Shown: positions 1 through 64,000 of the stretch, piece after piece | How positions within the stretch are numbered: position 1 is the first letter of the stretch | Layout of the letters: each line of letters opens with the position of its first letter | From: a virus | Virus record (IMG/VR): IMGVR_UViG_3300045988_029816 | Length of the DNA: 64,000 nucleotides | Strand: one strand, 5' to 3' | The notes under the pieces: generated by a model | Told to the model about the DNA's origin: nothing | The model's input: only the letters and a program-made list of their open reading frames with translations | Databases searched by the model: none | Translations under genes and position numbers: made by a program

Positions 1-1431
1 TCAAACGCAAAATATATGCGACATACGTTCGATGGTGCTAAGTGTGATAATGGAGCATTAAGATTGGATGACAACTTCTTCTCTAAATTACCTAAAATAC
101 AAGATGTTAGATATTGCTTTGCAAATATATCTTTAGCAAAACCTATATCATTTGATTTCTTTAGAAAGAGATATGACAATATTAATACTTAGGTATTCAT
201 AAAGGTTGGCAATGAGTATAAGCCTGCGACTCTGCATGATTATAGATACGGAAGAGATAACACTTATAAAATCTGGAGCTTCTCTCATGTATTTTACAAT
301 GTTAGTCCATAGAGTGGTGCACAGTAGTTTGATATGACCACAGAAATTCCAGACAACTGTGCAAAGAATAATGACACAAGCGATCAGACTGCGTATATGG
401 AATATTATACTCGCACATATGATCCGGATACTGAAGAATATACGTATACAAAACATACTATTAATCACTGCACAGAGCTTACTGATACATAGAATTTGAC
501 AGGTGGATATTAGGCTTCATATAATCTTGGAAATGGAACAATGTTTAATAATGGATAGGTTCCTGATGGAGGCGTAAACAACTTGATTATTCCACCAGAT
601 TTCTTTTATTGTGCAGCAACTTCTCATACTTCAGATAGTGGAGATAATGGTATAACAAACTATAGTTATGCATTTGCTAAAAATAATACGTCTAATACAA
701 TGGCTGGAATTATACCTGAAAATATTTTTAAAGCAAATAGGTCTGGTATTGTAACCGGCGTATTTAACAACCAGGTAATTATACCTCGTCTAGTAGGTTC
801 TACAACATCTGGAAACGAAACAACAAATGTATATGTTTAGTATCCTAAAAACTATACTACATATTCTGTTTTGAATGATGCGTTTGGAGCGCAGCCCGTT
901 ATATTATAGGATAGCATATCTGGCACACATACAATACACAATTATTCGTTTGTAATATTAAATGAGTCAATACCTTCTACAACATCCACATTGAGCAATG
1001 CGTTTAAGAATAGTTGTATAATTCATGGTATAGATTATGGAAGTTATTCTGGAGAAGCTAGATTAAATTTGGCTTGTTCCTACAATAACGGAAACCTTGT
1101 TGAAGGATTTGATATGACTAGATTCTCATCAATTACACTAGACAATATGTTGTACACAAACTTATTGTGTGTGTTAAATGGTCCAATATTTGCTGGTACA
1201 TATTATATATCTAATTGTAAAATGGCTTCTAATAATGCTAAAATTGTATCAACGTGGGGAGAAAATATTGGTAACCATACATCTAGCTTTATAAAATGGC
1301 CTGCAGCAAATAGTAGTATTGTTAATAAGATGTTTGCAGATATAAATGGTATAACTATAACTACTGCTAATATTTAGAATTCTGGAGAAAGTTTAAAGTA
1401 CTATAAAGAAACTGGAGTAAATATAATATGA
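1..1431 (+). CDS. Tail fibre / receptor-binding-like virion protein, C-terminal part (5' end outside window); requires TAG=sense
   Basis: Frame 1 is open from nt 1 to TGA at 1429-1431, interrupted only by TAG codons. It joins track ORFs 583..840 and 991..1377. The sequence is Asn/Thr/Ser-rich and repetitive, typical of fibres. It sits directly upstream of the lysis cassette, and its stop overlaps the next ATG (ATGA). Confidence 0.6.
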
Positions 1432-1853
1432 AATTAACATTAAAAAGAATAGCTCTCCGTCCAACTTACACTATAGGTAAACTTTATATAGACGATGTAT
1501 ATTTTTGCGACACTATAGAAGATACTGTAAGAGACCTCAATAAGAATGGCAAATTTGATAATGGAGAGAAAAAGGTACATTCAAAAACGGCAATACCTTA
1601 CGGAACTTATGAGATCAAGTGGACATATTCACCTAGGTTTAAGAAGTATACACCACAGCTGATGAACGTTCCATCATTTGAAGGTATACGTATTCACGCA
1701 GGAAACACAAGCGCTGACACTGAAGGCTGTTTGATTCTCGGCAAAAACAAATAGGTTGGAAAAGTCCTTAACTCAAGAGCTACTATAAACAAGTTTTATC
1801 CAATAATAAAGGAAGCTTGTTCTAACGGAAAGGTAACTATTGAGATAAAATGA
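1428..1853 (+). CDS. YkuD/L,D-transpeptidase-fold (DUF5675-like) putative cell-wall hydrolase; endolysin candidate
   Basis: Track ORF 1428..1754 continues through one TAG (1752-1754) to TGA at 1851-1853, giving 141 aa. It carries the motif GIRIHAGNTSADTEGCLILG (His ... Gly-Cys), as in YkuD-type catalytic sites. The N-terminus 'LKRI..TYTIGKLYIDDVYFCDTIED' resembles the phage DUF5675 family. Confidence 0.55.
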
Positions 1854-2155
1854 ACAAAGTAACAGGAACATGGCGCGAGAAGATTTAGTATTCAACCGCA
1901 TGTCTCGCGTTTTTAAGCGGTTAGGTTCTCACCTGGGTACAGTATTTACAATAGGGTGAAATCTCCACAGGTGTACTAGGGTTTGTAGCTCAAACGTTAG
2001 TTTATTCAGCTAGTATATACGGAGTATCTATTTATATACAAGGCAAATTTGGTGAGATGAAAACATATTTAAAAGAGTGTTTAACTAATAATGAAAGCAA
2101 TTGTGATGTAGTAGATATTAAGCAAAATAAAGAACAACTACAAAACGCTGCTTAA
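1850..2155 (+). CDS. Putative holin (two hydrophobic segments)
   Basis: The ATG overlaps the previous TGA (ATGA). The 101 codons end at TAA 2153-2155 and contain 3 in-frame TAG. Hydrophobic stretches are STACLAFLSGQVLTWV and GVLGFVAQTLVYSASIYGVSIYI. It lies between the hydrolase and a spanin-like gene. Confidence 0.45.
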
Positions 2156-2756
2156 TGCCATTTGTGGGCTTCTAATAGCCTTTTGTGTAGCGTCTGGTAT
2201 ATTCTACCACAACAAAGCTAATAGGCTCTCACAGGAGCTTAAAATGGCTAATAATAACATCGAAGCCTATTAGGATGCCTTAAACGGTGCCTAGTAGGCT
2301 TCTGGTGTTTTAAGGCTAGATATGAAAAAGCTTAAAGATTATAACGATAATCTTGTGTAGTAGTTGGATTCTGTACGCAAGACAGAAAAGCTAAAAAGCA
2401 AAGAAATTTAGGTAGCGGCAACTTAGAAGTAGATTATAAACGTTAATAAGAGTAAGGGGGTAGGGGGTGATATTATAACTATACTTAAAGACTCTGTTTA
2501 TAAGGATAGTTTACAATATAACAACCTAACTAAAGTATACTATACAATCGGTAAAGATAGTGTTAATATCAAGTTAGATGTATAGAACACTTAGTACCTC
2601 TACGTTTATAAGCATAGAGAATATAAAAACAAAAAGAACTTCTTTAAGAGATTGATAACATTTGACTGGAAAAAGAAAGATGTGTATAAATACAAGATAC
2701 GTAATACGAATGACATACTTAAAGAAGACAGTATAAGAATAATAGAAGCAATATGA
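2091..2756 (+). CDS. Putative spanin-like lysis protein (N-terminal TM anchor plus coiled coil)
   Basis: The frame is open from ATG 2091 (second ATG at 2106 is followed directly by TAG TAG) to TGA 2754-2756. I counted 12 in-frame TAG by hand. It has a TM segment LLNAICGLLIAFCVASGIFY followed by a charged heptad-like region. It overlaps the holin 3' end. Confidence 0.45.
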
Positions 2757-3445
2757 AAACATTCTCAGCTCGTACATTGATAGATGACATACTTCTTATT
2801 GTACGAAATAACAACATAAGTGAGAGTGAGGACATGTCTAGAGATTAGATCTTATCTTGGATAATGTAGTATAAAGCTTATTTGTCTAAGAAAGAAAATG
2901 ATAAAGATGCTGAGACCGGTGATGACGAGGATCCGGATGATAGCTAGTTATCAACTATTGGACCACTTGAACTTATAGACGACCCAGATTCTGGGTCAAA
3001 GGACTGTTGCTGCTGTCATTGTTGTAAACTAAAGAGAACAAAAAATAAGCTGTATACAATGGAGAATAGTAGCGACGACATAGTTAACGTTACTGATGCT
3101 AGTGGCTGCGTTATACAGATTATGAGTAAATCTAGAAAGCATTATCATAATTTTAGAAGGTATACATACAATGAACCTATGTGTTGGTTTGATGATTAGT
3201 ATATATACGTTGATGGTAATGGTTCAGAAAACTTTAAATACATATACGTTACAGGAATATTTGACCCAACACAAACAGCTGGTAGTGAAGATGATATAAT
3301 GATACCTGGATGGATGATACCAGATATTAAAAAAGCTATCATGATTAACGAATTAGCGTTTATGCTTAAGAGGCCTAGTGACGATAGTAACAACTCAACA
3401 TTAGCAAGCGTTAAACCAAATGGTCCTCAAGATAAGGAAGAATAA
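2753..3445 (+). CDS. Virion-module protein of unknown function with a Cys cluster (DCCCCHCC)
   Basis: The ATG overlaps the preceding TGA. It is 230 aa, ends at TAA 3443-3445 and has 4 in-frame TAG. It has an acidic linker followed by SKDCCCCHCCKLK. Confidence 0.6.
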
Positions 3446-3890
3446 GAAAAGCTATACAATAGCTGATATATATAGAGACTACATTAAAAAGAACGATGTA
3501 GAGCTTAATTACGCGCGATATAAGCGCATTATAGACGAATTTAATAAAGTTGTCAAGGAAGAGATTTTAGAGCGCTCACAGCCATTTAAAATGCCTTATG
3601 GACTAGGTACTATATGCATAGTAAAATATAAACCTAAGAGCTATTCTGATTAGTCATTGTCTACAGATTATAAATCAACAAAAGAAGTAGGTAAAAGGGT
3701 TTATCATTTAAACGAGCACTCTAATGGATACAAATATAGATTATATTGGTCAAAAATACCAAGGGTATTTTCTGATAGATATAAATACTAGCTATGTATG
3801 GTTAGAGAAAACAAAAGGCACCTTGCTCAACTTATATTTAATAAACAAGATTATATAAATATAGATGATATACAAATATACAAAATGTGA
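3420..3890 (+). CDS. HU/IHF-like DNA-binding protein
   Basis: Track ORF 3420..3653 extends through 2 TAG to TGA 3888-3890, giving 156 aa. 'FNKVVKEEILERSQPFKMPYGLGTICIVKYK' fits the HU/IHF pattern (helix, then x-G-x-G-x-F/I-x-V beta arm). IHF-like genes are conserved in crAss-like virion modules. Confidence 0.5.
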
Positions 3891-3909
3891 GTCAGTTATA
3901 GCTAAAATT

Positions 3910-4728
3910 ATGGCTGACTCAAACATGCAAGAAAAGAACATACGTATTACAGATATACGAGAATGGATCTTTGAAGCTGTTGAGAAGATTGGTGCTCCTG
4001 TATAGTATGTATAGAAAGAGTCTGGTGAAGATTGCGTTCCAATATTTGAAATACACGAACATCAAGTTCCAATACCAGAAGACTTAGAGTCATTGACAAC
4101 TGTAGCCTATTCAAACAATGGAACAAATTGGGTATAGGCACTAAAAGATGAAAGCTCATTTAAGTCTAAAGCTAACACAAAGCATATACATCACTATCAC
4201 CCAGAACAACCAGCTGGAGTAATGCTGCCTACGCATAGATCGTAGCTTTTAGGAATCAATGGTAGCACTACATTAATGGATGCTATTAGAGACCATAAAG
4301 TAGATGTTCCTACATACTGGATTAAACCAGGTTGGATAGTCTTTAATAAAGACAAGGGTTTTGTTAAATTGTCATACAAGGCAATAGCTACAGATGAAAG
4401 GGGTTACCCACTTATCCCAGACTTAGCTTCATATTAGGAAGCTATATACTGGTATGTAATGATGAAGTTAAGCTTTCCAAAGTTCCTTAGAGGATCACTT
4501 GGTGGAAAAGCTAGATATAATTAGAACACATACTTCTACATATAGTAGTAGTGGAATTTCTATAGAAACCAGGCTTACGCTGAAGCAATGATGCCAAACG
4601 AAAGTGAAATGCTTACTATTAAGAATGAGTGGACTAAGCTTATACCAGAGTGGGATGATGACGAGAACTTCTTTAATAACACCGGAAAGAAATAGTTAAA
4701 CTTTAACGATTATTGCTATGGATACTAA
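3910..4728 (+). CDS. Virion structural protein, unknown function
   Basis: ATG 3910 to TAA 4726-4728, 272 aa, with 10 in-frame TAG including a TAG TAG TAG triplet. The frame is otherwise open. It overlaps the next gene's start by 11 nt. Confidence 0.6.
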
Positions 4729-7700
4729 TACTGAACCACAAATTAATAGTTTCGCAGGAGGATTAAATAGTGATGATGATCTCTCTGTTGTTGCCACAAA
4801 CTAGTATATTGATGCTAGAAATATAAAAATATCATCATATAGAGGTGGAGAAGGCAGAGATAATAGACATGGATCATTAATGCCAGTCTAGGGTGTAAAA
4901 TTAGCTGGATCATTTGCTGGCGAGAGCAACAAAGTTATTGCCACTGGTTCAATAAGAGATTACGGAGTAGTTGTTTGCATTGATGAAAATGAAAATAGAC
5001 TTAAGATCTATAGTTTTAAAAACGCAATAGGCGGAACTGTTCATGATTAGGACTTTAATAACATACAAAATAGTAGGCTTGTTGTAGACGCACCATTGTT
5101 ACCATTAGATGATGGAGAAAAATATCCTGATGCATTTGATATTTAGCTTAATTACGAGAGCGAAAACAATATCAAGCTATACTTAGCAGATTCAATACAT
5201 CCTATAATGGTTTTTAATATAAGCAATGATTTTTTATATGATGATCTTAACAAATGCTTATCTTATCCAGAAGCAGTTTGCAAACCACCGATATTTGAAG
5301 AGTATGTGCCAGGAAAAATAGAATTTGGAGTTGTAAGTTATTGTTATTAGTTATATAATAGATACGGAATACATACAGGAGCATCTATACAATGCTAGCA
5401 GATACCAATTGGCAATTATGATTTCGATAGCAAATACGTAAAGTGCGGTGGTAAATAGGGCGCTATATCAAATTGCGGAGTAAAGATATCTATACAAATT
5501 CCTAGTAATTATTGGCATCTTGATTATATCAAAGTATTTAGAGTACAGTACACGCAAAACGGATAGATGCCAATTGTATCTGTAATATACGATGCTAAAA
5601 TAAACTTTGATGAAGAAAATGATTCTTCAGAGTTAGTTATAAACGATGTTGGTAATGATCCAATAGAACATATCAGTGTTGAAGAATTAAATTCATTACA
5701 AGGCGTTAGAATAATACCTAATTCATTGGCATCTAAAGACGGTTTTCTGTTTGCCGCAAACACAAAGACAATACAGACTACTATTAAAGATTTCGATAAA
5801 TGGGATGCAAGAGCATTTAGGTTTAATTACGAAAACAAAAGCACTGTAACAGATGTTAATGGTGATAACTCATTTATAATAGACGCACACGGCAAAGACA
5901 TAGAAGACGACTCTGTTGCCGTTCCTCCATTTGACCATGATTGTTATGATGATACTTATAATAACATAAATAAAGAAGCTTCATTGTATTATGCTAATTT
6001 TGTATTCGATTCAAAATATCAATGGGTCGGAGGATCTGGTAAAAATATAGAATGGAGATTTGTTATTTCTTCTTAGGTAGAAGATTCTTGTGTAAAAGAA
6101 AACAATACAAGAAAGATAGGAACATTATACAATTATTCTCAAAAAGAAAACATATAGCAAAATAATGTTTTTTACATTGATAAAAATTTTAAACCATCCA
6201 TAATAGAGAAAGCAGAATTTGATCCTGGAATAAATAAAAACACATGGTTGATAAAGTCACTTAGACGAAATGAGATTTATCGTTACGGAATTGTTTTGTA
6301 TGATAAATATTGCCAAGCTTCTCCAGTTAAATGGATTGCTGATATAAGAACCCCAAATGTAACTGAAGAAGGTTTCTAGTTAATGTCGTCAAATACTATC
6401 GTTAATGGCAAGCGTTACGAACTAGTTATAAGAAATCTTGGAATACAATTTATGGTAAAAAGTTTACCAGAAGGCTGTACTGGTTATCAGATAGTTAGAT
6501 GTGCTAGACATGAATCTGATATTGCTACAATATCACAGGGTGTACTCAGTTCTCCTGTGTCTAATGCATATAGTAGACAGTTTGAAGGAAATAACGATGA
6601 TTATTGGGTAACAAAATACCATATGTTTTGTCCAACAGGATTCTTAACAACAAATAAGTTTATAGAAGGATATAATGTACATGATTAGCTTGTTAAAGAT
6701 GGAAAGGATTCTAAGTCTCAATGTATGACAAATATAGATAATGACAAATTATTGCAATTTGTTTCAAAGGAAATTTGTTATCAGCCAGAATCGTTTAAAC
6801 AATTTACAAAAGACAAAAAATATTATTTACAAAAATAGTCTTTTTTATTTGGAGCTAGGGGCGATCATAAGTTTCGTGATGACTAGTATGACTTTACTGG
6901 GTGGGGTGATAATGGTTCATAGTATGATTATGGACCATTAGTCGGTTATAACAAAAGAACAAGTTTTAAATTTATAATACCATGTATTTCAAACTGTGCT
7001 GTCGAGTTGTTTACTGGACCAGGTGACAATGGAGATGGAAGAGGAGAATTTTATGTTAACAACTTAACAATAAACAACGGGCTTTCTAAAGATAGTACAA
7101 TCTGTTATCTGGATATACCATTTAATCCAAGTTATTTCTATAAAGTTAATCCTTAGTCTCACAAAAATAAAGGAATTAATTATATTGATCCTTTACATTA
7201 CTTTGCGGCTACAATTGGTGGACTTGGAGACGATAGACCGTATTCGTATGCATTAGCAAAAGATTGCATTTTAAATTTTGATAGACTATATAATAGTGAC
7301 GACTAGTCTGCTAATGATAGAAAAGAAAAATCTGGTAAATTTATAATACAGAAAGCCTTCGCTTATATAAAATTGTACGAATAGAGTACTTATGTACAAG
7401 ATTTTTTTACAGGTATTTTTACACCTTCTGATGATTGGTTTACAAACGTTTATAGAAATTATATACAGGACTTTTAGTTAGTTGATCAAATAAAATGGGA
7501 TTAGGCATTCAAAAGAAACTTTAATAATGATAATAATGAACAGATGTCATCAAAGTCTTATCCAAATTATGCAGTTTCTGCTGGTGGGGCACTATTTGTA
7601 AATATGATTACCGGTGGTATTTGTAATGATTCTAATTTCAATATATTAGAATCATTTGGTAATTATAATGGCGGTTTTAAAAATGACGGAACCGGTACGC

Positions 7701-9424
7701 ATGGTGATAAAAACGCATGTTTTGGAACTGGAGGAAAGTGTTTATTGTTAAGTTGTTGGTATAAAGAAAAAGGAACAGCTGGTGCGATTTCTTATTATTA
7801 TCCTAAGAATGGCAATTATTATGATAGCTTAGAGCAAGAACTATCACAGACAGATCATACAGAAATTGGTGAGATATGCAAGATAATCAGACCAACTCTA
7901 CTTGGAACATATCTAACTAATCTTAGATAGCAAACAACTCCTTATGGTGGGTATTCGTTTACAAATAGACTTACAAATATATATTATGGAGATGGTAATT
8001 ACTTTGAGTCTATAAATAAATGGAATACAGTATTTGATGGAGATTGCCATGTAGAGACATTCGAATATACCTCTATGCATAAAGTGTATGGAACTTATAC
8101 AAAGGACGGAAGCGATAATTTACAGTTCCCTAATACACATATGATAACATACTCTATACCAACAGAATCAAATATATGGTGCAAATTCCAACATGGATGG
8201 ACATTTAGTTCTAATGCGAGAGATAATTACGCATCTTTCATATAGGCTGAACCGTGCGAGATAACAGAAGCTTACGTACAAAAAGATCCTGAATACGTTT
8301 ACAATTCTGTCTATAGTGTATATAATACAAGCATGCCGTTTGCTGCGTACGATGATCTTAATCCACAAGATTATAATAAAACTATAGATACAAGAGTATA
8401 TTATTCTGATTTAAAACAGAATGATGAAATTATAGATAGCTGGTGTAAATTTAGAAGCTCTAATTTTATAGACGTCGATTAGGAATATGGCTCTATAACT
8501 GATATATGTACATTTAAGAATGTTCTTACATTTTTCTAGGAGCAATCATTTGGTATACTCAGTGTTAATGACCGTAGTGTTGCTACAGACAATTCTGGAC
8601 AAAACATAGTATTAGGAACTGGAGGAGTACTTGATAGATATGACTACTACAGCAATACTTATGGAATGCATAAGCAGCAATTCTGTTCAGTATGTACTAC
8701 AGGTGGTTTATATTGGTTTGATAGTCATAATAATGTAATCTGCTTATTCGACGGATAGAGCGTAGTATAGCTTTCAAAACAAGGTAAAGTATAGAATATA
8801 CTGAACAAGTATAAAAAGAACGATAACTTTAAGGTATTCTACAACAATAGATACAATGAAGTTGTATTCAATGTTTTAAGCGATGATATGCAGATAGTGT
8901 ATAATGAAATGCTTGGCAAATTCACATCAACACTAACTATTCCGTTTGATGGAGCTATATAGTTCTTTAATGGAGAATATCTTGTAAAGAAAAACGATAC
9001 TGTATGTGTGTATTAGTACGATTATCTAGACGAATCGCCTAAATCAACAAATCAGTAGTTACTTTCAAGTTACGTTAAATATGTTGTTGCTCAATAGCCA
9101 CTCGTTACAAAGGTGTTTGACAATCAAGAGATTGTTACATACGAAAATCTATAGTTACAGGATGTTATATACGACTAGGATGACTACTTCTCAAAAAATC
9201 ATAAATATACATGGTAGACAGAATCTTAGAAAATAGAGTCTAGTCTAGAAGAACAGATAACACTTAGAGAAAATAATCATAGATTTGTCATACCTAGGGC
9301 TGATGGATTATTTGGAAATAGAGCTAGAGGTAAGGTCATGATTTGCAGTATAGAAGATATTAAACCAAATCCAGCTATGGCAATACAATATATAATAACA
9401 AAATATAGATAGTCATGGAGTTAA
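4718..9424 (+). CDS. Large tail protein (phage stabilisation-protein / muzzle-like), 1568 aa
   Basis: Frame 2 is open from ATG 4718 to TAA 9422-9424, with only TAG interruptions (checked codon by codon). It joins track ORFs 5567.., 6383.., 7544... The N-terminus 'NSFAGGLNSDDD' and the segment 'FFQEQSFGILSVNDRSVATDNSGQNIVLGTGGVLDRYDY' resemble podovirus tail stabilisation and tubular proteins. Confidence 0.65.
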
Positions 9425-10152
9425 AGTAGAGAAAGAAGATAAATAATATACCAAAATTCAATAACGGTATAGACCTATCTGGTAGCGTAAAAGGTATTGG
9501 TGGAGATATTACTGGTTTGAACACATATAAACAGCAACTTACATCAGTTCCAACAAGAATGGAAGTAAATGGAATGAGAACTCCTGGAAATTTATCACTT
9601 AGTTCTGGAGGAAGCGGAATAAGAACAGGAGCTGTTAATGGAACAATAGGAATGATACAAGGATATAATTCCATGTAGAACGCAGTAAAGGGAACTGATG
9701 AACTTATGGCTTATTCTGGACAAAGAACAGATTAGGCATTCGGTGTAAATTACCAAGCATAGAATGATATCAACAGACAGAAAGCCATGGACGATATATC
9801 TAAGTCGAATAGAAATGCAACATTAGGAATGGTTGGATCTGGAGCTGCTGCTGGAGCTGCTATAGGTTCAGCTATACCTGGTGTCGGTACGCTTATAGGA
9901 GGAGCAGTTGGAGCTATCACAGGATTATTCGGAGGCTTGTTTGGAAGTAAAAAAGCTAGAGAGAGATAGCGTAGAAAGATATTTAACGCACAATAGAAAG
10001 TTAATCTTATCAACTAGGTTAATCAATCGTCAGCTGCAACAGAAGGCCTTACATAGCAATATTATTTAGATAATGGTAACACGTATGATGATGTATTATA
10101 TGCTAACCGAGGAAAAGATTTAAGAAAACCAAGATATGTTAAAGGGAAATAA
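9415..10152 (+). CDS. Internal virion / ejection-type protein with a glycine-zipper membrane segment
   Basis: ATG 9415 to TAA 10150-10152, 245 aa, with 8 in-frame TAG. It contains GMVGSGAAAGAAIGSAIPGVGTLIGGAVGAITGLFGGLFG (track ORF 9787..9969). Confidence 0.55.
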
Positions 10153-11908
10153 AGTGTGGACACCTAATGGTTATTAGGCTGGTCCGGTTAATAGTTTGGT
10201 CGGTAAAGGAGAGTCTATTATAGATTACACAAATGGTACCGGCACTCTTGTAACGAAGGGTAAAGTTGGGGTTGATAATTAGCCTAGCTCTGTTAGAAGA
10301 GATGATAATAATGTTATAGCTGGTAACGATATAGACTGGAGCAATGGAATGAAGTTTTCTGACCAAGTAGCCCCGTTGACAGCTAAGCTTTAGATGTATA
10401 ATGATATTGAAAAAAGAGCAGGTAAGAAATCCGATCTTAGCTCTTTATCAAAGTAGACGATTGAGCTTCAGAAAAATCAATTAGATCGCGCTAAAGCCCC
10501 TATTTTGCAAGCTATGAAGAATATTACAGATAGACAAGAGAAACAGCATTAGATCGAAGATTACGCAGCTTAGATTAAGCATAATTGCGGGAAAGATAGA
10601 TTTGATAAAGGAAAAAGTTTCTGGAAATCCTACACAACAGGCGGAAAAGGAAAGGTATCAAATCTTATGCTTGATACAGGTTATGCTTTACCAGCACTGC
10701 TTGAAACATAGATGCTTAATCATTGGCGTAGAGAAAACCCTGTAATGCCAAATATATATGCAGCTAATAGATATGCACCAATAGCTTTGCAGACAATGGC
10801 TGGTAATAGAGTATCAGCTAATCCTGTTCTTGAAAAATTATATGCACAAGATAGACAGGCTGCTTATTAGCTTGCTAATTCTGGTGGTTATACAGGTGGT
10901 CAGAGATAGGCTAATAGAGTAGCTTTAGCTTTAGGAAATTAGAGAAATGTTGCTGATGCACTCATGAATGTACAGGAAAAGAATGCTGCATATAGAAATG
11001 CTTATGCTGAGATGGCTGCCAGACTTGGTGATAGTGATGCACAGAGATTACAGCAGTCTAACCAATACGGATGGGAAGCTTACAATAGAGCACACGGTGC
11101 TAAGGCAAAGGGTATTGAAACACACTTATCTAATCTTGGTCTTATTGGTCAGAAATGGTTATCACAGCATATTAAAAACAAGCAGTATGGAGATATACTT
11201 GATATGTATCAGTAGGACATAGATAACAAGAAAGAAGCATTAAAAACAATATACGGTATAGGAGCAGATGGTAATAAAGGTACAACTGGTAATACTGGTA
11301 GTACAAACAATTCAAAAGGAAGTGGTGCAAATAATTCGTACATAAGGCCGACCGGATAGCCGTACGAAATGAATATGTACCAACGTAGCATTTAGCCGTA
11401 TGGAGATTGGTAGTAGAAGGCTATTTCTGACATTAGTAATTTACCATTGCCAAATTTACCATATTATCATACAAATTACTTAGATACAATAGATTGGGAT
11501 AAGTATTTTGAAGCTTAGAAAAAATGGAACAAAATTATTAAAGGTAACAATGGTATCCCTAAATCGTCTTAGTATATGTATTACGACAAATCTACTTCCA
11601 CACCGAATGATTATTTGTCTAATTTAATACCTCAAATGATACCAACTTTACCAGATAGTAGTAAATATATGCAAACGTATCAAAAGTACATGGGCATACC
11701 AATGGATCAATTAAGAAAAGATTATAGCAAATATCTTGGCGGCGATCTTTTTACAGAAAATTCTAAAGAACCACTTGGATTTACTAGAACAAGTGCACCT
11801 GGTAACAAAAAGACTATATCGAGATATGGGTTCCCAATTAATAGAGATCAAATGATCAGGGGTCTTCTGCTATATAATAATAATTTTAAAGTTCCATCTA
11901 TTAATTAA
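10136..11908 (+). CDS. Virion (cargo/tail) protein, unknown function, 590 aa
   Basis: ATG 10136 overlaps the previous gene's end. Frame 2 is open to TAA 11906-11908 with only TAG interruptions. It joins track ORFs 10964..11215 and 11576..11908. Confidence 0.55.
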
Positions 11909-11917
11909 TAATAAAGT

Positions 11918-13633
11918 ATGATAGGAATGTATGATGAGCCAGTAGCGGTGCCTATAATCGATCTACTGGATAGTAGCATGATGTCATAGTACATCAGTGC
12001 TGCAAGAGAACAATACAATTAGGCAGTATAGGACTAGAAGGAGTTCGCTAAAGAATTCGGTGAGTTATATGGGCCTAATGCTAATGTAAATAAAGAGTTT
12101 TACGATATCACAAGGGGAGCTGTTAACAAAGGATTAGATTACCTCTATTAGAACGGAATAGATCCTGTTAGATCAGCAGAAGGAAGAGCGTATATAGCCA
12201 AGATTATTAGAGAGAGACCATATGCAGAAATAGCTAACCTTAAAGCTCAGAATGAGTCAATGAAGACTTATTAGAGATATAGAGCAGAAGCTATGCGTAA
12301 TGGTACATATGATCCAGATTTTGAAAAATTTGTATTGGGTGGTAAGACATTGGAGTCTTGGGACCCATCTACAGACGGAATGTGGACAAGAGAAGCTCCA
12401 TCTAAGTATTCTAGCCTTAAGGACTGGACAAGTAATCTGTTTGATAACATGTAGCTTGAGTATGATGACGAGGCTACTAAGAAGACCGGAGGAATGTATC
12501 AAGTATATTCTAAATCTCCAAAGAAGATGCAGTAGATTCTTGATGCGAATATAAAGGATATGACAAAGTCTGATCTTGGTAGATACTATCTCAATATGTA
12601 TGGAGGTGATATAGATGCACTTAAGGCTGATATTATTAATCGTAATAGAGAATATACTCAGGTAGACAGACGAGCTGATCAGGTAAAAGTTCATCTCAAT
12701 GACCAGTAGTTCCAGGCTAATGAAGCTGCTAAGCAGAGAGCGTTCCAGCATAGCGAAAATGAGCTTAATAGGAAGAATTAGCGTGATATTGCCGCAGCTA
12801 GAGGCGCTAATAATGGTGCTTCCAAAAATGGCGGAGCAGATGGAGGATATAGCTATTCGTATACAAAGAAGGTAAAAAATGCCGAAACAGCAGCAGGGTT
12901 AAGAGATAGATCTGGAAAGCTTAATTCTAATTTGGATCCAGCAAAGGTTCAGAGTATGACAGAGCAGCAGCTTAAAGATTTAATAAGATTAAGATAGGGT
13001 GCGTTATCTAAAAGTGTGACCGGTCCAGTTACGGCAACAACTGTAATAAGACATTTATCTAGAACTGGAGACGATCCTGCAGTATTTGGAACAAGACACG
13101 GATTAACTGGTGTACCTGGTTCAAAATCTAAGAAGATTAATTATACCGTAAACGGCTCTACAACATTATATAGTGCCCAAGATATTTATAGTTCTATGAG
13201 TGGAAGAAGGGTTGCATGGAAACATAAAGGTACAAATATTGTTGATAAAAATGGTCGAATAATAAAGCTTAATGGTGGAGATAGATTTGAAAGACCAAAT
13301 AATGTAAAAAATCCTTCTAGAATAGAAGACTTTATTGGCGATCCTAACTACTCTGTTGTAATGCGTCCAACAGTAAATGGTGAAACAGTTAGCGTAGTTG
13401 GTAAAGATGGAAAACTTCATACTTATGACGCCGTCGATGTTTATATAGGAACTGGAAAAGGAAGCAATTATAAGGATTTAAATAGAACGCCGATTAGATC
13501 ATATGTGCCAGTTTCTGGAACAGATTTATCAGTTGATGAGTTAGGTATATCAGCTGACCACTTTATAGCAAAAAAGAACGGATATAAAACCACTAATACA
13601 ACAGTTGAAAATCCATCTGATTTTGATTATTAA
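11918..13633 (+). CDS. Virion (cargo/tail) protein, unknown function, 571 aa
   Basis: ATG 11918 to TAA 13631-13633 in frame 2 with only TAG interruptions. It includes track ORF 13016..13633. Confidence 0.55.
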
Positions 13634-13644
13634 TACTATTTAAC

Positions 13645-16600
13645 ATGAATAGAAAATAGAGGGCTTATCAATAGTTTGTAAATAATCCTAAAGTTTCTTC
13701 GGATGAAGAATTCTAGAAATAGTTACAAGATATTGTAAAAAGCTATAGTACAGAAATAACTCCTGTATACACTACAAAACAGGACATTAGTAAAGAAAGA
13801 AAATAGATTAGATAGACACGTCAAAGACCCCAGCCATTACTCGTTCCTGAAGGTTGGGGAGCTTTGACTATTAACGAAGAGTCTGCTAATCCAGTAAAAA
13901 GATATTAGGATAGTAAGAAGCGTTCAGAAAATGCGACGGATACGAAATGGGTGACTCCTGATTAGAATGTAATTAAAAACTACAAGCTTGATAAAGTCCT
14001 CAAAAAGAATCCAGAATCAGAGTACGCAAAACTTACAGACCCAAGATATGTAAAGTCATTAATGGTAAATAACGACAGCCAAATGTATGGGCAAGTATAG
14101 ATATACGACCCAAAACATGATGCTGTAAGTACTTATTTGCCAGATGGGTCATTCGAGAAAAGGCAGTCTTTTTCAGAATGGTCTAACCAAAGATTAAAAG
14201 AACAAGGACAGCTAGAAGATAAGTTTGTTCAAAGTATGGGAGATGTAAATTATTTCCAAAGCGCATATAATACATTCCAGTAGAATAGAAATATGGCAGA
14301 AAGGGATTACTTTGCTGGTAATATACTTAGAACAAACGAAATGCTTTCTTACGCAAATGATGCTGAGTAGTACCTTAATAATTAGAGTAAAATAAATGAA
14401 TATTCTAATATTATGGATGCTGCAGATTTGTATCAGAAGGGGCAGAATAAAGAAGCTCTGCTTCCGTATTTGAAAAAACATGGACTTATATCATTGAATG
14501 GAAGTATAAATCCAAATAAACTTCAATAGATATTTGATGAATATAATGGGCTTAGAAAGTAGAATGAAAAGTTGTACAACAACTACAAAATATTGCAATC
14601 ATATGAACCTACTAATTCTGGTAGGATAGCCCAGGGTTTTGATAAACAAATATTCCATCCTATAGACAGAGCTATATAGTCAGCAGAAAGAGCTATTGGA
14701 ATGGGAGAGAAAAGTACATGGATCACCGATGATGTAGAAGGAACTAGATTTTATCTAGAAGGAATAGGTAATCCTAATACAACTCCTTAGCAAAAACTAT
14801 AGATGATTAGAAAATTTAAAAACTCTATAGCAAAAAGACAGGCTTATTGGCAAAATGGATACAAAGAAAATAATGCTGATGTAAAAAAGTACGAAAAAGG
14901 TATATCTGACAGATATAAATACGAAGATCAGAAATCTTAGGATGAAGGAATATTTAGTTTGCATAAACTAAAATATGGAACATGGGGAGTTCTTGGTTCA
15001 TCAATGTCTTCTTACGAAAAAACCATACCTTCATTAATTCTTGGATTCGCTGGAGCTGCTACTGGCAACTTGGCGATATCCGCAGGAACAGCACTGTTAG
15101 CAGGAGCTATCGATATGTCATAGGGCTATGATGAAAACTCTGGACAGATTGTTGGTGATTACAAAGCTTTGTTAGAGAAAAATCTTAACAATAATGGCCT
15201 TTCTGGCAAATTTATGAAGGAAGGAGCCGAGTTTGCAAAAGCTAATGGAATAAAATTAACACCAGGAAAAGAAAAAGAGGAATTATAGGATCTCCTTGTA
15301 TCTGGACAATGGAAGTTAAAAGATAAGGATTTGGTATCAGTCTCTTACGAATCTGCCAGAGGTATAAATAGCGACTTCTATGATGATATGATGGCTACGG
15401 CCGGAGATACATATGTAGGTATCGCTGTAAATGCTATCCCTTTTGGTAAGATAGCAAATCTTGGCAAATTTACAAAGATGTCTTCCAAATTTAAAGCTGG
15501 ATTGAGAAGTGCTATTGGTAGCGATAATTACAATGCAATAAAACATGCCTTAGATATATCTAAATTAAACACAGTTGGAGCCCAAAAAGGTTTTGAAGTT
15601 GGTATGGCTGCAGCAGGACCTGTAGGTGGAGTTGTTGGATCAGCTGCAGCAAAAACAGGTTTATATTCTGCTGGAAAATTTATTGGTAAAAATCTTGCCC
15701 CAGGTATGATTGCCGGTGGTGTAATTGGATCACAATTTGACGACGGTGATAGCCAGCTTGGAGCAACGATAGGAGTTGCTACAGGAGCTTTGCTTGGAGG
15801 CTTGTTTGGAGCAACTGGAGGCAGGGCGTATATGGCAAACAAATTAGGCTAGTTGGCAGAAAAGGTTACAACATTTGGCTAGGCATTACCTTCATCAATT
15901 TTAAAGATGACAGGCAAAATAAACGCAGATGTAATAAAGCGAAACTCAAAAGAGTTAATTGGTAGATTAGCTTTAAGAGATTTTTCCGAACGTGTAGAAG
16001 AGGGTAAACAGCAGTTGCATTCTGAACAATTTGTTAATGGATATTATCAAAACCATCCAGAGTATAGAGGATTTGTTGACAGATTAATGAACGACTTCCT
16101 TGTAGGCTCAAAAGCTTCGTATGCCACTATTGGTAGTTATATGAATTTGGATTTACTCGGGGACAGGGAATTGATGCAAAATATAAACTCTGTAATACTT
16201 GGCGGTGGCGGCCATGATGTAGCTACAAATATATTTGGATCTGCATATAGAACATCTAGATAGGTTACTGCTAATAATGTAATAGCCAGAAATCTTTACC
16301 TTGATAAAATTGGTACAAGAGATCTATACAGAACAGGTTTCCAGTACGCCAAGCGTGCATTAAGAGGTCCAAATAGATCAGCTGAAGCATTAGAGGCGTT
16401 CGATAAGATGATAGAATACTCTAATGAGTAGTCTAAAAAATTAGACCAGCTGCAAACTAGATATTCTGGTATGACTCAAGAACAACAGCAGTCGGAAGAA
16501 GGTGTACAACTCGCACAGCAGATTTATCAAGCTAAGCAATTCTTGGACCCAGAATTAATTTAGGATGCAAAGAAGTATTATTCAAGAGTATCTAGATTAG

Positions 16601-19600
16601 CTAATTCTAGGCTAATACAAGATGCTGCCAAGAAACAAGGAATAGAAACGAAGGATAGCTGGAAAAATAAGAAACAAAATGATAAGTTTGCAAAATTTGT
16701 TTCCCGTGTAGCGATGTATGACTAGCTTTCTGAAGATAACAAAAAAGAGAACATCGATCCGTTGGTAAACTCTATAAACGACTTGATGCAGCAAAGAGAA
16801 ATGCGCGTTATTATGTCTTAGTTTGATTCTAGTGACTTTACGTATGATGGCAGCATGGATCAATAGATGGGCGTAGATCTTGCATAGAACCGTAATCTTG
16901 TAACAGAGTCGCGTCGTAGACAGTAGGATCAAGAGGATGATAAAGTACAGGCTCGCAGAGATCTTATTAAAGCAAAAAGACAAGCTCTTGCACAGCTTTA
17001 TAGCGATATAGAAAAATCTGAAAAGAACTTTAATAACAGAAATGATATTGGATTTGTAAAAGCAGTTATAGGAGAGTTGATTGGAGAGGTTGAAGATTAG
17101 GCTGAAAAAGAAGCTGGAGAAAACCAAAGTGTAATAGACGAATATAACGAGTCGTTTTCTGACAACAAGAATCATACAGGGTTTACAGACCAGGAGTACA
17201 ATGACCTTAAAGATAAATTTAGACAGATGGCATTGTTTACCGTAGACTAGGTAAACTATGATAAAATGTTGGACAATCTTCTTGGTACATCGCATCTTAA
17301 AGACGAGGATACTCTTAAAAAGCAAATATAGGAGTACGAAGAAAATAAAAGAAAGAAGCACTTCTGGCAAAAGCAACAAGAGTCACCAGACTTGTTTGAA
17401 TATGATAGTCTTGGAAAGTTTAAAGATATCTTAGATAAGACTAATAAATTTTATGAGTCTAGAAAAGATTAGATCGAAGATGTTGACAGATCAATAGAGG
17501 ATGATAGAAAGCTTCAAGATGAAATTGAGTTAGACTTTTAGAGAAGGCTAATAGATGATACAGAAGAGGCCGAAGAAGCTGAAAGAAATGAGCAGATAGA
17601 TGCTTTAGCTGCTGCGAGAGCTGGACTTGAAGAAGAGCTCGGAATTAATGACGAGAAGCAAAATCAAAATGACGCCAATGCAGAAGAACCAGCTGCACCT
17701 GTTACAGAAGAAACTCCTACACCATCACCAGTTTAGGATAAAGAGGATAATATAGAACAGTAGCCTAAAGATGATACTGATAATAACCAAGAGTAGCCTA
17801 AAGATGATGCAAGTCAACCTCAATCAGAAGCTACAGAGCCATAGACTTCAGAGCCAGAGTCTCCAAAACCTTAGCCAAAATTTGAATAGTCTGAGGTAAG
17901 TAAGTAGGTTGGCGGTAGATTAAATAGCTATAAAGTATGGTGTGACAAACACGTAAAGAGAAACTTGACTACAAGTTCTCATTACTTTATAATAGACGAA
18001 GATGGTAAACTTCAGCTTGCTAGACGTGTTCATAGCACACTTGACAGCAGGGAGTCTGATACTAACGCTAATCTTATTTCTAGAAATAAATAGATACAAG
18101 ATTTTATTGAAAATCTCAACAAGATTACTACGTTAGAACAGCTTACAGAATATGTTAATAGCGTAGATGAGACCAAGAATATACAGGGTTATATAGATTA
18201 TCTGAAACAGGGTGAATTTAAAGATTACTTTGACGATGAAGTAAAATTCGGTATTGCTCACGAATTGGTTAATAAAGGAATCGGTACACCTGGTGATGTA
18301 GGAAATCTTATTGACTTTATATGTAGATCTTTCTTTGCCGGAGATCCGTTGTCATATGGTACAAATTTACAGATATTTGATGGAGAGGTTAGTAGTATAA
18401 GAGAGTTTATGAACGGCGATACGTTCAAATCTATAATATCTTAGCTAAAATCAATACAGGAATATTATAATTCTTTAGGATGGACTTTGTATACTCAGCC
18501 ATATACTTGGCACACATCTAGATTTGATTCAAAAACTGGTAAACGTGTTAATATTGCTGGAGAGACTGATATGATAGCAGTCGATCAAGACGGCGGTATT
18601 CATATTATAGATTTCAAAACGTCTAAGAAATCATTTACTCGCAAAAGTGGCGGAAAAACTGATCTTGAGAAAGTTGATCCAGGATACAGAACTAGCTGGA
18701 TTGGTTTTTATTCAGAGCAGTAGACTATGTATAAACTCATGATGCAGGATAACTCTCTTGAGTTTAATATAAAGTCTGTAGAATTACTGCCATTTAGCGT
18801 TAAGTGGAAGAAAGATGGAGATAGCTTTATTTTAAATAAAGTCACTAATGAGCCGAAGAGTAAATCTATACAAATAAACTTTAGTAATGATGTAGAAAAT
18901 AGATTTACAAAAGAGATAAATATAGATGAATTTAAGTAGGCTTATGATGCTGCTAGAGATTTAATGCTATCTACGTACAAAAAGGTTGTTACTGAATTAG
19001 ATACTATTGACAACTTGCCGTAGTCTTATAGAGGAGACTTAGAGAGAATATTTAATGATGCTCCAGATGCTATTACTGAGTTTGATAATACACAGGAGAT
19101 GCTTACTAAATTACAGGCTCACACATCTTAGATGAATGACGTTATAAATAGAATGAAGCAAATCCTGGAAGATGCCGAAGAATACGAAAGATAGGAAGCT
19201 GAAAAAGCTGAAGAATTAGCAAAAGCAGAGTAGAGAAGAAAGGCAGAAGAACGAAGAAATAATCCGAATTCAGAAGATTATGATGCAAAACAACAGATAT
19301 ATGCTGATATTGATAGAACTTTGGAAGCTATATCGGACATAGTATCATATGATTCTAATGGAGATCCTTAGGATTTGGCTCCAGATAAACAGGCCGAGCT
19401 TTCTAAACTTATGTCTGAACTTTATGAGATTGCTGTGCAGCTTAAAGATTTATCAATACTTCCAGAAGATATTGAAAAATAGAATGAAATATTTCAGACT
19501 GTATAGACAATAGAGGATGATTTCGGAATCACTAGAGACGAACACAATGTTGTAAAAAAATACAGTAAAGCTAAGATGAATCCGTTTAACAACCTTGACC

Positions 19601-22600
19601 AAAAACAGATAGATGAAGACGAAGACCTTGTTAAACTTTCTACAGAATCTGATTTCGTTACAAACTCTACATTTACATATAAGATAGGTGAATATACCGA
19701 TAAGCTTGGCGAAAAAAAGAAAACCGTATTTGTTGATATAGAATATAATGGAAAGGCTGGTAAAAAGTCATTTAATGATATGCGGGTATGGGTTTCTTCG
19801 TATTCACAAGATGGTAAACATTTGGCAAAAACATTATATGACTAGATTACTTAGCTTTAGGATAAATTAAAGCAAGGATATCGACTTGTTCCAGAGCGAG
19901 TAAATAGAACGAATGGTAGAACAAAAACGCTTAGATCTCAGCAGCAAAAGAACATTCTTGATACAGAGATATCTAAGACATTGGGAACAGATTTGTATAA
20001 GATAAAGTTCGACGGTAAATAGAATATTATTGGTATAGTTAAGAAAAATTCTACATCAGAAGGCTCTATACTTACAGTATTCGCTCCTAATACGTATGGA
20101 GATCTTACAAGAAGTATACAATCCTATCCTATTAATCAAGCGTTACATCAGGGAGATTTTGTTGTATTATATAGACCACAATACGATGAATTGAGTGGCT
20201 TTGAAGAAAGAGATCCTGTTCCTATTATAATGAGAACAAAACAAATATCATAGAAGGATGCAGATCTTGTTACTGATATACTACGCCAGATAACTCATGG
20301 AGAAATATCTCCTGCTCAATATTATTACGAAGGCGATAAAAATACCGGTTTGTCATACGGTCAAATTCTTAGTTTATTCTTCCCGTTTGGTGAAAACTTA
20401 CCAAATCATGGCAAGAACCTTATGTCTGTATATATTGATAAGGATAATCCTGCTAAGGTTATGATATCCATAAAAGAAAAGGATCCAAAAACAGGGTTGA
20501 AGCAACTAAAGCAGCATTATTATTCATACGACTTTTCTGATGATGAACAAATAAAGCAATTTAATAAAGATATACAAAAGTATAAAATTGCAGCTAGAGC
20601 CAACTTCTCTTAGCAAAACCTCGCAGAAAACGACGAGCTGTACAATCTTAAAGAATTCTTTGACAACAATCCTAATGAAGTATTACAATTTGGTGACTCT
20701 ATAAAATTTGAAGCTAGTGATTTTAAGAATCCTAAACAGTCTAATCAGAGTCTTGGTGGTCTAGCTTGGTATATAAAGAATAATGTTCTTACTACAGATT
20801 TTAATGGATTTGAGTCTTCTAAAATAAGTTTTGATGGAGTAAAAGTTGAAAAAATTGAAAAGGAATCAACAGAAGATGAAACGCCTATTGACGAGAGTAA
20901 GGAAATAGAAGATGCTGCGGACGACGAAAATAAAGATAATGACGCTGTAGACAATTGGTTTAATAATGATAATTAGGAAGTAGATTATGTAGCATGGAAC
21001 AATAGAACTCAAAGACATAGAAATTTTGAGTACGATACCGAAAGGGCTGCTAGAGAAATTCATAGACTGTTAGGAAGCGTTCGTTTAGACTTTGCAAAGA
21101 ACAGTAAAGGAGAAGATGATTTCGTAGCCATGCTTAGAGGTGGAGTTGGAGTAGTCGGAAGATGCTATGCAGACTCTATTATATTATCTAAATTTGCAGA
21201 CGAGGGTACAGAATATCATGAAGCATTCCACAGAATTGCTGAGATATTAATTCCGAAGAGATTACATGATAAGTTGTATAAAGAATTTAGAAAAAGACAT
21301 TCTAATACAATATTTACAGACAAACAGGTTAGTGAAGAATTAGCTGAAGGATTTAGAGTTTTCATGTTAAATAAGCCTAGATTACATTGGAGTTTCAATC
21401 TTGTAAAAATGTATAATAACATTAAAGACTATGTTCGTCAAGTAAGCAATATGAATATGGGATGGAAGTTATATACTGCTTACATGATAGCTAACTCTGG
21501 TATATTTAGATATGTAAAAGCAAGCAATAAACGAAAAGAAGAGTTTAAAAACGTATTCAAGTTTAAAAACGCAGAGAGCTCTTTGTTTAAGCGTGGTGGA
21601 AGATCGTTTAAATATGTGCTGAACCAACAGATGTATGATGAACTGGTAGACACACTTGTATACGCAGTACTTAATAATCAGAATTTTGATTGGGGTGGAT
21701 CTGATATACAAAATATAAGAGTTGATCTTGGCTATATAACAGGTAATGCTATTTCTGATGAGAAAAGGAAGAAACAGGCATAGGCGCTGTATAATGCAAT
21801 AGCCGCACCATAGGTTACAGTAGAACAGCTTGAATCAAAATTAGGAGAATCTAAATATAAGCAAAAAGCAGTTGGATTCCTGGCGATGAAAGAATTGTTA
21901 CAAGAAGATGTATACAATAATGTTGTGATGGACGATGTTGCCGCAAAGCTCTCTTCTATAGCTACGAATGCCACAAAGATAGCCGAAGAAGACAATGTTG
22001 TTGATGTAGAAGATGATCCAGATGCAGATAATGGTAATATTGGGGAACACACTAGGGCATCTTACGAATTCTCTAGATTTAGTAAGGCATCTCAAAGAGT
22101 TAAATTCTTCTTCTCTACATTTAGTAACTTTAGATGGGATACAAGATTTAAAGTTGATGAGAACAATCACGTAACATTCCAAAGAGTTCTTGTTGCAGAG
22201 AAGAATAGTCTTGGTATGCCTAAATTTATGGATGCAGGAATTGCTTTTAACAGAGTAATGAATTAGCTTCACGATATTTCTACAATACAAGATTTGTATG
22301 AAAAAGTATCATCTAGGGCTAATGATAATCCTATGTTTAAACAATTCAAAAAGAGACTCGATGTTCTTATAGAACAAGCTAAAACTGATCCTGATAAAGA
22401 AGCTCTTCTTGCTTAGATAAAGATGATCATAAAGTCAAATAAAAATACATTTATGATCTGTAAGGCTAACAGAAATCCTTAGAGTGGAAAGTACTCATTA
22501 AGTATACAGAGTTCAGATAGTGATTATTCTTCTATATATCATAAACAAAAGTGGTCCCAAATGTTCTCAAACGGTGGCGGTATGTCAATTCTTCACAAGA

Positions 22601-25600
22601 ATGATAAAGGCGAAACTGTTTTGAAAGATGGGCATAATGCCAGAGAGTTATATGATATAAAGAATTTCTTTACTGCTCCAATGGGTGAAAGAGGAAAGGT
22701 TAAGATAAATGGTAAGCTTGTTAAAGTTTATGGTTTATTTGAACATCTTGAAGACCCCAATCATAGACCGTTTACAATAAAGAATGTATGGAGGAGAAAA
22801 GATTCTAATGATCCAACAGATCTTCTCGTAGACTGTCGTAATGAGGGAGACTTTGTTGCTATTAAACAGGACTTTTGTAACCAATTACAAAAACTTGGTA
22901 TAAACTTCACTCTAAGCGAATTAGACTACATGCTCGAATAGAAGTATGGGTAGTCTGATGCTAATGCAATGAAGCAGTTGTTTGAAAGCTCTGTAGAATG
23001 GATTGATAGTAAAGATGGAGAAAAGAAAAAAGCAGGATTATTCGAAAGCTTTTATTCTACACTTGATAGCTTAATAAAACCATATTCTGGTAAAGTTGTA
23101 CTAAATATTAATCAGTAGTATATTGATAGAATTTGGGACAATGTTACTCTAACAAAAGAGTTGTCTAGATGGAAATATAATTATGAGCACTCTCAAGAAG
23201 AATTGTCTGTATTAGCTATAAATAATAACAAATACTACCAGATATCTGATAACAATTACATCTCTGATATGGTCGACAATCTTAATGGTGTACAATACCA
23301 CGAAGGATCATCAAAAGATGGATATATAATGGATTAGAGTGTAAGAAATCTTATTGAATACTCTTATAATTATATAGAAGACCCATAGTCTGCTCCAGAT
23401 CAAAAGAAAGGAATTGGAAGTATTATCGCAAAACAGATGGTTCAAAAAGATCATCCTAATATTAGTGTTAGAACACTCATTGGATTTAAAACTAATCAAG
23501 GACAAGATAGAGGTAGAGATTATTTTAAGATAACAAAGCGTGAAGACTACGTTGCTAAAATGACTATCATCTAGAAGGGGTATATAGTATTCCCTACTAT
23601 GTCTGATAAGAAGACGTGGGTATTCTTAGATGGAATTAAATTGCCTGGTATTAATTATAAAGAAGGTGCTGCGAAAAAGAATCTTCCAACAATATCAGCT
23701 ACAATGGTAGACGGTAAAGAGCAAATCAGCATAAGATTCCCAAATAATGTACTTGACTAGTTTAGAGAGTATGCTATGTGCGAATATAAGTCTATCAAAG
23801 AAGCTATAGACATGGACTTGAAACCAGAAGAAGTTATAGCAAACTTTGACAACAAAGATCAAGGTAAATATTTCTCTAGTCTTACTGGTGTTTATGATAA
23901 AGATGGTAATTTCATTTCTTTTGTAGATAAAGAGGCTGGATATGAGAAATCTCTTAAAATAGCCGAGGAAACATTCTTTGACCCAACAAAAGTTTCTAGG
24001 GATTAGCAAAGAGATATGATAAACGAACTTCTCGTAAGACAGACTTAGAAAGAGATAGAATACATGAAGAAACTTCACCTTGTATCTCAAAACAAATTAG
24101 GTCAGTATATTAACAAAGGTCTAGACACAATTACTATTGGTAATATCAAGAGTGCAATAAAGACGGGAAGACAAAACAACGCCATCACTGGTAACAGCGA
24201 TGCAATTTGGTGTCTTGCTGCCGATATCACAGCTAAGTCTATTATGTCTTTGCAGGAGGTAGAAAGAATCTTTAGTGGTAATCCAGCTTATTATAAATGG
24301 TAGTTTTCTGGCGCATCGCTTGTTGATAGATAGGTTGATGAGTTTAAACGATTTGGTGGTCTTATATCTACTGGTGATAACAATGTATTGGATTTCATTA
24401 ATTCCAAAGACGGTGAATATACATGTGCTGAAGTAGCTAACGAGCTAGTAAGTTCTCCTCAATATAATAAGCTTAAGTAGCTTATGACTGAAGGTGAATA
24501 CAAGTCTGCTCTTATAAACCTCGCTCAAGATGGATAGGTGCAGTTTACTCCAGATTAGATAGATGCCATGACGTTAGACGAGGTTAAACAACATATACCA
24601 GAAGATGTAAAAGATATTGTTGAAACAAAAATTGCTGCAGAAACTAAGTCTTACGAAAATGGTATTGATGTTGCCGATGGTGGAGCATATATTACTGCTA
24701 ATATGTGCGAAAACCTGCTTCGTATGAATGGAAAGTGGAGTAAGGATATAGAGAGGGCGTTTAAGATTCTTAAGTCATCAACAAAGGAGCATTTAACACC
24801 AAAAGAAATGTTATCTATAGCAGAAAATTATCAGAAGGTATTCACATCTGTTATTGGATGTTATAAGTATACAGCATTTGGATTAAGAAGACAAGATGTT
24901 AAGTCTAAAACTAAACCTTAGACAATAACAAGACTTGTGCCTTATTATAACAAAATGGCTCTTTTCCCAATATTTGACTGTATCGCTACTGGTAGAATGG
25001 CTGATATTTATCAGAAGATGAAAGCGTAGAACATAGATATGCTCATGATAAATTCAGCTGTAAAGGTTGGTAGTCAAGGTAGTCTTGGAGGCAAGGAAAC
25101 TGAGAGTAAAATAGACTTTGCAAGTGATAATATTAAGTTTAATACTTATAAACAGAAGTATCAATTCTTAAGAAAACAGCTTAACACAGATCCAGGAGAT
25201 AAAGATCTCTAGAACATGGGTACTCAGATGACTAAGATTGCTCTTAGTAATATCGTGTTAGGAAGAACGTATACGGTCAAAAATAACGATGGGTCATTTA
25301 CCACTAAGACTGGAGAATAGTTAAGAAATGATATCATGTCTGCGATAAATGATTTATCTAAACTTGGATATGACTCACTTCAGAATGAATTCTTTGATAA
25401 AGACGAAGATGGTAATATAAAGCTTAATGAGGAAAGATTTGCCAAATATTTGAGAAAATAGCTTACTGATAGAGATGCGGACAACAACTCAGTTGGAGCT
25501 CTTAATATAGTGTATACAAACTACGATGATGAAGGTAATCCTATAAAAGGTACAGAACAGATGGAAATACCTTTGGCTGCTACATCAAACTCAAACTGGA

Positions 25601-28600
25601 TAGAAAGTATTCTTACATCTAGTATTAACAAACGAGTTATAGATATAGCTACACCTGGTGCTCCATTTATTCAGAGATCAGTTTGGGGTATGGAAGGAAT
25701 GCCTACTAAGCTATTAGATAATCAAGTTCCTGGTATATTTAATGGCACGCTCAATCATGGTAATCGTCTTCAGATGATTAACGAAGAAGGTTCAATGGAC
25801 TGTATGTTGTCATTGGATTACTTTGTAGAATACTACGAGGACAAAAACGGCGAAGAGGTTATGTACTTTAGGCCTGCTGGCAAGAAGTGTAGACTCCAGG
25901 TATTTGATAAAGATACTAAAAAGTTTAGAAACATGTCCTTTACTGAAGCTAGAAAATGGCTTATCGATAACAAGGTTATTGGCTCTTCTTTTGATTATAC
26001 AGATAAAGACGGAAATAAAGTTCATAAAAATGGAGCTAGTGCTAACATTATTGGTTACCGTATTCCTACACAGGCTCAGTCGTCTATACATGCTTTAAGG
26101 TGTGTTGATGTATTACCTGTTGTTAGAGATACTGTTGTGCTTCCGGAGGAGTTTACAAAGATAACCGGTTCTGACTTCGATATTGATAAACTTTTCTTAA
26201 GTTGTAAACCTTACAATTATTATAAGGATAAGGATGATCATAATAAAAGGAAAGTTAATTTTGATTTTGAAGAAGGATCTGAGTAGGATTTATAGGCAAA
26301 ACTTATGGATGGATATATGTCGTTATTACTTGATTGGAAAAACGAAGACGACAAGGATTCTAGAACATGTAACATACTTCATAGGTCTATTGATAACGAT
26401 ACGTCTCTTGTTAAAGCTAAAGGCGCATCATATTTAGGCTTTAATGTACTTTCCGACATAGAGTAGAATCTTGATAAAGAACAAGTTGTAATGCCATACG
26501 ATTTCTATACTCCTAGAAATCAAGTAGAGACTAAAGATACGTTCTTAACAGGTAAAACTGGTATTGGTCCGTTTGCGTTGAATAATAACAGTTAGATTCT
26601 TACTATGCTTTATGATGTTAAGTTTACACAGAAAGTAGGTACTATTATGAAAGACCTTGGTCTTGATAGACTTGGTAGAACCCTTGATAGAAATCAGCAG
26701 AATATATTGTCTTGGCTGTCTGCTATGATTAATGCTCATGTTGATATTGCTAAGGATCCATACATTACTAGATTAAATGTAAACCCTTATACATACAATC
26801 TTGTAAACCTACTTCTTAGAGTCGGTCTTGGAGAGGATACATTCTATTTTACAACTCAAGGCATCATGAAGGATTTGGCTTTTGCGTACAACGATTCTGT
26901 TAGTACGTATATGGCTGATGACAGTAAGACACCTTGGTAGAGACGCAGAGATGCTGAAAACGATGTTCTTAAGAAGTATTTCTCAGAAGAGCCAGAAGTT
27001 GATAATGATCTTAATTGCATACCTAGTATAATGGAGGAAATACAGAAAGGTTTTGATGATATTCCTACAGCTTTAGAGCAAGACTATATAATTAGGTAGA
27101 TTTTAGGAGAATTCTAGAAAGATGGTAAATGGATACGAGGCTATATTGACGCAGAAGGCAACGAACATTTAGTTGATGTTAAGAACAAGGTTAGAAATTC
27201 TATAATTAGAGAGATGTCTATAAATTAGAATCCTAACAAAAAGGGATACATAAACCAAACGTCAACTAAGAAGATGTTTACAGTAATGTCTAGAGATGGT
27301 AAGGAAATAAAATTATCACCATTGGATGTTACAAGGTGGATATTTATAGCTAATAAGAGGTTCGAAAAGCCTGGTGATGCATTGGCAAATCTTGTTAAAT
27401 ATTCTAAGATAGACACAAAGAAACAAGGTAAAAATATAGCTGAGCAAGATGCTTATCTTAAGGGATATAATGATACTTATAATCCTGGAGGATAGACATA
27501 CTAGCAGTTTGAGCCTACAAGTTTATCTGCGTTAAAAGACGGTTCATATATAGGAAAAAAGACTAAGTATGCTACAGATTTATATAGAGACATAGTAGGA
27601 CAGCAGCTCCTTTCTTCTTGTATGGCTGTGTTTGGAACCAGAAATAAAGAAGGTAAGAGAATGAAGGATGGTATATTGCCTCAAATACTTAAAGCAATAA
27701 ACAGAAAAGATGGAGCAGTTCCAGCTGACCTTCTTAACAAGATTATGATACAGATAACATCTTGTATTAAGTCAGAGTTCTTTAACAATTATTGTGATGA
27801 AAACGATATAAATATTCACGACTTATTCTCTGGAGACAATACGATTTATGATAGATTGCTTGATCTTTAGATTAAGGCCGAATCTGATCCAAATTATTCT
27901 TACCTTAAAAACAATCTGCTTTTGAAGGTTCTCGTTCCAACTTTAAATACTGAAGACGGTCCTAATAAAATAGAACACGATCAGATAGAATTACTTAATA
28001 CGTTTGGAGAAAGAGAGGGTACATACGAAAAACCAAAGTTTGTAAAGTTCTTTAATTCAATGGATGATGATAGTAAGAATTCTAACTACGTATACGAAGC
28101 TTGGGAAAGATTACTTGAAGACACAGATGAAACTGTAAAGAATTTTGCTAGAGATTTGGTTGTATATTCGTTCTATTCGTCTGGAGATATGTCTGGTTTC
28201 TCTAAGTTCTTTAAGTACGTTCCAAATAGTTGGAGACTTAATTCTGGATATGTTGATTTCGTAAGAACTAAACTTAAGGACTTAAATACAAGAATACCAT
28301 CTCCTGTTTATATATAGAATATGGTTGATGATATAATTTTAAATAACTGGTTCGATAATGATTTTGTAAAAGAGTATCGCCCTAGTTAGCTTATTGGAGT
28401 AGTTGGACAAAATACAATAACCTATAATCCTCACGCGAAGCCAGAAGATATGATTAGTATGTATGCTAAGTATGAAGGTTATTAGAAAAAGGTTTTAACG
28501 AACAACTCTGGAGAAGCTATTAATATGTTTGGTATATTATCTCCATTTGATCATGCTGCCCCTAATATAGCATGCGGCTTAGCTGTAAGAAATGGAAAAT

Positions 28601-29250
28601 ATCAATCAACTATTGATTATCAGCATCCACCTAGATTTATAAAGGTGTCTAGAAATAACATGAAGAAAGGACAATCTCAACACGATTACACCATCTATAT
28701 GCATTATGCTACTGGAGAAAAACGTATTCAGAATAGTAATGGCGAATATGAAGCTATACGTTATCCAATTTACGTTAAAGTAAATCCTAAAGGATATAAA
28801 AACGGAATATATAACATTACGGAATTCGGAACACCAAACTCAGTAGACAATGTATTTGGTATACAAAGTAGAGATGCTGCACAAAAATCATGGAAAGATA
28901 TAGAGCCTACTGCTTTTGACCAAGAGATTAATAAGGTTAAAATTGAGCAAGGTAAGCCTACTATATCAAGAGTAAGTGATGTTGAAAATATCGATAGAAT
29001 ATTAATAGGTACAGAGAACGGTAAGATTCTTCCTCCTTTAGGAAGCGAATATTATAGAATATTTGACGATCAAGGAGAGCGTGAATGGAGTTCAAGCGTT
29101 CCTGGCATGTACAACTATGGAGAAGGTGACGAGAAGGGATCATTACTTGAAGACTTGTTTAACTTTAAAGATTCTCAATTAAATAAAAAAGATACTAAAG
29201 GTAAAACGTTAGCAAATCTAGATGATCTAGATGATAAATTAGGATGCTAA
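13645..29250 (+). CDS. Giant polyvalent virion protein (5201 aa) containing the crAss-type two-barrel virion RNA polymerase, a PD-(D/E)XK nuclease-like motif, an HExxH metallopeptidase motif and a glycine-zipper segment
   Basis: Frame 1 was read codon by codon from ATG 13645 to TAA 29248-29250; only TAG interrupts it, and it joins more than 15 track ORFs. Catalytic-like 'IIGYRIPTQAQSSIHAL...ITGSDFDIDKLF' (DFDID at 26173-26187) parallels beta-prime 'NRAPTLHRLGIQAF...NADFDGDQM'. 'VDQDGGIHIIDFKTSK' lies at about 18583-18618. HEAFH lies at 21217-21231. A Gly-zipper lies at about 15590-15830. Confidence 0.8.
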
Positions 29251-29265
29251 TAAAATGTATTAGTT

Positions 29266-32200
29266 ATGGTTTGTATAATAAGAAGTAAATATTAGAACGA
29301 GCTAAAACAACTATCAGGTATATTGGGCGGTGAGAAAGCCGCCCACTATGCTTTATGTATGAATAATGGGTACAATCTTACTGATACCAAAGAAGGTAAG
29401 CATTCTAAATTATTCGATTAGCTCAAAGAAAAATACGGAGAAGATGAGGCCATAAGGATGAAAACTTATACTTTCACTCCGTAGTTCACAGATTAGTTTT
29501 GTGATTGGTATAATGATAATATAAACAAAAATAACGAAATTATAAAAAATGCTACAGTTATATGGGGGCATCCAGGAACTGGTAAGACATGGCTTTTCAA
29601 ATAGGGTAGAAAAGATATAATAGATTTTGATTCTGAATATAAATCAAAATTAGGAAATCTAGAATAGAGAGAAAAGCTTAAGAAAGAAATTGGAAAGCAA
29701 GAATACAACAAAAAACTTGATTAGTTATTTGATTAGGCAAAACAAGAGGCTAAAGAAACCGGTAAGAAACTTCTTGTTAGTGATATGCATTTTCTTAGAG
29801 ATAGAGCAGATGATCTCGATGCTATAACAAATATTTCCGATAAAGAATTTATTCAAAGAAGTCATTAGAGAGGAGAGCATGATGAAGCAGATAAAATGGA
29901 TTGGAAGAAATCCATAAATAAAGCAATGTCAAACGCTCCTAAAGATAAAATAATTAACACAACTGGATATATATCAAATCTTTTAGATGAATCTGAAATA
30001 AATAAAATAGACGAAAACGGAGAACCTAAAATAGAATATGTAGAAAAATTATATAACGAGTATAATGATGGTAATTTTAGTGATTCAATAACATTTTCAA
30101 CCCTTGGATACGAATCGAACTTGCAAAAGATGAAGCAGGCTATGCAAGATGAGGGAGATGCAATAGATTCAGCTGTACAGCAATCTATAAATACTTCTGT
30201 AAAAAATATTGCTATTAAGCCAGGAGAGTCTTTAATACATTTTTTCAAAAGAAAGAACGTTATTAAAGGTAAACTTATTACTGATAGAGTAAACCAGATA
30301 ATGTAGAAAAGACAACAAGTTTTAGCTTAGCATTATGGTTTAAAATAGGTAGTAAAAGATGATGGTTCTATAGAATATTCTACTGATAGCAAAGATACAG
30401 ATAAGCAAATTCTTGTTAAGTTTGTAAATAGTCTTGGTGATAAACGCGGAATGTATAGAGAAGCAGAACATACTTTGTACATCTCTCTTATAAATGCTGA
30501 TCCGACAACTATGAATCACGAATTAGCTCACTATTATGTAAGAACATTCTGGTAGAGTAAGGAAGTATAGAAAGCTTTGTCTATATTTGATGATAAGAAA
30601 CTTAGTTCTAGATAGCTTGAGGAAAGATTAGTGGAGGAGATAACATCACGTACAATGGCTGAAAACTTCTCTACAGAGCCACAAAAGCGGTCTATAATAC
30701 AATAGTTCTGGAACAGCTTTAAAAGCCTCTTAAATCGCCTTATTTTGGGCAAAATGACCGAATCTAAGAAGAATGATATACTTGACTCTATAGCAGCTAA
30801 CTTTTACTTGAATAAATAGCTAGAATAGGACTACAAGTCAATGGCTTTCTACGATAAGTATAATGGCGATATGTTTTAGCAGGGCGATATACCAAATGCT
30901 AATGACTTAAAGGTATATGAAACTATATCAACAGCCGTTAAGCGTAGATATTCTGCAGAGCGTGCTCAAAAGGCAAAAGATACTATAAAGATATAGACTC
31001 TTAGAGCAAAAATAAAAGAGTACCAAGAAGATATTGATTTAGGATTCTTTGGAGAACGTGTAACCAGAAGTACAGATGAGCAGCAAGAGAAAATAACATC
31101 TAACGTAGAATGGATTCTAGATTAGGCTAGACGAGAATTAAATGTACTTGGAAGACATTTATCAGACAATAGAGCAGGTGTAGAATAGATGACAGCAAAA
31201 TAGTTATTCGACGCACTTACAAACGTTGTTGGATATTATGAATATATATTTAATAATAAGCAGTACGGAATATTCTAGTCTTTAGGAAAATATGGCAATA
31301 GTGGTATAATAGAATTTAAAAACGGTAGCACTTTGTATCAGGCTTTTCAAGAAGCAAAAATAGATTTGGATTCTATACATGAAGAGCTTAATACTTAGAT
31401 AAAAGAATATCTTGGAAAGCGATTATATAATTTCGTATAGGATAATGTAACAATTGGAGACAAAGATGTATTTTACCAGAATGTTATGCATTGGTTATAC
31501 AATGAAATAGACAATGGCTCATTAAATGCATTCGAAAAGTATGTTGGTATAGCTTCTAGCTCAAAGTCTTAGTTAATTAGAATTGTTGATAATATGATTC
31601 AATCAGTCAAGAATGAGAAAAGAAGAAACGCTCTTACTGTTGGTCATGAATTTGTCAGCAAAATGAACAAGTTAGCTGGTCATTCTGTTTCTAATTATTA
31701 GGCTAGATTTTGTGAGACTGATTCTGATGGGAAAACTACCGGTTATTGGATAAGGCCAATAAACTACGGTCAGTATTATAAAGAGAAAAAACAATTCGTT
31801 ATCAATCTTGCAAAAAAGCTCGGGTTGAATCCGGATTCAAAAACAGGTAGAGTTGATTTGTCTAACGTTGATACAAAAACAAAAAGAGATTTCTTAAACA
31901 GCATTGAAGACTGGGTTGGAGAACATGCACACAGAAGATATAAGGCTGAATATTATAAAAAGAAGAGAGAGTTTTTGTCAGATGACACAATGAGGACAAT
32001 GGGCGCAATACAAAGACAAATAAATGTCCTGTTGTCTAAATAGTATGATGAAGATGGATATTTTATGCCTTACAGATTAGGAAAATCTGATAGAGATTTA
32101 CTTGAAAGACTTTAGAGAGAAAAATAGTAGTTATCTAACTTTTATGATAGAATAGAAGTTTCTTCTGGCGAAGTTAAAATAGTTCCTAAGACAGGCGATG

Positions 32201-35200
32201 CTTTACGTATGGCTGAAGAAATTCATGCGTGGTACAATTATATTAATGGGAAAATAAAATACAAGCCTAATGTAGAAAAATACAATGCTGGATTAAAAAA
32301 GCTACAAGATTAGTTATAGAATGCAAGTTCTTCGTCAGAAAAGTTAAAGATACAAAAACGTATAAAAAGCTACGTATATTATAATAGTAAATTGTAGTAT
32401 ACGGAAGACTTCTAGAACCTTTTGAACGAATGTCATTCTGGTGAACAGGATAAGAGACTGGCTATACTGTAGGAGAGAAGGAGAAAACTGCTCATACCAG
32501 CTAAAGATGTCAATGACGCATTAGCTTCTCCAGACTTACAGAATTTGACTATTGAAGACTTAAAATAGATACAGTATCTTGATGAGTAGATATCTAGAAG
32601 AAAGCTTATAATAGAAAATAATTATGAAACATTAAAGTCAAAAGAAGAGAGCGGCACACTAACTCCTGCAGAAAGAAAGTGTCTTGATAAGTTAGAAAAG
32701 TCAAAGGAAGAACCATCTTGCGATTTTAATGATATAGCAGCAATGGATGAAGTTAAGGTTCGTGGAACGGAAACTACTATGTACGATTGGTGGGAAAACA
32801 AGCTTAAAAACGAAGGTTGGAGCCAGTAGGAGATTACTGATTTACTGTGGTACACAGATAGAAAAACTGGAGAATCTAGAGTATTAAGCTGCTTTTTTAG
32901 AATGGTCCCAAAAGTTGATGAAAATAGTGAGGATGAATTAACGTTACCGAATGGTAGAAAAATAAAGGTATTAGAAAGAGTTCCAGGCAACGCTTATTCT
33001 GAATTAGATGAGACTTCCGAGTTGGCTGATGAAGAGTATGATAAGACATCAAATGAAACAATGCAGCCTAAAAAGAATGGTATATATAATGGTAAGACAT
33101 TCTCGTACGAAAACAAGTAGTATAATAAGCTTACAGAGGAAGAAAAGGATTTCTTAAATAACTATATTATTAAGAAATTGATGTGGGGCTCTAATGAAAA
33201 AATAGCAGGTAAAGTATCAGCTAAATCATATAGAATGCCACAAATACATGGAAATTCTGTAGAAATGATGTGGGGTAGAGGATTTGGGCCACTTGGTATA
33301 GCAAAGTCAATAGGATATGCTGCTGGGCAATTTTCTTAGATAAACGAAACTGATACAGAATTCGATATGTCTATGTCTGACGACTTAGCTATGAGACCAG
33401 ACGGAACAAAGGTTGGTGTTATTCCTATTAGATATGTAAAGACGCTTGATGACCCAGAACATATTTCTACAGATATTATAGGATCTGTAATGTCTTACTG
33501 GATGATGGCAGAAAATTTTAGACTTGTGTCATAGTTAACACCTGATTTGGAATTGATTCACGATTCTGTAAATAACGGTACAACTACAGATACAGCAAAA
33601 GTTATTAGAGAAATGATAGATACATATATGTATGACAAACATACAAAGTTAAATGAAAACTCTAATAAGAAAATGTCTAAATCTGCACAGAGATTAATAA
33701 AGTCTGCAGATACAATTAGAAAGAATACATCTAGAACACTTTTGTCTCACAACTACTTTACTATTATGAAGGGATTCCTTGATGCTAGTAAGACGGTTGG
33801 AATTGAAGCTCTTACAGGTAAGTATATAACAGCCAAGGATATGGCTTACGCTCATAGTTATATAGCTAGATCTTTAGGGACTATTGCTGCAAGCGTTGGA
33901 AAACCAAACGTTCATGGTTGGCTAGCAGCAGCAATGCAGTATAATGGTTGTACGAAGAGTATAGACGAATCATTTAGCCATACACAAAATACTTGGGCTA
34001 CGAAGTTTCTTAGAGACAATCTGTTAATGGGAGGTTATACGGTAACCGACTTTATGGTTACAGGTATGATATGTGCTTCAGTGTATCATCATTTTAGGCT
34101 AGTACATGTCCCAATAGTAGAAAAAGTAGACAAATCAAAAATCCTATATAATGCAGAGTACAAAGTTACTGGATGGGAGGATAGATTTGTAAACCAAGAA
34201 GAAGCTATGGATTTGTATTATAAAGCCGGACTTGGTGATTAGGCTGGTATGAAAAACTATGAAAATGCAAAAATAACTTTGCATGATGCTTATATTGAGG
34301 AGAATAGCAATTTCGTAATTCGTGATGAATTTAAAGATAAAGTTAGCAAGCGTCTTGAAGATATAGTGTCTAACACTATAAAAGAAAGATCAGCCGTAGC
34401 AAATGGTATGATGCCAGAGAATGGAAGACACTCTGTAGCATATACAAATCCATTTGCAAGATGGATAATGGTAATGCGTGGATATCTTCCTACTCTTGGA
34501 TTTGATAGATTTAAAGCTGGTAGTGACTTCTCTGAATATAAGTCAGATAAATATAACCCTACTTCTTTTAATGCTATAAAATACAAAAGAAATAATGGCG
34601 AGATGTCTGATGAAGAGTTTGAGAGAGCTAGAGAGTACTATGAGAGATATGATGGTTAGTTCAATTTTAACACCGCTACAGTTGATAGAGGTCAAGTAAG
34701 GGCTACTATAACAGCATTACGAAAGACAATAAATAATGCGCTTTAGTTAGCAAAGCATCTAATTACGTTTGATTTCAATGCTATCAAAAATGATAAAGGC
34801 AGAAGAAGTAAAACTTATAACGAAAAGAAGATGTTGTTAAAGTCTGCCTTAGAAATAGGCTTTATTGCGGCTATGGGCATATTGTCAGTATTTACTGCAT
34901 AGATGATATAGGATCTTGATGATGACGATGATGATACTGTACAGTATGCAACATATGCAATAGCGTTATTAAATCAGGGATTATTAACAGAGTCTTCTAC
35001 TGCGTGGGTTCCAAACACCGTATTAGACTTGTTTACATCTCCTACTACGGTTTATGCATATTTATAGAGATACGCATATTTTGGAAATATTGTAGGATAG
35101 TTAGCATATTTAGGTTTAACTACTATATCTGATGAAGATGACGCTTCTTACTATGAAGATGTTCTTGGCAAGAATTCGTCTTATGCTGGTCGAACAAAAT

Positions 35201-35472
35201 TGGATAAGGATCTTATTAAATTGTCTCCTTTATTCGGAATACCTGGAAGTAATCTTTATGAAAACTTTACTGTATCCGGATTAAAAGGTAAATATAAATT
35301 TTATAGTCAAAGCGTTGCACCTAATTCAACTCTATATAAAATAAACAAAGCCTTTAGCGGAGGTGATAAGAAATCATCCAAATCTAATTCAAACCCTTGG
35401 CTTAATGAAGATTACGAACCGTCTTTTGGCGGAGGTTCTTCTTATGATCCTTCTGACAGATTTGACGAATAA
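29266..35472 (+). CDS. Giant virion protein 2 (2068 aa): N-terminal P-loop NTPase/kinase-like domain, HExxH metallopeptidase motif, C-terminal hydrophobic segments
   Basis: Frame 1 is open from ATG 29266 to TAA 35470-35472 with only TAG interruptions (checked). It has Walker A GHPGTGKT at 29566-29589 and HELAH at 30517-30531. A hydrophobic/acidic region lies near 34850-35100. It sits immediately downstream of the RNAP gene, as in the crAss-like RNAP block. Confidence 0.7.
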
Positions 35473-35515
35473 TCGTATAATTGATGTCGTAACGTTTTAA
35501 ACAAAACAAAAGAAT

Positions 35516-35553
35516 AAAAGCTCAAGTCTCAATTAAGAGGCCTGAGCTTTTTT
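35516..35553. terminator. Bidirectional intrinsic terminator at the junction of the convergent late (+) and early (-) modules
   Basis: AAAA-GCTCAAGTCTC-AATTAA-GAGGCCTGAGC-TTTTTT forms an 11-bp stem with one mismatch and a 6-nt loop. It has a T-run on + and an A-run upstream. It lies 45 nt after the TAA of the last + gene and overlaps the 3' end of the - gene 35522..36028. Confidence 0.7.
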
Positions 35554-36028
35554 CATTCTCAAAGTATACGTCGTCTAGTGTGACGTAATTATCGTTAAGA
35601 GGAAGATTACTCTCTTCGCAACTTATTTTATTATATTTGTCACATATGAAACGATTAATATAATTATCTGCACAACACCAGAATTTGTTTATTTTGTCAC
35701 GTTCTTTTGTTGTAAGATTTACAATACCATCCATAATGTCCAGATATTTTTTTGGAATTACTTTTAGTATATATACAGTAAAAGGTTTGTCTTTAATATA
35801 TATGGTGTCTGATCCATAATATGTTGACAAACCTTTTATTTTTCTATCTGTATACCATCGTTCATCTGTATGACACAAATTGCTATATACAAGAAAGATG
35901 TGGGAATCTAAGTATGGCTTATCAATATTACTTGTATAAGCATCATAGAACCCAACATCTTCTGATATATCTTCAAGCATCATATTTTCTCCTAACAACG
36001 GGATTAATACTTTGCACTGTTTACTCAT
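35522..36028 (-). CDS. Hypothetical protein (168 aa)
   Basis: Intact standard-code ORF. Its start overlaps the upstream stop (ATGA). It is the last gene of the - strand operon. Confidence 0.6.
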   Translation of the reverse strand: MSKQCKVLIPLLGENMMLEDISEDVGFYDAYTSNIDKPYLDSHIFLVYSNLCHTDERWYTDRKIKGLSTYYGSDTIYIKDKPFTVYILKVIPKKYLDIMDGIVNLTTKERDKINKFWCCADNYINRFICDKYNKISCEESNLPLNDNYVTLDDVYFENEKSSGLLIET

Positions 36029-37041
36029 AGGTTTAAAGTTTCGCTACCGTCTCCAGCGTAATACTCATAACCATGTTCCCATAGATTTTTATCCATGTGC
36101 CATGCTATTTCTGTCATTGCATCATTTATTACACCGTTCCTAGAACAAACCTGAGACGGATCCAATCTGAAAACTCTTATTTCATTACTGCCTGTTGTAT
36201 CAATAGCAATAATATAAAACTCGAATCTCCATTTATCAAATTCATCAGTTATTCCTGGTATATTTGCAAGATACCAATATACAGCATCCTTATAAAAACA
36301 CAATTGTCTACAGTAATCAAATTCTTTCATACTGTCCTCAAAGTGCCACAGTTTGGCCGTAGTCTTGATATCCATAATTGTACATACTTTGTTTTGAAAG
36401 TCGAATGTACAACTATCTAATAAAGATTTGCATTTAATGCACTTAAACGGTAAATGAAAATCCCAATTTATTTGGAATTCATGATATATATGAGTAAAGC
36501 CGTACTCTCCAGATTTTCGCAACAGTATGCATGCTAATTTGTGAGCTTGCACATTATTCTTAATAGTATCAAGTTGTTTTAAATCGTATTCAGATATAAG
36601 TATCTTGTTCGTTTTTAAGGCTTCGATATAATCCTTATACTCTACGCTTATTTTAAGCGCTTCTGAGAGGATTTTATCTTCACTCTTGCCAACTATACTA
36701 TATGACTTGCGATAGGCTTCTGAGAGCTGTTTATTTAGCTCTATTTCAACGGTATTTATTAAGTTTTCACAGAACTTTTGTGCTTGCGCACTTTTAGGCT
36801 TGTCGCCATCGAACAGAACGTAATCATTCCAGAACTGATCTGGCTGAAGCAGGAACTCATGTATCATGGTTCCTTTACGTAACTGTGGCAAATCTAAGCC
36901 TTTCTCTTTACCATCCAGCATATTACGAAAATAGGCCGGCCCTTTATTTAAGAACCAGCCTATCGCACTATTACTAATACGTGTATTATCTTCGTAGTAT
37001 GGAATGTCGTATTCCGGTATTTTGTACTTTGGTGTAATCAT
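36025..37041 (-). CDS. PD-(D/E)XK (RecB/Cas4/YqaJ-like) exonuclease
   Basis: Motifs are ...LLD..., CTIMDIKTTAK (D-x-K) and YCRQLCFYKDAVYWY (QxxxY). The track ORF starts at 37062, but the ATG at 37041 overlaps the upstream TAA (TAATG) and is the likelier start. Confidence 0.7.
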   Translation of the reverse strand: MITPKYKIPEYDIPYYEDNTRISNSAIGWFLNKGPAYFRNMLDGKEKGLDLPQLRKGTMIHEFLLQPDQFWNDYVLFDGDKPKSAQAQKFCENLINTVEIELNKQLSEAYRKSYSIVGKSEDKILSEALKISVEYKDYIEALKTNKILISEYDLKQLDTIKNNVQAHKLACILLRKSGEYGFTHIYHEFQINWDFHLPFKCIKCKSLLDSCTFDFQNKVCTIMDIKTTAKLWHFEDSMKEFDYCRQLCFYKDAVYWYLANIPGITDEFDKWRFEFYIIAIDTTGSNEIRVFRLDPSQVCSRNGVINDAMTEIAWHMDKNLWEHGYEYYAGDGSETLNL

Positions 37042-37958
37042 TAGCATCCTGCACAACAACAATCACAACAGCAATCATCTGAAGTTAATTTCTTCTTAAC
37101 GTTCTTATGATTGTTTTCTTTACAAGAACGAGCATGAGGCTTTATAGTACCTTTTGAAGAAAGGTTCATATCCTCAAACAACTCTTCGAATGTCGTAGTA
37201 GGATAATTGTTAGCTTCCTTTACGAAAGAAACAATGTTGTCAAAACTACATACTTCGAAGTTATCCTTAATAAAGTCTGTTAAAGATTTAACTTCCTTCT
37301 TATCATCAAGCTTGTCATTTAATACCTCCATTATAAGAGATGGAGACATTTCTTCAAACTCACGCCAATAGCGAATACGAGAACAACGGTCTATCAGATA
37401 CTCTGATATCTCACTGTCATCATTACAGGTAAACAAAATCATATGCTTACCCTTAGTATCAGAACCATCCAATACCTGTAATAAGAAAGAATCATCGTAA
37501 TCTGCAAGAACTTTGTCAAGCTCATCAAACAAGAAGCAAACACTTGTGTCACCGAGCATCTCTACAATATTTCGAAGGATATGTGGACGTATGTTTTTGT
37601 CTATGTTCACAATTGGAAGACCGCTCTTATTGGCAATCATCTTAGCCATTACGGTCTTTCCTGATCCCTTCAATCCTGCAAGCATTACACCAGTAAATCC
37701 GCTCTCAGACAGGTTATAACTATTAACAACTTTGTCTATGAAACGTTCATCACGCGATGTACAATATACCTTAGAAGGTAAAGGTAACTTACCAGACTCT
37801 TGTAATGATACGGTGTCAGTATAACGGTCTACAATAATATTGTAAACTGTTCCTGGAATCAAATCATACTCAAGACCATCTGTGTTAAACTTAAAGTTTA
37901 TATTATTACCTACTTTCAAAAATTTCTTTTCCATATTTACTGATATTATAATACTCAA
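37041..37958 (-). CDS. AAA+ ATPase with C-terminal poly-Cys tail
   Basis: Walker A is GLKGSGKTVMAK and Walker B is VCFLFDELDK. The C-terminus is SDDCCCDCCCAGC. Confidence 0.75.
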   Translation of the reverse strand: MSIIISVNMEKKFLKVGNNINFKFNTDGLEYDLIPGTVYNIIVDRYTDTVSLQESGKLPLPSKVYCTSRDERFIDKVVNSYNLSESGFTGVMLAGLKGSGKTVMAKMIANKSGLPIVNIDKNIRPHILRNIVEMLGDTSVCFLFDELDKVLADYDDSFLLQVLDGSDTKGKHMILFTCNDDSEISEYLIDRCSRIRYWREFEEMSPSLIMEVLNDKLDDKKEVKSLTDFIKDNFEVCSFDNIVSFVKEANNYPTTTFEELFEDMNLSSKGTIKPHARSCKENNHKNVKKKLTSDDCCCDCCCAGC

Positions 37959-38353
37959 ATATTGGTTTTTATCTTTTCTACCATCTCGTCTACCTGGTTT
38001 TGGTTACGTACGAGATAACATTTCATTTTACTTCGATGTCGCTTAAGATAACGCTTAAACAGTTTCCATCTAAGAGGGAATGAATCTCCCATAAAACCTT
38101 TGCATTCTACTACAAACCCATTTCCTATGAAGTCAGGTAGATATGTTAGAGGTCTTATTTTTTCACCTAAATACTCGAATTTGTCCAGTAATACGAAATG
38201 CTTTGGCTCATATTTAACTGGTATTCCAGCTTTCATAAAAGCTTCATAAGTATAGCATTCGAGCTTACTCTTAAAACTGAGACCATACTTATCGACTTTT
38301 GTCGCATTCCGTACTCTGCCTTTGGATTTCTTTTTAGATTTCTTGCCTATCAT
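37955..38353 (-). CDS. T7 endonuclease I-like Holliday junction resolvase
   Basis: 'FKSKLECYTYEAFMKAGIPVKYEP...LTYLPDFIGNGFVVECKG' matches the T7 gp3 pattern 'FRSGLEDKVSKQLESKGIKFEYEE...HTYTPDFLLPNGIFVETKG'. Confidence 0.7.
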   Translation of the reverse strand: MIGKKSKKKSKGRVRNATKVDKYGLSFKSKLECYTYEAFMKAGIPVKYEPKHFVLLDKFEYLGEKIRPLTYLPDFIGNGFVVECKGFMGDSFPLRWKLFKRYLKRHRSKMKCYLVRNQNQVDEMVEKIKTNI

Positions 38354-38648
38354 AATAAAAATTCTTTCCCCTTATTTTGGATACAGAAGTTCTATTAAAA
38401 TAGACAATTTCGCCATCAGTTTCTTTTTGTTCACCTCCACGATGAACACATACGCATATACATCCATCATCACTATAACTATCCCAGATAGTCATCTGCA
38501 ATTTATTTGGAAGATAAATACGCATAAATCCACCTTTGTCGAGACGAATTTTCTTAGTCAGCTTTTTTGTAAGCCATTTATGCAATAGAGGAGACATTAC
38601 TGCACCTCCCAGCACACCTAATAGGCATCCTATTACTACATCAATCAT
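38334..38648 (-). CDS. Small membrane-anchored protein, unknown function
   Basis: Intact 104-aa ORF with N-terminal hydrophobic segment VVIGCLLGVLGGAVMSPLL. It overlaps both neighbours in an operon arrangement. Confidence 0.5.
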   Translation of the reverse strand: MIDVVIGCLLGVLGGAVMSPLLHKWLTKKLTKKIRLDKGGFMRIYLPNKLQMTIWDSYSDDGCICVCVHRGGEQKETDGEIVYFNRTSVSKIRGKNFYYDRQEI

Positions 38649-39612
38649 ATTTCTGTAACGTTTTTGTTAACCAGTCTTTCATGGTGCTAAATCCGTTGTC
38701 ACGAACAGCATCTGATAGATCTTTGGCTTTAAATTTTTTATTAATGAAAAAAGCATCTATTTTGTATTGCTTACTATATTGTCTAGCCTTAAGCATACCG
38801 GTTTGATCTCTATCATACAGTATAACTATATGTTTCCATTTGGAACGTAGAGACCTGAGTATGTCTTCAGGTATAAACACAGTTTCACTAGCAGCAGCTA
38901 TTGCATTAAAACCCATCTCGTAGCAACACATCACATCTTTCAGTGATTTTGTTATTATGAGTAGGTCGCCTCCTTCCTTAGGCAATTCGGATAATCCCTG
39001 TACGTGCCGATTCGTCAGATTGGTACGCCATTTAGTAAACTTGGAAGCAAGTGGACGATAAATCTTAAACTTATCATACACTTTATATGCATACATAGGA
39101 CTATTCTCTTTGTAGATACTTCGGACGATACTATTACAAAGAAAGTATTTAATGCTAAACACATTGAACTTTTTTAGTGTATCAATATGTATTCCGAACT
39201 GTTTCCAGTACTGTTTGTCTACATTGGTAAACGGCTGTCGAACTATTCCGATATCAGTATCTCCTTTCGGCTTATCGTACGTATTTGTCCTTACGATTGT
39301 ATTAGGATTTATTCTGCGTACGATTCTCAATAATTCTCGTTCAAGCTCTTCTCTAGTCGTTATACCTTTGTATTCTTTTAGGAACTTCAGAGAGTTTCCG
39401 CATTCTCCAGTTCCAAGGTCTTTCCATAACAACCCTCCTGTTTTAGAATGAAATATTCCAAATGAAGGGTTCTTATCTCCAGACCTTAGAGGACTATTCA
39501 TAAGTTTTCCAACTTTAAATTGTCCTAAACAATACGTATAGATGTCTAAATCATTCACTTTGTCCAAGATGTCTTTCAAGGACATAGTAATCGCTGTTCT
39601 AGTACTATACAT
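38641..39612 (-). CDS. DnaG-like DNA primase (degenerate Zn-ribbon plus Toprim)
   Basis: 'NSPLRSGDKNPSFGIF...GECGNSLKFL' aligns with DnaG 'CPFHxEKTPSFxV...CFGCG' but lacks the Cys/His ligands. The Toprim region is 'LIITKSLKDV...AAASE...VILYDRDQTG'. Confidence 0.7.
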   Translation of the reverse strand: MYSTRTAITMSLKDILDKVNDLDIYTYCLGQFKVGKLMNSPLRSGDKNPSFGIFHSKTGGLLWKDLGTGECGNSLKFLKEYKGITTREELERELLRIVRRINPNTIVRTNTYDKPKGDTDIGIVRQPFTNVDKQYWKQFGIHIDTLKKFNVFSIKYFLCNSIVRSIYKENSPMYAYKVYDKFKIYRPLASKFTKWRTNLTNRHVQGLSELPKEGGDLLIITKSLKDVMCCYEMGFNAIAAASETVFIPEDILRSLRSKWKHIVILYDRDQTGMLKARQYSKQYKIDAFFINKKFKAKDLSDAVRDNGFSTMKDWLTKTLQKYD

Positions 39613-39626
39613 AACTTATAAGTTAG

Positions 39627-39711
39627 TACGGCATGTTAGAGTTGCACTAACGACCTCTCGCGGTTTCCGACGTGTCCAACCGAGTGCTCTAACTACCTGA
39701 GCTAATGCCGC
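39627..39711 (-). tRNA. tRNA-like gene with aberrant (28-nt) anticodon arm and non-canonical T-loop; identity undetermined, possible pseudogene or insertion-containing tRNA
   Basis: In - sense it reads GCGGCAT-TA-GCTC-AGGTAGTTA-GAGC-A-[CTCGGTTGGACACGTCGGAAACCGCGAG]-AGGTC-GTTAG-TGCAACT-CTAAC-ATGCCGT-A. The acceptor (G1-U72), D arm and variable loop are canonical. The anticodon region is 11 nt too long and has no 5-bp/7-nt solution. Confidence 0.5.
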
Positions 39712-39722
39712 ATATAAATTAG

Positions 39723-39796
39723 CGTATTCCCGTGGAATCGAACCACGCCTTCATTCTGTCACAATGATATAGCTTACCACTTACTATTAGGAATAC
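39723..39796 (-). tRNA. tRNA-Val (anticodon GAC)
   Basis: In - sense it reads GTATTCC-TA-ATAG-TAAGTGGTAAG-CTAT-A-TCATT-GTGACAG-AATGA-AGG-CGTGG-TTCGATT-CCACG-GGAATAC-G. All four stems pair, and U33 and A37 are present. Confidence 0.8.
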
Positions 39797-40024
39797 AAAA
39801 TGAGCAGTTTAATGACATGCTCAGGTCTACGTTGACGGACGTATAGCAGTTTACGGAGATGCTAAGCTCGGACTTTAGGTTATTCAAACCCGCACTTACG
39901 TAGCGTACACGCGTATGAAATCTGATGCCAGGTAAACTGTGCATCATAGATAATATCGGCCTTCACAGGCGGACAGAGCTATTACTTTCACAAGCTGTAG
40001 CTCTTCTTATCATCAGAAATGTTG

Positions 40025-40074
40025 TGGCTCTGTAGGGATTCGAACCCTACTGGACTTTTGTCTATATAACAAAA
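40025..40074 (-). pseudogene. Orphan tRNA 3' module (anticodon-like hairpin, canonical T-arm and 3' acceptor strand) with no matching 5' acceptor or D arm
   Basis: In - sense it reads TTTTGT-TATATAG-ACAAAA-GTCCAG-TAGGG-TTCGAAT-CCCTA-CAGAGCC-A. I scanned 40052-40341 for the complementary CA[AG]A[AG]CC and found none. Confidence 0.5.
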
Positions 40075-40341
40075 CATGATTAAAACGTCGATTTGGATCT
40101 GTTTTCGCATACGTCCATGCTTGTGTCTCACGACACCCTGCGAGCCTTATTGGAGGCATTTCACCTCCAAAGGGTAACTGAATTACCTAGCTCCACCAAT
40201 ACCCTTTCATGGCAGTATTACCTCCCTGGGTATAACCACTTGTTGTATAGTTTGGCACTCCTGCTATGTAGGCAATATAAAAACCACCTACCGGATTTCA
40301 TGCAATCAAGTAGTATTTCTATTTCTTCAGGCGTAAACTCC

Positions 40342-40947
40342 TTAAAAGGGAAGATCTGATGCGCCTGCTGCATCCGCAGTTTCCGGAGTAACGGTTGGTG
40401 GCACGTTAAGCGGATCGTTGTTCTCCTTATCGGCAACAACTGGTCGCTCCATAAGATCGTTCTTAAAGAGCTTAATCTGCGAATCTGTATTAGACATGTC
40501 TTCAACGAAGATTCCGAGCTTACTTACTTGAGTATAGCCCTTCTTGTCATAGATAACCTTCAAACGGAGCTTTTTCTTGGTAGCAACCATAGGGTCAAGC
40601 ATCTTCTTTGTCCAGTCAATCATCTCCTTGAATGTAGAAAGCTCTGCATCTGGTCTCTGTGGGTAGAAACAATCAAGAATCTGACAAACTCGTCCAAACT
40701 GAGCGTTATCACGCTTCTGCAAGTCTTCGTCTGTCTTAATATACATTCCCTTTGTATTCTTCCACTCTGTCAGAGTAGCTGTTTGACCATCCTCGTTCTC
40801 AAATACGATCTCGAGGAAATCGAGACCCTGAGGAGACTTGTTACAGTTTACCTCTTTAAGAGTGACATCCTGGTTGATGCCTACTGGCATATAACTACTA
40901 TTACTAAATTCTTCGTTGCTAATTGCGGCTGTCTTTGTACTAAACAT
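40342..40947 (-). CDS. Putative single-stranded DNA-binding protein
   Basis: 201 aa. It sits between the recombination ATPase and primase. The C-terminal tip ...AAGASDLPF resembles the conserved acidic SSB tail (E. coli ...DDDIPF). The call rests mainly on the tail and context. Confidence 0.45.
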   Translation of the reverse strand: MFSTKTAAISNEEFSNSSYMPVGINQDVTLKEVNCNKSPQGLDFLEIVFENEDGQTATLTEWKNTKGMYIKTDEDLQKRDNAQFGRVCQILDCFYPQRPDAELSTFKEMIDWTKKMLDPMVATKKKLRLKVIYDKKGYTQVSKLGIFVEDMSNTDSQIKLFKNDLMERPVVADKENNDPLNVPPTVTPETADAAGASDLPF

Positions 40948-41037
40948 AATCTCTATTATTTTAATATACGTAATGCTAACATATCAAGTTTATTCTCAGC
41001 ATAGTATGCTGCTGATCGAATAGATCGATATATCAAT

Positions 41038-41778
41038 TTACTTAAATATTCTATCCCAATGTGTTGTAAGTGTCCCATCTTCATTACCTTCTGCAATAAC
41101 GATATCCTTTCCGGCTATGTGTCTTGCACGAGCCTCCATGATGGTATCAGATGTACCACCTTTAAAGGATATATGCGTTTCATTTCCTTTGCGATATACA
41201 TAACCAACCGCATCGGCTAATCCACACACGATTTTACTCAGCTTACCAACCAAGTCGAGCTCTTTTGCAGAAACTTCAACACCATCCTTTTCAGTTACGG
41301 TGTCTTTAACGTGACCTACAAGAATAAATTCGTCACACAAATCTCGGAACATATCAACTACCTTCTTTACTGCGTCTCTAAGATACTTATATCCAGCACC
41401 GTTAGGCAAGGTGGTTACGTCTGTGCCGTCCCACTTCTTACCCATTGGAGTTTGGCGATAGAGTGTACAAGCATAGCTCATACAAATATCCTCAAGTCGT
41501 GTAGCATTATCGATAGTGATATGCTTATAGAAATTATGACCTACTTCTTTATTCTTGGCACGAATGGCACTTGCTGCTTCTCCTAAATCATTGATCGTAC
41601 GACACTGGATGGCCATCGCATCAACGAAGACAGAGCCTCCCTCAAGGTCTATGATAAGGTTATTATCCAGCTGTGCAAGACAAGATGTTTTACCAGCCTT
41701 TGGAAGACCATAGAGTATAAGATATCTAGGATTTTCAGAAATTGCAGGAATTTTACTAGTAGGTAATGTTAAACTCAT
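41038..41778 (-). CDS. AAA_24 / Sak4-like RecA-fold ATPase (recombination/replication)
   Basis: 'RYLILYGLPKAGKTSCLAQLDNNLIIDLEGG' is a Walker A followed by the 'DxEgG' signature typical of phage AAA_24 proteins. A Walker B-like 'FILVGHVKD' is present. Confidence 0.7.
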   Translation of the reverse strand: MSLTLPTSKIPAISENPRYLILYGLPKAGKTSCLAQLDNNLIIDLEGGSVFVDAMAIQCRTINDLGEAASAIRAKNKEVGHNFYKHITIDNATRLEDICMSYACTLYRQTPMGKKWDGTDVTTLPNGAGYKYLRDAVKKVVDMFRDLCDEFILVGHVKDTVTEKDGVEVSAKELDLVGKLSKIVCGLADAVGYVYRKGNETHISFKGGTSDTIMEARARHIAGKDIVIAEGNEDGTLTTHWDRIFK

Positions 41779-41803
41779 GATACAATGATACTAAAAGTTT
41801 TAA

Positions 41804-42259
41804 TTAAAGCTTAATGTTAATATTAATGATTGTCTTCTTAATCTCTGGACTAAGTGAAGAGATGAAGTTGTAATCACTAAAATCAGAGTAACTATAAATG
41901 TCGGTACCAATCTGAATCTCATCATTGTAGAAAATGACAGGGAGACCATTCTCAAGACGGTAAATCTTACCGAGCTTAATACCCTTCATAATACTCTTCT
42001 TCTTGCCATAGTTAGCAAGAATATCACAAGCCTTTGCGAACAAAGTGTCGCCCTTCAGAGGCTTGTAGATATAAGTATGATCCAACTCGTCGAACATGGC
42101 ATCAATCAGATCGTCATCCTCCTTCTTTGTGTTAAACAAATAAGAGTTGTTCTTCTTTACAGTAGAAAGAATAATATCATCGAGAATCTGAGAATAAATG
42201 TTACCATTGTTAGTGTTCTTAATGTTGTTGTCAGTAAACTTAATATCGTATGTTGTCAT
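41804..42259 (-). CDS. Hypothetical protein (151 aa)
   Basis: Intact ORF in the operon between the helicase and the ATPase. Confidence 0.55.
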   Translation of the reverse strand: MTTYDIKFTDNNIKNTNNGNIYSQILDDIILSTVKKNNSYLFNTKKEDDDLIDAMFDELDHTYIYKPLKGDTLFAKACDILANYGKKKSIMKGIKLGKIYRLENGLPVIFYNDEIQIGTDIYSYSDFSDYNFISSLSPEIKKTIININIKL

Positions 42260-42282
42260 AATTCAGCCTAAATTTTAATTGC

Positions 42283-43224
42283 TTAACTTTCTATCAAGTT
42301 GTTATAAGCTAAGTCATTCTGGAATTCAAGTATGCAGGGCTTTCCTGCGTCTCGATTCTTTAAGATGTGTAGATACACCTTGTTCTGAGTAGGTAAATGG
42401 TTCGGGCCGTATTCTTGTATTCCAAGAATTTCAGGCCTATGAATGACTATAACATAATCGCTAGCTTGAAATAAAGCGTCAGCAGATGAAATGTCGCTTC
42501 TCATAGGATAATGCGACAAAGAATTGTTTATTCTTTCTGGTGATTCAATATTTCTATTCATCTGTGCTAGTTGTAACACTGATGTCATAGGATACTTTTT
42601 GGCACTTATGAAAACTCTTTCGAGTTCCTGCATGGTTTCTATAACGCTGCCTATCGGCTTCGTCAATAGAGCATGGTCGTACATTATCACAAAATGCTTA
42701 TCAGTACCCTTTATGTATGTATTATAGAAATATTTAATAATGTCTTCTGCTTCCTTGGGAGTTGTAGGATTATCTACAAACCATATAGGATACTCCTTTA
42801 GTTGATTAGATACTGAGATGACTTTTCTGAAGGTATCGTCATCTAGGTCCGTTTCCGAACTATACAAAGTCGAAGTCGTTTTCCTAAGCTTACTAGAAAG
42901 CGTTCTTCCAACTTGCCTAAATCCAACCATCTCTAACGAGAAAATCAGAATTACTATTTCTTCATCAGGATTCAAATCAACAATATCAGTTGAGATCTCA
43001 TTTGCGAATGAGCTCTTACCACTTCCTGAAATACCAGCTATGGTATAAACGGTATTAGGTTCAATACCTCCCATACACTGCTTATTAAACTTAGCCCATC
43101 TAGTCTTTAGAGATGTTATAGAATGATCTCTACGACCAGATATGTAGTTTATCGCCTCTTGGGCTACAACTGACATTGGTCTTATAAGATTAGATAAGTT
43201 CTGTTCCATAAGTCGATTCCTCAA
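42283..43224 (-). CDS. DnaB-like replicative helicase (RecA-like C-terminal domain)
   Basis: Motifs are 'YTIAGISGSGKSSFANEI' (Walker A), 'SLEMVGFRQVGRTLS', 'FVIMYDHALL' (Walker B), 'LQLAQMNRNIE' and 'SDISSADALFQASDYVIVIHRPE'. These follow the DnaB_C motif order. Confidence 0.8.
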   Translation of the reverse strand: MRNRLMEQNLSNLIRPMSVVAQEAINYISGRRDHSITSLKTRWAKFNKQCMGGIEPNTVYTIAGISGSGKSSFANEISTDIVDLNPDEEIVILIFSLEMVGFRQVGRTLSSKLRKTTSTLYSSETDLDDDTFRKVISVSNQLKEYPIWFVDNPTTPKEAEDIIKYFYNTYIKGTDKHFVIMYDHALLTKPIGSVIETMQELERVFISAKKYPMTSVLQLAQMNRNIESPERINNSLSHYPMRSDISSADALFQASDYVIVIHRPEILGIQEYGPNHLPTQNKVYLHILKNRDAGKPCILEFQNDLAYNNLIES

Positions 43225-43756
43225 TTTTAGAGTTGTCTTGCATTTCTTCCTCAGATTCTTCCCATTGATGGTCTACGAGCCATCTCCACATCGTCTTCAT
43301 ATAACTTAGTTTACCCTCGTTAGTCTTTTTCTTCATTTCGAAGTCGAGACACTGAATAAGATGTTGAGCCATAGCTTCGCTTTGACCTACATAAACATTA
43401 AATAAATGTCTACACTTGTTAACGTTGGCTCTCAGATAGTTTTTGGTGCCATCTGGTCGTAGAACGTATATTGGGTACATTTCATAAAACAGATCGAAAT
43501 AGTCCTGTTTAGGTCGAACTGTATCCTTAAGCGTATCTGTTGCATGATATGTAATTGACTTACCTCTCTCGATCGAGGTAATAAGTCCCTGAGAAATTAA
43601 GTTTGATATTTCTTCGTCGCTAACTAGGCTGACAATTTTGCGGACGTCTTGATTATAAGTTTTTTGATTCTTATCCAATACCAAACTTAGGAATATTAAT
43701 TGATTTGAATTTAGTCCTGGAATGTCCAGGAGTTTTGTGTTTAGTTCAATAATCAT
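43190..43756 (-). CDS. Hypothetical protein, possible winged-helix replication initiator/loader
   Basis: 188-aa intact ORF immediately upstream of the helicase. The N-terminal region is helix-turn-helix-like (weak call). Confidence 0.5.
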   Translation of the reverse strand: MIIELNTKLLDIPGLNSNQLIFLSLVLDKNQKTYNQDVRKIVSLVSDEEISNLISQGLITSIERGKSITYHATDTLKDTVRPKQDYFDLFYEMYPIYVLRPDGTKNYLRANVNKCRHLFNVYVGQSEAMAQHLIQCLDFEMKKKTNEGKLSYMKTMWRWLVDHQWEESEEEMQDNSKIEESTYGTELI

Positions 43757-43777
43757 CTTATATACGTTGATAAACGA

Positions 43778-45688
43778 TTAATCATCGAATATTGTCAACT
43801 GGCGATTAACAAACTCACTAGCTATTTTTTTTGCTTTGCTAATGTAGTATTGGTAATCCAGATGACGTTTCTCTATTGGTGTGGCATCTATCTTGTTAAG
43901 AATTCGTACTCCATATTCTGTTATTTTTGTTTCAGAACGATTTTCGTACATTTTGTCCTTAATTCTCATAAGATAATAGCCACTGCTTGACGCGTAATAT
44001 CTATTAATACGTTGAATCTGTTTTCCTCCATATTCAACTTTTGATTCCTTGTTTACGCTTTGTGACATCAAGAAATCACGGACATCTCTATCCTTCTTAA
44101 TAAACTTGTCTATCGGTTCATTGTTCAAAAAATAGTTTATCACAGCTTTGGAGATAACAACTGGTGTCATGCTGTTGTTAAGACCAATTTCTGTGATAAA
44201 CTTGCCTTTCTTTTCTATCAGTCTTGGATCTCCAGATTGGGAGTATCCTTTGCGAACACCAAAGTAATTGTTCACGTCGTACTGATAAAACGACTCGTAA
44301 TCATCGGATTCGAATGTTAACTGGGTTAATTGCTCAACTTCCTTAATTGCATCGGCTATTGCGAAGCGGGCGGATTTGTTGGCAATGTAGACGACACCAT
44401 CTGTATTGACTTGTACAATCTTACAATTCAATTCTAGAAGCCTATCCACTAACATAAGTAGTATAAGTTGCCCATTTATACGTATCTTGTATACGTTAAG
44501 TGGATCATAAGCCCAGCTACTTTCTTGTTGCATCTTTCCTGTAAGAGCATTAAGAGCCTGTTTAAATGCCTTAGACTTTAATAACTCTCCATTACGTTTG
44601 GCAGCCAAGCGCTCCTTGTATAGAGCGCTGTACACATTCCAAAAATCTTCTCCTAAGTGAACCGGAAGCCAATGGTTTATAATGGCTAACGAAGGATACA
44701 TAGACGTAACGTCTGAGTGTCCTATAAACTGTTCAGCTGTAGGTTTGTAGACTCTAGGATCATTGATGGTGTGTATACCACCTTCACCTATAGAGTAGCA
44801 AATGTTTGAGAGAACAAACTTCTTCTCATAGTTTTCTTGTTTCTTATCAGACTTACTTGCATTGCAAGTAGCATTTTTTACATCCAATAAGACTTCTTTC
44901 AACTTTGGATTAGAATATTGTATAAATGGGAGTATGATGTCACCTAGGCGAATGTTTCCGACTTTTCGAGCACGAGTTTTTAGCTCGTCTTTTGTTGTGT
45001 TGGTAATGTCTAAAGTCTTTCGCAAGAGTACTTCTTCTCCAAATCGTACACCACTCATCGACAGTGCATCAAACCCCCATTCTTTTTCCACTTCAAGACG
45101 TAGTTCTACATCTTCTTTTACTTTGTTAAGCAAAGTCTCAGTAGCTTCTACGTCGTTCACATTATACTCTATCATAGCGTCAATATCACATTCTGGAATT
45201 TGCAGATCAAAGCTTCCTTCATACTCTTGTACATTTGGCATATGTAAGAGTATTTCTATTTCTTTTAAGCTTTTCTGCTGTTTGGCGCTATAGAGCATCA
45301 ACATAAGATCAAATGAATAGAAGTAGTTTGAATACTTGTACACTTTAATCTTATCAATATTTCCTGTTTTTTCCGAACTTATTATTTCTTTACTAAGATA
45401 GTAGAGAGAACTACAAATTCTTGAGTATCCTAGTCGCTTCATTCTACTACAGAAATGTATAATGTAACTTATGATTATGTCATCATAATGCTTATTGTTG
45501 TAGCCGCACATTATATGATCAGTTCTGTTTGTGTAGAAGAAGTCAACTAGTTCTTCTAGTTGATTTTTACGACAGGATATCTCGAATTTATATAGTTTAT
45601 GACTCTCTGAATCTTTACAAGTACAATGAAAACAGTTTGGAAAAACTTCTATGTCATATAGAACTACTGGTCTTTCCTTTACTATCAT
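43778..45688 (-). CDS. Family B DNA polymerase
   Basis: Exo I 'VLYDIEVFPN', Exo II 'CGYNNKHYDDIII', Exo III 'IEYNVNDVEATE', motif A 'SDVTSMYPS', motif B 'KQALNALTGKM', motif C 'VNTDGV'. 636 aa and uninterrupted. Confidence 0.85.
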   Translation of the reverse strand: MIVKERPVVLYDIEVFPNCFHCTCKDSESHKLYKFEISCRKNQLEELVDFFYTNRTDHIMCGYNNKHYDDIIISYIIHFCSRMKRLGYSRICSSLYYLSKEIISSEKTGNIDKIKVYKYSNYFYSFDLMLMLYSAKQQKSLKEIEILLHMPNVQEYEGSFDLQIPECDIDAMIEYNVNDVEATETLLNKVKEDVELRLEVEKEWGFDALSMSGVRFGEEVLLRKTLDITNTTKDELKTRARKVGNIRLGDIILPFIQYSNPKLKEVLLDVKNATCNASKSDKKQENYEKKFVLSNICYSIGEGGIHTINDPRVYKPTAEQFIGHSDVTSMYPSLAIINHWLPVHLGEDFWNVYSALYKERLAAKRNGELLKSKAFKQALNALTGKMQQESSWAYDPLNVYKIRINGQLILLMLVDRLLELNCKIVQVNTDGVVYIANKSARFAIADAIKEVEQLTQLTFESDDYESFYQYDVNNYFGVRKGYSQSGDPRLIEKKGKFITEIGLNNSMTPVVISKAVINYFLNNEPIDKFIKKDRDVRDFLMSQSVNKESKVEYGGKQIQRINRYYASSSGYYLMRIKDKMYENRSETKITEYGVRILNKIDATPIEKRHLDYQYYISKAKKIASEFVNRQLTIFDD

Positions 45689-45784
45689 AGTTCCCTAGTG
45701 AGGGTTTGCACCTCGCAGTCATATCCTTTCGGAGCACACTAGGGTGACCAGTGGTGTCCTGGTCGGTTTTGAAGAAGTTGCGCC
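45689..45784 (-). promoter_or_regulatory. GC-rich structured 5' leader abutting the polB start codon (candidate translational operator)
   Basis: In - sense there is a hairpin GACCAG-GACACCA-CTGGTC. Then an 8-bp closing helix CCCTAGTG...CACTAGGG encloses TCC-GAAA-GGA and GAGG-TGCAAAC-CCTC hairpins. The 3' strand ends 3 nt before the ATG. Confidence 0.45.
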
Positions 45785-46447
45785 TTAAGCTGCCATTCGC
45801 ATCTTATTTGCGCCTGGTAACAGGAGTCGTCCCGTCTTCTTGCGATGGTCTTTAAGGTTTGTACAAACAAGATTACTGCGCTTTGCTTTTACCTTGTTTG
45901 TCTCCTTATGAGCCATCTTCATGACTTTACTGTGTTCCGGAAGTTTGTTTACACCTCCATACTTAGCAGTTTCGCCATTGTCTTTTATCTGAGCAACTTC
46001 CTGCTCAGTAAACTTGTCGTCCGAATGTTGGAATCGTCCTACAAGTTGTAATTTGTCATATTTAGCGACAACTAAGTCTCTAATATGTTCTTCTGCAGCA
46101 TTCTTTTCTGATTCCCAAACTGGGAACTGCTGCGCGTAGAACAAGTCGTCTTTCTTAACCGGGCACGGGTGCTTTCGCTCCCATTTCTGCAACTTGTGTT
46201 GAACATACCCTTCCATAAGCTCGGTATGGTTAAGCTTCGTAACCTTTCTGCGAGATTCAATTTTTATCGAATCACGTTTGAGCAGTATGAACCAAGGTTT
46301 CTTCCGGGAAAGACCATGGATACAATGTTCTTTACAAAACTTAGAAGTAGTTCCATGAGACTTGTTAAAGTCCTTAAGCCACTTCTCTTTGATGTCACGA
46401 TATTTTTCAACACAATCGTCCAAATATTGATTATTCTGGGTATTCAT
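45785..46447 (-). CDS. Hypothetical basic protein (220 aa)
   Basis: Intact ORF with a TAA stop. Confidence 0.6.
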   Translation of the reverse strand: MNTQNNQYLDDCVEKYRDIKEKWLKDFNKSHGTTSKFCKEHCIHGLSRKKPWFILLKRDSIKIESRRKVTKLNHTELMEGYVQHKLQKWERKHPCPVKKDDLFYAQQFPVWESEKNAAEEHIRDLVVAKYDKLQLVGRFQHSDDKFTEQEVAQIKDNGETAKYGGVNKLPEHSKVMKMAHKETNKVKAKRSNLVCTNLKDHRKKTGRLLLPGANKMRMAA

Positions 46448-46464
46448 AACGTTGCCTCCTATGA

Positions 46465-47418
46465 TTAAGCTGCTTGTTTAGCTGTTTTTTGTTTAATTTC
46501 TTTAACCTGTGTAGGCTTTTTGTTTACGGCTTTAGCCTTAACTTTGAGCTCACGACGAAGCTTACGCCCTTCAGCCTTAGAGCCGTGACGGAAGTTATAT
46601 GTGTTCTTCTCGAGCGTCTCCTTAGCCTTTTTCTTAGCTTTACGGAGATTGTAGAAGTTCACACTAGCGTTCTTTGAGCACTCGATAGTATGAGGATCAC
46701 CTCCCTTCTTATGCTTGTTGTGATTTCCTGACATATCTATGCCAGCCTCCTCGAATGGAGACTTATCATCAGAACGATACTGATAGAATGTAGCGTTACC
46801 TACAAGATCGCGCAGTTTTGCTACCACACTTGCTGGCACATTCTTAAAGAATGCTGTAGAGTTAGTAATACATGCAGACTTAATGCCGCAATCCTTTACC
46901 AACTTCTCGAGCTCCTTCTTCTTTTTCAGAATAGAATCACATACAACTGTAATATTGTATACAGTGGCGTTGTCCCACTGCTTCTTTGCGATGTCTATCA
47001 CCTTCTTGGTGTCGGCATCATTGAGATGCATACGCTTGCACCGACGGGTAATTGATGCGATATGACGAGCCATAGCTACATTACGACGCTCTTCCTGCTT
47101 CTTCAAACGGTCCTCCAGAGTGATTTTAACAGGCTCTGAAGCCTTTTCCTTCTTGGAGTCGATCAGTTTATCCATGATGCTCTTTTTGCGCGCCTTACGG
47201 GCCTCTATGCGAGCTTTAGAGGCAGCATATTTAGCCTCCTCGTGAGCTTTCTTTTCAGCCTTCTTCTTTGCCTTAACATCGTCTTTTGCTGCAGCAATTT
47301 CTGCATTCTTTATAGCAGCCTTAGACTCTTCCTTCTTAGCTGCCTCAGCCTTAACTGGTGTAGTTCCTATCTTAGCCTGAACCTTCTTGAGGTTCTTCTT
47401 GTTATTCTTCTTTGACAT
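46465..47418 (-). CDS. Lys/Ala/Glu-rich (histone H1-like low-complexity) protein, possible nucleic-acid binder
   Basis: 317 aa. The N-terminal ~80 aa are KKNNKKNLKK...AKKKAEKKAHEEAKYAASKARIEARKARKK and the C-terminal tail is similar. It is preceded by the TTATCAAAAT-type leader. Confidence 0.6.
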   Translation of the reverse strand: MSKKNNKKNLKKVQAKIGTTPVKAEAAKKEESKAAIKNAEIAAAKDDVKAKKKAEKKAHEEAKYAASKARIEARKARKKSIMDKLIDSKKEKASEPVKITLEDRLKKQEERRNVAMARHIASITRRCKRMHLNDADTKKVIDIAKKQWDNATVYNITVVCDSILKKKKELEKLVKDCGIKSACITNSTAFFKNVPASVVAKLRDLVGNATFYQYRSDDKSPFEEAGIDMSGNHNKHKKGGDPHTIECSKNASVNFYNLRKAKKKAKETLEKNTYNFRHGSKAEGRKLRRELKVKAKAVNKKPTQVKEIKQKTAKQAA

Positions 47419-47542
47419 AATTTTGATAATTTAATGTGTTAATAATGTTATTTTTAAGGCAAGGGATTCCTTATTGTGGTTCGTGTAAGCCTCGATCTTA
47501 CTCCTTCCGGCGACCCTTATATTTGTCTCGAACCTATAGTAT

Positions 47543-48091
47543 TTAAACTGTCAGATCCATCTCGAACTTATCTGCAATAGTATCTTTAATCTCAATAGAA
47601 GTCTCATTGTTAAACTTCTCGAGATTAGCGTCAAACTTATTTGCTAGTAGTTGCTGATCATGGATAAGCTGAGCAATCTTAGCTGATGAGAATATCTCAC
47701 GCTTAGGCATAGCCTTCAATCCCTTCTTTGCCTTAGTTGATGGATCAAGTGTCTTGATCATCTTAAGTTGTGCTATTGCCTCCTTTGCCTCGCATGCTGC
47801 AAAAATACTATAGTTATTTGTCTTCTTAAAATCCTCGTAAGAGAATGTAGTTGTACCTGTATTAAGAGCTACCAAAATACCCTTAATCATAATACGCTTC
47901 TCACTAAGCTGCACAATCTGGTTATACAAGCTCTTGAGATCTAAGCCAGAACCTTGCTTTGCTGCAATTGCCTTTTTAGACATGAGGTTCTCTGCTCGAA
48001 TAATTCGCCAATACTTATTGATAGTAATATCAATATTCTTACGAATTGTTATGATGTTTGCTGAGTTCAATTTAATTGATTTCTTATTCAT
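47543..48091 (-). CDS. Hypothetical protein (182 aa)
   Basis: Intact ORF with a TAA stop. Confidence 0.6.
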   Translation of the reverse strand: MNKKSIKLNSANIITIRKNIDITINKYWRIIRAENLMSKKAIAAKQGSGLDLKSLYNQIVQLSEKRIMIKGILVALNTGTTTFSYEDFKKTNNYSIFAACEAKEAIAQLKMIKTLDPSTKAKKGLKAMPKREIFSSAKIAQLIHDQQLLANKFDANLEKFNNETSIEIKDTIADKFEMDLTV

Positions 48092-48367
48092 ATAGTTTGA
48101 TTAAAATTAAACAATTTACTTGAATCAGCCATTTACCTAGTTCCTATATTACATATAACTGTAATAAAGAATAAAAGACATCCATTGGCAATCCTGCCCC
48201 GCAGGGCGGATTACCTATTCTCCGCAGAGAACGTTTAAGGATGCCTTTTAATATAAACTAATAATATTGTCTTTGCATTTCGTTGTAAACAATAACGATA
48301 ATACCATGCATGAATGTGTATTCTTCTGCGCACAGTTCGTACACCATTCCCGCAGGAATGTTTCTGT

Positions 48368-48952
48368 TTATGGCATTACTCGTTTAGCGTTTACAATTCC
48401 GTACTCCAACTCAATCATTGGTTTACCTATGCAGTCTTTAACCTGCAAAACTTCTTTACGTCCGTTGATATTGATAACAATTTTCTCAGGAAACTCTTGC
48501 TGAGCGTTAAGCCTTGGCCCTGACACCCGGGACCCCGCAGGGTCCGCTCCTACGTCATCAGCAATGCTAGAATTCTGACATACTTTTGTCGCAACATCAT
48601 ACAGTCGTTCTACGACCCAGTTAAAGTTTTTATCTTTAACTCCTTTCATCACAATTTCTTGTGATAGTCCTTCCATAATGGCTTTTTGGTTAAGCCCTGT
48701 GGAAAGACTCACTAGTGCATCCCATACCTTAAGAGCGAAGCTCTCAAATGGTAAGGTTTGCTCACAGCCGATTATCTTGTTCCAAAAATGGAATCTAGTT
48801 GAACCCAGAGTAATGCTACCATCATCGTTAATGGTATAGATCTTGTACTTCTCTGTATGGTCCAACTTTTCATAAACGGCTGCCTTAATTTTCGGTTCTG
48901 AGAGCATTACTGCTATAAGCTTAACGCTCTTTTCTGTTAAAACAGCCTCCAT
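48368..48952 (-). CDS. Hypothetical protein (194 aa)
   Basis: Intact ORF. It contains an embedded GC-rich hairpin (48524-48541). Confidence 0.6.
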   Translation of the reverse strand: MEAVLTEKSVKLIAVMLSEPKIKAAVYEKLDHTEKYKIYTINDDGSITLGSTRFHFWNKIIGCEQTLPFESFALKVWDALVSLSTGLNQKAIMEGLSQEIVMKGVKDKNFNWVVERLYDVATKVCQNSSIADDVGADPAGSRVSGPRLNAQQEFPEKIVININGRKEVLQVKDCIGKPMIELEYGIVNAKRVMP

Positions 48953-48956
48953 GAAC

Positions 48957-49550
48957 TTATGCTATCTTATCAGCTGGTTTAGAATCTGCCTTCTGACGCT
49001 CGTAGTCTGCAATGATCTTCTCGTTTGCTGCAATGGCAGACAAACACTGAGCCTTAGCCTTATTAGCCTGCTCAATAATTGCATCAAGGCGAGCGATCTC
49101 ACCACGGTTAAGATCGTTAAGAATGCCACCCAAATCCTTAGGATCTGAGAACACAGCCTTAGAGTTCTTGTCCTTAAGAGCGTTCTGAACTGCCTCCTCT
49201 GTGGTCTCACCAAACTTGGTGCTGTTCTCACCGAGAGGGATATCAATCTGGTGCTCGGTGCCCTCATTGAGACGGCAAACGACATCACCGATTGCATTCT
49301 GCTTGGTTGCCATAGACTCAATCGTAATATAACCGATCACAAAACGGCGAGGTGAACGATTGAGCACAAGGTTTACATTGGAGCTCTGCTTAGCCTGCTC
49401 CAAAACCTTGTCATGGTCTGGGTTGAATAAACGGGTCTGAGGAGTAAATACGTCCTGACCAAACATTTTTGCACCGAGCATGCTCAGTGGGGTACGATTT
49501 GACTTAATAGTTGTTTCCACGATGTTTACATTAATTTCTGACATAATCAT
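48957..49550 (-). CDS. Hypothetical protein (197 aa)
   Basis: Intact ORF. It is the first gene after the 2.1 kb ORF-free block. A palindrome and a family-A hairpin lie upstream. Confidence 0.6.
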   Translation of the reverse strand: MIMSEINVNIVETTIKSNRTPLSMLGAKMFGQDVFTPQTRLFNPDHDKVLEQAKQSSNVNLVLNRSPRRFVIGYITIESMATKQNAIGDVVCRLNEGTEHQIDIPLGENSTKFGETTEEAVQNALKDKNSKAVFSDPKDLGGILNDLNRGEIARLDAIIEQANKAKAQCLSAIAANEKIIADYERQKADSKPADKIA

Positions 49551-49560
49551 ATCCTTTTTG

Positions 49561-49587
49561 ATATCGTTATTGATTAACTAACGATAT
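49561..49587. promoter_or_regulatory. Perfect 9-bp inverted repeat (ATATCGTTA-N9-TAACGATAT) 10 nt upstream of the 48957..49550 start codon; operator or leader hairpin
   Basis: Read directly from the sequence. Confidence 0.5.
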
Positions 49588-49644
49588 GATTGAAAAATAT
49601 GGTGTATTTTGGCTACACCTTTGCCGTTGTTTATTGAATAAAGC

Positions 49645-49669
49645 AACGCTGATACGAAGATACTCGGTT
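49645..49669 (-). repeat. Family-A hairpin copy 0 (conserved loop GATACGAAGATACT on +)
   Basis: The core is at 49651-49664. Flanks AACGC/CGGTT pair imperfectly. It lies about 100 nt upstream of the ATG at 49550. Confidence 0.55.
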
Positions 49670-51071
49670 ACTACTTTGCGTACTTAGTTTTCTAAAGGAA
49701 GTTCTACTATTGTAGACGCTTTATCTAGACTTAGCTGCACTTTCTCTATTACGACAATAGGATAATAGGCTTGCAGCAGGAATTGCATACGTATGATACA
49801 ATTAGCATTTACTGGTTTATCCAGGCCCATCGTCTAAAGCTTTGAATGCTTCCTTTGCATAATCAAATGCTGAACTGTTTTCTGCTATTTTGTTCACGTT
49901 TTTTCTAACTTAACTATTCTAATTTTCGTTGGTGAAATTTTGCATAGCAACTAACACTCATAGAATCTTAGAATTTTCTATAACCCACGAAAATATGTAG
50001 AATCTCGGTCGTATTTCCCTTACTATACTTACAAGATCTTCCTACAGGTTGTCGATTAAACGCAGATTTCCTCGGCTAATAAGTTTTAAAAGCGCCTAAC
50101 TTATCGAAATGGCTCCTTACTGCGGTACTCGGCTTATGGCATGTACCCAGCGGTTGGTTATCGGAATGTCTTAGGATCAAACCCATCACAGACTTTACGG
50201 CTTTTTACATCTTTGCTGATGTTTGCAATTTTTCTGTACCGGTATTACTACCTCCTATTTATAGTGCACGAATATTGGGAATTCAACCCATACATTTCAT
50301 CTTGTCACCCACTTATAACGTAATATACATGTATAGAGACAGTATACACATATAATATACACAGTCGTTTTACAACATAGATATAAGCTGCCCATCAATT
50401 TCCTGTATTGCTTCGAACCTTTATGTTTACATATACTGTTGCGCAGTATACTTTAGCATGGTTGGCATATCGGTTGGCACTCGATTTCTTCACCTCAAGC
50501 TCTTACTTACAACGTAAGATTCACTCTATGAAGGGACATCAATTTTTGTTAAACATGTTATCTTTTAAACTTTCTAGGTTTTCATAATTTATATCTTTTG
50601 CATACAACATACGCATACATAATATACCAGCTTACTACTCTGTAGAGACTATGTAATATTGTATATCATGGTGCAAATAAACTATTAGTCTAGATCGTTT
50701 TGGATGAAAGTGGAGGTCAAATGGTCCTGGATGGACATATCTCGAATCAACTTTCTACCTGCTTTGCTATTTCTTATTCTAGGATAGCTCTCCATCAATT
50801 TTCTTTGACTGTAACGGAGTCATCGATCATAGTCTCATGAACGATTTAATTTTCATGGAAATTGGCTGTAAGTTCGGATTGCCTAACATCCTAATAATAC
50901 AACTGGAATAGATTTTCACCGCGATCTTCACCCGCGTACGATACTCCCGTAGAGCTTCGATTAAGGGGCTGCCCAACCCTTGCGCTTGTTTTACTTTTAT
51001 ATACCGCATAAACAAGAAAAGCCTGGCGGTCGCAATCAGACACTTCTACCCCATCCCTGGCACCCCTTCAA

Positions 51072-51096
51072 CGGAGTTGTACTGAATCGAACAGTA
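51072..51096 (-). pseudogene. Orphan T-arm/acceptor-like module inside the ORF-free block
   Basis: In + it reads GGAGTTG-TACTG-AATCGAA-CAGTA. In - sense this is TACTG-TTCGATT-CAGTA-CAACTCC. The upstream sequence gives only a 5/7 acceptor match and no D arm. Confidence 0.35.
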
Positions 51097-51706
51097 AGGT
51101 TTTGGTATAGTCAGCAAACTCATTTAGTTTACTCTGTGTGGTATTACTCCCACAGTATTGATGCAGTTTTTCGGCCTTTATACTAGCTTTGGACACTAGA
51201 AACACTACCTACGGCTTAATAATACTTCTATATTGTTTGGGATATCCTCGGTTCTTCCAGCACCATGCACCATACCATGTATGCAATTCTGTTCACCTAC
51301 TGGGGACCAATATAGTTCATCTCGTGTAACGTTTGTATATGCTTAGTATTATCACATATAATTACGATACGGTTCATTATGCCCTTCTTGGGACTTATGC
51401 GTTTTTAGATTATACAGCCTCATCCAGCTTGTCTCCAGACGGTTCTCACAAGTCCAGCTGTATAATCTATAGGAGCTGATACAACGCTTCTCCTACCTAT
51501 ATCAAACTGTTTCAATGTTTGATACATTTCATCCTACCTTTTGAGTGATCTCGCCCTGCAAGACAGAGTTAACATATTCTCGGATCAAGTTTAATTTATT
51601 GAGTTTTTCTTCTAGCTCCTTCGCGAGGGATGTTCCAGAATAGTACGTAGACTAATGGGATCTACCATATGTACTTACCCAATTATAGTGTATAGGGTTC
51701 TTATGT

Positions 51707-52108
51707 TTACTTATGCACATTGGAGGCGATTTGAATATAATCATTGAGCTCTCCCTTACGAATGGTAGAGTTGTGATTAGTGGAGTCGACCTTTTCTCCA
51801 GGTTCCATAATATACAGAAGTGGTACATACGACGTATCTGTCTTCTTAATTACGGTGCGTTTAACAATTACCTTTGCAGGTAACTGTTTATGGTTACAAG
51901 GTACAGGCTTTTCTACCCTAACGGTATCATGCACTGTATCAGGATTAGCACGATTCACTTGACCAAACAAATGGTCCATTGGTTGCTGTACAGTAGATGC
52001 TGCTACTGTCTGCACTGTCGTTGGAAGGGGAACATTCTTAAGATCGGCAATATTCATGCCAATAGTAAGGAATGCTGCTCCTAACAACGTGATTACTAAT
52101 TTTTTCAT
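51707..52108 (-). CDS. Secreted/exported small protein (signal peptide)
   Basis: The N-terminus is MKKLVITLLGAAFLTIGMNIA. The 133-aa ORF is intact. Confidence 0.6.
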   Translation of the reverse strand: MKKLVITLLGAAFLTIGMNIADLKNVPLPTTVQTVAASTVQQPMDHLFGQVNRANPDTVHDTVRVEKPVPCNHKQLPAKVIVKRTVIKKTDTSYVPLLYIMEPGEKVDSTNHNSTIRKGELNDYIQIASNVHK

Positions 52109-52209
52109 ACTTTGATAGTTAAATTATTTTCGTTCACTTTGCCATTGGATGTCAAAGGCTCTTTTAATACGACCAACTAGTTGTGAACCAGTTCTCTTAA
52201 TTGGCCGTA

Positions 52210-53721
52210 TTATTTTTTTACTTGAGCCTTGGCCTTACCTTTGGCTTCCTTTTTCTTATTCTCAGTTGCCTTCTTATCAGCTGCTTCCTTAGCAGCCTTG
52301 GCAACAGCCTCTTCCTCAGCCTTGATTTCCTCATCGGTCTTGAACTCCAAGTCGATGATATTCTCCTTGGCATAACCTACGAGCGGATCAGAAGGATTAC
52401 GGAACAGGTTAGAGATGATACCAGCATGCTGCGTAGCGTTATCAAGCATTGAGTCAGACTTAACCTTAGCCATCATCTCTGGAGTAACGTCGCGATAATA
52501 TGCACGCTTAATGGCGATAACAGTCTTCTTTGCAAAGTTGTTACCCTCCAAGAAGTTCTTCTTCAAGTTCTCAACGAACTCGCCTGGAGCCGCAAGAACC
52601 GCTGCAGTAGCCTTATCGGCGAATGCGATGTTCTTGTTAGCGGCATCAATGTGCTCCTTGACACGATCCTTTTCTGGCAGCTTGTTCTCTGCCTCGAGCA
52701 AGATTTTACCCTTTGAGCGAATATCGTCTGCACCAATGATTACGAGGCACTTTACAGCGTCTGCAATCTGATCATCGGTATACTTGCATACGCCGGTGTT
52801 CTTGTCAGTAGAATGGTCGCGAAGCTCACAGAACGCAGATACAGGAGATCCTGACGTAGCGGTAACATTGAAGAAGTGAGCACCAATTCCATAAGTAAGC
52901 GTTCCGACACGACCCGTAAGCTCAACAATCTTGCGAAACGTATCATGGAAGTTCATGTTTTTGAGGCGCTCAAGGTCATTCTTTGCAGAAGCAAGAGCCT
53001 TTTCAGCGTTCTCTTTGTACTTCTTGTCTTTTGTGTTCTTGAGCGTCTTCTCAGCAGAATCGATAGCATGCTTAGCTTCAATAGAGCGATATGACTTATA
53101 GAAGTTCACACACTGCATGATGCTATCCATCAGCTTAGAATCACGGTTCATAGCTAAGAAGCCAGACAAAGCTTCCTTGAGCTCTTCTTCGTCTTTGATC
53201 TTTGTAGGATCAAAAACCTTACCTGCTGTTGCAGCACGAGCCTTAGCATCCTTGTCAAGACTCTTTGCTGTCTCTTCTGATACTGTTACAGCTGAAGCTG
53301 TAACTTCAATTGCTTCGGCATCGTCTTTTGAAGGCAAGAGCTTTGTGTCATCAAAGCTTACACCAATCTCCTTCAAAGCTTCAGTAAGCTCTGGGAGCGC
53401 AGACTTACGGATTACAACAGCGAAATCGCTGGTACCATACTTGACCTCATTACATACACATACTGCGATGCCGAGGGCATTAATATGGTTGAGTTTGTCG
53501 ATAGTTCCCTGCGGGAAGCCAGTGTGCTCAGCAGCTTTCTCATCCAAGAAGAAACGATCGTGAGCCATCTTCAACAAATCTACCTGGTGATTACGATCCA
53601 TGCTTGACCCACCTGTTGTTGTGAGCATAGCTGCAGCCTCAACAGCTGCATCTGCATTGTTACCACCATTGTTGTTATTCTGAGCAACTTTTACATTGCC
53701 CTTTCCATTCTTTTTTGCCAT
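52210..53721 (-). CDS. Hypothetical 503-aa protein with N-terminal Asn/Gly-rich and C-terminal Lys/Ala/Glu-rich tails
   Basis: Intact ORF. It shares a nearly identical ~45-nt upstream leader with gene 56527..57021. It begins MAKKNGKG and ends ...KKKEAKGKAKAQVKK. Confidence 0.65.
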   Translation of the reverse strand: MAKKNGKGNVKVAQNNNNGGNNADAAVEAAAMLTTTGGSSMDRNHQVDLLKMAHDRFFLDEKAAEHTGFPQGTIDKLNHINALGIAVCVCNEVKYGTSDFAVVIRKSALPELTEALKEIGVSFDDTKLLPSKDDAEAIEVTASAVTVSEETAKSLDKDAKARAATAGKVFDPTKIKDEEELKEALSGFLAMNRDSKLMDSIMQCVNFYKSYRSIEAKHAIDSAEKTLKNTKDKKYKENAEKALASAKNDLERLKNMNFHDTFRKIVELTGRVGTLTYGIGAHFFNVTATSGSPVSAFCELRDHSTDKNTGVCKYTDDQIADAVKCLVIIGADDIRSKGKILLEAENKLPEKDRVKEHIDAANKNIAFADKATAAVLAAPGEFVENLKKNFLEGNNFAKKTVIAIKRAYYRDVTPEMMAKVKSDSMLDNATQHAGIISNLFRNPSDPLVGYAKENIIDLEFKTDEEIKAEEEAVAKAAKEAADKKATENKKKEAKGKAKAQVKK

Positions 53722-53787
53722 TTTGATAATGTTTTTAAATGTTATTTACTAAAATTAATTAATACTTTCTGGGCAACTAGCTTAAAT

Positions 53788-54183
53788 TCAACTTGTGTCG
53801 AATATAAAGTTCGTTTTTAACCAATCTCGTGGAGGTTTAGTGAGCACGTTAATATGCTCGTCTTCACCCAAGTTAAGCACAGTAACAGTATCTACTACAA
53901 TTGTATCCTTACCTGCTGGTTTTGTCTCAGCACATGTACCGGCGCCCTCTGAGGGTTCCAAAGCCTGAAATGAGCACGTCGGTGCCAGCATGGGATTTGT
54001 AGAAGATTTAACTGTACTGGCTTCACTTTTATGGTCAACAAAGGCATAGTTGACCATACTCTTACCGGTAAAACCGAGCAAGAGACTTACGAGAATGATC
54101 CAGAACAACTTGTTGCTCTTATTGTATCTTGCGAAACCAAGAGCTACAAAAATCGAGAGAATCAATAATAAAAGTGAAGTCAT
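53788..54183 (-). CDS. Two-TM membrane protein immediately downstream of the ECF sigma gene (anti-sigma candidate, weak)
   Basis: TM segments are LLLLILSIFVALGFA and LFWIILVSLLLGFTG. There is a 5-nt gap to the sigma gene stop. Confidence 0.5.
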   Translation of the reverse strand: MTSLLLLILSIFVALGFARYNKSNKLFWIILVSLLLGFTGKSMVNYAFVDHKSEASTVKSSTNPMLAPTCSFQALEPSEGAGTCAETKPAGKDTIVVDTVTVLNLGEDEHINVLTKPPRDWLKTNFIFDTS

Positions 54184-54188
54184 TTTTG

Positions 54189-54746
54189 TTAAACTTTTAA
54201 GTTATTTTTAATTTTCCTACGAGTGCGGCTTAGTGCAGCTTTTATAGTGCCTGTAGGAATTTTCAGCACTTTGCTAATTTCATCAACGGTAAGATCTTCT
54301 ACGTAAAATAGATTAAAAATCTTCTGTGTCTTCTTTGGGAGCTTTTCAAACTCCTTTAGAAGAGATTCATACTCAAGAAGATTGACAAGATCTTCTTCTT
54401 CTGAAGAATTAGTTAATTCTACAGGTAGTCGGCCTGTATCTTCTCCTAACTCCATGGATTTCTCCTTTACTTTTCGTAGATAATCTATAGCTGTTCGATT
54501 AGCTATAATTCTCAGCCATCCGCCAAAAGACGAATAATCTGTGAATGTCGAGAGTTTTTGGTGAACCTTAAGAAATACAACATTTGTAAGATCTTTAGCT
54601 TCATCCATGTCATTCACGTAACAAAAGAGCACGTTGTCAACGAACTCTTTGTAACGGTTAAACAATTTATTAAACGCTAGCTCATTTCCCTTTTGAGCTT
54701 CTTTTATGGTCTCAATCTCAGATTGAGTGATACGCTGATACTCCAT
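54189..54746 (-). CDS. ECF-type sigma-70 family RNA polymerase sigma factor
   Basis: Region 2 is 'AFNKLFNRYKEFVDNVLFCYVNDMDEAKDLTNVVFLKVHQKLSTF...FGGWLRIIANRTAIDYLRK'. Region 4 is 'LPKKTQKIFNLFYVEDLTVDEISKVLKIPTGTIKAALSRTRRKIKNNL'. Confidence 0.85.
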   Translation of the reverse strand: MEYQRITQSEIETIKEAQKGNELAFNKLFNRYKEFVDNVLFCYVNDMDEAKDLTNVVFLKVHQKLSTFTDYSSFGGWLRIIANRTAIDYLRKVKEKSMELGEDTGRLPVELTNSSEEEDLVNLLEYESLLKEFEKLPKKTQKIFNLFYVEDLTVDEISKVLKIPTGTIKAALSRTRRKIKNNLKV

Positions 54747-54775
54747 ATTGTGGGATAGGGGAGATCTCTCTCACC

Positions 54776-55192
54776 CTACTCCTGATAAAACGGAAGATCG
54801 TACACCATCTTCTGACGGTATATCGACCAAACGTTGTTGACGAAATTGTTGAAAAGGATTATTTTCAAATCCTTTCCTCCCGTTTTCATTTCTACTTTTT
54901 CAAGTAGTCCTGAACCGATACGCATACGAGTTGTAAGTGTTTTGAACTTTATAGGGTTGCTTAGGATTATCGTTTTCATAATCCAATCACTAACTCTACG
55001 TAACTGCTCATTACAACAGTATTCGTATATACAATCTTCGTCTAGGCTGTCTCCTGCACAGAATATGTGCGGTTCATAAGTAAAGCCCTTTTTAAGGCGG
55101 TTATGAAACCAGTTAATCACATTTTCTATACCTTCTTCTTTGCAGCCTAACAGACTAGCTCTGTAAATTAGCATTTTAGGGAAATACTCCAT
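54776..55192 (-). CDS. Hypothetical protein (138 aa), terminated by TAG
   Basis: Intact ORF. Its stop codon is TAG (+ strand CTA at 54776-54778). Confidence 0.6.
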   Translation of the reverse strand: MEYFPKMLIYRASLLGCKEEGIENVINWFHNRLKKGFTYEPHIFCAGDSLDEDCIYEYCCNEQLRRVSDWIMKTIILSNPIKFKTLTTRMRIGSGLLEKVEMKTGGKDLKIILFNNFVNNVWSIYRQKMVYDLPFYQE

Positions 55193-55204
55193 TTTTTATT
55201 TTGT

Positions 55205-55726
55205 TTAATTAAATGTTTTCTTAATAAACTTAGAGAAATCTTCAAAATACTCATCTAGAAAACTAGCTTTTTCTGACAATGCTTTATCAAATAAAGCCAT
55301 ATTGCCACACTTACATGATATGTTATAATAGTTTTCTAGGTACTTATAGTTCTCTTGAAACCATACTACCCAGCTATTAACCCAGATCCAAAATGCTCGT
55401 TCTCCAGAGTTGAATACTTTGTTGATGCCATCCAAATTTATAGAGTCTGCAAAATTAAAATTTTGCGACCCCTCATGTATTCCAAGAGCTTTTCTTAATG
55501 ATGCATTCTTTTCATCTGTTCGAGGTATTCCTCTTCCAGTGTTATAGATTGCTACATTTTCTTGGTATACACGGTCTATCCATCGCGTCTTTACAGCATA
55601 CTTAATTCTTTCATGTGGCTTCTTACCTATATTAGATAATCTGCCAAATTCTGTACACCATTTAAATGCGAGGTTGACGACATGAGGACACCTGTCCTTT
55701 ATCATCGCTTTATATCCCTTTGTCAT
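55205..55726 (-). CDS. Hypothetical protein (about 173 aa)
   Basis: The track ORF extends to 55789, but its first 21 codons overlap a tRNA-like element. The ATG at 55726 (MTKGYKAMIKD...) is the likelier start. Confidence 0.55.
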   Translation of the reverse strand: MTKGYKAMIKDRCPHVVNLAFKWCTEFGRLSNIGKKPHERIKYAVKTRWIDRVYQENVAIYNTGRGIPRTDEKNASLRKALGIHEGSQNFNFADSINLDGINKVFNSGERAFWIWVNSWVVWFQENYKYLENYYNISCKCGNMALFDKALSEKASFLDEYFEDFSKFIKKTFN

Positions 55727-55735
55727 AACTAATAG

Positions 55736-55795
55736 GAAGAAGCTAGGGAGTCGAACCCTAATCCTCGGGTGTGTAGCCCAAAGAACCAACTTCTT
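55736..55795 (-). tRNA. Truncated (D-arm-less, ~60 nt) tRNA-like element; anticodon-loop CTACACA; function unclear
   Basis: In - sense it reads AAGAAGT-TGGTTCT-TTGGG-CTACACA-CCCGA-GGAT-TAGGG-TTCGACT-CCCTA-GCTTCTT-C. It has a 7-bp acceptor (one G-U), a 5-bp anticodon stem and a canonical T arm. Only 7 nt stand in place of the D arm. Confidence 0.4.
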
Positions 55796-56009
55796 CTTCT
55801 CTCCACTTTGGTAGGAAACACCTAGACTAAACTTACGCTACGTTAGTATAGTCTACAATGTTATTTACATTGCCGTTTAATTTATAGTATAGTGCTTAAT
55901 GTATTTATCTCCTCTGCCTGTCAAAACCAAACACGCCCGTGTAGGAAGTTTTACAACATTCCTAGGTTGTCCAAATGGAATCTACACAATAGCGTAGAGG
56001 ATGCTCCGT

Positions 56010-56034
56010 GGACGTGAGGGGAGTCGAACCCCTG
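56010..56034 (-). pseudogene. Orphan T-arm plus 3' acceptor module
   Basis: In - sense it reads AGGGG-TTCGACT-CCCCT-CACGTCC-A. No 5' acceptor lies upstream. The only complement (GGGCGTG) lies about 70 nt downstream. Confidence 0.4.
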
Positions 56035-56220
56035 TCCAGACAGATTATTTCATACACACTGTACATTTCTTGTAAATGTTCCGATGATCAGTCAGAACAT
56101 TCGATTTAAGCCGTTTTAGGTGCGCTCTAAGACATTTTTGCGGCACTCGTGGTTAATTACTCCACTTGGTGACATACTCTGCCTCAGAGCGCTTAAAACA
56201 TGGCTAAAAATATATAGGAA

Positions 56221-56248
56221 TCCTCATGATACGAAGATACTTAGAGGG
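56221..56248 (-). repeat. Family-A hairpin copy 1
   Basis: + strand: CCTC-atGATACGAAGATACTta-GAGG. Confidence 0.6.
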
Positions 56249-56389
56249 CTATATTCAGCATTTTTGATACATTTTGCAGGGTTCAATTAGCTTTTCAGAG
56301 CAATCAAATCTCCCCGATACAAAGATACGCACAAAACATATTGTTTGATCTACTGTCCCAATTTACTGTGTGGGGTCACATCTCTTCCT

Positions 56390-56418
56390 CTCATCGTGAT
56401 ACGAAGATACTTGATGAG
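56390..56418 (-). repeat. Family-A hairpin copy 2
   Basis: + strand: CTCATC-GTGATACGAAGATACTT-GATGAG (6-bp stem, 17-nt loop). Confidence 0.7.
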
Positions 56419-56490
56419 AATGTTAATTCATTCTGGGATTCCTTCGCTGCCTCGTCTTCTTAAGATCCTCTACAGTGCTTCAGAATCTAT

Positions 56491-56515
56491 GTACGTGATA
56501 CGAAGATACTTGTAC
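56491..56515 (-). repeat. Family-A hairpin copy 3
   Basis: + strand: GTAC-GTGATACGAAGATACTT-GTAC. A degenerate loop copy GATACAAAGATAC lies at 56316-56328. Confidence 0.65.
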
Positions 56516-56526
56516 TAGAAGAAGAA

Positions 56527-57021
56527 TTAAAAACGATCGAACTGATAGTTGGCATAATACCAATTGTTAGGGTACTTGTCGCGCAACTCACGGTCGTGCT
56601 TTTCGTACTCTTTGTTCAGTTCAGTCATTTGCTTACGCTGATCCTCATCGATCTTCTGCGAAAGTTCGCGGAATTCGTTTGGCGTAATCTTCTGGTCGTC
56701 AGGAACGGCGGTACCATTCTCGTCCTTGCCCAGAAGACGGGCCAACAATTCTGTACGCTTCTTCAGAGTGTCGAGAGTGATCTTTGCCTTCGCACGGTCC
56801 TTGCGGACATTGAGAAGTTCCTTAATTCTAAGGAAGTCAGCACACTTGACAATTTCTTTGACCTGGGAGATCTTGCGCTTCTCCTCGTCCTGGCGGATTT
56901 CTTCTGCCGCCTTGTCTGCGATGTCGGTCACAAGGTTGCCCTTCATTAACTTCTCTACTACGTTGTCTGCTGACACATTCTGCTGCTCTTTAGCAGCACC
57001 TTTTGTTTCTGCTTTTGCCAT
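56527..57021 (-). CDS. Hypothetical Lys/Glu-rich protein (164 aa)
   Basis: Intact ORF. It shares its leader with 52210..53721 and starts MAKAETKG. Confidence 0.65.
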   Translation of the reverse strand: MAKAETKGAAKEQQNVSADNVVEKLMKGNLVTDIADKAAEEIRQDEEKRKISQVKEIVKCADFLRIKELLNVRKDRAKAKITLDTLKKRTELLARLLGKDENGTAVPDDQKITPNEFRELSQKIDEDQRKQMTELNKEYEKHDRELRDKYPNNWYYANYQFDRF

Positions 57022-57057
57022 TTTGATAATGTTTTAAATGTTTGTAAATAAAATTAA

Positions 57058-57291
57058 TTAACATATTGTTACTTCTCCCACACTCCAGGATGGATTTTTA
57101 ACGAATATTGCGCCATTATTATTAATGGTGATATCGCATGGAGCTTTATGAGAGCAGTTAGCCAAATGAATAAGTGCGAATCTAGCTTCTATAGCTTGAT
57201 TCTCACTAGGGTACTTGGATTCAAATACCAATGTTTTTGTATTCTTACCCTTTCCCTTAGCTTTTGTCGTATATACTGGAATCTTCCACAT
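57058..57291 (-). CDS. Hypothetical protein (77 aa)
   Basis: Intact ORF with a TAA stop. Confidence 0.5.
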   Translation of the reverse strand: MWKIPVYTTKAKGKGKNTKTLVFESKYPSENQAIEARFALIHLANCSHKAPCDITINNNGAIFVKNPSWSVGEVTIC

Positions 57292-57403
57292 AATCTAAAG
57301 GATTTAGTTTGTTTTTAAACTTGTCACGCTTATATGCCTTTACTTTGGCTTCTGCGTGACGCTGACGATACACTTTCTTAGTATTACGTTGTGTTTTATA
57401 CAT
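57257..57403 (-). CDS. Possible small basic protein (48 aa), below the track threshold
   Basis: Hand translation gives MYKTQRNTKKVYRQRHAEAKVKAYKRDKFKNKLNPLDYVEDSSIYDKS*. The ATG is 2 nt after the upstream TAA. It overlaps the next gene's start by 35 nt. Confidence 0.3.
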   Translation of the reverse strand: MYKTQRNTKKVYRQRHAEAKVKAYKRDKFKNKLNPLDYVEDSSIYDKS

Positions 57404-57405
57404 AG

Positions 57406-57825
57406 TTACATGTTATCTTGAACCGTTTTAAATACACAAATAATATCGGTAGAAATACCGTAAGAATCACGCATTCTCTTACTTATACCACCAGACATAA
57501 CTCTGATGGCATTCATAAGAGATTCATTGTTAGGCTCATTAGTTATAGCCTCTGACAATGCAAGCAACAGCTTCATCTTGGAGCAGAAAAACTTACCAAA
57601 TCTTTTTTTCACGTAGATGCACGCAGACTCTACAACAGAAAGTTCTGTAGCATTCTTGGCTTCTGCGTGACCGATAATAATGGAATTAACTTCCGTTTCA
57701 TCCATTGTAACTGCATGCACATCCTTAACATCAGGTTTAACTGTGTTCAGTTGTGAAGCTATTGCCATAACTTCAGATGGATCCAAACTAGAACCATCGT
57801 AAGAGATAATAATGTACCGCTTCAT
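57406..57825 (-). CDS. Hypothetical protein (139 aa)
   Basis: Intact ORF. Its ATG lies 2 nt after the upstream TAG stop. Confidence 0.6.
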   Translation of the reverse strand: MKRYIIISYDGSSLDPSEVMAIASQLNTVKPDVKDVHAVTMDETEVNSIIIGHAEAKNATELSVVESACIYVKKRFGKFFCSKMKLLLALSEAITNEPNNESLMNAIRVMSGGISKRMRDSYGISTDIICVFKTVQDNM

Positions 57826-57827
57826 AG

Positions 57828-58319
57828 CTAATCCTCCTTTGTTGTTATGTTAGTACTGGAGGACTGCACGATCTGTACATGCTTACCGTCGATAATAGTA
57901 TCAACCATTTCTACGTTAGGGATATCAGGAGGAGCAATCGCATTGTATTGATCCTGTTCATCAGGAAGATTCAAATATACATGCTTGTTCATCTCGAACT
58001 CGTTCGATATACTCATCTTAGTCAATGGTTTCCCAGATTTTTCTAAGACCGATACCACATCGCGCATAACCTTTTCAGGTATGCTGAAGAACACTGAGTC
58101 CTGATGTCTCCATTGACCTTCCGATCTCTGAAACTCTATAACGTCAGAACAGTCGGTAAATGTAGGATTGTCAATATCCTGCATCATCTTTGATACCATG
58201 AGCGAGTCATCGTGTTTGATCTCACTCTTAGTTTTTTTCATGTAGTCACATGACGATACTGTGACGGCTACAATAAGCATGATTAAGCACATGCTAAGCT
58301 TTTCGAATAATCTCTTCAT
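57828..58319 (-). CDS. Lipoprotein (signal peptide plus lipobox), terminated by TAG
   Basis: The N-terminus is MKRLFEKLSMCLIMLIVAVTVSSC, with lipobox VSSC. The stop is TAG (+ CTA 57828-57830). Confidence 0.65.
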   Translation of the reverse strand: MKRLFEKLSMCLIMLIVAVTVSSCDYMKKTKSEIKHDDSLMVSKMMQDIDNPTFTDCSDVIEFQRSEGQWRHQDSVFFSIPEKVMRDVVSVLEKSGKPLTKMSISNEFEMNKHVYLNLPDEQDQYNAIAPPDIPNVEMVDTIIDGKHVQIVQSSSTNITTKED

Positions 58320-58390
58320 TTTGATAATTTATTAGAGATTCAACAAATGTTAACTATCCGGGTTTTAAAGATTCACGGAATCATCTTTTG

Positions 58391-58464
58391 TGGACCAGCT
58401 AGGGCTTGAACCTAGGACCTCCAGATTATGAGTCTGTTGCTCTAACCAACTGAGCTACAAGTCC
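58391..58464 (-). tRNA. tRNA-Met (anticodon CAT; could equally be an Ile-lysidine type)
   Basis: In - sense it reads GGACTTG-TA-GCTC-AGTTGGTTA-GAGC-A-ACAGA-CTCATAA-TCTGG-AGGTC-CTAGG-TTCAAGC-CCTAG-CTGGTCC-A. It is a canonical cloverleaf with one acceptor mismatch. Confidence 0.85.
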
Positions 58465-58660
58465 AAATATGGGCAATTTTCACTGGTTATATTTAAACCA
58501 TTCCATTGTCTCCTACTATCTAACGTTCTTTTTCTTTCTAACTCAAATGATTAATTTTAAAGTAATTACGCTATTTAATAGAGTTGTAGGGAGTTGTTTG
58601 GTACCCATTTGTAATTTTATACAGACTTGAACTGTTATGTAGGCCTCTAACCTAATAAAT

Positions 58661-58690
58661 CTCGGGGACGGTATAAACCGCCCCCTTGAA
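58661..58690 (-). terminator. GC-rich hairpin just downstream of gene 58698..58901
   Basis: + strand: GGGGACGG-TATAAA-CCGCCCCC (8-bp stem, one mismatch). In - sense it is followed by GAGATTTATT. Confidence 0.4.
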
Positions 58691-58697
58691 ATGCAAC

Positions 58698-58901
58698 TTA
58701 ATTAAATTTTTCCGTCCAATATGATATAAAATATATAATACTGGAGATCAAGATTATTATCAACATAACAATTACTACTATCAACGAAAAATCGCTTATG
58801 TTAGTTATATTCGTTATGTTTGACAATAAGTCAAAAAGAGGGAATGCCAAAATAATTATTAACGCTATTGATACGAATAGCTCTCCATGTTCTTTTATCA
58901 T
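58698..58901 (-). CDS. Small membrane protein (67 aa)
   Basis: It has two hydrophobic segments. It is joined by an ATGA overlap to the upstream gene. Confidence 0.5.
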   Translation of the reverse strand: MIKEHGELFVSIALIIILAFPLFDLLSNITNITNISDFSLIVVIVMLIIILISSIIYFISYWTEKFN

Positions 58902-59170
58902 AGATATAATGCTATTTGTGATATCTCTTCATAGTCATCTTCACTGACAAACCATGAATCGTTATCTGTTGTTAAATAACTCTTTCTTGATCCCAAATCT
59001 ACATCACTTAATGATAATACACACATATCATCAGGATTTGCAGATTTATAATCTTTTAACTCTACGTTTTCATCACTACAATGCGCTTTAAGTCTACGCA
59101 ATGATGAGTGATGGCGTCTAACTTCTAATTCTTCGTCAGACATTTGTCCGTTTTTTCTACGTTTTGCCAT
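58898..59170 (-). CDS. Hypothetical protein (90 aa)
   Basis: Intact ORF in the operon. Confidence 0.5.
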   Translation of the reverse strand: MAKRRKNGQMSDEELEVRRHHSSLRRLKAHCSDENVELKDYKSANPDDMCVLSLSDVDLGSRKSYLTTDNDSWFVSEDDYEEISQIALYL

Positions 59171-59172
59171 AA

Positions 59173-59364
59173 TTAAGGACTAATAAAAATTATTCCGTCT
59201 TCAATGCATGATGGTGATTTTTCGTTCAAATCCTTTGAATCGTTTACTTTTGGACAAGAGAAAGGATTGTTAAAGATACACCCATTGCAATTGTATTGAC
59301 GTTTAGCCCTAACAATAATGCCATTTATTTTGTAGATTCTGCCAGGACTAAGTTTTTTACTCAT
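59173..59364 (-). CDS. Hypothetical Cys-containing small protein (63 aa)
   Basis: Intact ORF. CNGC...C...C spacing suggests a small zinc ribbon (weak call). Confidence 0.45.
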   Translation of the reverse strand: MSKKLSPGRIYKINGIIVRAKRQYNCNGCIFNNPFSCPKVNDSKDLNEKSPSCIEDGIIFISP

Positions 59365-59819
59365 AGTTCACCTATTAATTGAAGCTTGTACATTGGTTGC
59401 TTAACTGGAACCATTTCGTATCCTTTACGAATTTCATCAACTTTTCGTAATACTCTAGATATTTTTCCAAGTTGATATACTCTATGTATGGTCTCACCCT
59501 TGGTGTAAGCTAGTATGAAACATACAAATCTTGATGGATTAGCATATAGCTTATCATATACAGGTGATACGCTATGATAGAATGCACCAATACCTTTCGT
59601 TGTGTTGATTTTATCCATATCATTTTTACTAACCAAAATCTTTGTTGCTTTTCCTTCCTTTCCTAGATGTTCTGACCTATATATATAGTATTTTCCAGTT
59701 GATACATCTCTAACAGCTGTGCACTTGTCGCTGATGTTATTGATTACTACCATTAAACCACCTACCATTATGCCACTAGGCAACACTTGGCGTACTACGT
59801 CTCCTTTACTAAACTTCAT
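59361..59819 (-). CDS. Hypothetical protein (152 aa)
   Basis: Intact ORF with ATGA overlaps on both sides. Confidence 0.55.
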   Translation of the reverse strand: MKFSKGDVVRQVLPSGIMVGGLMVVINNISDKCTAVRDVSTGKYYIYRSEHLGKEGKATKILVSKNDMDKINTTKGIGAFYHSVSPVYDKLYANPSRFVCFILAYTKGETIHRVYQLGKISRVLRKVDEIRKGYEMVPVKQPMYKLQLIGEL

Positions 59820-60196
59820 TTATGTACAAATTTGATTTTGTATCGAACAATTGATGTAATTACACCATTTCTTAACCTAATGCCAAGTGTAGGCTCAATA
59901 GAGAATTGCTTGCATGTGTTAATATAGTCTACAACACTCTTTGAGATTGGAATAATCTCTGAGAATCCTGCAGACTTATCAACATACACAGCTAGATACT
60001 TAACGGTTTTACCGTTAACACTCGGTTTCTGTACTATTTGTTTAATACATTCAACCTTGCAAACCATTGTGTCTATTGCAGCTTTTTGCTGCGCTTGACA
60101 CTTTGAAGTCAATAACAATAACATTATTATTATGACTATCGCAATCAGTGGGCCAGGACTTTGATTTTCCGGCTTTTCGTACAATTTTACACCCAT
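59816..60196 (-). CDS. Membrane-anchored hypothetical protein
   Basis: The track ORF extends to 60241. The ATG at 60196 lies 1 nt after the upstream stop and is the likelier start. The TM segment is GPLIAIVIIIMLLLLTS. Confidence 0.5.
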   Translation of the reverse strand: MGVKLYEKPENQSPGPLIAIVIIIMLLLLTSKCQAQQKAAIDTMVCKVECIKQIVQKPSVNGKTVKYLAVYVDKSAGFSEIIPISKSVVDYINTCKQFSIEPTLGIRLRNGVITSIVRYKIKFVHK

Positions 60197-60197
60197 A

Positions 60198-60599
60198 TTA
60201 AAAACCGTTTGTAATTCTACAAATACATCCTGCAGATTCAAGAGTATCCTTCATAGTGTTAATGAAGCTTTCATCAGGAGACTGAGACAACAGTATGTCA
60301 TGTTTATCATCAGCAGCTGTGTCTACAATAGCCTTTGCTCTTTCTATAGGCATGTTTAACTGAAGTGACAGCGTTCTTACTGTACTCAGCTTCTTATTAT
60401 CTTCTACTTTGTCTAAGTATAAGTAATAAGTAGTTTGTACTGGAATGCCATTAGCTTCTTTTTTGGCTACTGCTTCTTCCATCTCCATAGATGATACAAC
60501 TGCTAACAGTAAGTTAACATTATGTCTCATATCTTTTGTGCTTGAACACTCTGACTGGAACTTGATTTTTCCGTCGTTCTGAATAGTAACATTCAACAT
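60198..60599 (-). CDS. Protein with ribosomal bL12 (L7/L12) C-terminal-domain-like region
   Basis: 'KKLSTVRTLSLQLNMPIERAKAIVDTAADDKHDILLSQSPDESFINTMKDTLESAGCICRI' follows the bL12 CTD pattern '[53 protein letters not shown]'. Confidence 0.45.
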   Translation of the reverse strand: MLNVTIQNDGKIKFQSECSSTKDMRHNVNLLLAVVSSMEMEEAVAKKEANGIPVQTTYYLYLDKVEDNKKLSTVRTLSLQLNMPIERAKAIVDTAADDKHDILLSQSPDESFINTMKDTLESAGCICRITNGF

Positions 60600-60603
60600 A
60601 AGA

Positions 60604-60858
60604 TTAATGAATTGTTATGAATTTAACACTTGTCTTGCCAGCTCCTGGAACATTTGAATGTTTGTTGTTAATATAACTATTCAAAGTATTTTCCAAAGAT
60701 TTGGCATTACATTTACTTAATCCAGAAGAGAGGATCATTGTAGATCCTCCCTCCTTAGCAACTACCTTGTAGTTAAGGTATTCAGCATCAGGCTTCCCTT
60801 TTGCTGACTGTGGCTTAACTGCTTGGTTATGCGTTTGCTTGTGTTTCTTCTGATTCAT
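60604..60858 (-). CDS. Hypothetical basic protein
   Basis: The track ORF is 60604..60894. The internal ATG at 60858 (MNQKKHK...) reduces overlap with the upstream gene. Confidence 0.45.
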   Translation of the reverse strand: MNQKKHKQTHNQAVKPQSAKGKPDAEYLNYKVVAKEGGSTMILSSGLSKCNAKSLENTLNSYINNKHSNVPGAGKTSVKFITIH

Positions 60859-61243
60859 CACCTGTGCAAATGAATGGTTTACAATCCAGACCAATGGCCT
60901 TAATTACATTAGGCTCACTGAGTTTGTCTTCTGCGACTTCGCTAATTCCTCTAGCGATAAATGCAAGATGTCTCAAGTCATCAATGCTGTTGAATTTACC
61001 ATCAACTTCAACTGTCACCTTAATGGTCTGCTCCTCTGTTACGGCGTCCAGTTCAACGTCAATAGATCTCAAGATTGGAATGTGTTTCTTGAACTTAGTC
61101 TCCACGTAACTAGGAGCATCCAAATCAACATGATCTGGAGACAGTGTACGAGATACTGTTACTACTGTTTTGTTACCGTCAGCAAAAACTTCTGACCCAA
61201 GCTTTGGGTATCCTTCACCCAACAATTTTTCGATAATGTTCAT
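60827..61243 (-). CDS. Hypothetical protein (138 aa)
   Basis: Intact ORF preceded by a TTATCAAAAT-type leader. Confidence 0.6.
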   Translation of the reverse strand: MNIIEKLLGEGYPKLGSEVFADGNKTVVTVSRTLSPDHVDLDAPSYVETKFKKHIPILRSIDVELDAVTEEQTIKVTVEVDGKFNSIDDLRHLAFIARGISEVAEDKLSEPNVIKAIGLDCKPFICTGDESEETQANA

Positions 61244-61384
61244 AATTTTGATAATTAAACATTGTTTATTTTTGTGTAAGACTTACCGCTTACACTCGGT
61301 ATAAAAAGTGTTCCATCTGTATTTGTAGAGGCTTTGGACTCTCAGCTTACGCTGGCTACATTAAACACTTAGGGTTGATGCAAC

Positions 61385-61609
61385 TCAACCCTTATGTTTT
61401 GATATTGGCTTAATCATTAAACCTACTGGTAGTTCCATGCAGAAATCATATTTTTCATAATTTCTTTCAAAGCAAACAAAGCAATCATTCATGCACCAAT
61501 ATTTTTTTACAATTCTAAATACACGATTATTAATTGTTACTAATTGCCCTGGTTTGTATCTTTTACGAGTACCAGATATCTTCTGTATGTTCTTCTTTGT
61601 CGAATTCAT
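61385..61609 (-). CDS. Hypothetical small protein (74 aa)
   Basis: Intact ORF. An 8-bp hairpin AGGGTTGA-TGCAAC-TCAACCCT (61372-61393) spans its stop. Confidence 0.5.
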   Translation of the reverse strand: MNSTKKNIQKISGTRKRYKPGQLVTINNRVFRIVKKYWCMNDCFVCFERNYEKYDFCMELPVGLMIKPISKHKG

Positions 61610-61614
61610 TCATA

Positions 61615-61905
61615 CTACTTTACAATTAATTCATCTACCTTAGATTTAGCTTCCAAATAATCAGCACCGTAATCTGTCTCAAGATCTGTATCCATGAGGT
61701 CAAGATTATGTGTTCCATCGAGAGAGTCTAAAAGCGTCTCAGTGCATTTATAATACTCTTCGTACGCTTTTACTTTTTTCTCTGCTCTGTTATTACTACC
61801 TTTTACAGCATTAATACCAAAGCAGGCACCAACAATGACACCAATAACTGCTCCAATAAAGAACAGATTCAATTGGTCCATAAAAGAATGTTTCTTATCT
61901 TCCAT
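61615..61905 (-). CDS. Membrane protein (96 aa), terminated by TAG
   Basis: The TM segment is LFFIGAVIGVIVGACFGI. The stop is TAG (+ CTA 61615-61617). Confidence 0.55.
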   Translation of the reverse strand: MEDKKHSFMDQLNLFFIGAVIGVIVGACFGINAVKGSNNRAEKKVKAYEEYYKCTETLLDSLDGTHNLDLMDTDLETDYGADYLEAKSKVDELIVK

Positions 61906-62421
61906 ATCTATATATATTTTGATTAATAATCTATAAAAATGGTATATCTATCCTCACGAACCGATATACCTGCATGGAAATAAAACCTGTTGATAACTAA
62001 AAAATGATTTAATAAAGGTGTAGTGGTTACTGGACTTGAACCGTCGCTATGTGTGCGCTTTTATAGCCAAGTACGATACCCATATAATGAATTCGTACAT
62101 AGTATACCCTCTTGCTTCAGCAAGTGTATAATAACCACTATCCGTCTTTCCGGATCGTCATGGAGATTAGGTCTACATTTGACAGCTTGCACCCTTTGCA
62201 AATAGGCTGTAGTTACCATATCTCAGTTTTACATGTAAACCCATTCCTAGGTTAACCCTCTGTGTCCTACAAGCGACCCTCTTATAGCTTTGCAAGTACC
62301 ATAAGCACGTGTTGTAGTTCATGGGCTTGGGACCATGACTGCCACATTACTCCTACGATTTATCACGTTAGCGTAGGCGCTCCGTCATCCTGGTTTGTAT
62401 ACCGCATGAGATAACGGTTAA

Positions 62422-62449
62422 ATACAACTATCTTCACAGACCATTGTAT
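62422..62449. repeat. Family-B hairpin copy 1
   Basis: + strand: ATACAA-CTATCTTCACAGACCA-TTGTAT (6-bp stem, 16-nt loop). Confidence 0.65.
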
Positions 62450-62577
62450 TTAGGGGATAAAATGCTTATGAATAATGAATATCAGACTACAGTATGATGC
62501 AAATGTTTACCGTAGTTTCGTCTAGGTCTCATCAGTGATTATGTTAGACTCTCCCTAGCTGAGTTTAAATTAAAAAT

Positions 62578-62605
62578 GTACCACTATCTTCACAGACCAT
62601 GGTAC
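62578..62605. repeat. Family-B hairpin copy 2
   Basis: + strand: GTACCA-CTATCTTCACAGACCA-TGGTAC. The loop is identical to copy 1 and the stem is different. In - sense it is followed by ATTTTTAATTT. Confidence 0.65.
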
Positions 62606-62619
62606 ACGAAACAAATCTA

Positions 62620-62727
62620 CTATTTACCACTCTTGGCAAGAACCTCAATTGTGCAATCAATTTTATATGGAATCTTAGCGTTTTTATTTGTCTTTCCAGA
62701 TGTTAATGCTTGTTTATACTCTTGCAT
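62620..62727 (-). CDS. Possible 35-aa ORF ending TAG TAG
   Basis: Hand translation gives MQEYKQALTSGKTNKNAKIPYKIDCTIEVLAKSGK*. It starts 23 nt after the upstream TAA. Confidence 0.25.
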   Translation of the reverse strand: MQEYKQALTSGKTNKNAKIPYKIDCTIEVLAKSGK

Positions 62728-62749
62728 ATTGAGTTGTGCTGCTATACAT

Positions 62750-62935
62750 TTAATAAATGTAAGATACAGTTACATTATTTCCATTCTTTATGCATGGAAT
62801 ACCACACATATTTAATGATAAAGCGAATTTATCCGCCAAATCAATATTATGGAACACTATTCCAACTCCATACTCTGCTATAAAACAGCTTTGAATTCCA
62901 CTGTTTACCTTTCCGTTCTCGATTATTGTTTTCAT
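62750..62935 (-). CDS. Hypothetical small protein (61 aa)
   Basis: Intact ORF. Confidence 0.45.
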   Translation of the reverse strand: MKTIIENGKVNSGIQSCFIAEYGVGIVFHNIDLADKFALSLNMCGIPCIKNGNNVTVSYIY

Positions 62936-63068
62936 ATTGCGAATATTTATTGATTAAATTTCGTATAATTGATGTTAAATATAAAAACTCAAAAAACAAG
63001 CGTCGTACGCCTTTGGAGATTTATGAAATAAATCGTAATATCTCTTCCGGCATACGCGCTCATTTTTG

Positions 63069-63731
63069 TTATTCTTCGTCATCGGCTTCACCATCATCTT
63101 CTGGTTCTGGTTCCGGAGTATCAACTTTGGCTTTCGCCTTTGCCTCTATTCCTGCTTCCTCTAATGGATACAAGAACGATGCAATCTGCTGACTCATGAC
63201 TGTCTCAGGATCTTCTCCTGGAGCCCAGTCATATGCTGTCTCACCATCCTCGCCAGTAGTTCTCTGCATCCTACAGCATATTGATACTGTAGTATACAAC
63301 TTGATTTTGCCGTTACGACCAACAATCCAATCTCCGGACTTGTGTAGAACATTGCCCTTTGAATCCTTCACGATTGATGTGTACTTTCTTACCATTGGTT
63401 GTGGAAGAACTTTGCTCATGAATACTACACCCTTGATCTGCTTCATCTTAGGGTTCTCGATATCATCACCTTGGATAGTATAGTCTTTCGACTTATCCAG
63501 TTTCTCATCTTCTCCAAGACATTTAGCCTTAAAGAGATTCTTCCACGCCTCAAATGCTCTGTGAGTCTTTGAAGTGTCCATGATAATGTACTGTCCAGCT
63601 GTTGCGTAGAAATCGTCTGGATCTTCAAGTTCCAGAGAAATGTACCAACTACTAGAATTTGTCACACCTTCGATCTTGTTTGCATTCTTAATGTGCTTAA
63701 GAGATGCACTTACAACGTCATACGTAATCAT
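63069..63731 (-). CDS. Hypothetical protein with strongly acidic C-terminal tail (220 aa)
   Basis: Intact ORF. The C-terminus is ...DTPEPEPEDDGEADDEE. It is probably the first gene of the early leftward transcription unit in this window. Confidence 0.6.
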   Translation of the reverse strand: MITYDVVSASLKHIKNANKIEGVTNSSSWYISLELEDPDDFYATAGQYIIMDTSKTHRAFEAWKNLFKAKCLGEDEKLDKSKDYTIQGDDIENPKMKQIKGVVFMSKVLPQPMVRKYTSIVKDSKGNVLHKSGDWIVGRNGKIKLYTTVSICCRMQRTTGEDGETAYDWAPGEDPETVMSQQIASFLYPLEEAGIEAKAKAKVDTPEPEPEDDGEADDEE

Positions 63732-63904
63732 AACTTTGAGAATTTATATGTTTTACAATTTTGTTAAATCGCTATATATTAACACCATTGCTGGTTATCC
63801 CCTTTAAGGATATCATAAGATTTGGGTGTATAGAGATTATCTCATCCCCATCCTCACTCATTCCTAATAGCATACATCCCGCTGATCTTCCGAATGCCGG
63901 AGGC

Positions 63905-63934
63905 CAGGCGGGACGCCTGCACTGCGTAGCAGTG
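63905..63934. promoter_or_regulatory. Two abutting perfect 6-bp / 3-nt-loop GC-rich hairpins upstream of the first early gene
   Basis: + strand: CAGGCG-GGA-CGCCTG immediately followed by CACTGC-GTA-GCAGTG. The surrounding DNA is AT-rich. Confidence 0.5.
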
Positions 63935-64000
63935 GAAAGTGTTTGGGAGAGACTGTGCGTATAATTGATGATAGATCTGAAAGTGATTTTAAAAAAAAAG

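Follow-up and report, generated by a model that had tools for sequence, protein, structure and literature searches.

[quoted passage not shown] Spanin and tail-tube genes rich in TAG have also been noted (Borges 2021, bioRxiv 10.1101/2021.08.26.457843). The hosts of crAss-like phages generally are reported to be Bacteroidetes (Yutin 2021, PMC7886860). The DNA analysed here, referred to as the window, is a 64,000-nt stretch from a human gut metagenome. It belongs to a Burzaovirus (Crassvirales, Suoliviridae, the 'delta' crAss-like group), of whose genome it covers ~61%. It carries a signature virion gene of the order, the muzzle (Pfam PF25731, crAss_MUZ, E 9.3e-175, together with PF25729), and its gene order is that of cr124_1, cr7_1, cr53_1 and cr10_1. 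Nucleotide identity is at or near the species level, 98.2% over 51 kb, with crAssphage cr124_1 (RefSeq NC_055899.1; Burzaovirus faecalis, Suoliviridae, Oafivirinae), with which the window shares gene order, the positions of TAG codons (unchanged for 252 of 259 aligned TAGs) and a tRNA with anticodon CUA, although the window phage is a separate strain, whose sequence appears to derive from ENA contig ERZ919530 k127_116617. In cr7_1 (RefSeq NC_055895.1, Burzaovirus coli) the flanks are 94–98% identical to the window, whereas the giant genes at 12.7–36 kb have no detectable nucleotide similarity.

If translation of the + strand is made to stop at TAA and TGA alone, positions 1 to 35472 give a run of 13 adjoining ORFs. 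A preliminary description of this DNA had claimed just such a set of tightly packed genes, and retranslation bears it out: table 15 yields proteins of up to 5,201 aa (2,068 and 1,568 aa being among the other large products), whilst the longest + strand ORF of the window in the standard code is 274 aa. All 13 genes end in TAA (9/13) or TGA (4/13). Nine of the 12 junctions overlap, three of them as ATGA, in line with the start/stop overlaps that had been pointed out, and the other three have gaps of 9–15 nt. Over its 11,855 codons the block has TAG in frame 261 times and is never interrupted by TAA or TGA; the hand counts made earlier for three stretches (12 TAGs in 221 codons at 2091..2756, 10 in 272 at 3910..4728 and 8 in 245 at 9415..10152) are exact. 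In-frame TAG, at 2.20 per 100 codons, lies near its off-frame rate of 2.6, while TAA and TGA, which occur off frame at 3.1–6.5 and 1.1–4.8 per 100 codons respectively, are absent in frame. The interruption of the late frames by TAG only is therefore not a matter of chance. Read in the standard code the block does look shattered, with its longest ORF at 274 aa, as might be expected of decayed pseudogenes or of an assembly or sequencing artefact. The chance of either is negligible: over 35 kb the frames are broken by a single kind of stop codon out of three; nearly all the aligned TAGs are conserved in cr124_1, as given above; the same full-length muzzle is encoded in hundreds of independent metagenomic contigs; and the final 10.9 kb of the window recurs at 100% identity in an independent ENA contig. 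Readthrough moreover gives full-length homologues of crAss-like proteins, as in the muzzle, where the PF25731 match covers residues 8–1405.

The genes of this block, all on the + strand, begin with the C-terminal 476 aa of a ~2,496-aa virion protein (1..1431; nine in-frame TAGs, stop TGA), which starts upstream of the window and has its cr124_1 orthologue at 74064..81554. There follow a DUF5675 gene of the lysis cassette (1428..1853; one TAG; PF18925, E 8.7e-34; phrog_1501), named 'putative transpeptidase' in RefSeq, and a gene for a hydrophobic protein of 101 aa (1850..2155; three TAGs), which position and sequence suggest to be holin-like and which lacks annotation in the RefSeq relative. 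The Rz-like spanin gene (2091..2756; phrog_739, E 1.3e-5) leads the window in its preference for TAG, which makes up 12 out of 14 Gln-equivalent codons. After genes for a virion structural protein (2753..3445; four TAGs; phrog_9863, E 1.9e-15) and for a 156-aa protein (3420..3890; two TAGs; phrog_12177, E 1.3e-24) comes a tail-tubular-type gene (3865..4728; phrog_33740, E 4.9e-65), 1.1 kb downstream of the spanin, in which TAG accounts for 10 of 14 Gln-equivalent codons; we name it from its place directly upstream of the muzzle gene, where relatives carry the annotation 'tail tubular protein'. The muzzle gene itself (4718..9424; 1,568 aa, 36 TAGs) found 711 homologues. Beyond it lie genes for a glycine-zipper protein (9415..10152; 245 aa, eight TAGs) and for proteins of 590 aa (10136..11908; 17 TAGs) and 571 aa (11918..13633; 11 TAGs), and then the gene for the giant protein of 5,201 aa (13645..29250; 98 TAGs), which is cut in two by the linear break of the RefSeq cr124_1 record. 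Its DFDID motif, taken with published work (Yutin 2021, PMC7886860), makes it a putative virion-packaged RNA polymerase; a Pfam scan of it gave a weak PD-(D/E)XK match and nothing else. The recoded block closes with a gene (29266..35472; 50 TAGs) that encodes 2,068 aa and stops at TAA.

Codon comparisons support the decoding of TAG as glutamine in these late genes, the code 15 assignment that had been proposed at the outset. Among 50 codon changes involving TAG relative to cr124_1 and cr7_1, 35 are exchanges with CAG (30) or CAA (5), and CAG to TAG is a commoner change than CAG to CAA (8 versus 3, and 9 versus 7). In alignments with crAss-like homologues the TAG positions do not fall at protein ends, and glutamine is favoured opposite them: across eight muzzle homologues from distant Suoliviridae, with four of the homologues lacking TAG altogether, it is the commonest residue (16.4% against a background of 2.9%, or 5.7-fold), TAG itself is enriched 6.2-fold and no other residue exceeds 2.2-fold. 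The remaining 15 changes involve non-Gln codons such as TAT, TGG, GAG and AAA, none of them singly more than six times, and lysine and glutamate are mildly enriched opposite TAG in the distant homologues, so that one might consider a different amino acid (Tyr, Trp, Lys, Glu or pyrrolysine). Lysine and glutamate are, however, the usual conservative replacements of glutamine, and with both the codon exchanges and the residue enrichment so heavily on the side of glutamine any such assignment is highly improbable. For crAss-like phages other than this one, proteomics likewise returned glutamine at TAG (Peters 2022, PMC9523058).

The suppressor tRNA bears on the same question. The preliminary description had suggested a search for one reading CUA, and such a tRNA is present in the same genome, though not inside the 64,000-nt window: it lies ~6.4 kb past the 3′ end, close to where the + strand block begins, and was read from a contig (L016) that is 100.000% identical to window positions 53,069..64,000 (the last 10.9 kb). 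Both cr124_1 and cr7_1 also have the tRNA(CUA), as do three more contigs, and cr53_1, likewise recoded, has its own; the standard-code phage cr10_1 has no tRNA(CUA), and its 20,781 late codons contain no internal TAG. ARAGORN labels the molecule 'Pyl', which would favour pyrrolysine, but this label follows from the CUA anticodon only, and no pyrrolysine genes were seen in the early ORFs of the window. The D-arm and T-arm are identical to those of a bacterial tRNA-Gln(CUG), a match that argues against a non-Gln reading and suggests a glutaminyl-type body. Its acceptor end has a U1:A72 pair, discriminator A73, G.U at 2:71 and C-G at 3:70. The identity set of E. coli GlnRS comprises G73, G2:C71 and G3:C70. 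Because A73 and the 2:71 and 3:70 pairs differ from this set, charging with glutamine is not proven. A Pfam scan of the 36 early ORFs of the window returned no release factor, aminoacyl-tRNA synthetase or RF1-inhibitor candidate, and the RefSeq product names, by which the rest of the genome was surveyed, include no release factor or synthetase. In amino acid composition, the recoded proteins are richer in glutamine than those of the standard-code relative (5.3% versus 3.5%).

The early, replication block occupies the − strand at 35522..63731 and is readable in the standard code as 36 ORFs (7,123 codons), whose products include an AAA ATPase, DUF1064, a Toprim primase, AAA_24, a DnaB-type helicase and an ECF sigma factor (54189..54746); the longest, of 636 aa, has a RefSeq counterpart annotated as DNA polymerase. 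These ORFs had been described as intact and free of internal TAG, and they are: there is none in 7,123 codons, against the ~157 that the late-block rate predicts. Three early genes terminate at TAG, namely 57828..58319, with an in-frame TGA two codons on that overlaps the ATG of the next gene; 54776..55192, 29 nt ahead of the ATG of the sigma-factor gene; and 61615..61905, with an in-frame TGA three codons on. In cr124_1, where early-strand CDSs have been annotated as reading through TAG, seven of the eight affected genes have the TAG right at the C-terminus (codons 494/518, 138/162, 163/165, 95/96, 81/83, 190–191/210 and 49/57), a pattern of genuine stops with spurious tails behind them. The lack of internal TAG, the three TAG-terminated genes and these C-terminal positions together support TAG as a stop in the early block. 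If code 15 instead applied throughout the genome, TAG would never be a stop for the phage and the early genes would simply avoid it. The CDS coordinates of NC_055899.1, which read through TAG on both strands and over-extend several early genes, are drawn in this way; six TAGs are scattered through one early-strand gene outside the window; and in the two genes where a TGA soon follows the TAG either reading yields nearly the same protein. Readthrough of the TAG at 54776, however, would make the gene run 43 nt into the one for the sigma factor, and with the shortfall of ~157 expected codons and the C-terminal clustering in cr124_1 also against it, we consider a genome-wide code 15 very unlikely.

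The two codes meet at a convergent terminator near 35.5 kb, as the earlier description had placed it. A bidirectional intrinsic-terminator-like hairpin (35511..35559), with an A-tract on its 5′ side and a T-tract on its 3′ side, lies between the converging blocks and reaches into the final codons of the − strand gene at 35522..36028. Its folding energy is −20.7 kcal/mol (z −5.86), no shuffled sequence folds equally well, and the sign of the GC skew flips at the same boundary. This is a clean boundary of strand and module, but the one at the far end of the genome, where the blocks diverge, is less so, because of the early-strand gene with its six scattered TAGs. Two + strand genes upstream of the tRNA(CUA) already contain TAG as well, and the switch therefore follows neither strand nor position relative to the tRNA strictly.

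Our favoured reading, to which we assign a probability of roughly 90%, is that early genes use the standard code, that late genes use TAG for glutamine by way of the phage tRNA(CUA), and that translation of late proteins is delayed as a result. The − strand replication and early genes, in the standard code, could be read by the host translation machinery straight after infection. The + strand genes for the tail, lysis cassette, muzzle, cargo proteins and giant packaged polymerase are written with TAG as glutamine and would be decoded by the tRNA(CUA), so that late proteins, the TAG-dense spanin and tail-tube above all, would stay incomplete until the suppressor tRNA had accumulated. The change of code would thus work like a timer, or safety catch, that holds back assembly and lysis at the level of translation. 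What the present analysis itself shows are the reading frames, TAG's identity as glutamine, a tRNA(CUA) in the genome and early genes free of internal TAG; for the delay and the timer role we infer from published work.

The same decoding might have been selected for another end. Yutin 2021 (PMC7886860) proposed in its discussion that the suppressor sabotages host translation through readthrough of host TAGs, as an anti-defence measure, which would make the phage's own TAG use a by-product. Late in-frame TAG close to the neutral off-frame rate (2.2 versus 2.6 per 100 codons) and the raised glutamine content of the recoded proteins both fit drift after release from selection. Use of TAG is nevertheless gene-specific: it makes up 12/14 of the Gln-equivalent codons in the spanin and 10/14 in the tail-tube, whereas the cr124_1 major head protein and gp22 have no TAG among 16 and 13 Gln codons, respectively, and no CAA either. 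The bias in spanin and tail-tube is, moreover, statistically significant across genomes (Borges 2021, bioRxiv 10.1101/2021.08.26.457843). Both points argue for selection on individual genes, and we think host sabotage rather unlikely as the selected function; it and the timing of late genes are not mutually exclusive. A tentative variant, which we hold possible if still doubtful, is that TAG serves as a throttle on translation, graded from one gene to the next, and not as a switch for the whole module. It draws on the gene-specific use of TAG, the early-strand gene with six TAGs, the TAG-containing genes upstream of the tRNA and the back-up TGA found within three codons in two of the three TAG-terminated early genes. 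If this were true, the abundance of the suppressor tRNA would set the timing and stoichiometry of individual proteins, and the early genes would be proofed against late readthrough.

A delayed late programme of the kind we favour has counterparts among other phages. The Agate and Jade phages (Borges 2021, bioRxiv 10.1101/2021.08.26.457843) follow the same logic, with late and lysis genes locked behind a reassigned stop, but both the stop codon and the amino acid are different (TGA to Trp). In Jade phages a release factor and a tRNA synthetase adjoin the tRNA, whereas the Pfam scan of the 36 early ORFs found no RF1/RF2 or aminoacyl-tRNA synthetase domain of the sort that marks a Jade- or Lak-type code-change module. 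Dual-code phage genomes identified with Mgcod (bioRxiv 10.1101/2022.06.29.495998) likewise consist of blocks each in one code; that work is a detection tool and adds no biological difference. The closest match is the published code 15 of crAss-like phages, in which likewise none but the block of structural and lysis genes is recoded, replication genes keep the standard code and the phage supplies a suppressor tRNA; the preference of spanin and tail-tube genes for TAG is shared with the crAss-like set of ~105 kb in Borges 2021. Nothing of substance separates the window from these systems. Because the recoding has been published, and the CDS coordinates of a 98%-identical genome already read through TAG, the late-gene TAG-to-Gln recoding described here is a known phenomenon and nothing new; what the window contributes to it is the exact coordinates of one code boundary, at the 35.5-kb terminator.

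Under the standard code the longest plus-strand ORF of the window is 274 aa; with TAG as a sense codon it reaches 5,207 codons. Reading TGA or TAA as sense instead does not restore long ORFs, the longest on the plus strand then being only 330 and 274 aa, respectively. With TAG as sense, nucleotides 1..35472 resolve into 13 contiguous plus-strand ORFs, g1 to g13, whose coordinates are those obtained after picking ATG starts. The series opens with the partial g1 (1..1431) and continues with g2 (1428..1853), a DUF5675 protein of the lysis cassette, g3 (1850..2155; 101 aa, 3 TAGs and a hydrophobic segment), the Rz-like spanin g4 (2091..2756; phrog_739), the virion structural protein g5 (2753..3445), g6 (3420..3890) and g7 (3865..4728; phrog_33740), whose slot is labelled tail tubular protein in relatives. 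These are followed by g8 (4718..9424), the crAss muzzle protein (PF25731, E 9.3e-175), then g9 (9415..10152), g10 (10136..11908), g11 (11918..13633), g12 (13645..29250; 5,201 aa, with a DFDID motif) and g13 (29266..35472; 2,068 aa). Adjacent genes overlap at nine of the 12 junctions, in three cases by ATGA, and lie 9–15 nt apart at the other three. Across the 11,855 codons of g1–g13 there are 261 in-frame TAGs (2.20%), near the off-frame TAG rate of 2.6%, and TAA and TGA occur in frame solely as the 13 terminators (nine TAA, four TGA), against off-frame rates of 3.1–6.5% and 1.1–4.8%. The preliminary description had drawn attention to contiguous, TAG-interrupted genes on this strand, and the frames, the counts and a minus strand without internal TAGs all confirm it; its hand counts of TAG in g4, g7 and g9 (12 in 221 codons, 10 in 272 and 8 in 245) proved exact on recounting.

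The minus-strand block encodes an AAA ATPase, a DUF1064 protein, a Toprim primase, an AAA_24 protein, a DnaB-type helicase and an ECF sigma factor, so that, given the gene content of both strands, the labels 'late block' and 'early/replication block' are fair. The DFDID motif of g12 and its fit to published descriptions (Yutin et al., 2021) suggest that it is the giant virion-packaged RNA polymerase of crAss-like phages. The gene g3 sits between the DUF5675 and spanin genes, overlapping the latter by 65 nt, and is a candidate holin that carries no annotation in the RefSeq record NC_055899.1. The linear break of that record cuts the 5,201-aa gene, the C-terminal 2,626 aa being labelled 'DNA helicase' and the N-terminal part left unannotated.

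NC_055899.1 ('CrAssphage cr124_1'; Crassvirales, Suoliviridae, Oafivirinae, Burzaovirus faecalis; 101,532 bp, human faeces) is 97.9% identical to window positions 4700..12000 by blastn against GenBank phage records, and 98.2% identical over 51 kb of the whole window, inside which the arbitrary ends of the linear record fall. The same search gave 92.9% identity over 4700..12000 for cr7_1 (NC_055895.1). This second relative has no blastn match (E <= 1e-20) to 12748..36020, which covers g12, g13 and the 3′ part of g11, whereas the tail genes flanking that region are 94–97% identical and the entire early block 97.9%. Its equivalent giant ORFs are 5,443 and 1,945 aa long. The contrast suggests that the genes for the packaged polymerase and cargo were replaced as a module, or diverged very rapidly, between these two species of the same genus. 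Beyond the 3′ end of the window the sequence can be followed in L016, a human-gut contig (ENA ERZ919530 k127_116617, 104,431 bp), which is the same genome, since it matches window 53,069..64,000 at 100.000% identity over 10,932 bp.

The amino acid encoded by TAG was addressed by two independent tests, a codon-level DNA comparison with cr124_1 and cr7_1 and an alignment with distant RefSeq homologues of the muzzle protein. The best 120 matches of a large protein search were near-identical relatives only (>= 87% identity), themselves translated through TAG and thus unusable for this purpose. In the codon comparison, an in-frame TAG on either side was involved in 50 aligned codon differences, with CAG as its partner in 30, CAA in five and other codons in 15. 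Exchange of CAG for TAG even outnumbers exchange of CAG for its synonym CAA (8 versus 3 and 9 versus 7 in the two comparisons); the two comparisons are phylogenetically non-independent, but the direction is unambiguous. The distant set comprised eight muzzle homologues from other genera of the Suoliviridae, 26–31% identical, four of them without any TAG. Glutamine is the commonest residue facing the window's TAGs in these eight proteins (41 of 250, or 16.4%, compared with a 2.9% background, a 5.7-fold enrichment); the enrichment is 6.2-fold for TAG itself and about 2-fold for Lys and Glu, and none of the eight terminates at a TAG position. Taken together, the codon exchanges and the residues in distant homologues mean that TAG behaves as a glutamine codon. 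Counting TAG as Gln, the late proteins contain 5.3% glutamine, compared with 2.9% in the window's early proteins and 3.5% in the late proteins of the standard-code relative cr10_1. Recoding seems to have raised the glutamine content, as expected if new TAGs come from neighbouring codons at tolerant sites.

Searches of the window with ARAGORN and Rfam found no suppressor tRNA, the only elements detected being two tRNA-Val(GAC), a tRNA-Met, a permuted tmRNA and a hammerhead ribozyme. Nor did the early proteins of the window include a release factor, an aminoacyl-tRNA synthetase or another code-change gene. In L016, however, at the equivalent of window 70,447..70,518, lies a 72-nt tRNA with a CUA anticodon, tRNA(CUA), flanked by a small plus-strand gene and a dUTPase gene. 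An identical tRNA is present in cr124_1 (47896..47967, annotated as tRNA-Gln), in cr7_1 and in two further contigs, and a third further contig carries it with three differences. It has a U1:A72 pair, which is typical of bacterial tRNA-Gln. In a scan of bacterial genomes, the sole exact match to its D-arm and T-arm was a tRNA-Gln(CUG) in a Phycisphaeraceae MAG; this single match backs the glutamine type and is uninformative as a guide to the host. The recoded relative cr53_1 has its own tRNA(CUA) immediately upstream of terL, whereas standard-code cr10_1 has none; its 20,781 late codons include no internal TAG, and TAG is the stop codon of six late genes. Just upstream of tRNA(CUA), outside the window, there is a second tRNA-like gene (contig locus L003, 2679..2752; cr124_1 47678..47751; Rfam tRNA, 38.3 bits) with an abnormal anticodon loop, drawn with 6 nt by ARAGORN and with 8 nt in an alternative fold.

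In the early block (35522..63731, minus strand), TAG appears to keep its standard meaning. The 36 ORFs of this strand, 7,123 codons in all with a longest ORF of 636 aa (43778..45688), contain no internal TAG, against about 157 expected, and three genes (54776..55192, 57828..58319 and 61615..61905) end in TAG. In the latter two, there is a TGA in frame two or three codons beyond the TAG (57822..57830 and 61606..61617), the TGA at 57822 overlapping the ATG of the next gene. In this very small sample, such a TGA could be a back-up stop for when the suppressor tRNA is active. The CDS coordinates of cr124_1 read through TAG on both strands, giving eight early-strand CDSs with an 'internal' TAG; in seven of these it sits at the very C-terminal end (codons 494/518, 138/162, 163/165, 95/96, 81/83, 190-191/210 and 49/57), a pattern that marks real stops with a spurious extension behind them. 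That annotation lengthens at least seven early genes beyond their TAG stops. The three TAG ends, the C-terminal TAGs in cr124_1 and the absence of internal TAGs support TAG as a stop in the early genes, as the preliminary description had held. Between the two converging blocks stands a hairpin (35511..35559; dG -20.7 kcal/mol, z -5.86), flanked by an A-tract and a T-tract and so able to terminate transcription in both directions, and the sign of the GC skew flips there.

Restriction of the recoding to one module, as originally claimed, holds only in part: the sharpness described applies to the boundary at 35.5 kb and not to the other one, which lies outside the window. In the early-strand operon, the second gene (L016 6134..6604, about window 67.1–67.6 kb; cr124_1 44749..45219, minus strand) is interrupted along its 156 codons by six scattered TAGs but by no other stop; it seems to be recoded despite lying on the 'standard-code' strand. 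Also outside the window, the first two plus-strand genes are TAG-free, and the third and fourth, upstream of tRNA(CUA), have three TAGs and one. Use of TAG within the recoded block is uneven as well. The codon makes up 12 of 14 Gln-equivalent codons in the spanin g4 and 10 of 14 in g7, compared with 0 of 16 in the major head protein of cr124_1 (63149..64684) and 0 of 13 in gp22 (67776..68906), both found also in L003 (18150..19685 and 22777..23907), outside the window and inside the recoded block. These two genes also lack CAA, using CAG only. Presumably the most abundant virion proteins, they avoid the suppressor-dependent codon.

Several other elements lie in the early block, the tmRNA, the ribozyme and the tRNAs among them being on the minus strand. 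A permuted two-piece tmRNA (55833..56068 by Rfam RF04321, 66.7 bits against a gathering score of 47; 55742..56098 by ARAGORN) has a predicted tag peptide, GNVNNIVDYTNVA, with VA as its last two residues and TAA as its stop. A permuted tmRNA at the same position in cr10_1 (Rfam 49.6 bits; tag GNNFVTDYTQLAVA) and cr53_1 indicates a position conserved across the Suoliviridae. A role in recoding, such as rescue of ribosomes that pass TAG stops, was considered and rejected; the element is present in both standard-code cr10_1 and recoded cr53_1 and is thus not tied to TAG recoding. Our literature search found no paper on the function of the permuted tmRNA in Crassvirales. An ORF-free stretch of about 2.1 kb (49551..51706) has all three kinds of stop in all six frames, so it is not a gene hidden by another recoding, and it shows no Rfam family match and no notable repeats. 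Gaps of similar size occupy the syntenic position in cr53_1 (85519..87645) and cr10_1 (18886..20963), and the stretch is a candidate large non-coding RNA or replication origin. A RAGATH-1 hammerhead ribozyme (62480..62565; RF03152, 76.9 bits), together with Hatchet ribozymes and RAGATH-9 and RAGATH-14 RNAs in the equivalent regions of relatives, makes the early block of this phage family rich in self-cleaving ribozymes. The first tRNA-Val(GAC) (39626..39711), unusually long at 86 nt, and the tRNA-Met(CAT) (58390..58464) pass the Rfam tRNA threshold, and the tandem second tRNA-Val(GAC) (39722..39796) falls below it.

The frames, the glutamine identity of TAG, the presence of tRNA(CUA), the TAG-free early genes and the terminator are results of the present analysis; from the literature we infer that the early genes would be read by unmodified host machinery, that tRNA(CUA) would then build up and make the TAG-bearing late mRNAs translatable, and that the TAG-densest genes (spanin and tail tube) would be the tightest locked. 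To be annotated properly, the genome calls for two codes. Standard-code gene calling breaks up 35 kb of virion genes, and TAG as sense throughout, as in the RefSeq CDS coordinates, over-extends several early genes past their true stops. The window cleanly illustrates how a phage rewrites the genetic code of the cell during infection, with one boundary at a single terminator hairpin.

All of this has precedents. [quoted passage not shown] Glutamine was detected in peptides at TAG positions in two crAss-like phages, and peptides from the fraction in which early proteins were expected showed no recoding (Peters et al., 2022; PMC9523058). Mgcod detects such dual-code blocks (bioRxiv 10.1101/2022.06.29.495998), and the CDS coordinates of the 98%-identical RefSeq genome NC_055899.1 already read through TAG. 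Borges et al. (bioRxiv 10.1101/2021.08.26.457843) reported that TAG is preferred in the spanin gene and in a tail-tube gene that lies 1.1 kb, or two genes, further downstream, and put recoding forward as a means of timing lysis and late genes; the window has the same layout, g4 ending at 2756 and g7 starting at 3865. Publications on this phage group thus already cover the principle, the amino acid and the tRNA, and even the TAG richness of the spanin and tail-tube genes, so that the finding is correct yet already known and adds nothing new.

Follow-up and report, generated by a model that had tools for sequence, protein, structure and literature searches.

A single open reading frame (ORF) of 5201 sense codons fills positions 13645–29250 (+) of the window, the whole 64,000-nucleotide stretch of viral DNA analysed here. 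It is very probably the virion RNA polymerase (RNAP) gene of a strain of Burzaovirus faecalis, a crAss-like phage of the Suoliviridae (delta group), a family in which a single polypeptide takes the place of two proteins encoded separately by crAss001-like (Kehishuvirus) phages. Giant RNAP genes of 4,300–6,900 codons are already known as a hallmark of this human-gut crAss-like phage family, and a 2023 review gives RNAP genes “up to ~6000 aa” as characteristic of these phages (PMC10136315). The initial annotation had put the gene at the extreme end of the size range of phage genes, which was an overstatement: single CDSs of 4328–5801 aa are annotated in seven other Suoliviridae genomes and metagenomic relatives reach 6939 aa. 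We therefore reject size as a unique property of the gene. The features of the giant ORF and its neighbours are as follows.

9415–13633, + strand: three late ORFs of 245, 590 and 571 aa, each TAG-recoded, upstream of the giant ORF where crAss001 has its small cargo proteins gp45 and gp46
13645–29250, + strand: giant ORF, probably a gp47-type cargo module fused to a virion RNA polymerase (frame, colinear homologues)
15022–15825, + strand: glycine-zipper, moderately hydrophobic cluster, aa 460–727, a candidate membrane-interacting segment (motif count, hydropathy)
17446–17889, + strand: acidic, Pro-rich low-complexity linker, aa ~1268–1415, poorly conserved (composition, conservation trough)
17890–18972, + strand: predicted RecB/Cas4-like PD-(D/E)XK nuclease, aa 1416–1776 (Pfam, invariant residues, AF2/Foldseek)
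19612–20844, + strand: conserved uncharacterised region, aa ~1990–2400, followed by an acidic linker, aa 2394–2450 (homologue conservation)
20992–21690, + strand: HEXXH...E domain, aa ~2450–2682, a candidate zincin-like metallopeptidase (motif conservation)
21742–28854, + strand: predicted virion RNA polymerase module, aa ~2700–5070 (homology to phi14:2 gp66 and crAss001-type gp50)
26056–26187, + strand: predicted catalytic DPBB loop, YRIPTQAQSSIHAL ... TGSDFDID (alignment to the gp66 loop)
29266–35472, + strand: downstream partner ORF, 2068 aa with 50 TAG codons, an ‘RNAP-associated’ homologue (crAss001-type gp49; by synteny phi14:2 gp65; HMM, synteny)

The giant frame runs to a terminal TAA through 98 in-frame TAG codons without meeting another TAA or a TGA; on its 5′ side the closest in-frame stop is a TGA at 13624–13626. 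Over the same interval the other two frames hold 209 and 610 TAA/TGA codons. Base composition predicts around 316 in the giant frame (probability of none, ~1e-142), and when the window was shuffled 50 times no stretch free of TAA and TGA ran beyond 205 codons. The predicted product has a mass of 594 kDa and a pI of 5.5. Searches of four overlapping chunks of the protein found nothing in PHROGs and, in Pfam, a sub-threshold PDDEXK_1 match only, leaving ~90% of the length without a Pfam match.

The window is 97–99.7% identical at the nucleotide level to RefSeq record NC_055899.1 (crAss-like phage cr124_1, Burzaovirus faecalis, Suoliviridae). That record is broken inside the giant gene, at window positions 21343–21397, which could by itself suggest that two genes had been joined in assembly into one chimeric frame. 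We consider a join extremely improbable. The break marks only where a circular assembly, with a 55-bp terminal overlap, was linearised, the window runs through it at 99.7% identity and, once the record is circularised and the overlap removed, it carries the same frame (5198 codons, 100 TAG, TAA stop). Four independent metagenome fragments (P0023, P0022, P0034 and P0072) cover aa ~1049–2700, and divergent giants are colinear through the break point. On this evidence we reject an assembly chimera, and the 15.6-kb frame is confirmed as real; the earlier reading of it as continuous and interrupted by TAG only is borne out by the frame count, the shuffles and the independent assembly. Comparison of the two strains shows 166 codon differences in the frame (123 synonymous, 38 non-synonymous and 5 involving TAG); because synonymous differences number 123 against 38 non-synonymous, the gene appears to be under purifying selection, which we count as supporting.

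Four of the five TAG changes between the strains are TAG/CAG swaps and the near-identical reference genome encodes a tRNA(CUA), so TAG is, on these comparisons, a sense codon read as Gln. The same recoding has been confirmed by metaproteomics in a Suoliviridae phage (PMC10136315). The first TAG is codon 5 of the giant ORF, and three lie inside the nuclease domain, the TAG = Gln translation of which was modelled by AF2 at pLDDT 85. We therefore reject TAG as a stop, given the swaps, the tRNA(CUA) and the presence of TAGs inside conserved domains. These observations also bear on whether, through partial TAG termination or internal starts, the region is expressed as several polypeptides (a gp47-like protein and an RNAP, as in Steigviridae). 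Steigviridae keep the orthologous modules in separate genes, internal initiation is compatible with the sequence, and several homologous database proteins of 3947–4369 aa stop precisely at DFDID, which means that some genomes can express the gene in pieces. Against this stand the 5201 codons without TAA or TGA, the reading of TAG as sense within folded, conserved domains, its recoding in a relative and a gp47–RNAP junction that is open in >15 divergent clusters; we regard production as several polypeptides as unlikely in this phage.

The C-terminal half of the chain carries the polymerase. An RNAP fold near 26.1 kb had been proposed from the sequence, and it is now strongly supported: profile A1 matches PDB 6VR4 (phi14:2 gp66) with E = 7.2e-66 in four colinear stretches spanning gp66 ~695–2177. 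DFDID occupies aa 4177–4181 (nt 26173–26187) and is preceded by YRIPTQAQSSIHAL at aa 4138–4151. The catalytic loop alone (‘IGYRIPTQAQSS...TGSDFDIDK’) aligns residue for residue with ‘IGYRIPNQGQSS...TGSDFDIDK’ of gp66 (E = 4e-9), the common pattern being GYRIP.Q.QSS...TGSDFDIDK, and the A1 consensus keeps both DFDxD and the upstream R-I-P-x-Q loop. DFDID is catalytic in gp66 (bioRxiv 10.1101/2020.03.07.982082). A phmmer comparison with the Kehishuvirus gp50-like protein gave E = 7e-16; phmmer of aa 2801–5201 against the PDB missed 6VR4, which was found by the profile and by a short TAG-free segment. Homology thus strongly supports aa ~2700–5070 as a predicted gp66-type two-barrel RNA polymerase with an intact DFDID loop. 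Like the giant, gp66 is a two-barrel single-chain RNAP with the same DFDID and flanking loop, but it is a stand-alone protein of 2180 aa. For gp66, presence in the virion and Mg-dependent RNA synthesis from early promoters are known experimentally; for crAss001, packaging is known. The four motifs first noted (DFDID, its upstream loop, HEAFH and IIDFK) all lie where they had been placed.

Comparison with the crAss001-type proteins accounts for both halves of the chain, gp47 matching the N-terminal half and gp50, like phi14:2 gp66, the C-terminal half. An HMM of the giants hits the Kehishuvirus proteins in order, gp47-like (iE 5e-35 and 1e-27) and then gp50-like (iE 5e-14). At residue level, taken from pairwise phmmer, giant 1437–1750 and 2505–2623 correspond to gp47 1605–1890 and 2137–2251, and giant 3632–4415 to gp50 1024–1805. 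By these alignments, aa ~200–2680 are colinear with the gp47-type cargo protein, and the predicted Suoliviridae giant is crAss001-type gp47 plus gp50 in one chain. In Kehishuvirus the gp47-type protein has PD-(D/E)XK and then HEAFH, the order found in the giant, the gp50-type protein has DFDxD, and the gp49-type protein matches the ORF downstream of the giant; the difference is that gp47, gp49 and gp50 are three genes, with gp49 and gp50 on the strand opposite gp47. All three proteins have been detected in crAss001 virions (PMC10172136). The phi14:2 genes g067, g066 and g065, annotated from MS/MS, are likewise separate and colinear, in the gene order of the window, and their proteins are present in virions. 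Phi14:2 gp67 (1797 aa) lacks the HEXXH motif and has no detectable resemblance to the giant's N-terminal half, so that for it gene order alone applies.

Among relatives, phmmer shows the giant to be colinear over aa ~200–5070 with 26 long homologues. Fifteen clusters at 50% identity (5179–6939 aa) place the nuclease at ~1300–2000 and DFDxD at ~4180–4640, and 9 of the 15 have a strict YHE[AS]xH at ~2400–2900. The Suoliviridae giants YP_010113266.1 of cr130_1 (5801 aa), QOR58373.1 of cr118_1 (4946 aa) and YP_010112838.1 of cr113_1 (4328 aa) share the synteny (small cargo ORFs, giant, a partner of 1400–2000 aa and opposite-strand replication genes) and the succession of HEXXH and DFDxD. The cr113_1 giant is likewise TAG-recoded but has no detectable counterpart of aa 1150–2304, nuclease included. 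By tblastn the N-terminal ~2460 aa were too diverged for detection, even within the same subfamily. A word-indexed homologue search with aa 1416–2800 returned two near-identical fragments only, low-complexity words having swamped the candidate list.

The nuclease, first noticed as a PD-(D/E)XK-like motif near 18.6 kb, is supported in three ways. First, Pfam PDDEXK_1 scores 23.7 bits on the isolated domain (cut-off 22), compared with 20.1 bits, under that cut-off, within a 1500-aa chunk, and it matches 15 of 17 homologous domains (best E = 6e-7). Second, the catalytic residues D1642, D1656-x-K1658 and Q1692xxxY1696 are invariant in alignment A4, and IIDFK spans aa 1654–1658 (nt 18604–18618). 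Third, the AF2 model of the domain (pLDDT 85, pTM 0.83) retrieves AdnA, Cas4 SSO0001, ACE1 and AddAB from the PDB by Foldseek at probabilities of 0.98–1.00. Across the PDB matches including Exo5, E ranges from 5e-4 to 4e-3 and the probability from 0.85 to 1.00, with low TM-scores (0.2–0.36) owing to helical insertions; the top BFVD matches are crAss-like PD-(D/E)XK proteins (E = 8e-17). (Inputs for structure prediction and exhaustive searches: TAG-free stretch aa 2445–2712; substring of metagenome protein P0023.) These results support aa 1416–1776 as a predicted RecB/Cas4-like nuclease with a complete catalytic set. Its target might, speculatively, be the DNA of the host or of a competitor.

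The HEXXH domain had been called metallopeptidase-like. Its motif stands: HEAFH (aa 2525–2529, nt 21217–21231) lies within GTxYHEAFH (H2525, E2526 and H2529), which is followed after ~35 aa by E2564-E-L-A-E2568-x-F-R, and these three residues, together with E2564 and E2568, are invariant or ≥90% conserved in alignments of 6 and 51 sequences. The conservation spans Suoliviridae and Steigviridae (alignments A2 and A3, the latter of 51 sequences), and tblastn finds the domain in 27 Crassvirales records. A family or fold match, by contrast, was not found. Profiles from the 6 or 51 sequences matched nothing in Pfam or the PDB. The AF2 model was poor (mean pLDDT 49.8, no sheet), with HEXXH and the downstream Glu on helices at pLDDT 74–82, and a Foldseek search with it returned nothing below E = 1.8. 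An hhalign comparison with the HEXXH region of N4 vRNAP placed HEXXH on HEXXH at a probability of 2%, which is not significant. Motif conservation thus makes the domain a candidate zincin-like metallopeptidase.

In gp47-type proteins the equivalent of this domain forms the C-terminal end (in the Kehishuvirus gp47-like protein, HEAFH is at 2157 of 2310 aa), and in Suoliviridae it falls just upstream of the point at which cargo and polymerase are fused. Proteolytic processing of the giant protein is a putative reading, and the domain might, speculatively, cut the giant chain, or other cargo, into working units. More specifically, GTxYHEAFH...EELAExFR may define an undescribed zincin-like peptidase clade, common to all gp47-type cargo proteins of Crassvirales, that cuts the ~594-kDa precursor into a membrane/nuclease module and a free RNAP, in the capsid or after ejection; we hold this possible but on balance doubtful. 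If true, it would be the third independent HEXXH-coupled virion RNAP, after those of N4 and P23-45.

Alternatively, the giant could be packaged and ejected intact and never processed. HEXXH would then bind metal in a structural role, serve encapsidation or docking, or act as an effector against host proteins, and the N-terminal half would chiefly be a scaffold, of an ejectosome or conduit, that keeps the polymerase tethered at the site of entry. We consider this quite possible, although short of probable. HEXXH sits at the C terminus of a separate gp47-type protein in crAss001-like phages, so its conserved role cannot be to cut the gp47–RNAP junction. The vRNAP of coliphage N4, with its HEXXH/MPTase domain, is packaged unprocessed and the region is needed for encapsidation (PMC5512222; PMC13434306), and AF2 and Foldseek recovered no recognisable zincin fold. 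Pointing the other way, the retention of H, E, H and two downstream Glu at ~25% identity is the pattern of an active gluzincin, and an ART-PolyVal domain directly follows HEXXH in 8 of 51 relatives, an architecture for which processing by the MPTase has been proposed (PMC5512222).

Two other giant polymerases share parts of this design. The archetype of phage ‘polyvalent proteins’, N4 vRNAP (gp50, 3500 aa), joins a giant polymerase carried in the virion to an HEXXH domain and is injected to transcribe early genes (PMC5512222; PMC13434306), but the polymerase is T7-like rather than two-barrel and precedes the HEXXH domain in the chain. Thermus phage P23-45 gp96 (5002 aa) is described as combining a two-barrel vRNAP with metallopeptidase and membrane domains (bioRxiv 10.1101/2022.12.01.518664); it differs in having the opposite domain order (N-terminal vRNAP) and in being the tape-measure protein of a long-tailed phage. 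With nuclease, HEXXH and RNAP in one late-block ORF, the giant fits the ‘polyvalent protein’ (Iyer et al. 2017), its delivery being presumed.

Of the proposed membrane-insertion segment, the glycine-zipper cluster is real: 15 of 22 [GAS]xxxGxxx[GAS] motifs fall within aa 463–726 (nt ~15.0–15.8 kb; whole-protein expectation 10.5 ± 3.4). Kyte–Doolittle peaks at aa 460–492, 649–670 and 703–727 are modest (1.39, 1.19 and 1.58). The cluster lies within an N-terminal region (aa ~200–1100) that is conserved among giants, with weak colinear similarity to the cr113_1 giant and others; no characterised channel former emerged as a homologue. Membrane insertion is putative, and engagement of the envelope by these segments speculative. 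Downstream, acidic windows at aa 1268–1334 fall in a conservation trough at aa 1000–1400, and aa ~1990–2400, conserved in 17–23 of 26 homologues, have no match in Pfam or PHROG.

The RNAP gene adjoins its gp65/gp49-type partner within a transcription block that abuts the opposite-strand replication genes. A two-sequence HMM of the downstream ORF is colinear with the Kehishuvirus gp49-like protein (E = 5e-18), and the 245-aa upstream ORF matches the transmembrane region of a gp45-like protein of the same genus (E = 4e-5); cargo roles of the small crAss001 proteins have been described (PMC10172136). By analogy with crAss001, phi14:2 and N4, we infer that the giant protein is packaged and ejected as a single chain. 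Translation would have to wait for the late phase, when the phage tRNA(CUA) makes the 98 TAGs readable. The ~594-kDa product would be packed into the capsid as cargo with the downstream gp49-like protein and extruded partly unfolded through the tail, before or with the DNA, and the polymerase module would then transcribe the standard-code minus-strand genes at 35.5–64 kb.

Conceptually, nothing here will surprise specialists. The giant offers a domain map (glycine-zipper region, predicted RecB/Cas4-like nuclease, HEXXH domain and predicted gp66-type polymerase) and a test case for the processing of crassvirus cargo and for the passage of a ~600-kDa chain through a podovirus tail. Its value is mainly for annotation: the RefSeq record of cr124_1 cuts the gene, annotates only its C-terminal 2626 aa (YP_010113076.1), misnamed ‘DNA helicase’, and leaves the N-terminal 7.7 kb blank except for a spurious antisense CDS. 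In sister Suoliviridae records the giant gene is named “DprA-like” or “nuclear pore complex protein-like”.

The giant open reading frame runs from ATG 13645 to TAA 29248–29250 and contains 5201 sense codons, 98 in-frame TAG codons and no internal TAA or TGA. This agrees with the initial annotation, which described a 5201-codon frame broken solely by TAG and whose named motifs were all found at the exact positions given. The closest in-frame stop 5′ of the frame is TGA 13624–13626. Composition predicts ~316 TAA or TGA codons in this frame, giving a probability of ~1e-142 that none occurs; the remaining two frames carry 209 and 610 across the same stretch, and the longest TAA/TGA-free run in the shuffled whole window is 205 codons. 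The first, second and third codon positions have GC contents of 0.44, 0.32 and 0.28, and TAG, CAA and CAG occur 98, 116 and 89 times, respectively.

In-frame TAG is abundant in every plus-strand open reading frame at 1–35.5 kb (1–98 per late gene) and nearly absent from minus-strand frames at 35.5–64 kb. The genetic code of the window splits sharply by strand (1–35500, +, versus 35500–64000, −), a pattern that is the known recoding of TAG to Gln in the late genes of these phages (PMC7886860; PMC10136315). No tRNA(CUA) was found within the window. The near-identical RefSeq genome NC_055899.1 carries a tRNA with anticodon CTA (47896–47967) at the head of its late block, in a region outside the window; this is labelled tRNA-Gln by RefSeq and ‘Pyl’ (anticodon cta) by ARAGORN. 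Other tRNA predictions lie among the early genes:

39626–39796 (−), two tandem tRNA-Val(GAC)
58390–58464 (−), tRNA-Met
55735–56098 (−), overlapping ‘tRNA-Cys(aca)’ and ‘tmRNA*’ calls by ARAGORN at 55.7–56.1 kb, which look spurious

The window is 97.4–99.7% identical to NC_055899.1, the crAss-like phage cr124_1 (Burzaovirus faecalis, Oafivirinae, Suoliviridae, Crassvirales) from human faeces in Ireland. This record is linearised within the giant gene, with a 55-bp overlap between its ends that corresponds to window 21343–21397. Once the overlap is removed, the reference frame is also open, with 5198 codons, 100 TAG and a TAA stop, and the frame is not an assembly artefact but one conserved recoded frame. 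Because the record origin falls inside the gene, its annotation is limited to the final 2626 codons (YP_010113076.1, “DNA helicase”) and the first 7.7 kb has none, bar a spurious antisense CDS (KNV57_gp09, record 96732–97310). Orthologues in sister genomes are named ‘DprA-like’, ‘nuclear pore complex protein-like’ and ‘exonuclease V’, and correcting the public annotation is one part of the residual interest of this gene.

A profile of aa 3560–4700 with 21 metagenomic homologues matched the phi14:2 virion RNA polymerase gp66 (PDB 6VR4) with E=7.2e-66 over four colinear stretches that together span gp66 ~695–2177, and the TAG-free aa 3940–4213 alone matched it with E=4e-9. Within this region, ‘IGYRIPTQAQSS...TGSDFDIDK’ aligned with the gp66 catalytic loop, in which every Asp of DFDID is needed for activity (bioRxiv 10.1101/2020.03.07.982082). 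These matches bear out the polymerase fold proposed near 26.1 kb, and the active-site loop is intact. DFDID lies at residue 1361/2180 in gp66 compared with 4177/5201 here, placing the polymerase module at ~aa 2700–5070. Some genomes seem to have the gene interrupted at the catalytic motif, possibly by an intron, intein or other recoding event: homologues P0077–P0080, P0086, P0087 and P0130 (3947–4369 aa) stop exactly at the DFDID position (aa 4177–4182 of the giant), and in cr131_1 (NC_055902.1, 59915–61848) the corresponding region is in three CDSs with ~700 additional bases. Disruptions of the DxDxD motif have been reported in zeta-group phages. The gene in the window is uninterrupted at DFDID.

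Between the two strains, the giant gene has 123 synonymous and 38 non-synonymous codon differences; another five involve TAG, which in four of them is exchanged with CAG. Only 39 of the first 3949 codons differ (1.0%), compared with 127 of the last 1248 (10.2%; 105 synonymous). This roughly ten-fold rise within the gene, at window ~25500–29250 (aa ~3950–5201), looks like a strain recombination breakpoint within the polymerase module.

The comparison with phi14:2 gp66 and the crAss001 RNAP-block proteins that was suggested initially yielded matches to gp66 and, in model order, to gp47-like and gp50-like proteins:

HMM of 17 giant homologues versus gp47-like proteins, iE 5e-35 and 1e-27
HMM of 17 giant homologues versus gp50-like proteins, iE 5e-14
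Unfiltered phmmer versus gp47, aa 1437–1750 to 1605–1890 and 2505–2623 to 2137–2251
Unfiltered phmmer versus gp50, aa 3632–4415 to 1024–1805
Downstream 2068-aa open reading frame versus gp49-like proteins, E=5e-18

The giant thus combines a gp47-type and a gp50/gp66-type protein in one predicted chain, with the join near aa 2680–2850. The phi14:2 genes run g067 (1797 aa, virion protein), g066 (RNAP) and g065 (1421 aa, “RNAP-associated”), and genes on the other strand come next. Kehishuvirus, the genus of crAss001, has a 2310-aa gp47-type protein and then, on the opposite strand, a gp50-type polymerase (2412 aa, DFDVD at 1483) and a gp49-type protein (1349 aa). Mass spectrometry identified crAss001 gp47, gp49 and gp50 as virion cargo; the proteins are believed to be partly unfolded during extrusion (PMC10172136).

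The nuclease domain (aa 1416–1776) has 73 relatives in an exhaustive HMMER search, nearly all within proteins of 3947–6939 aa (at ~1300–2000) or gp47-type proteins of 2150–2830 aa. Pfam PDDEXK_1 was matched by 15/17 domain copies, including that of the giant (23.7 bits; cut-off 22). D1642, D1656, K1658, Q1692 and Y1696 are invariant, and the catalytic set is intact. A confident AF2 model (pLDDT 85, pTM 0.83) had its best PDB matches in the AdnA, Cas4, ACE1, AddAB and Exo5 nucleases and its best viral matches in crAss-like proteins previously labelled PD-(D/E)XK, substantiating the nuclease-like segment noted at the outset. Yutin et al. 2021 had already described certain large proteins of the transcription block as carrying a PDDEXK domain.

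The proposed glycine-zipper segment is borne out quantitatively, as 15/22 of the [GAS]xxxGxxx[GAS] motifs in the whole protein fall within aa 463–726; this cluster is part of a region (aa ~200–1100) that is weakly conserved among giant homologues. A variable acidic, Pro-rich linker occupies aa 1000–1415, and aa 1990–2400 is conserved, without an assigned function. A second glycine-zipper protein is encoded a short way upstream, on the basis of its RefSeq label and of its glycine-rich segment, which matches the gp45-type cargo protein of Kehishuvirus in its transmembrane region (E=4e-5):

9415–10152 (+), 245-aa TAG-recoded open reading frame, RefSeq label ‘glycine zipper domain’

The HEXXH domain (aa ~2450–2682) is the sole region of aa 1–2800 found conserved by tblastn (27 Crassvirales records), and falls in an RNAP-block gene in the records for which the annotation was inspected. 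G..L..A..GT.YHEA.H, followed after ~34 aa by E..AE.FR, is invariant across Suoliviridae and Steigviridae, and this HEXXH...E pattern corresponds to the classic gluzincin arrangement reported for the MPTases of polyvalent proteins (PMC5512222). Pfam and PDB profile searches gave no match, the AF2 model was poor and its Foldseek matches were noise; hhalign against the HEXXH region of N4 vRNAP placed HEXXH on HEXXH, yet with a probability of 2%. The metallopeptidase-like segment noted initially is therefore regarded here as a conserved domain that is a candidate, but not an established, metallopeptidase. This undescribed domain is the other part of the residual interest. In 8/51 relatives (P0045–P0048, P0053, P0059, P0062 and P0066), an ART-PolyVal ADP-ribosyltransferase domain (PF18760, E down to 1e-21) directly follows it; the giant of the window lacks this module.

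By analogy with the named homologues, the giant would be translated late, dependent on tRNA(CUA), packaged as capsid cargo and ejected from the virion, and its polymerase would transcribe the standard-code minus-strand genes. More speculatively, the glycine-zipper segments might engage the membrane and the HEXXH domain might carry out self-processing. The main rival to such processing is delivery of the chain intact, like N4 vRNAP. The stand-alone gp47 of Steigviridae ends in the same HEXXH domain, which speaks against junction cleavage as the original function of the domain.

The analysis confirms the observation and supports its initial interpretation, except that the size, claimed to be extreme for phage genes, is not unusual for Suoliviridae.

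Annotated single CDSs having both HEXXH and DFDxD regions
cr113_1, 4328 aa
cr118_1, 4946 aa
cr130_1 (same subfamily as the window phage), 5801 aa
cr50_1, 4774 aa
cr6_1, 4400 aa
cr10_1, 4460 aa
cr56_1, 4461 aa

At least 15 clusters (50% identity) of 5179–6939 aa share the architecture, and a 2023 review names RNAP genes of up to ~6000 aa as a hallmark of these phages (PMC10136315). Both the type of gene and, in essence, its sequence were thus known before; comparable fusions in which a virion polymerase is joined to a HEXXH domain occur in N4 (PMC5512222; PMC13434306) and in P23-45 gp96 (bioRxiv 10.1101/2022.12.01.518664).

What the first reader, a model, noticed from the sequence alone, without database searches (positions are those of the whole stretch)
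49551..51706. A 2.16 kb ORF-free block in the middle of an otherwise gene-dense early operon
Flanking genes are separated by 0-300 nt, yet no credible ORF exists here on either strand. The three 60-68 aa track ORFs use GC-rich codons atypical of this phage and lack the TTATCAAAAT leader. Read-through of TAG does not rescue long frames; the best stretch I found is about 58 codons with no start. Parts of the block are clearly GC-richer, for example 50930-51070. The block contains a canonical T-arm-like hairpin (TACTG-TTCGATT-CAGTA, 51080-96). It ends with a family-A hairpin and a perfect palindrome just before the next gene. Candidate explanations are one or more large structured ncRNAs, a decayed tRNA or gene island, or a replication or packaging region.
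Basis: seen in the sequence. Interest (0 to 1): 0.7.

Follow-up and report, generated by a model that had tools for sequence, protein, structure and literature searches.

The report
Giant structured RNA gene in crAss-like phages
The 2.1 kb "empty" stretch is most likely a gene for a very large folded non-coding RNA that has no known relative, and it sits at the same genome position across a whole family (Suoliviridae) of abundant gut phages.

Summary
Window 49551-51706 has no credible ORF under the standard code or with TAG, TGA or TAA read as sense. It is not junk. Among 33 close relatives it varies as little as first and second codon positions of the flanking genes, yet it shows no codon periodicity in any 150-nt window. 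Homologous 2.0-2.3 kb blocks occur in more than 100 independent crAss-like contigs, forming 14 lineages more than 35% divergent. About 30 hairpins along the whole block keep pairing through compensatory changes. In three formally tested domains, 92-94% of cells pair (25-51% in slid controls), and 98-211 cells are compensatory (8-52 in controls). Invariant G·U pairs and a G:U excess place the folded strand on the minus strand, co-directional with the flanking genes. A terminator-like hairpin ends the block. The same syntenic ~2 kb gap exists in all five Suoliviridae subfamilies, and a covariance model of the 5' domain finds it in Loutivirinae and Boorivirinae. Rfam, ARAGORN and the literature searches found no match. 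Best reading: one ~2.08 kb structured ncRNA of a new class. Transcription, unity of the transcript and function are inferred, not shown.

The parts
49592..51674 (-). Proposed extent of the giant structured ncRNA (about 2083 nt), from the first conserved 5' hairpin to the U-tract after the terminator-like hairpin.
   Evidence: Conserved helices with covariation run from 51665 to 49734. No ORF is present and no codon periodicity. Only one terminator-like site lies on the minus strand in 49300-52300. The ends are inferred, not mapped.
51643..51674 (-). 5' nested hairpin GUAC-AUAUG-GUAGA-[UCCCAUUAG]-UCUAC-GUAC. The loop consensus is YCNCAUUAR.
   Evidence: It is conserved in position and shape in nearly all lineages, with co-varying stems. 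In lineage L131 the same place holds a real tRNA-Met(CAU), 30 nt before helix P1.
51470..51590 (-). 5' domain, modelled as R1. P1 is 51588-51582 with 51534-51528. P2 is 51568-51564 with 51558-51554; its loop UCUUG could pair with CGAGA at 51553-51549 as a pseudoknot candidate. P3 is 51523-51517 with 51507-51501. P4 is 51495-51490 with 51475-51470. Invariant stretches are GAGAAUAUGU and CAAAAGGUAGGAUG.
   Evidence: Sources: alignment A5, model R1 and alignment A6. 91.9% of cells are paired, 19 of 21 pairs have compensatory changes, and there are 165 compensatory cells against 11-30 in slid controls. R1 hits other subfamilies.
51429..51451 (-). Hairpin P5 (UUGU/ACAA) that closes the near-invariant 15-nt loop GAGAACCGUCUGGAG.
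   Evidence: Helix 51451-51448 with 51432-51429 shows 5, 4, 5 and 3 pair types. The loop motif is also found in cr6_1 and cr50_1.
51337..51359 (-). The hairpin with the strongest covariation in the block (AUAUGU/GCAUAU).
   Evidence: Each pair shows 3-5 pair types. There are 249 Watson-Crick, 28 G:U and 0 A:C cells. Mean pair probability is 0.69 over 16 independently folded lineages.
50915..51215 (-). Central, GC-richer domain. It holds a hairpin with AGUG/GAA internal loops (a sarcin-ricin-like look), the T-arm-like hairpin 51096-51080, invariant GACCGCCAGGC...GCGGUAUAUAAAAG, and invariant G·U pairs.
   Evidence: In alignment A2, 35 pairs are 93.5% paired against 35-44% in slid controls. There are 211 compensatory cells against 34-52, and the covariation score is 0.458 against about 0.10.
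50254..50548 (-). Core with the most conserved sequence: AAAAUUGAUGUCCC, GAGUGCCAACCG, UGAUGGGCAGC, GUGGGUGACAAG and UUCGUGCACUAUAAA. A candidate 230-nt-span helix pairs UGUCCCY with GGG(U)GACA.
   Evidence: Invariant blocks across 47 representatives. In alignment A3, hairpins covary; the long helix is invariant apart from C/U opposite G, so it is consistent but unproven.
49730..49880 (-). 3' domain. Hairpin 49870-49857; helix 49777-49772 with 49739-49734; conserved GAUGGGC.
   Evidence: In alignment A7, 14 of 15 pairs have compensatory changes and 93.5% of cells pair against 25-49% in slid controls. There are 98 compensatory cells against 8-33.
49592..49619 (-). Terminator-like hairpin GGUGUAGCCAAAAUACACC followed by AUAUUUUUC. 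This is the proposed 3' end.
   Evidence: It is the only minus-strand terminator-like site in 49300-52300. A crude scan flags a hairpin followed by a U-run upstream of the palindrome in 19 of 26 lineages, mostly 10-100 nt before it; a few of these hairpins are weak.
49548..49589 (-). Highly conserved palindrome plus SD/AUG region of the downstream gene. The 5' strand AUAUCG can pair either with CGAUAU (hairpin) or with GGAUAUG, which covers the SD-to-start region. It probably belongs to the next gene's control region, not to the RNA.
   Evidence: Near-invariant TCGTTnGTnnATCAAnnACGATnTCAAAAAGGA. Both pairings are predicted and covary.
51707..52108 (-). Upstream flanking gene: a small, fast-evolving protein whose N-terminus looks like a signal peptide or membrane segment.
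   Evidence: Translations are. The excess of variation at third codon positions is weak but present. No family match.
48957..49550 (-). Downstream flanking gene: a 195-197 aa protein of unknown function, the first of two tandem ~190-aa genes that follow the RNA in all subfamilies.
   Evidence: Strong codon periodicity. Only 26-36% identical between genera. No family or PDB match. Synteny is shown.

Best explanation
The block is a gene for one very large (about 2.08 kb), highly structured non-coding RNA.

How it is made (inferred). It is read from the minus strand, in the same direction as the surrounding early/middle genes. It starts near a conserved nested hairpin at about 51674. It ends at an intrinsic-terminator-like hairpin and U-tract at about 49592, some 45 nt before the next gene.

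What it looks like. It folds into several domains built from about 30 or more conserved helices. Many hairpin loops and junction strands are invariant in sequence, which is typical of RNAs that depend on tertiary contacts or on bound partners.

Where it occurs. It is inherited vertically at a fixed position: sigma factor, ~125-aa gene, ~500-aa gene, ~135-aa gene, RNA, then two ~190-aa genes. This order holds throughout the family Suoliviridae ('delta' crAss-like phages).

Shown: absence of coding capacity; purifying selection; conserved base-paired structure with a strand bias; family-wide synteny and 5'-domain homology.

Inferred: that it is transcribed, that it is one molecule, and its ends.

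Most likely mode of action (about 0.3). It acts in trans through its three-dimensional fold, as a scaffold or RNA-protein or RNA-only assembly made early in infection. This would resemble the phage-associated 'ornate' RNAs GOLLD and ROOL. It is less likely to act by antisense pairing or by coding.
For: No ORF under any single-stop recoding.

Purifying selection without coding signal, from 33 close relatives. Block diversity is 0.043, against 0.084-0.21 at third codon positions of the flanking genes. The three phases in the block are equal (0.049/0.040/0.042). No 150-nt window in the block shows codon periodicity, whereas nearly every window in the clearly coding neighbours (the 503-, 197- and 182-aa genes) has p<1e-3, with weaker stretches in the 133- and 194-aa genes.

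Breadth. There are 111 full-length copies, 47 clusters at 97% identity and 14 lineages more than 35% apart. Length stays at 2.0-2.3 kb. Between genera the block is 50-60% identical in DNA, while the flanking protein is only 26-36% identical.

Covariation.
- An unbiased MI/APC scan puts local canonical pairs with 3-5 pair types at the top.
- Helix scans find about 30 conserved hairpins spread from 51665 to 49548.
- Formal counts: A2 93.5% paired, 211 compensatory cells; A6 91.9%, 165 cells; A7 93.5%, 98 cells. Each is far above its slid controls, and 0 of 500 shuffles reach the observed value.

Strand.
- Invariant G·U pairs occur in A2 (G·U in 32 and 37 of 37 sequences, U·G in 30 of 37).
- In the 11 best-supported local hairpins there are 212 G:U cells against 61 A:C cells.

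Ends. One terminator-like site lies at the 3' end. A conserved 5' hairpin marks the start.

Family-wide occurrence.
- Syntenic gaps of 1.9-2.5 kb are present in Loutivirinae, Bearivirinae, Uncouvirinae and Boorivirinae.
- Model R1 hits inside those gaps at 60.4 bits (E 4e-12) and 50.1 bits (E 1e-9), with weaker hits of 16.7 and 11.5 bits.
- Collinear nhmmer and motif hits support this.
- R1 gives no hit in 728 kb of unrelated bacterial DNA.
Against: - There is no direct evidence of transcription, of the ends, or that the 2 kb is one molecule.
- No long-range helix linking the domains is supported by covariation. The candidates are invariant or noisy.
- The minimum free energy of a 301-nt domain is no better than shuffled sequence (z = +0.32 on the minus strand, +0.25 on the plus strand).
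- The sequences were collected with a motif from the block itself, so lineages that lost the motif are under-sampled.
- Homology outside the 5' domain is weak in other subfamilies, and in Uncouvirinae only marginal.
- E-values from the shortened calibration are rough.
- G:T wobble is also tolerated in single-stranded DNA, so the strand bias alone does not prove RNA.
- The neighbouring proteins give no functional clue.
Confidence: 0.7

Rival explanations
1. The block is a tandem cluster of several independent small or medium structured RNAs. They would be made separately or cut out of one precursor, rather than forming one 2 kb functional molecule.
For: All helices with covariation support are local, with spans under about 110 nt. 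No covarying long-range helix was found. Variable linkers with lineage-specific insertions separate the conserved modules. The phage's early region already carries other small RNAs: tRNAs, a tmRNA and a hammerhead.
Against: There is only one terminator-like site and no conserved internal promoter or terminator. All modules are kept, in the same order and with the same total length, in 14 lineages and five subfamilies. There are no internal repeats that would suggest a repeated unit. A candidate 230-nt-span helix joins two invariant motifs.
Confidence: 0.17
2. The block is a cis-acting element: a very long structured leader or 3' UTR of the operon transcript. It would control expression, stability or processing of the flanking genes and would not be a free-standing RNA.
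For: It is co-directional with the flanking genes and lies between them. The conserved palindrome at its 3' side can mask the SD/AUG of the next gene in one of two alternative pairings. The terminator-like hairpin could act as an attenuator.
Against: Two kilobases with about 30 conserved helices and many invariant loops is far more than any known leader needs. The block is better conserved than the genes it would regulate. The switch-like element is confined to the last ~45 nt.
Confidence: 0.07
3. The block works at the DNA level, as a replication origin, packaging site or other element whose single-stranded DNA forms hairpins.
For: It is a large non-coding region in a phage whose ori and pac sites are unknown. 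G:T pairs are also the most tolerated mismatch in single-stranded DNA.
Against: The GC-skew sign change is at about 35.5 kb and the skew is monotonic through the block. There are no iterons, no AT-rich unwinding stretch and no tandem repeats. Known ssDNA initiation signals are about 100 nt long, not 2 kb with 30 covarying helices and invariant loops.
Confidence: 0.03
4. The block hides coding sequence: a gene read with an unknown recoding or interrupted by introns, or a recently decayed gene.
For: The late genes of this phage do use TAG as a sense codon. Delta-group crAss-like phages carry group I introns (PMC7886860). Some database records annotate short CDSs inside the block.
Against: No long frame appears under any single-stop recoding. 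No 150-nt window shows codon periodicity of polymorphism. There are no Rfam intron matches even at E<=10. The flanking genes have their own stop and start codons. The gap is equally ORF-free in all lineages and subfamilies, so it is not a local decay. The annotated inner CDSs lie on the opposite strand and are not conserved.
Confidence: 0.03

Closest known systems
GOLLD and ROOL RNAs (large 'ornate' ncRNAs of phages and prophages, shown by cryo-EM to form RNA-only multimeric cages; PMC12286853)
   Same: A large, intricately structured RNA with no ORF and with many conserved loops and junctions. It is carried by phages, its function is unknown, and it lies in a genomic neighbourhood with tRNAs and a tmRNA. 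In one lineage (L131) a tRNA directly abuts its 5' end.
   Different: There is no sequence or structure match to the Rfam models. It is about 2.5-3.5 times longer, by my recollection of their sizes (about 0.8 and 0.6 kb). It is restricted to Suoliviridae crAss-like phages of gut Bacteroidota. It holds a fixed syntenic position inside an early operon. Multimerisation was not tested.
OLE RNA (about 0.6 kb ornate RNA of extremophilic Firmicutes that works as an RNP with dedicated proteins)
   Same: A large conserved structured RNA flanked by conserved genes of unknown function that could encode partners.
   Different: No Rfam match. The host group is different and the element is phage-borne. No homologues of OLE-associated proteins are present among the neighbours: no Pfam, NCBIfam or PDB hits.
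phi29 pRNA (a phage-encoded structured RNA that forms a ring on the packaging motor)
   Same: A phage-encoded, early-transcribed structural RNA that acts through its fold rather than by coding.
   Different: pRNA is about 170 nt (from my knowledge) and has an Rfam family that does not match here. Nothing links this RNA to packaging.
Self-splicing group I and group II introns (common in delta and zeta crAss-like phages; PMC7886860)
   Same: A large structured RNA inside a crAss-like phage genome.
   Different: No match to any intron model at E<=10. It is intergenic, lying between a stop codon and a start codon. It encodes no homing endonuclease or reverse transcriptase. It is fixed in all lineages rather than sporadic.

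Membership tests
Conserved structured ncRNA (generic) | Base pairs are maintained by compensatory substitutions across diverged homologues, well above controls. | tested here: met
   A2: 93.5% paired, 211 compensatory cells against 34-52 in slid controls. A6: 91.9%, 165 against 11-30. A7: 93.5%, 98 against 8-33. In all three, 0 of 500 shuffles reach the observed value.
Conserved structured ncRNA (generic) | Purifying selection without a coding signature. | tested here: met
   Diversity is 0.043 with equal phases, and no window shows codon periodicity, unlike the flanking genes.
Conserved structured ncRNA (generic) | The region is transcribed as a discrete RNA. | not testable with these tools
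   No transcriptome data are available. There is only indirect support: strand-biased G·U pairs and a terminator-like 3' end.
GOLLD / ROOL / OLE / HEARO and all other Rfam 15 families | A match to the family covariance model. | tested here: not met
   No match in the block at gathering thresholds. With permissive filters at E<=10, only two chance-level hits appear: a CRISPR-DR65 model at 23.8 bits on the plus strand, and a snoRNA model that lies outside the block.
tRNA or decayed tRNA island | A cloverleaf detectable by ARAGORN or the Rfam tRNA model. | tested here: not met
   No tRNA is found in 49551-51706. The T-arm-like hairpin is an isolated hairpin whose loop is UUAGAUU or other sequences in other genera.
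Group I / group II self-splicing intron | An intron core recognised by covariance models, and flanking exons that join into one reading frame. | tested here: not met
   No intron model hit at E<=10. The upstream ORF ends with its own stop codon and the downstream ORF has its own SD and AUG.
Ribosomal RNA or rRNA fragment | A match to the SSU or LSU covariance models. | tested here: not met
   No such match.
Protein-coding gene (including TAG/TGA/TAA recoding) | A long open frame and three-base periodicity of substitutions. | tested here: not met
   The positive controls (the clearly coding flanking genes and the TAG-recoded late genes) behave as expected.
Replication origin / terminus | A GC-skew inflection and repeated binding sites (iterons). 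| tested here: not met
   The skew switch is at about 35.5 kb. There are no tandem repeats and no direct-repeat families beyond chance-size 14-22 nt pairs.

The most novel reading that the evidence does not exclude
The whole ~2.08 kb is one RNA of a new class. By my recollection of known sizes, it would be the largest structured non-ribosomal RNA known in a phage or bacterium. It would be essential to Suoliviridae infection. It would work either as a ribozyme-like machine or as a giant RNA-only or RNA-protein assembly together with the syntenic orphan proteins: the all-alpha ~500-aa protein of novel fold upstream and the two ~190-aa proteins downstream.
Probability: 0.35. Interest if true: 0.92.

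Novelty: categorically new. Interest (0 to 1): 0.85.

Why it matters
Suoliviridae (the 'delta' group) is reported as the largest group of crAss-like phages in the human gut (PMC7886860), and a 2023 review states that none has been cultured (PMC10136315). A ~2 kb RNA that is better conserved than its neighbouring proteins and kept at one position in every subfamily is probably central to how these phages take over their hosts, which are likely Prevotella/Segatella. If it is a single RNA, it would extend the size range of 'ornate' non-ribosomal RNAs about threefold. It would also be an obvious target for chemical probing and cryo-EM. On the practical side, it explains a recurring annotation problem: database records either leave the gap empty, extend the upstream gene through stop codons, or call spurious short CDSs inside it. 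The model built here also gives a sensitive RNA marker for this phage family.

Tried and rejected
Structure attempts that did not work
- Global RNAalifold on the 47-sequence MAFFT alignment gave only a sparse structure, because variable regions align badly. A full-length consensus fold of the close relatives proposes long-range pairs that I could not confirm.
- Averaging pair probabilities of 16 independently folded lineages recovered only local hairpins.
- Long-range candidates from MI/APC (51296:50458 and 51290:50646) do not extend into helices.
- Thermodynamic stability is unremarkable.

Searches that did not work
- A first attempt at protein-alignment-based locus retrieval failed.
- A loosened DNA pattern on GTDB genomes returned almost only chance matches, confirmed as negatives by R1. 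The one true hit is a 101.5 kb contig binned with Segatella copri.

Neighbouring proteins
- Neighbour proteins had no informative PHROG, Pfam, NCBIfam or PDB-sequence hits, apart from the ECF-type sigma factor two genes upstream.
- An AlphaFold model of the 503-aa neighbour is confident (pLDDT 85, pTM 0.73) and all-alpha. It has no PDB fold match: best E is 0.05 and TM is below 0.2.

Ideas considered and dropped
- A role in TAG recoding. The phage has its own suppressor tRNA(CUA).
- A CRISPR-repeat mimic. The only hit is sub-threshold and on the plus strand.
- An 11-nt tetraloop receptor. CCUAAG is not conserved.
- A faithful anticodon-loop mimic in the 5' hairpin. The position equivalent to U33 varies.

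Literature
- Searches found no description of this element.
- An automated catalogue of 29-151 nt candidate structured RNAs from IMG/VR (PMC10690425) may contain fragments of it. I could not check.
Full report
**Context.** The window is a crAss-like phage. It is 99.6% identical to NC_055899 (cr124_1, Burzaovirus faecalis; Suoliviridae, Oafivirinae) over the queried 2.45 kb. Late genes on the plus strand (1-35469) become long ORFs only if TAG is read as sense. Genes on the minus strand from about 35.5 kb onward use the standard code. The finding lies in this minus-strand early/middle region. Upstream of it are an ECF-type sigma factor (54189-54746), a 131-aa gene, a 503-aa gene and a 133-aa gene. 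Downstream are two ~195-aa genes.

**The observation.** The block 49551-51706 runs exactly from the stop of the 133-aa ORF to the start of the 197-aa ORF. The largest ORFs in it are 59-68 aa. Stop-free stretches inside it reach 90 codons under the standard code, 125 with TAG as sense, 105 with TGA as sense and 201 with TAA as sense. None comes close to spanning it. GC is higher in the middle: 0.41-0.44 against 0.33-0.36. The T-arm-like hairpin and the terminal palindrome exist, on the minus strand.

**It is conserved and non-coding.** I retrieved 33 relatives with 91-99% identity over 6 kb, using the flanking protein.
- In the clearly coding neighbours (the 503-, 197- and 182-aa genes), polymorphism is concentrated at third codon positions (0.10-0.21, against 0.004-0.057 at first and second positions). 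Nearly every 150-nt window there has a phase bias with p<1e-3. The 133- and 194-aa genes show a weaker excess (about 0.085) and have stretches without a significant signal.
- In the block, diversity is 0.043 and equal in the three phases (0.049/0.040/0.042). No window shows periodicity.
- The block is therefore constrained about as strongly as non-synonymous positions, but not as a coding sequence.
- Between genera it stays 50-60% identical in DNA and is detectable by blastn. The adjacent protein falls to 26-36% identity and is barely detectable.

**It is widespread.** A two-part motif from the block (GTGGGTGACAA N22-42 TTCGYGYACT) found 100 stretches in IMG/VR, which appears to be the output limit.
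- Together with the other loci this gave 111 full-length copies, 47 clusters at 97% identity and 14 lineages more than 35% divergent.
- The named contigs are mostly 90-105 kb phage genomes. Among the annotated GenBank records, sources are human, macaque, pig and lemur faeces and one endotracheal aspirate.
- Block length stays at 2.0-2.3 kb.
- This many independent assemblies rule out a misassembly.

**It is base-paired, and the pairing is maintained by compensatory change.** An MI/APC scan that assumes no structure ranks local pairs with 100% canonical pairing and 3-5 pair types at the top. Examples are 51104:51046 (UA 18, CG 12, AU 10, GC 7) and 51208:51174 (GC 20, AU 10, UA 9, CG 8). Helix scans and segment-wise RNAalifold find about 30 conserved hairpins spread from 51665 to 49548. 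Averaging independent folds of 16 lineages recovers 19 of them. Three domains were tested formally:

| Domain | Window coordinates | Pairs | Cells paired (slid controls) | Compensatory cells (slid controls) |
|---|---|---|---|---|
| Central | 51215-50915 | 35 | 93.5% (35-44%) | 211 (34-52) |
| 5' | 51590-51470 | 21 (19 with compensatory changes) | 91.9% (32-51%) | 165 (11-30) |
| 3' | 49880-49730 | 15 (14 with compensatory changes) | 93.5% (25-49%) | 98 (8-33) |

No shuffle out of 500 reaches the observed covariation score in any of the three. Many hairpin loops and joining strands are invariant across all 47 representatives:
- CAAAAGGUAGGAUG
- GAGAACCGUCUGG
- GCGGUAUAUAAAAG
- AAAAUUGAUGUCCC
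- GAGUGCCAACCG
- UGAUGGGCAGC
- GUGGGUGACAAG
- UUCGUGCACUAUAAA

These are listed. This pattern is typical of RNAs with dense tertiary structure or bound partners.

**Which strand.** I defined helices without favouring either wobble type. In the 11 best-supported local hairpins there are 212 G:U cells against 61 A:C cells in minus-strand orientation. The central domain has G·U pairs that are invariant or nearly so (32-37 of 37 sequences). On the plus strand these would be A·C mismatches. The folded strand is therefore the minus strand, co-directional with the neighbouring genes.

**Ends.**
- 5' end. After a variable hairpin that follows the upstream stop codon, all lineages share a nested hairpin (window 51674-51643) with loop consensus YCNCAUUAR. 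In lineage L131 this hairpin is replaced by a genuine tRNA-Met(CAU) that ends 30 nt before helix P1. This recalls the tRNA adjacency of GOLLD-type RNAs and suggests tRNA-type processing could define the 5' end there.
- 3' end. The only minus-strand terminator-like site in 49300-52300 is GGUGUAGCCAAAAUACACC followed by AUAUUUUUC (49619-49592). A crude scan flags a hairpin followed by a U-run upstream of the palindrome in 19 of 26 lineages, mostly 10-100 nt before it; a few of these hairpins are weak.
- Palindrome and SD region (49589-49548). This is almost invariant. It offers two alternative, co-varying partners for the same 5' strand, and one of them covers the SD-to-start region of the 197-aa gene. 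I assign it to the control region of that gene.

**Family-wide distribution.** The sigma factor let me find the syntenic region in the other four Suoliviridae subfamilies. Each has an unannotated gap of about the same size at the same place:

| Phage | Subfamily | Gap (nt) |
|---|---|---|
| cr53_1 | Loutivirinae | 2125 |
| cr6_1 | Bearivirinae | 2080 |
| cr118_1 | Uncouvirinae | 1920 |
| cr50_1 | Boorivirinae | 2514 |

- The covariance model of the 5' domain hits inside these gaps, on the right strand and near their 5' ends. Scores are 60.4 bits (E 4e-12) for cr53_1 and 50.1 bits (E 1e-9) for cr50_1.
- Hits are weaker for cr118_1 (16.7 bits) and cr6_1 (11.5 bits). In cr6_1 the hit is followed directly by the GAGAACCGACUGG motif.
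- A profile HMM of the whole block gives collinear hits in three of the four.
- The model finds nothing in 728 kb of unrelated bacterial DNA.
- The RNA therefore predates the split of the subfamilies. Its 5' domain is the most conserved part between subfamilies.

**What it is not.**
- Rfam 15 gives nothing in the block at gathering thresholds and only chance-level hits at E<=10. This covers GOLLD, ROOL, OLE, HEARO, introns, RNase P, rRNAs and tmRNA.
- ARAGORN finds no tRNA there.
- There are no tandem repeats and no meaningful internal repeats.
- GC skew changes sign at the late/early boundary near 35.5 kb, not in the block.
- The phage has a suppressor tRNA(CUA) elsewhere in its genome, so the RNA is not needed to explain TAG recoding.

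**What remains open.**
- I could not establish long-range helices. The best candidate (UGUCCCY, 50538-50532, with GGG(U)GACA, 50310-50303) is invariant apart from C/U opposite G, so it is consistent but untestable by covariation.
- Predicted folding energy of one domain is no better than shuffled sequence.
- 'One 2.08 kb RNA' rests on three things: the co-retention of all modules in order and total length, the single terminator, and the lack of internal signals.
- The conserved neighbours give no hint. The 503-aa protein belongs to a small family of 135 clusters. It has a confident all-alpha model with no PDB fold match. The others have no family match.
- No transcriptome data could be consulted. 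According to a 2023 review, no member of Suoliviridae had been cultured (PMC10136315).

**Comparison and novelty.** In kind it resembles the large 'ornate' RNAs of phages and bacteria (GOLLD, ROOL, OLE; PMC12286853). It is not a member of any of them, because the model matches were tested and not met. It is also about three times longer, by my recollection of their sizes. Full-text searches found no description of it. Checked sources include the comparative-genomics paper on crAss-like phages (PMC7886860), a Crassvirales review (PMC10136315) and recent preprints. Short fragments may be present in automated catalogues of 29-151 nt candidates (PMC10690425). I rate it a new RNA class. My confidence is about 0.9 that this is a conserved structured RNA element and about 0.6 that it is a single ~2 kb molecule. 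Its function is only conjectured.

Noticed in passing
window 62480-62565 (-), within 61906-62749: A RAGATH-1 hammerhead ribozyme (76.9 bits, against a gathering score of 56.3) sits in another ORF-poor stretch of the early region. No minus-strand ORF of 60 aa or more lies between 61906 and 62749.
   Followed up: partly
window 55833-56068 (-); ARAGORN 55742-56098: A phage-encoded permuted tmRNA (Rfam RF04321, 66.7 bits; tag peptide GNVNNIVDYTNVA). Similar tmRNAs are present in relatives (L117, L265). The ARAGORN 'tRNA-Cys(ACA)' at 55735-55801 overlaps it and is probably its tRNA-like part.
   Followed up: partly
window 1-35469 (+); NC_055899 47896-47967: The late genes need TAG read as sense; ORFs of up to 5207 codons appear only then. 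The matching suppressor tRNA(CUA) lies outside the window, at the start of the plus-strand module. RefSeq labels it tRNA-Gln and ARAGORN calls it Pyl/CUA.
   Followed up: yes
window 49548-49589 (-): A near-invariant palindrome plus SD region has two alternative, co-varying partners (CGAUAU and GGAUAUG) for one 5' strand. This looks like a translational or transcriptional switch in front of the 197-aa gene. Only one copy of the element is present in the window.
   Followed up: partly
L131 2925-2999 (+): In one lineage a bona fide tRNA-Met(CAU) replaces the conserved 5' hairpin of the RNA, whose loop is CNCAUUA. It ends 30 nt before helix P1.
   Followed up: partly
L002 5375-5944, L003 6029-6526; L004 4327-4833, L007 5457-5939, L006 4397-6171: The database annotations of this locus are inconsistent. 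In cr131_1 and cr130_1 the upstream small gene is extended through in-frame stop codons into the RNA. In cr7_1, the Bohxovirus record and Dulem virus 42, short CDSs (mostly plus-strand) are called inside the block.
   Followed up: yes
window 52210-53721 (-): The 503-aa syntenic neighbour belongs to a small family: 135 clusters at 50% identity among 1.84 billion representatives. Its all-alpha model is confident (pLDDT 85) but has no PDB fold match. It is an orphan fold conserved next to the RNA in all subfamilies.
   Followed up: partly
L142 (JAJWOH010000001.1, 101.5 kb): A complete-length copy of this phage genome is binned in a Segatella copri MAG. One protein cluster is also labelled Prevotella sp. 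in UniRef. These are weak hints about the host.
   Followed up: no
window 50804-50786, 50546-50533, 50404-50386; 50394-50387 and 49833-49826: Short motifs recur inside the RNA. AAAUUGAUG occurs three times and UGAUGGGC twice, each in conserved context. They could be repeated binding or tertiary-contact modules.
   Followed up: no

Follow-up and report, generated by a model that had tools for sequence, protein, structure and literature searches.

A T7-like enzyme, the virion RNA polymerase (RNAP) of phage N4, reads hairpin promoters that precede the early genes at the end of the genome; each forms on the template strand, with a stem of 5–7 bp and a loop of 3 nt centred on a purine (PMC4496689). 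The two-barrel virion RNAP of P23-45 is of the crAss-like class, and its termination sites are marked by a conserved sequence element of 26 nt rather than by a hairpin with a U-tract; the motif is repeated near the early region and was mapped to 3′ ends by ONT-cappable-seq (PMC10770324). The nut sites of lambda (boxA plus boxB, the latter a 5-bp stem with a GNRA-like pentaloop, twice per genome) are short RNA hairpins that lie where early genes give way to later ones and are recognized, in a lineage-specific manner, by the arginine-rich N protein. In the coat-protein operators of the RNA phages MS2 and PP7, the unpaired or bulged bases of a small hairpin, as opposed to its stem sequence, carry identity; the regulated gene (the replicase) has its start codon within this hairpin, and cognate pairs vary between related phages. 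In MS2, a symmetric dimer reads two equivalent bases, A-4 and A-10. CsrA/RsmA recognizes a short GGA hairpin motif that is repeated in the non-coding sponge RNAs CsrB/RsmZ and also overlaps target translation starts; Bacteroidota are not known to use Csr.

We analysed a 64,000-nt stretch of DNA (the window) from an uncultured crAss-like phage with 98.8% identity to cr124_1 (Suoliviridae, Oafivirinae, Burzaovirus). Among its genes are those for a DFDID two-barrel RNAP and an ECF sigma factor (ORF 54189–54746, − strand). The window carries copies of a folded element of ~30 nt on the gene-sense strand, which we term family A. These copies, together with two neighbouring features, are:

41771–41800 (core 41779–41791), − strand: site E, core GUAUCAUUGUAUC abutting the AUG of ORF 41038–41778
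49642–49672, − strand: hairpin D, AGUAAC(C)G ... CGUUGCU around the core
54729–54741, − strand: sigma site, core GUAUCAGCGUAUC, codons 2–6 (E-Y-Q-R-I) of the ECF sigma-factor ORF
55833–56068, − strand: permuted tmRNA gene (Rfam RF04321, 66.7 bits; ARAGORN)
56222–56247, − strand: hairpin A, outer stem CCUC/GAGG plus the core, then AUG
56315–56329 (core 56316–56328), − strand: stemless site 3, C-GUAUCUUUGUAUC-G, without an outer stem
56390–56418, − strand: hairpin B, outer stem CUCAUC/GAUGAG, core as in hairpin C
56418–56433, − strand: companion hairpin, GAAUG-AAUUAA-CAUUC, immediately 5′ of hairpin B
56491–56515, − strand: hairpin C, outer stem GUAC/GUAC, AA/AC internal loop, core GUAUCUUCGUAUC

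The structural pattern occurs at seven sites on the − strand of the window (0.8 expected) and at none on the opposite strand. Allowing up to three mismatches, the 17-mer has five matches against 0.25 expected, a count reached in 0 of 100 shuffles. The remainder of the cr124_1 genome yielded no further copies, and the element has no match in Rfam. Covariance model R1 scored hairpin B at 36 bits (E 4e-7), hairpin C at 35.1 bits (E 7e-7) and hairpin A at 30.4 bits (E 1.7e-5); for hairpin D it gave an E value of 0.003.

An earlier note on this DNA, made from the sequence alone, had placed four hairpins and a 'degenerate' copy where we find them, with the same sequences, and we agree that none has a U-tract. 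It had missed the copies at 54729–54741 and 41779–41791, the one inside the sigma ORF and the other abutting an ATG, so that its statement that all copies are non-coding does not hold. For hairpin D, the imperfect stem AACGC/CGGTT that it described gives way to the better stem listed above, which on the − strand has one bulge and one G·U pair. Its 'degenerate' copy belongs to a conserved stemless class found in every genus: at site 3 the AA/A flanks are replaced by C(−1):G(+14), flank pairing is no better than chance (2.81 bp), and the site recurs at the equivalent place in all genera as gcGAACCAUNGAGUCgg.

Each full element comprises a variable outer stem of 3–9 bp, an AA/AN internal loop, an inner mini-helix and a UUN triloop cap. 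In the core scheme G1-N2-N3-N4-C5-NNN-G9-N10-N11-N12-C13, the mini-helix pairs are G1:C13, N3:N12, N4:N11 and C5:G9, N2 and N10 are identical one-base bulges (U/U in this phage, A/A in most sister genera), and a purine is kept directly 3′ of the core. Across 111 distinct sites, N3:N12 and N4:N11 covary, being 99.8% paired versus 88.3% in shuffles, none of 500 of which reached this level. One inner pair is AU at 57 sites, GC at 51 and GU at 3; the other is CG at 55, UA at 50 and UG at 5, and is unpaired at 1. These two pairs are proven; G1:C13 and C5:G9 never vary, so that half of the inner helix falls short of proof. The words are seen only as complementary sets (GAGTC..GAACC, GAACC..GAGTC, GAGCC..GAGCC and GTATC..GTATC), and GAGTC..GAGTC was never present among the word pairs. 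What had been taken for an open loop of 17–18 nt is itself folded, with two covarying base pairs inside.

The outer stems carry compensating substitutions across ~80 related loci. Among 87 unique flank pairs, with 60 distinct stems, the mean outer helix was 4.86 bp, compared with 2.81 ± 0.13 bp in re-paired flanks (maximum 3.30 in 1,000 trials). At 48 sites picked solely by their AA...A flanks, 78.1% of cells were paired in a fixed register versus 60.9% when shuffled (reached by 0 of 500 shuffles) and 22–37% in slid registers; the shuffle tests, including that of the inner pairs, overstate independence, the sequences being kin. At site B the stem switches from CUCAUC/GAUGAG to CCUAUC/GAUAGG, with further orthologues CCUGUC/GAUAGG (G·U) and CUCAUC/GAUGGG (U·G), and at site C from GUAC/GUAC to GUGC/GCAU, AGAC/GUCU, GGAC/GUCC and GGGC/GCCC. 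Hairpin D stems also vary between genera (for example, ACAUC/GAUGU in cr273_1), and the flanks of hairpin A show no variation within the genus. This covariation strongly supports the earlier note's claim of a selected hairpin in RNA or single-stranded DNA, and does so subfamily-wide. The copies fold with energies of −3.5 to −8.5 kcal/mol (z-scores −1.8 to +1.3), and such weak intrinsic stability fits a fold in need of a partner.

The element is shared by a whole subfamily of gut crAss-like phages, ahead of the tmRNA gene and at start codons of sigma-factor and replication genes, with 7–10 copies per genome. Sister genera have the same architecture at the same map positions with different words (GAGYC/GAACC for GTATC); a locus whose sigma factor is 87% identical to that of the window (L165) has GAGCC-TAA-GAGCC in place of GTATC. 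Within one genome, copies differ at 4–6 of 13 positions. The invariance once ascribed to the loop holds within this genus and not in its sisters. Hairpin D keeps its position in all genera, ~+5,000 from the sigma start.

A relaxed pattern occurred 461 times on the sense strand versus 69 times antisense. Internal wobble pairs in the outer stems comprised 32 G·U versus 14 A·C, and the inner helix held 8 G·U, so wobble pairs favour the sense (mRNA, non-template) strand. Strand bias and wobble pairs are the two observations that point to RNA, where the element most likely acts; a hairpin in non-template-strand DNA would yield the identical signal.

Several sites lie at −19 to +30 of start codons: those of sigma (at least five lineages), DNA polymerase (at least eight lineages, abutting the ATG) and the AAA ATPase. 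The sigma core is present in every Burzaovirus-type locus, and other lineages have GAAUC-NNN-GAAUC in the opening 30 nt of their own sigma ORFs. The sigma copies lie within codons 2–10 in at least five lineages, one motif includes the ATG, and the N-terminal residues diverge between genera exactly at the motif position. At the DNA-polymerase sites of sister genera, the AUG is formed by the conserved A14 plus UG, with an outer stem drawn from codons 2–3. Site E has a possible outer stem, AAACU/AGUUU, whose 3′ arm is likewise codons 2–3, and its ORF matches Pfam AAA_24 (Sak4/RecA-like).

Hairpins C, B and A and site 3 occupy the ~460-nt tmRNA leader (56069–56526), along with further covarying hairpins. 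Hairpin C begins 11 nt past the stop codon of ORF 56527–57021, hairpin B sits directly 3′ of the conserved AAUUAA-loop companion, and hairpin A is ~155 nt upstream of the Rfam tmRNA match. In an RNAalifold alignment of seven lineages, four of the six companion pairs had double compensatory changes, context that points to the region being a folded transcript. A-rich islands with an invariant ATCAA precede site 3 and hairpin A (two of the seven sites). Hairpin D occupies the 3′ end of an ORF-free stretch of ~2.1 kb, ~100 nt upstream of ORF 48957–49550. A hammerhead ribozyme lies elsewhere within the same transcription block as the family-A copies, so RNA processing is used there.

Family A looks more like the binding site of a phage regulator than a promoter. 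The reading we prefer, tentatively and with less than even confidence, is an RNA operator whose cognate phage factor, lineage-specific and probably dimeric, would control translation post-transcriptionally; beyond the observed fold, strand bias, conserved map positions and word switch between genera, we infer RNA-level action, protein binding and a translational effect. The factor would be a symmetric dimer reading both bulges, as MS2 coat protein reads two adenines, and its binding on or beside a start codon would block translation initiation of the sigma factor and AAA ATPase in this phage and of DNA polymerase in sister genera. Within the same regulon, high-affinity sites for loading, sequestering or stabilising would be provided by the 3+1 tmRNA-leader copies and by the 5′ UTR copy that follows the 2-kb gap. 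Translational repression alone explains neither a DNA-polymerase site 255 nt inside the ORF, in Bohxovirus-like phages, nor three tandem copies upstream of a non-translated tmRNA. The MS2/PP7 operators share the small hairpin, the identity in unpaired bases, the start-codon position and the variation between related phages. Unlike them, family A has an additional outer stem and a covarying core of 2 bp with a single-base bulge on each side, and occurs many times in a dsDNA genome, partly in non-coding RNA, with a putative binder. Its repetition in non-coding RNA and at translation starts recalls Csr, but the motif is a structured 13-mer instead of GGA, the 'sponge' is a tmRNA leader with just 3–4 copies, and no CsrA-like protein was detected.

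The earlier note had preferred N4-like virion-RNAP hairpin promoters, with protein-binding or processing sites as a fallback, and the evidence now favours the fallback. We consider a promoter unlikely, whether an extruded single-stranded hairpin for the injected crAss-type virion RNAP or a site for host RNAP with the phage ECF sigma, with transcription starting at the conserved A after the 13-mer and leaderless mRNAs where the ATG abuts. The hairpins do recall N4: they are clustered, their unpaired bases are conserved while the stems vary with compensation, and the phage injects its own RNAP. Every copy is co-oriented with genes, three tandem copies ahead of a stable-RNA gene make a typical promoter layout, the purine 3′ of the core is conserved, the ATG abuts the core in several genes, and genus-specific words recall RNAP/promoter co-evolution; the phage brings both a two-barrel RNAP and an ECF sigma, and host-type TAnnTTTG boxes are scarce in the − strand block. 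However, a promoter that falls in the opening 30 nt of a sigma ORF, or in a core that includes the ATG, could not serve that gene. Wobble pairs favour the non-template strand, whereas N4 promoters fold on the template strand, and the two-tier hairpin with its pyrimidine triloop, found in ORF 5′ ends of a phage with a two-barrel enzyme, differs from the N4 anatomy. There is no −35-like element at ECF spacing, the flanks being variable stems only; TAnnTTTG occurs in site 3 only, without a −33 TTTG and in this genus only, and conserved RNA hairpins separate the supposed tandem promoters. Of the crAss-like virion RNAPs, phi14:2 gp66 alone has been studied, and its early transcripts revealed no shared motif upstream (10.1101/2020.03.07.982082).

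Control of elongation on nascent RNA is quite unlikely, whether through a factor-dependent terminator or attenuator that acts on the phage RNAP where early genes meet middle ones or through a nut-like antitermination site with a boxB-like hairpin behind a boxA-like AUCAARAAU island. It is compatible with a sense-strand fold, as is cleavage by an endoribonuclease of the T4 RegB or Cas6 kind, specific for both sequence and structure, which we regard as improbable. Hairpin C just past a stop codon and D closing the 2-kb non-coding stretch would suit termination, and the related P23-45 enzyme gp96 offers a precedent in its use of a conserved motif where a classical terminator is missing (PMC10770324); the A-rich islands and an Arg-rich helical ORF just upstream recall lambda nut, as do short, lineage-specific hairpins near a border of early and later genes. 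Yet the stems are weak and lack a U-tract, termination at the AUG sites of DNA polymerase, AAA ATPase and sigma would fall just before or within essential genes, the islands precede just two of seven sites, downstream there is no evident terminator that an antiterminator would have to overcome, and family A, unlike nut sites, also sits on start codons. Cleavage would free the tmRNA precursor, which needs maturation from a longer polycistronic transcript, and inactivate middle mRNAs at start codons; the hammerhead ribozyme and the start-codon and intra-ORF sites are compatible with such processing and decay control. Against it, no nuclease domain was found among the ORFs neighbouring the copies, and 3–4 cuts in a single leader would be redundant. 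Recognition as dsDNA (origin iterons, repressor operator, RNA-guided sigma target or host CRISPR-repeat mimic) is highly improbable and already largely refuted. Clustered co-oriented repeats do lie close to replication genes, an ECF sigma with a ~500-aa protein and a 2-kb non-coding stretch recalls rpoE–dCas12f–gRNA loci (PMC12259090), and GTATCTTTGAACC occurs within a B. fragilis type II CRISPR repeat (PMC6390457). But duplex recognition would not predict covarying stems and inner pairs, GC skew in the window shifts only at 35.5 kb, no single guide could match copies that differ so much within one genome, the 503-aa protein at the sigma locus has no Cas12f/TnpB signal, and a search of 185,579 genomes for the GAG-type 18-mer gave nine single chance-level matches and no arrays.

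Comparison of the ORFs neighbouring the family-A copies with Pfam, PHROG and PADLOC gave no assignment and identified no binder of the element. The best positional candidate for the factor of the proposed operator is ORF 56527–57021, which is predicted to form a generic long helical hairpin without a fold match and whose Arg-rich segment does not cleanly follow bulge identity. The tmRNA-leader arrangement is also present in cr130_1 and cr273_1, the latter with an additional site at the start of a ScpB-like gene. The same site E occurs in a related genome (L074), and in Dulem virus 42 the gene orthologous to the AAA_24 ORF has an ATG that the motif overlaps.

The window is from a crAss-like phage: its region 54000–58000 shares 98.8% identity with uncultured phage cr124_1 (NC_055899.1; Crassvirales, Suoliviridae, Oafivirinae, Burzaovirus faecalis). 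All genes from ~35.5 kb to the window end are on the − strand, in the order small early-type ORFs, permuted tmRNA, ECF sigma factor, replication genes. The + strand part (1–35 kb) carries late genes and a giant polymerase, with the two-barrel RNAP catalytic motif DFDID at 26173. With genetic code 11, very few long ORFs are found at 1–35500 (+), and RefSeq annotates giant CDSs there, a pattern consistent with stop-codon reassignment in the late genes.

Re-reading the sequence confirmed the four hairpins and the 'degenerate' copy of the earlier note, at their reported coordinates and with their reported stems; the copies share the − strand sequence AA-GTATCTTCGTATC-AC. The motif occurs well above chance (5 matches against 0.25 expected), and a structural definition of the element gave 7 − strand sites against 0.8 expected, together with 2 + strand matches in unrelated sequences, which is chance level. 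Two copies had been missed, and one of them occupies codons 2–6 of the sigma ORF, so the claim that every copy lies in non-coding DNA does not stand. Copies occur over 10 kb inside the leftward block and are not confined to the upstream regions of early genes. We found no further copies in the rest of the cr124_1 genome.

Features of the leftward block (coordinates in the window, strand, description)
62480–62565, −, RAGATH-1 hammerhead ribozyme, 76.9 bits
56491–56515, −, hairpin C
56390–56418, −, hairpin B
56315–56329, −, stemless site 3
56222–56247, −, hairpin A
56122–56192, −, 71-nt long hairpin, conserved and covarying, preceding the tmRNA
55833–56068, −, permuted (two-piece) tmRNA, tag GNVNNIVDYTNVA
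55735–55801, −, odd ARAGORN call 'tRNA-Cys(aca)', 3′ of the tmRNA
54729–54741, −, extra copy, codons 2–6 of the sigma ORF
51707–54746, −, sigma-to-signal-peptide gene block, syntenic across Suoliviridae
49642–49672, −, hairpin D
41779–41791, −, extra copy, adjoining the ATG of the AAA_24 ATPase ORF

The conserved segment of each copy had been described as an invariant loop of 17–18 nt. The segment is real and the loop is invariant within the genus, but sister genera use GAGYC, GAACC or GAATC words in place of GTATC, and the segment is itself folded, with covariation at N3:N12 and N4:N11 of the 13-nt core (G1-N2-N3-N4-C5-NNN-G9-N10-N11-N12-C13). The 5-mer combinations seen were GAGTC..GAACC, GAACC..GAGTC, GAGCC..GAGCC, GTATC..GTATC and GAATC..GAATC; GAGTC..GAGTC and GAACC..GAACC never occurred among the sites. 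Because the words occur only in complementary combinations, N3 is predicted to pair with N12 and N4 with N11. Across 111 distinct sites, a set defined by map position, the two inner pairs were AU 57, GC 51 and GU 3, and CG 55, UA 50, UG 5 and one unpaired. Overall pairing was 99.8%, and 88.3% in shuffles (none of 500 reached the observed value; here and in the other shuffle tests independence is overstated, as the sequences are phylogenetically related), and the pairing collapsed in every slid register. The remaining two of the four inner pairs, G1:C13 and C5:G9, are invariant.

These patterns argue for a core that forms a 4-bp mini-helix in which N2 and N10 bulge out as single bases and a C:G pair closes a triloop cap, UUN in most cases or AUN. 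The two bulged bases are always identical, U/U in the window phage and A/A in most genera. Members of the hairpin class also have an AA/AN internal loop and, enclosing 17–19 nt, a variable outer stem of 3–9 bp. RNAfold recovered the inner fold for GAG-type sequences and placed GTATC sequences in an alternative register. Single-sequence folding energies were weak (−3.5 to −8.5 kcal/mol) and not significant against shuffles; the case for structure is therefore evolutionary, from covariation alone, and not thermodynamic.

That the closing stems differ and yet stay complementary was upheld by compensating changes across relatives as well as by shuffle tests. A 15-mer scan of the collection identified about 55 relatives at 74–99% identity, and orthologous hairpins within the genus keep the core and alter the stems by compensation. 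At site B, CTCATC/GATGAG becomes CCTATC/GATAGG, and at site C, GTAC/GTAC becomes GTGC/GCAT, AGAC/GTCT, GGAC/GTCC or GGGC/GCCC; several intermediates pair solely as G.U, on the − strand. The best helix of the hairpin class averaged 4.86 bp (87 unique flank pairs, 60 distinct stems), compared with 2.81 ± 0.13 bp when flanks were re-paired among sites (maximum 3.30 in 1000 trials) and 2.81 bp in the stemless class. Scoring 48 sites, picked by their AA...A flanks alone, in a single fixed register gave 78.1% paired cells against 60.9% in shuffles (0/500 reaching it); slid registers gave 22–37%. A covariance model built from these 48 sites recovered hairpins B, C, A and D (E 4e-7 to 3e-3); it had no hits in the late region or in loci from two further Suoliviridae subfamilies. 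No Family A element was seen on examining syntenic positions in cr6_1 and cr118_1, and the output of an unbiased 5-mer direct-repeat search in other Suoliviridae subfamilies was too noisy.

The outer stems contain 32 internal G.U against 14 A.C (other mismatch classes, 3–10 each) and the inner helix 8 G.U cells, which gives the mRNA-sense (non-template) strand an excess of G.U-compatible pairs. A relaxed pattern had 461 sense-strand matches and 69 antisense matches. In the tmRNA leader, an AAUUAA-loop hairpin directly 5′ of B and the 71-nt hairpin both show compensatory changes in seven lineages. Because of the G.U excess and these covarying leader hairpins, we favour a fold in the sense-strand transcript over the alternative, a hairpin in non-template-strand DNA.

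Other structured features accompany these copies. The AAUUAA-loop companion hairpin (GAAUG-AAUUAA-CAUUC, 56418–56433, −) is always immediately 5′ of hairpin B, with compensating stems and an almost invariant loop (AAUUGA in one of the seven lineages). Site 3 and hairpin A are each preceded, 11–25 nt to the 5′ side, by an A-rich island (~56340–56352 and 56262–56272, −) of consensus AUCAARAAU; ATCAA does not vary across the seven aligned lineages, and the layout resembles boxA. Just 5′ of the sigma start codon, a GUAGGG-N13-CCCUAU hairpin (54755–54779, −) reads GCUUAGGG...CCCUAAGC in L009, a 74%-identical relative, and so has compensating changes; it belongs to a hairpin family other than Family A.

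In the wider clade, architecture and map positions are kept while the loop words have switched. The layout is shared by Chuhaivirus cr130_1, Buhlduvirus cr273_1, Bohxovirus, Dulem virus 42 and 78 further loci retrieved via the sigma protein: three hairpin copies and one stemless copy within the ~450-nt gap that precedes the permuted tmRNA, one hairpin ~100 nt before the first gene beyond a ~2-kb conserved ORF-free stretch, and more copies on start codons. The related viral locus L165 uses GAGCC-TAA-GAGCC; its sigma is 87% identical to that of the window, so the word change appears recent.

The start-codon copies recur on the same genes. The core adjoins the AAA ATPase AUG in the window phage and fills sigma codons 2–6; other lineages carry GAAUC-NNN-GAAUC in the first 30 nt of the sigma ORF, and the N-terminal residues of sigma diverge between genera precisely at the motif. 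At least 8 lineages have the core adjoining the DNA polymerase AUG, where the AUG begins with the conserved A14 that follows the core, and codons 2–3 supply the 3′ arm of an outer stem. The AUG at the AAA ATPase site of the window is likewise A14 plus UG, and in Dulem virus 42 the AAA ATPase ATG lies within the core. As judged from their positions, the sigma, AAA ATPase and DNA polymerase sites would all fall within a ribosome footprint. An unrelated phage group (L038, at 5742–5754, −; also L007, L036, L049 and related ~90-kb gut viral contigs) has a single exact GTATCTTCGTATC adjoining the ATG of a 73-aa ORF that is HU/IHF-like by eye only, which could be chance or distant use of the same element.

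The best-supported reading, which we hold tentatively and at somewhat less than even chances, is that Family A acts in cis as an RNA operator. Its two identical bulges would be read by a factor specific to the lineage, probably a symmetric dimer, which would block initiation at copies that cover a start codon; the leader and 5′ UTR copies would serve as loading, sequestering or stabilising sites. The tmRNA leader has 3+1 of the copies and a 5′ UTR has one; others are on the sigma, AAA ATPase and DNA polymerase starts. By analogy, the element most resembles in function the RNA-phage coat-protein operators, in which a hairpin with bulged identity bases includes the start codon (as in some copies here), and the Csr-type systems, in which a motif is repeated in non-coding hairpins and on target translation starts. 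No CsrA domain was detected by Pfam in ten ORFs around the sites.

The ORFs of the cluster and those from tmRNA to sigma had no matches in Pfam, PHROGs, PADLOC or PDB profile searches. ORF 56527–57021, a lead only as a candidate binder, ends 11 nt before hairpin C and contains an Arg-rich helix that is conserved, as LRARRREEK in the A-bulge genera and VRKDRAKAK in the window phage. Its identity between the window and L165 is 25%, and that of the ~500-aa (503-aa) ORF is 33%, compared with 77–87% for neighbour genes. Choosing the binder by divergence between the U bulges of the window and the A bulges of L165 was rejected: both ORFs are fast-evolving in every lineage, which leaves no clean correlation with bulge identity. 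AlphaFold modelled ORF 56527–57021 as a generic long helical hairpin (pLDDT 82) without a Foldseek match at E ≤ 0.001 or a PDB match; ORF 55205–55726 was modelled poorly (pLDDT 58). The 'tRNA-Cys(aca)' call overlaps the TTG-start version (55205–55789) of the latter.

The earlier note took the clustered hairpins for candidate promoters of the kind used by the phage N4 virion RNAP, a proposal that none of the defining features tested supports. In N4 promoters a 5–7-bp stem closes a 3-nt loop whose central base is a purine, the hairpin is on the template strand, and transcription begins at a set distance downstream; they serve early genes only. Family A instead has its outer stem around 17–19 nt, a UUN/AUN triloop and two bulges; its wobble bias, which is suggestive, is on the non-template strand; and it occurs in the sigma ORF and at replication-gene starts. 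Bacteroidota primary-sigma promoters combine TTTG at −33 with TAnnTTTG at −7, 19–21 bp apart. Only site 3 (TATCTTTG, 56316–56328, −) fits the −7 box, and in this genus only; the other copies read TATCTTCG, other genera are without the TA of the box, and the −33 window scanned at site 3 holds no TTTG or TTG. ECF promoters pair a −35 (GAAC-like) with a −10 (CGT/GTC-like) about 16–17 bp apart; here the two 5-mers are 3 nt apart, and 16–17 nt upstream lie only variable stems with nothing conserved. A promoter of any kind, for the virion RNAP or the phage sigma, is unlikely. In its favour, all copies are co-oriented with genes, the layout before a stable RNA is tandem, a purine is conserved after the core, and both proteins are without known promoters; against it, the sigma copies lie inside the ORF, the wobble pairs favour the non-template strand, there is no −35-type element, and early transcripts of phi14:2 gp66 are reported to have no common motif (10.1101/2020.03.07.982082).

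More broadly, the elements being start or sequence-specific stop signals of the crAss-type two-barrel virion RNAP, read as folded single strands, is rather unlikely. For the virion RNAP of crAss-like phage no promoter or terminator signal had been defined as of a 2020 preprint (10.1101/2020.03.07.982082); such a signal would be the first for this enzyme in a crAss-like phage, with a genus-specific code in its bulge bases, and would answer an open question on this polymerase. As the earlier note observed, no copy has a U-tract. An intrinsic terminator was rejected because no T-run follows any copy and the stems are short, of mixed composition and weak (−3.5 to −8.5 kcal/mol). A terminator, attenuator or nut-like site is quite unlikely. 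The motif terminators of the P23-45 two-barrel RNAP offer a precedent (PMC10770324), and the AUCAARAAU islands before two of the seven copies, in a boxA-like position, recall lambda nut, in which a boxB hairpin with a conserved loop follows single-stranded boxA upstream of terminators. RNA processing sites, an alternative that the earlier note had also named, are slightly less likely still.

Readings in duplex DNA, as origin, operator, RNA-guided sigma target or CRISPR mimic, are essentially excluded, as covarying stems would be unexpected of duplex DNA or iterons. The only turn in cumulative GC skew is near 35.5 kb, away from the cluster, which speaks against a replication origin. In dCas12f–sigmaE systems all targets match one 14–16-nt guide and a Cas12f-like protein lies beside rpoE. 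Copies in one genome here differ at 4–6 of 13 positions, with compensating changes, and the 503-aa neighbour has no Cas12f/TnpB signal (Pfam, PADLOC, PDB profile). The model had been prompted by rpoE-dCas12f-gRNA loci (PMC12259090), which the gene order at 51707–54746 superficially resembles: ECF sigma (r2 and r4 domains), a 131-aa protein bearing membrane helices at its N terminus, the lysine-rich, fast-evolving ~500-aa protein and a signal-peptide-like 133-aa protein. The 47-nt type II CRISPR repeat of B. fragilis contains GTATCTTTGAACC, a hybrid of both phage words (PMC6390457). Mimicry was rejected, the resemblance being only partial, over 13 nt; in 185,579 genomes the GAG-type 18-mer had 9 isolated, chance-level matches and no arrays, and we judge the likeness a coincidence.

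Searches of Rfam 15 with 55700–56600 returned the permuted tmRNA as the only match above gathering score, the rest being a sub-threshold beta-tmRNA on the same gene and weak matches judged chance; nothing credible was found in 49400–51900. As exact strings, the five phage motif sequences were absent from the literature text searched, in which the B. fragilis CRISPR-repeat segment was present. Compared with N4 promoters, intrinsic terminators and promoters of host or ECF type, Family A did not show the defining features examined, and we rate it a previously undescribed two-bulge hairpin family with a putative conserved regulon in the Oafivirinae.

CrAss-like phages rank among the most abundant human gut viruses and most are uncultured, this subfamily included; to our knowledge, almost nothing is known of their gene regulation. 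Family A is a compact, covariation-supported element with a clear regulon: phage tmRNA, ECF sigma, DNA polymerase, recombination ATPase and the operon after the conserved 2-kb non-coding region. Its recognised bases switched recently, A/A to U/U, between close relatives. It provides a concrete, mutable target for in vitro binding, translation and transcription assays without the host, and a search model for annotating these genomes. An operator would bring a new protein–RNA recognition pair, a possible orthogonal tool in Bacteroidota.

Two further features of the leftward block deserve mention. About 50 nt upstream of the hammerhead ribozyme lies a TAnnTTTG box (62612–62619, −); in the intergenic − strand sequence of the 35.5–64 kb block, no other such box is preceded by a TTG. 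The ~2.1-kb ORF-free stretch (49551–51706, −) follows the block of sigma, ~500-aa ORF and small ORF, and has counterparts in related loci (L123 19027–21051; L124 19021–21243; L205 23204–25283; L206 22911–24830), with synteny kept in three Suoliviridae subfamilies. Within Oafivirinae it has collinear nucleotide blocks at 68–94% identity, exceeding many flanking proteins in conservation, and one 30-nt block persists at 93% in Bearivirinae. It may be a large non-coding RNA; phi14:2 too has long intergenic regions that are highly transcribed (10.1101/2020.03.07.982082).
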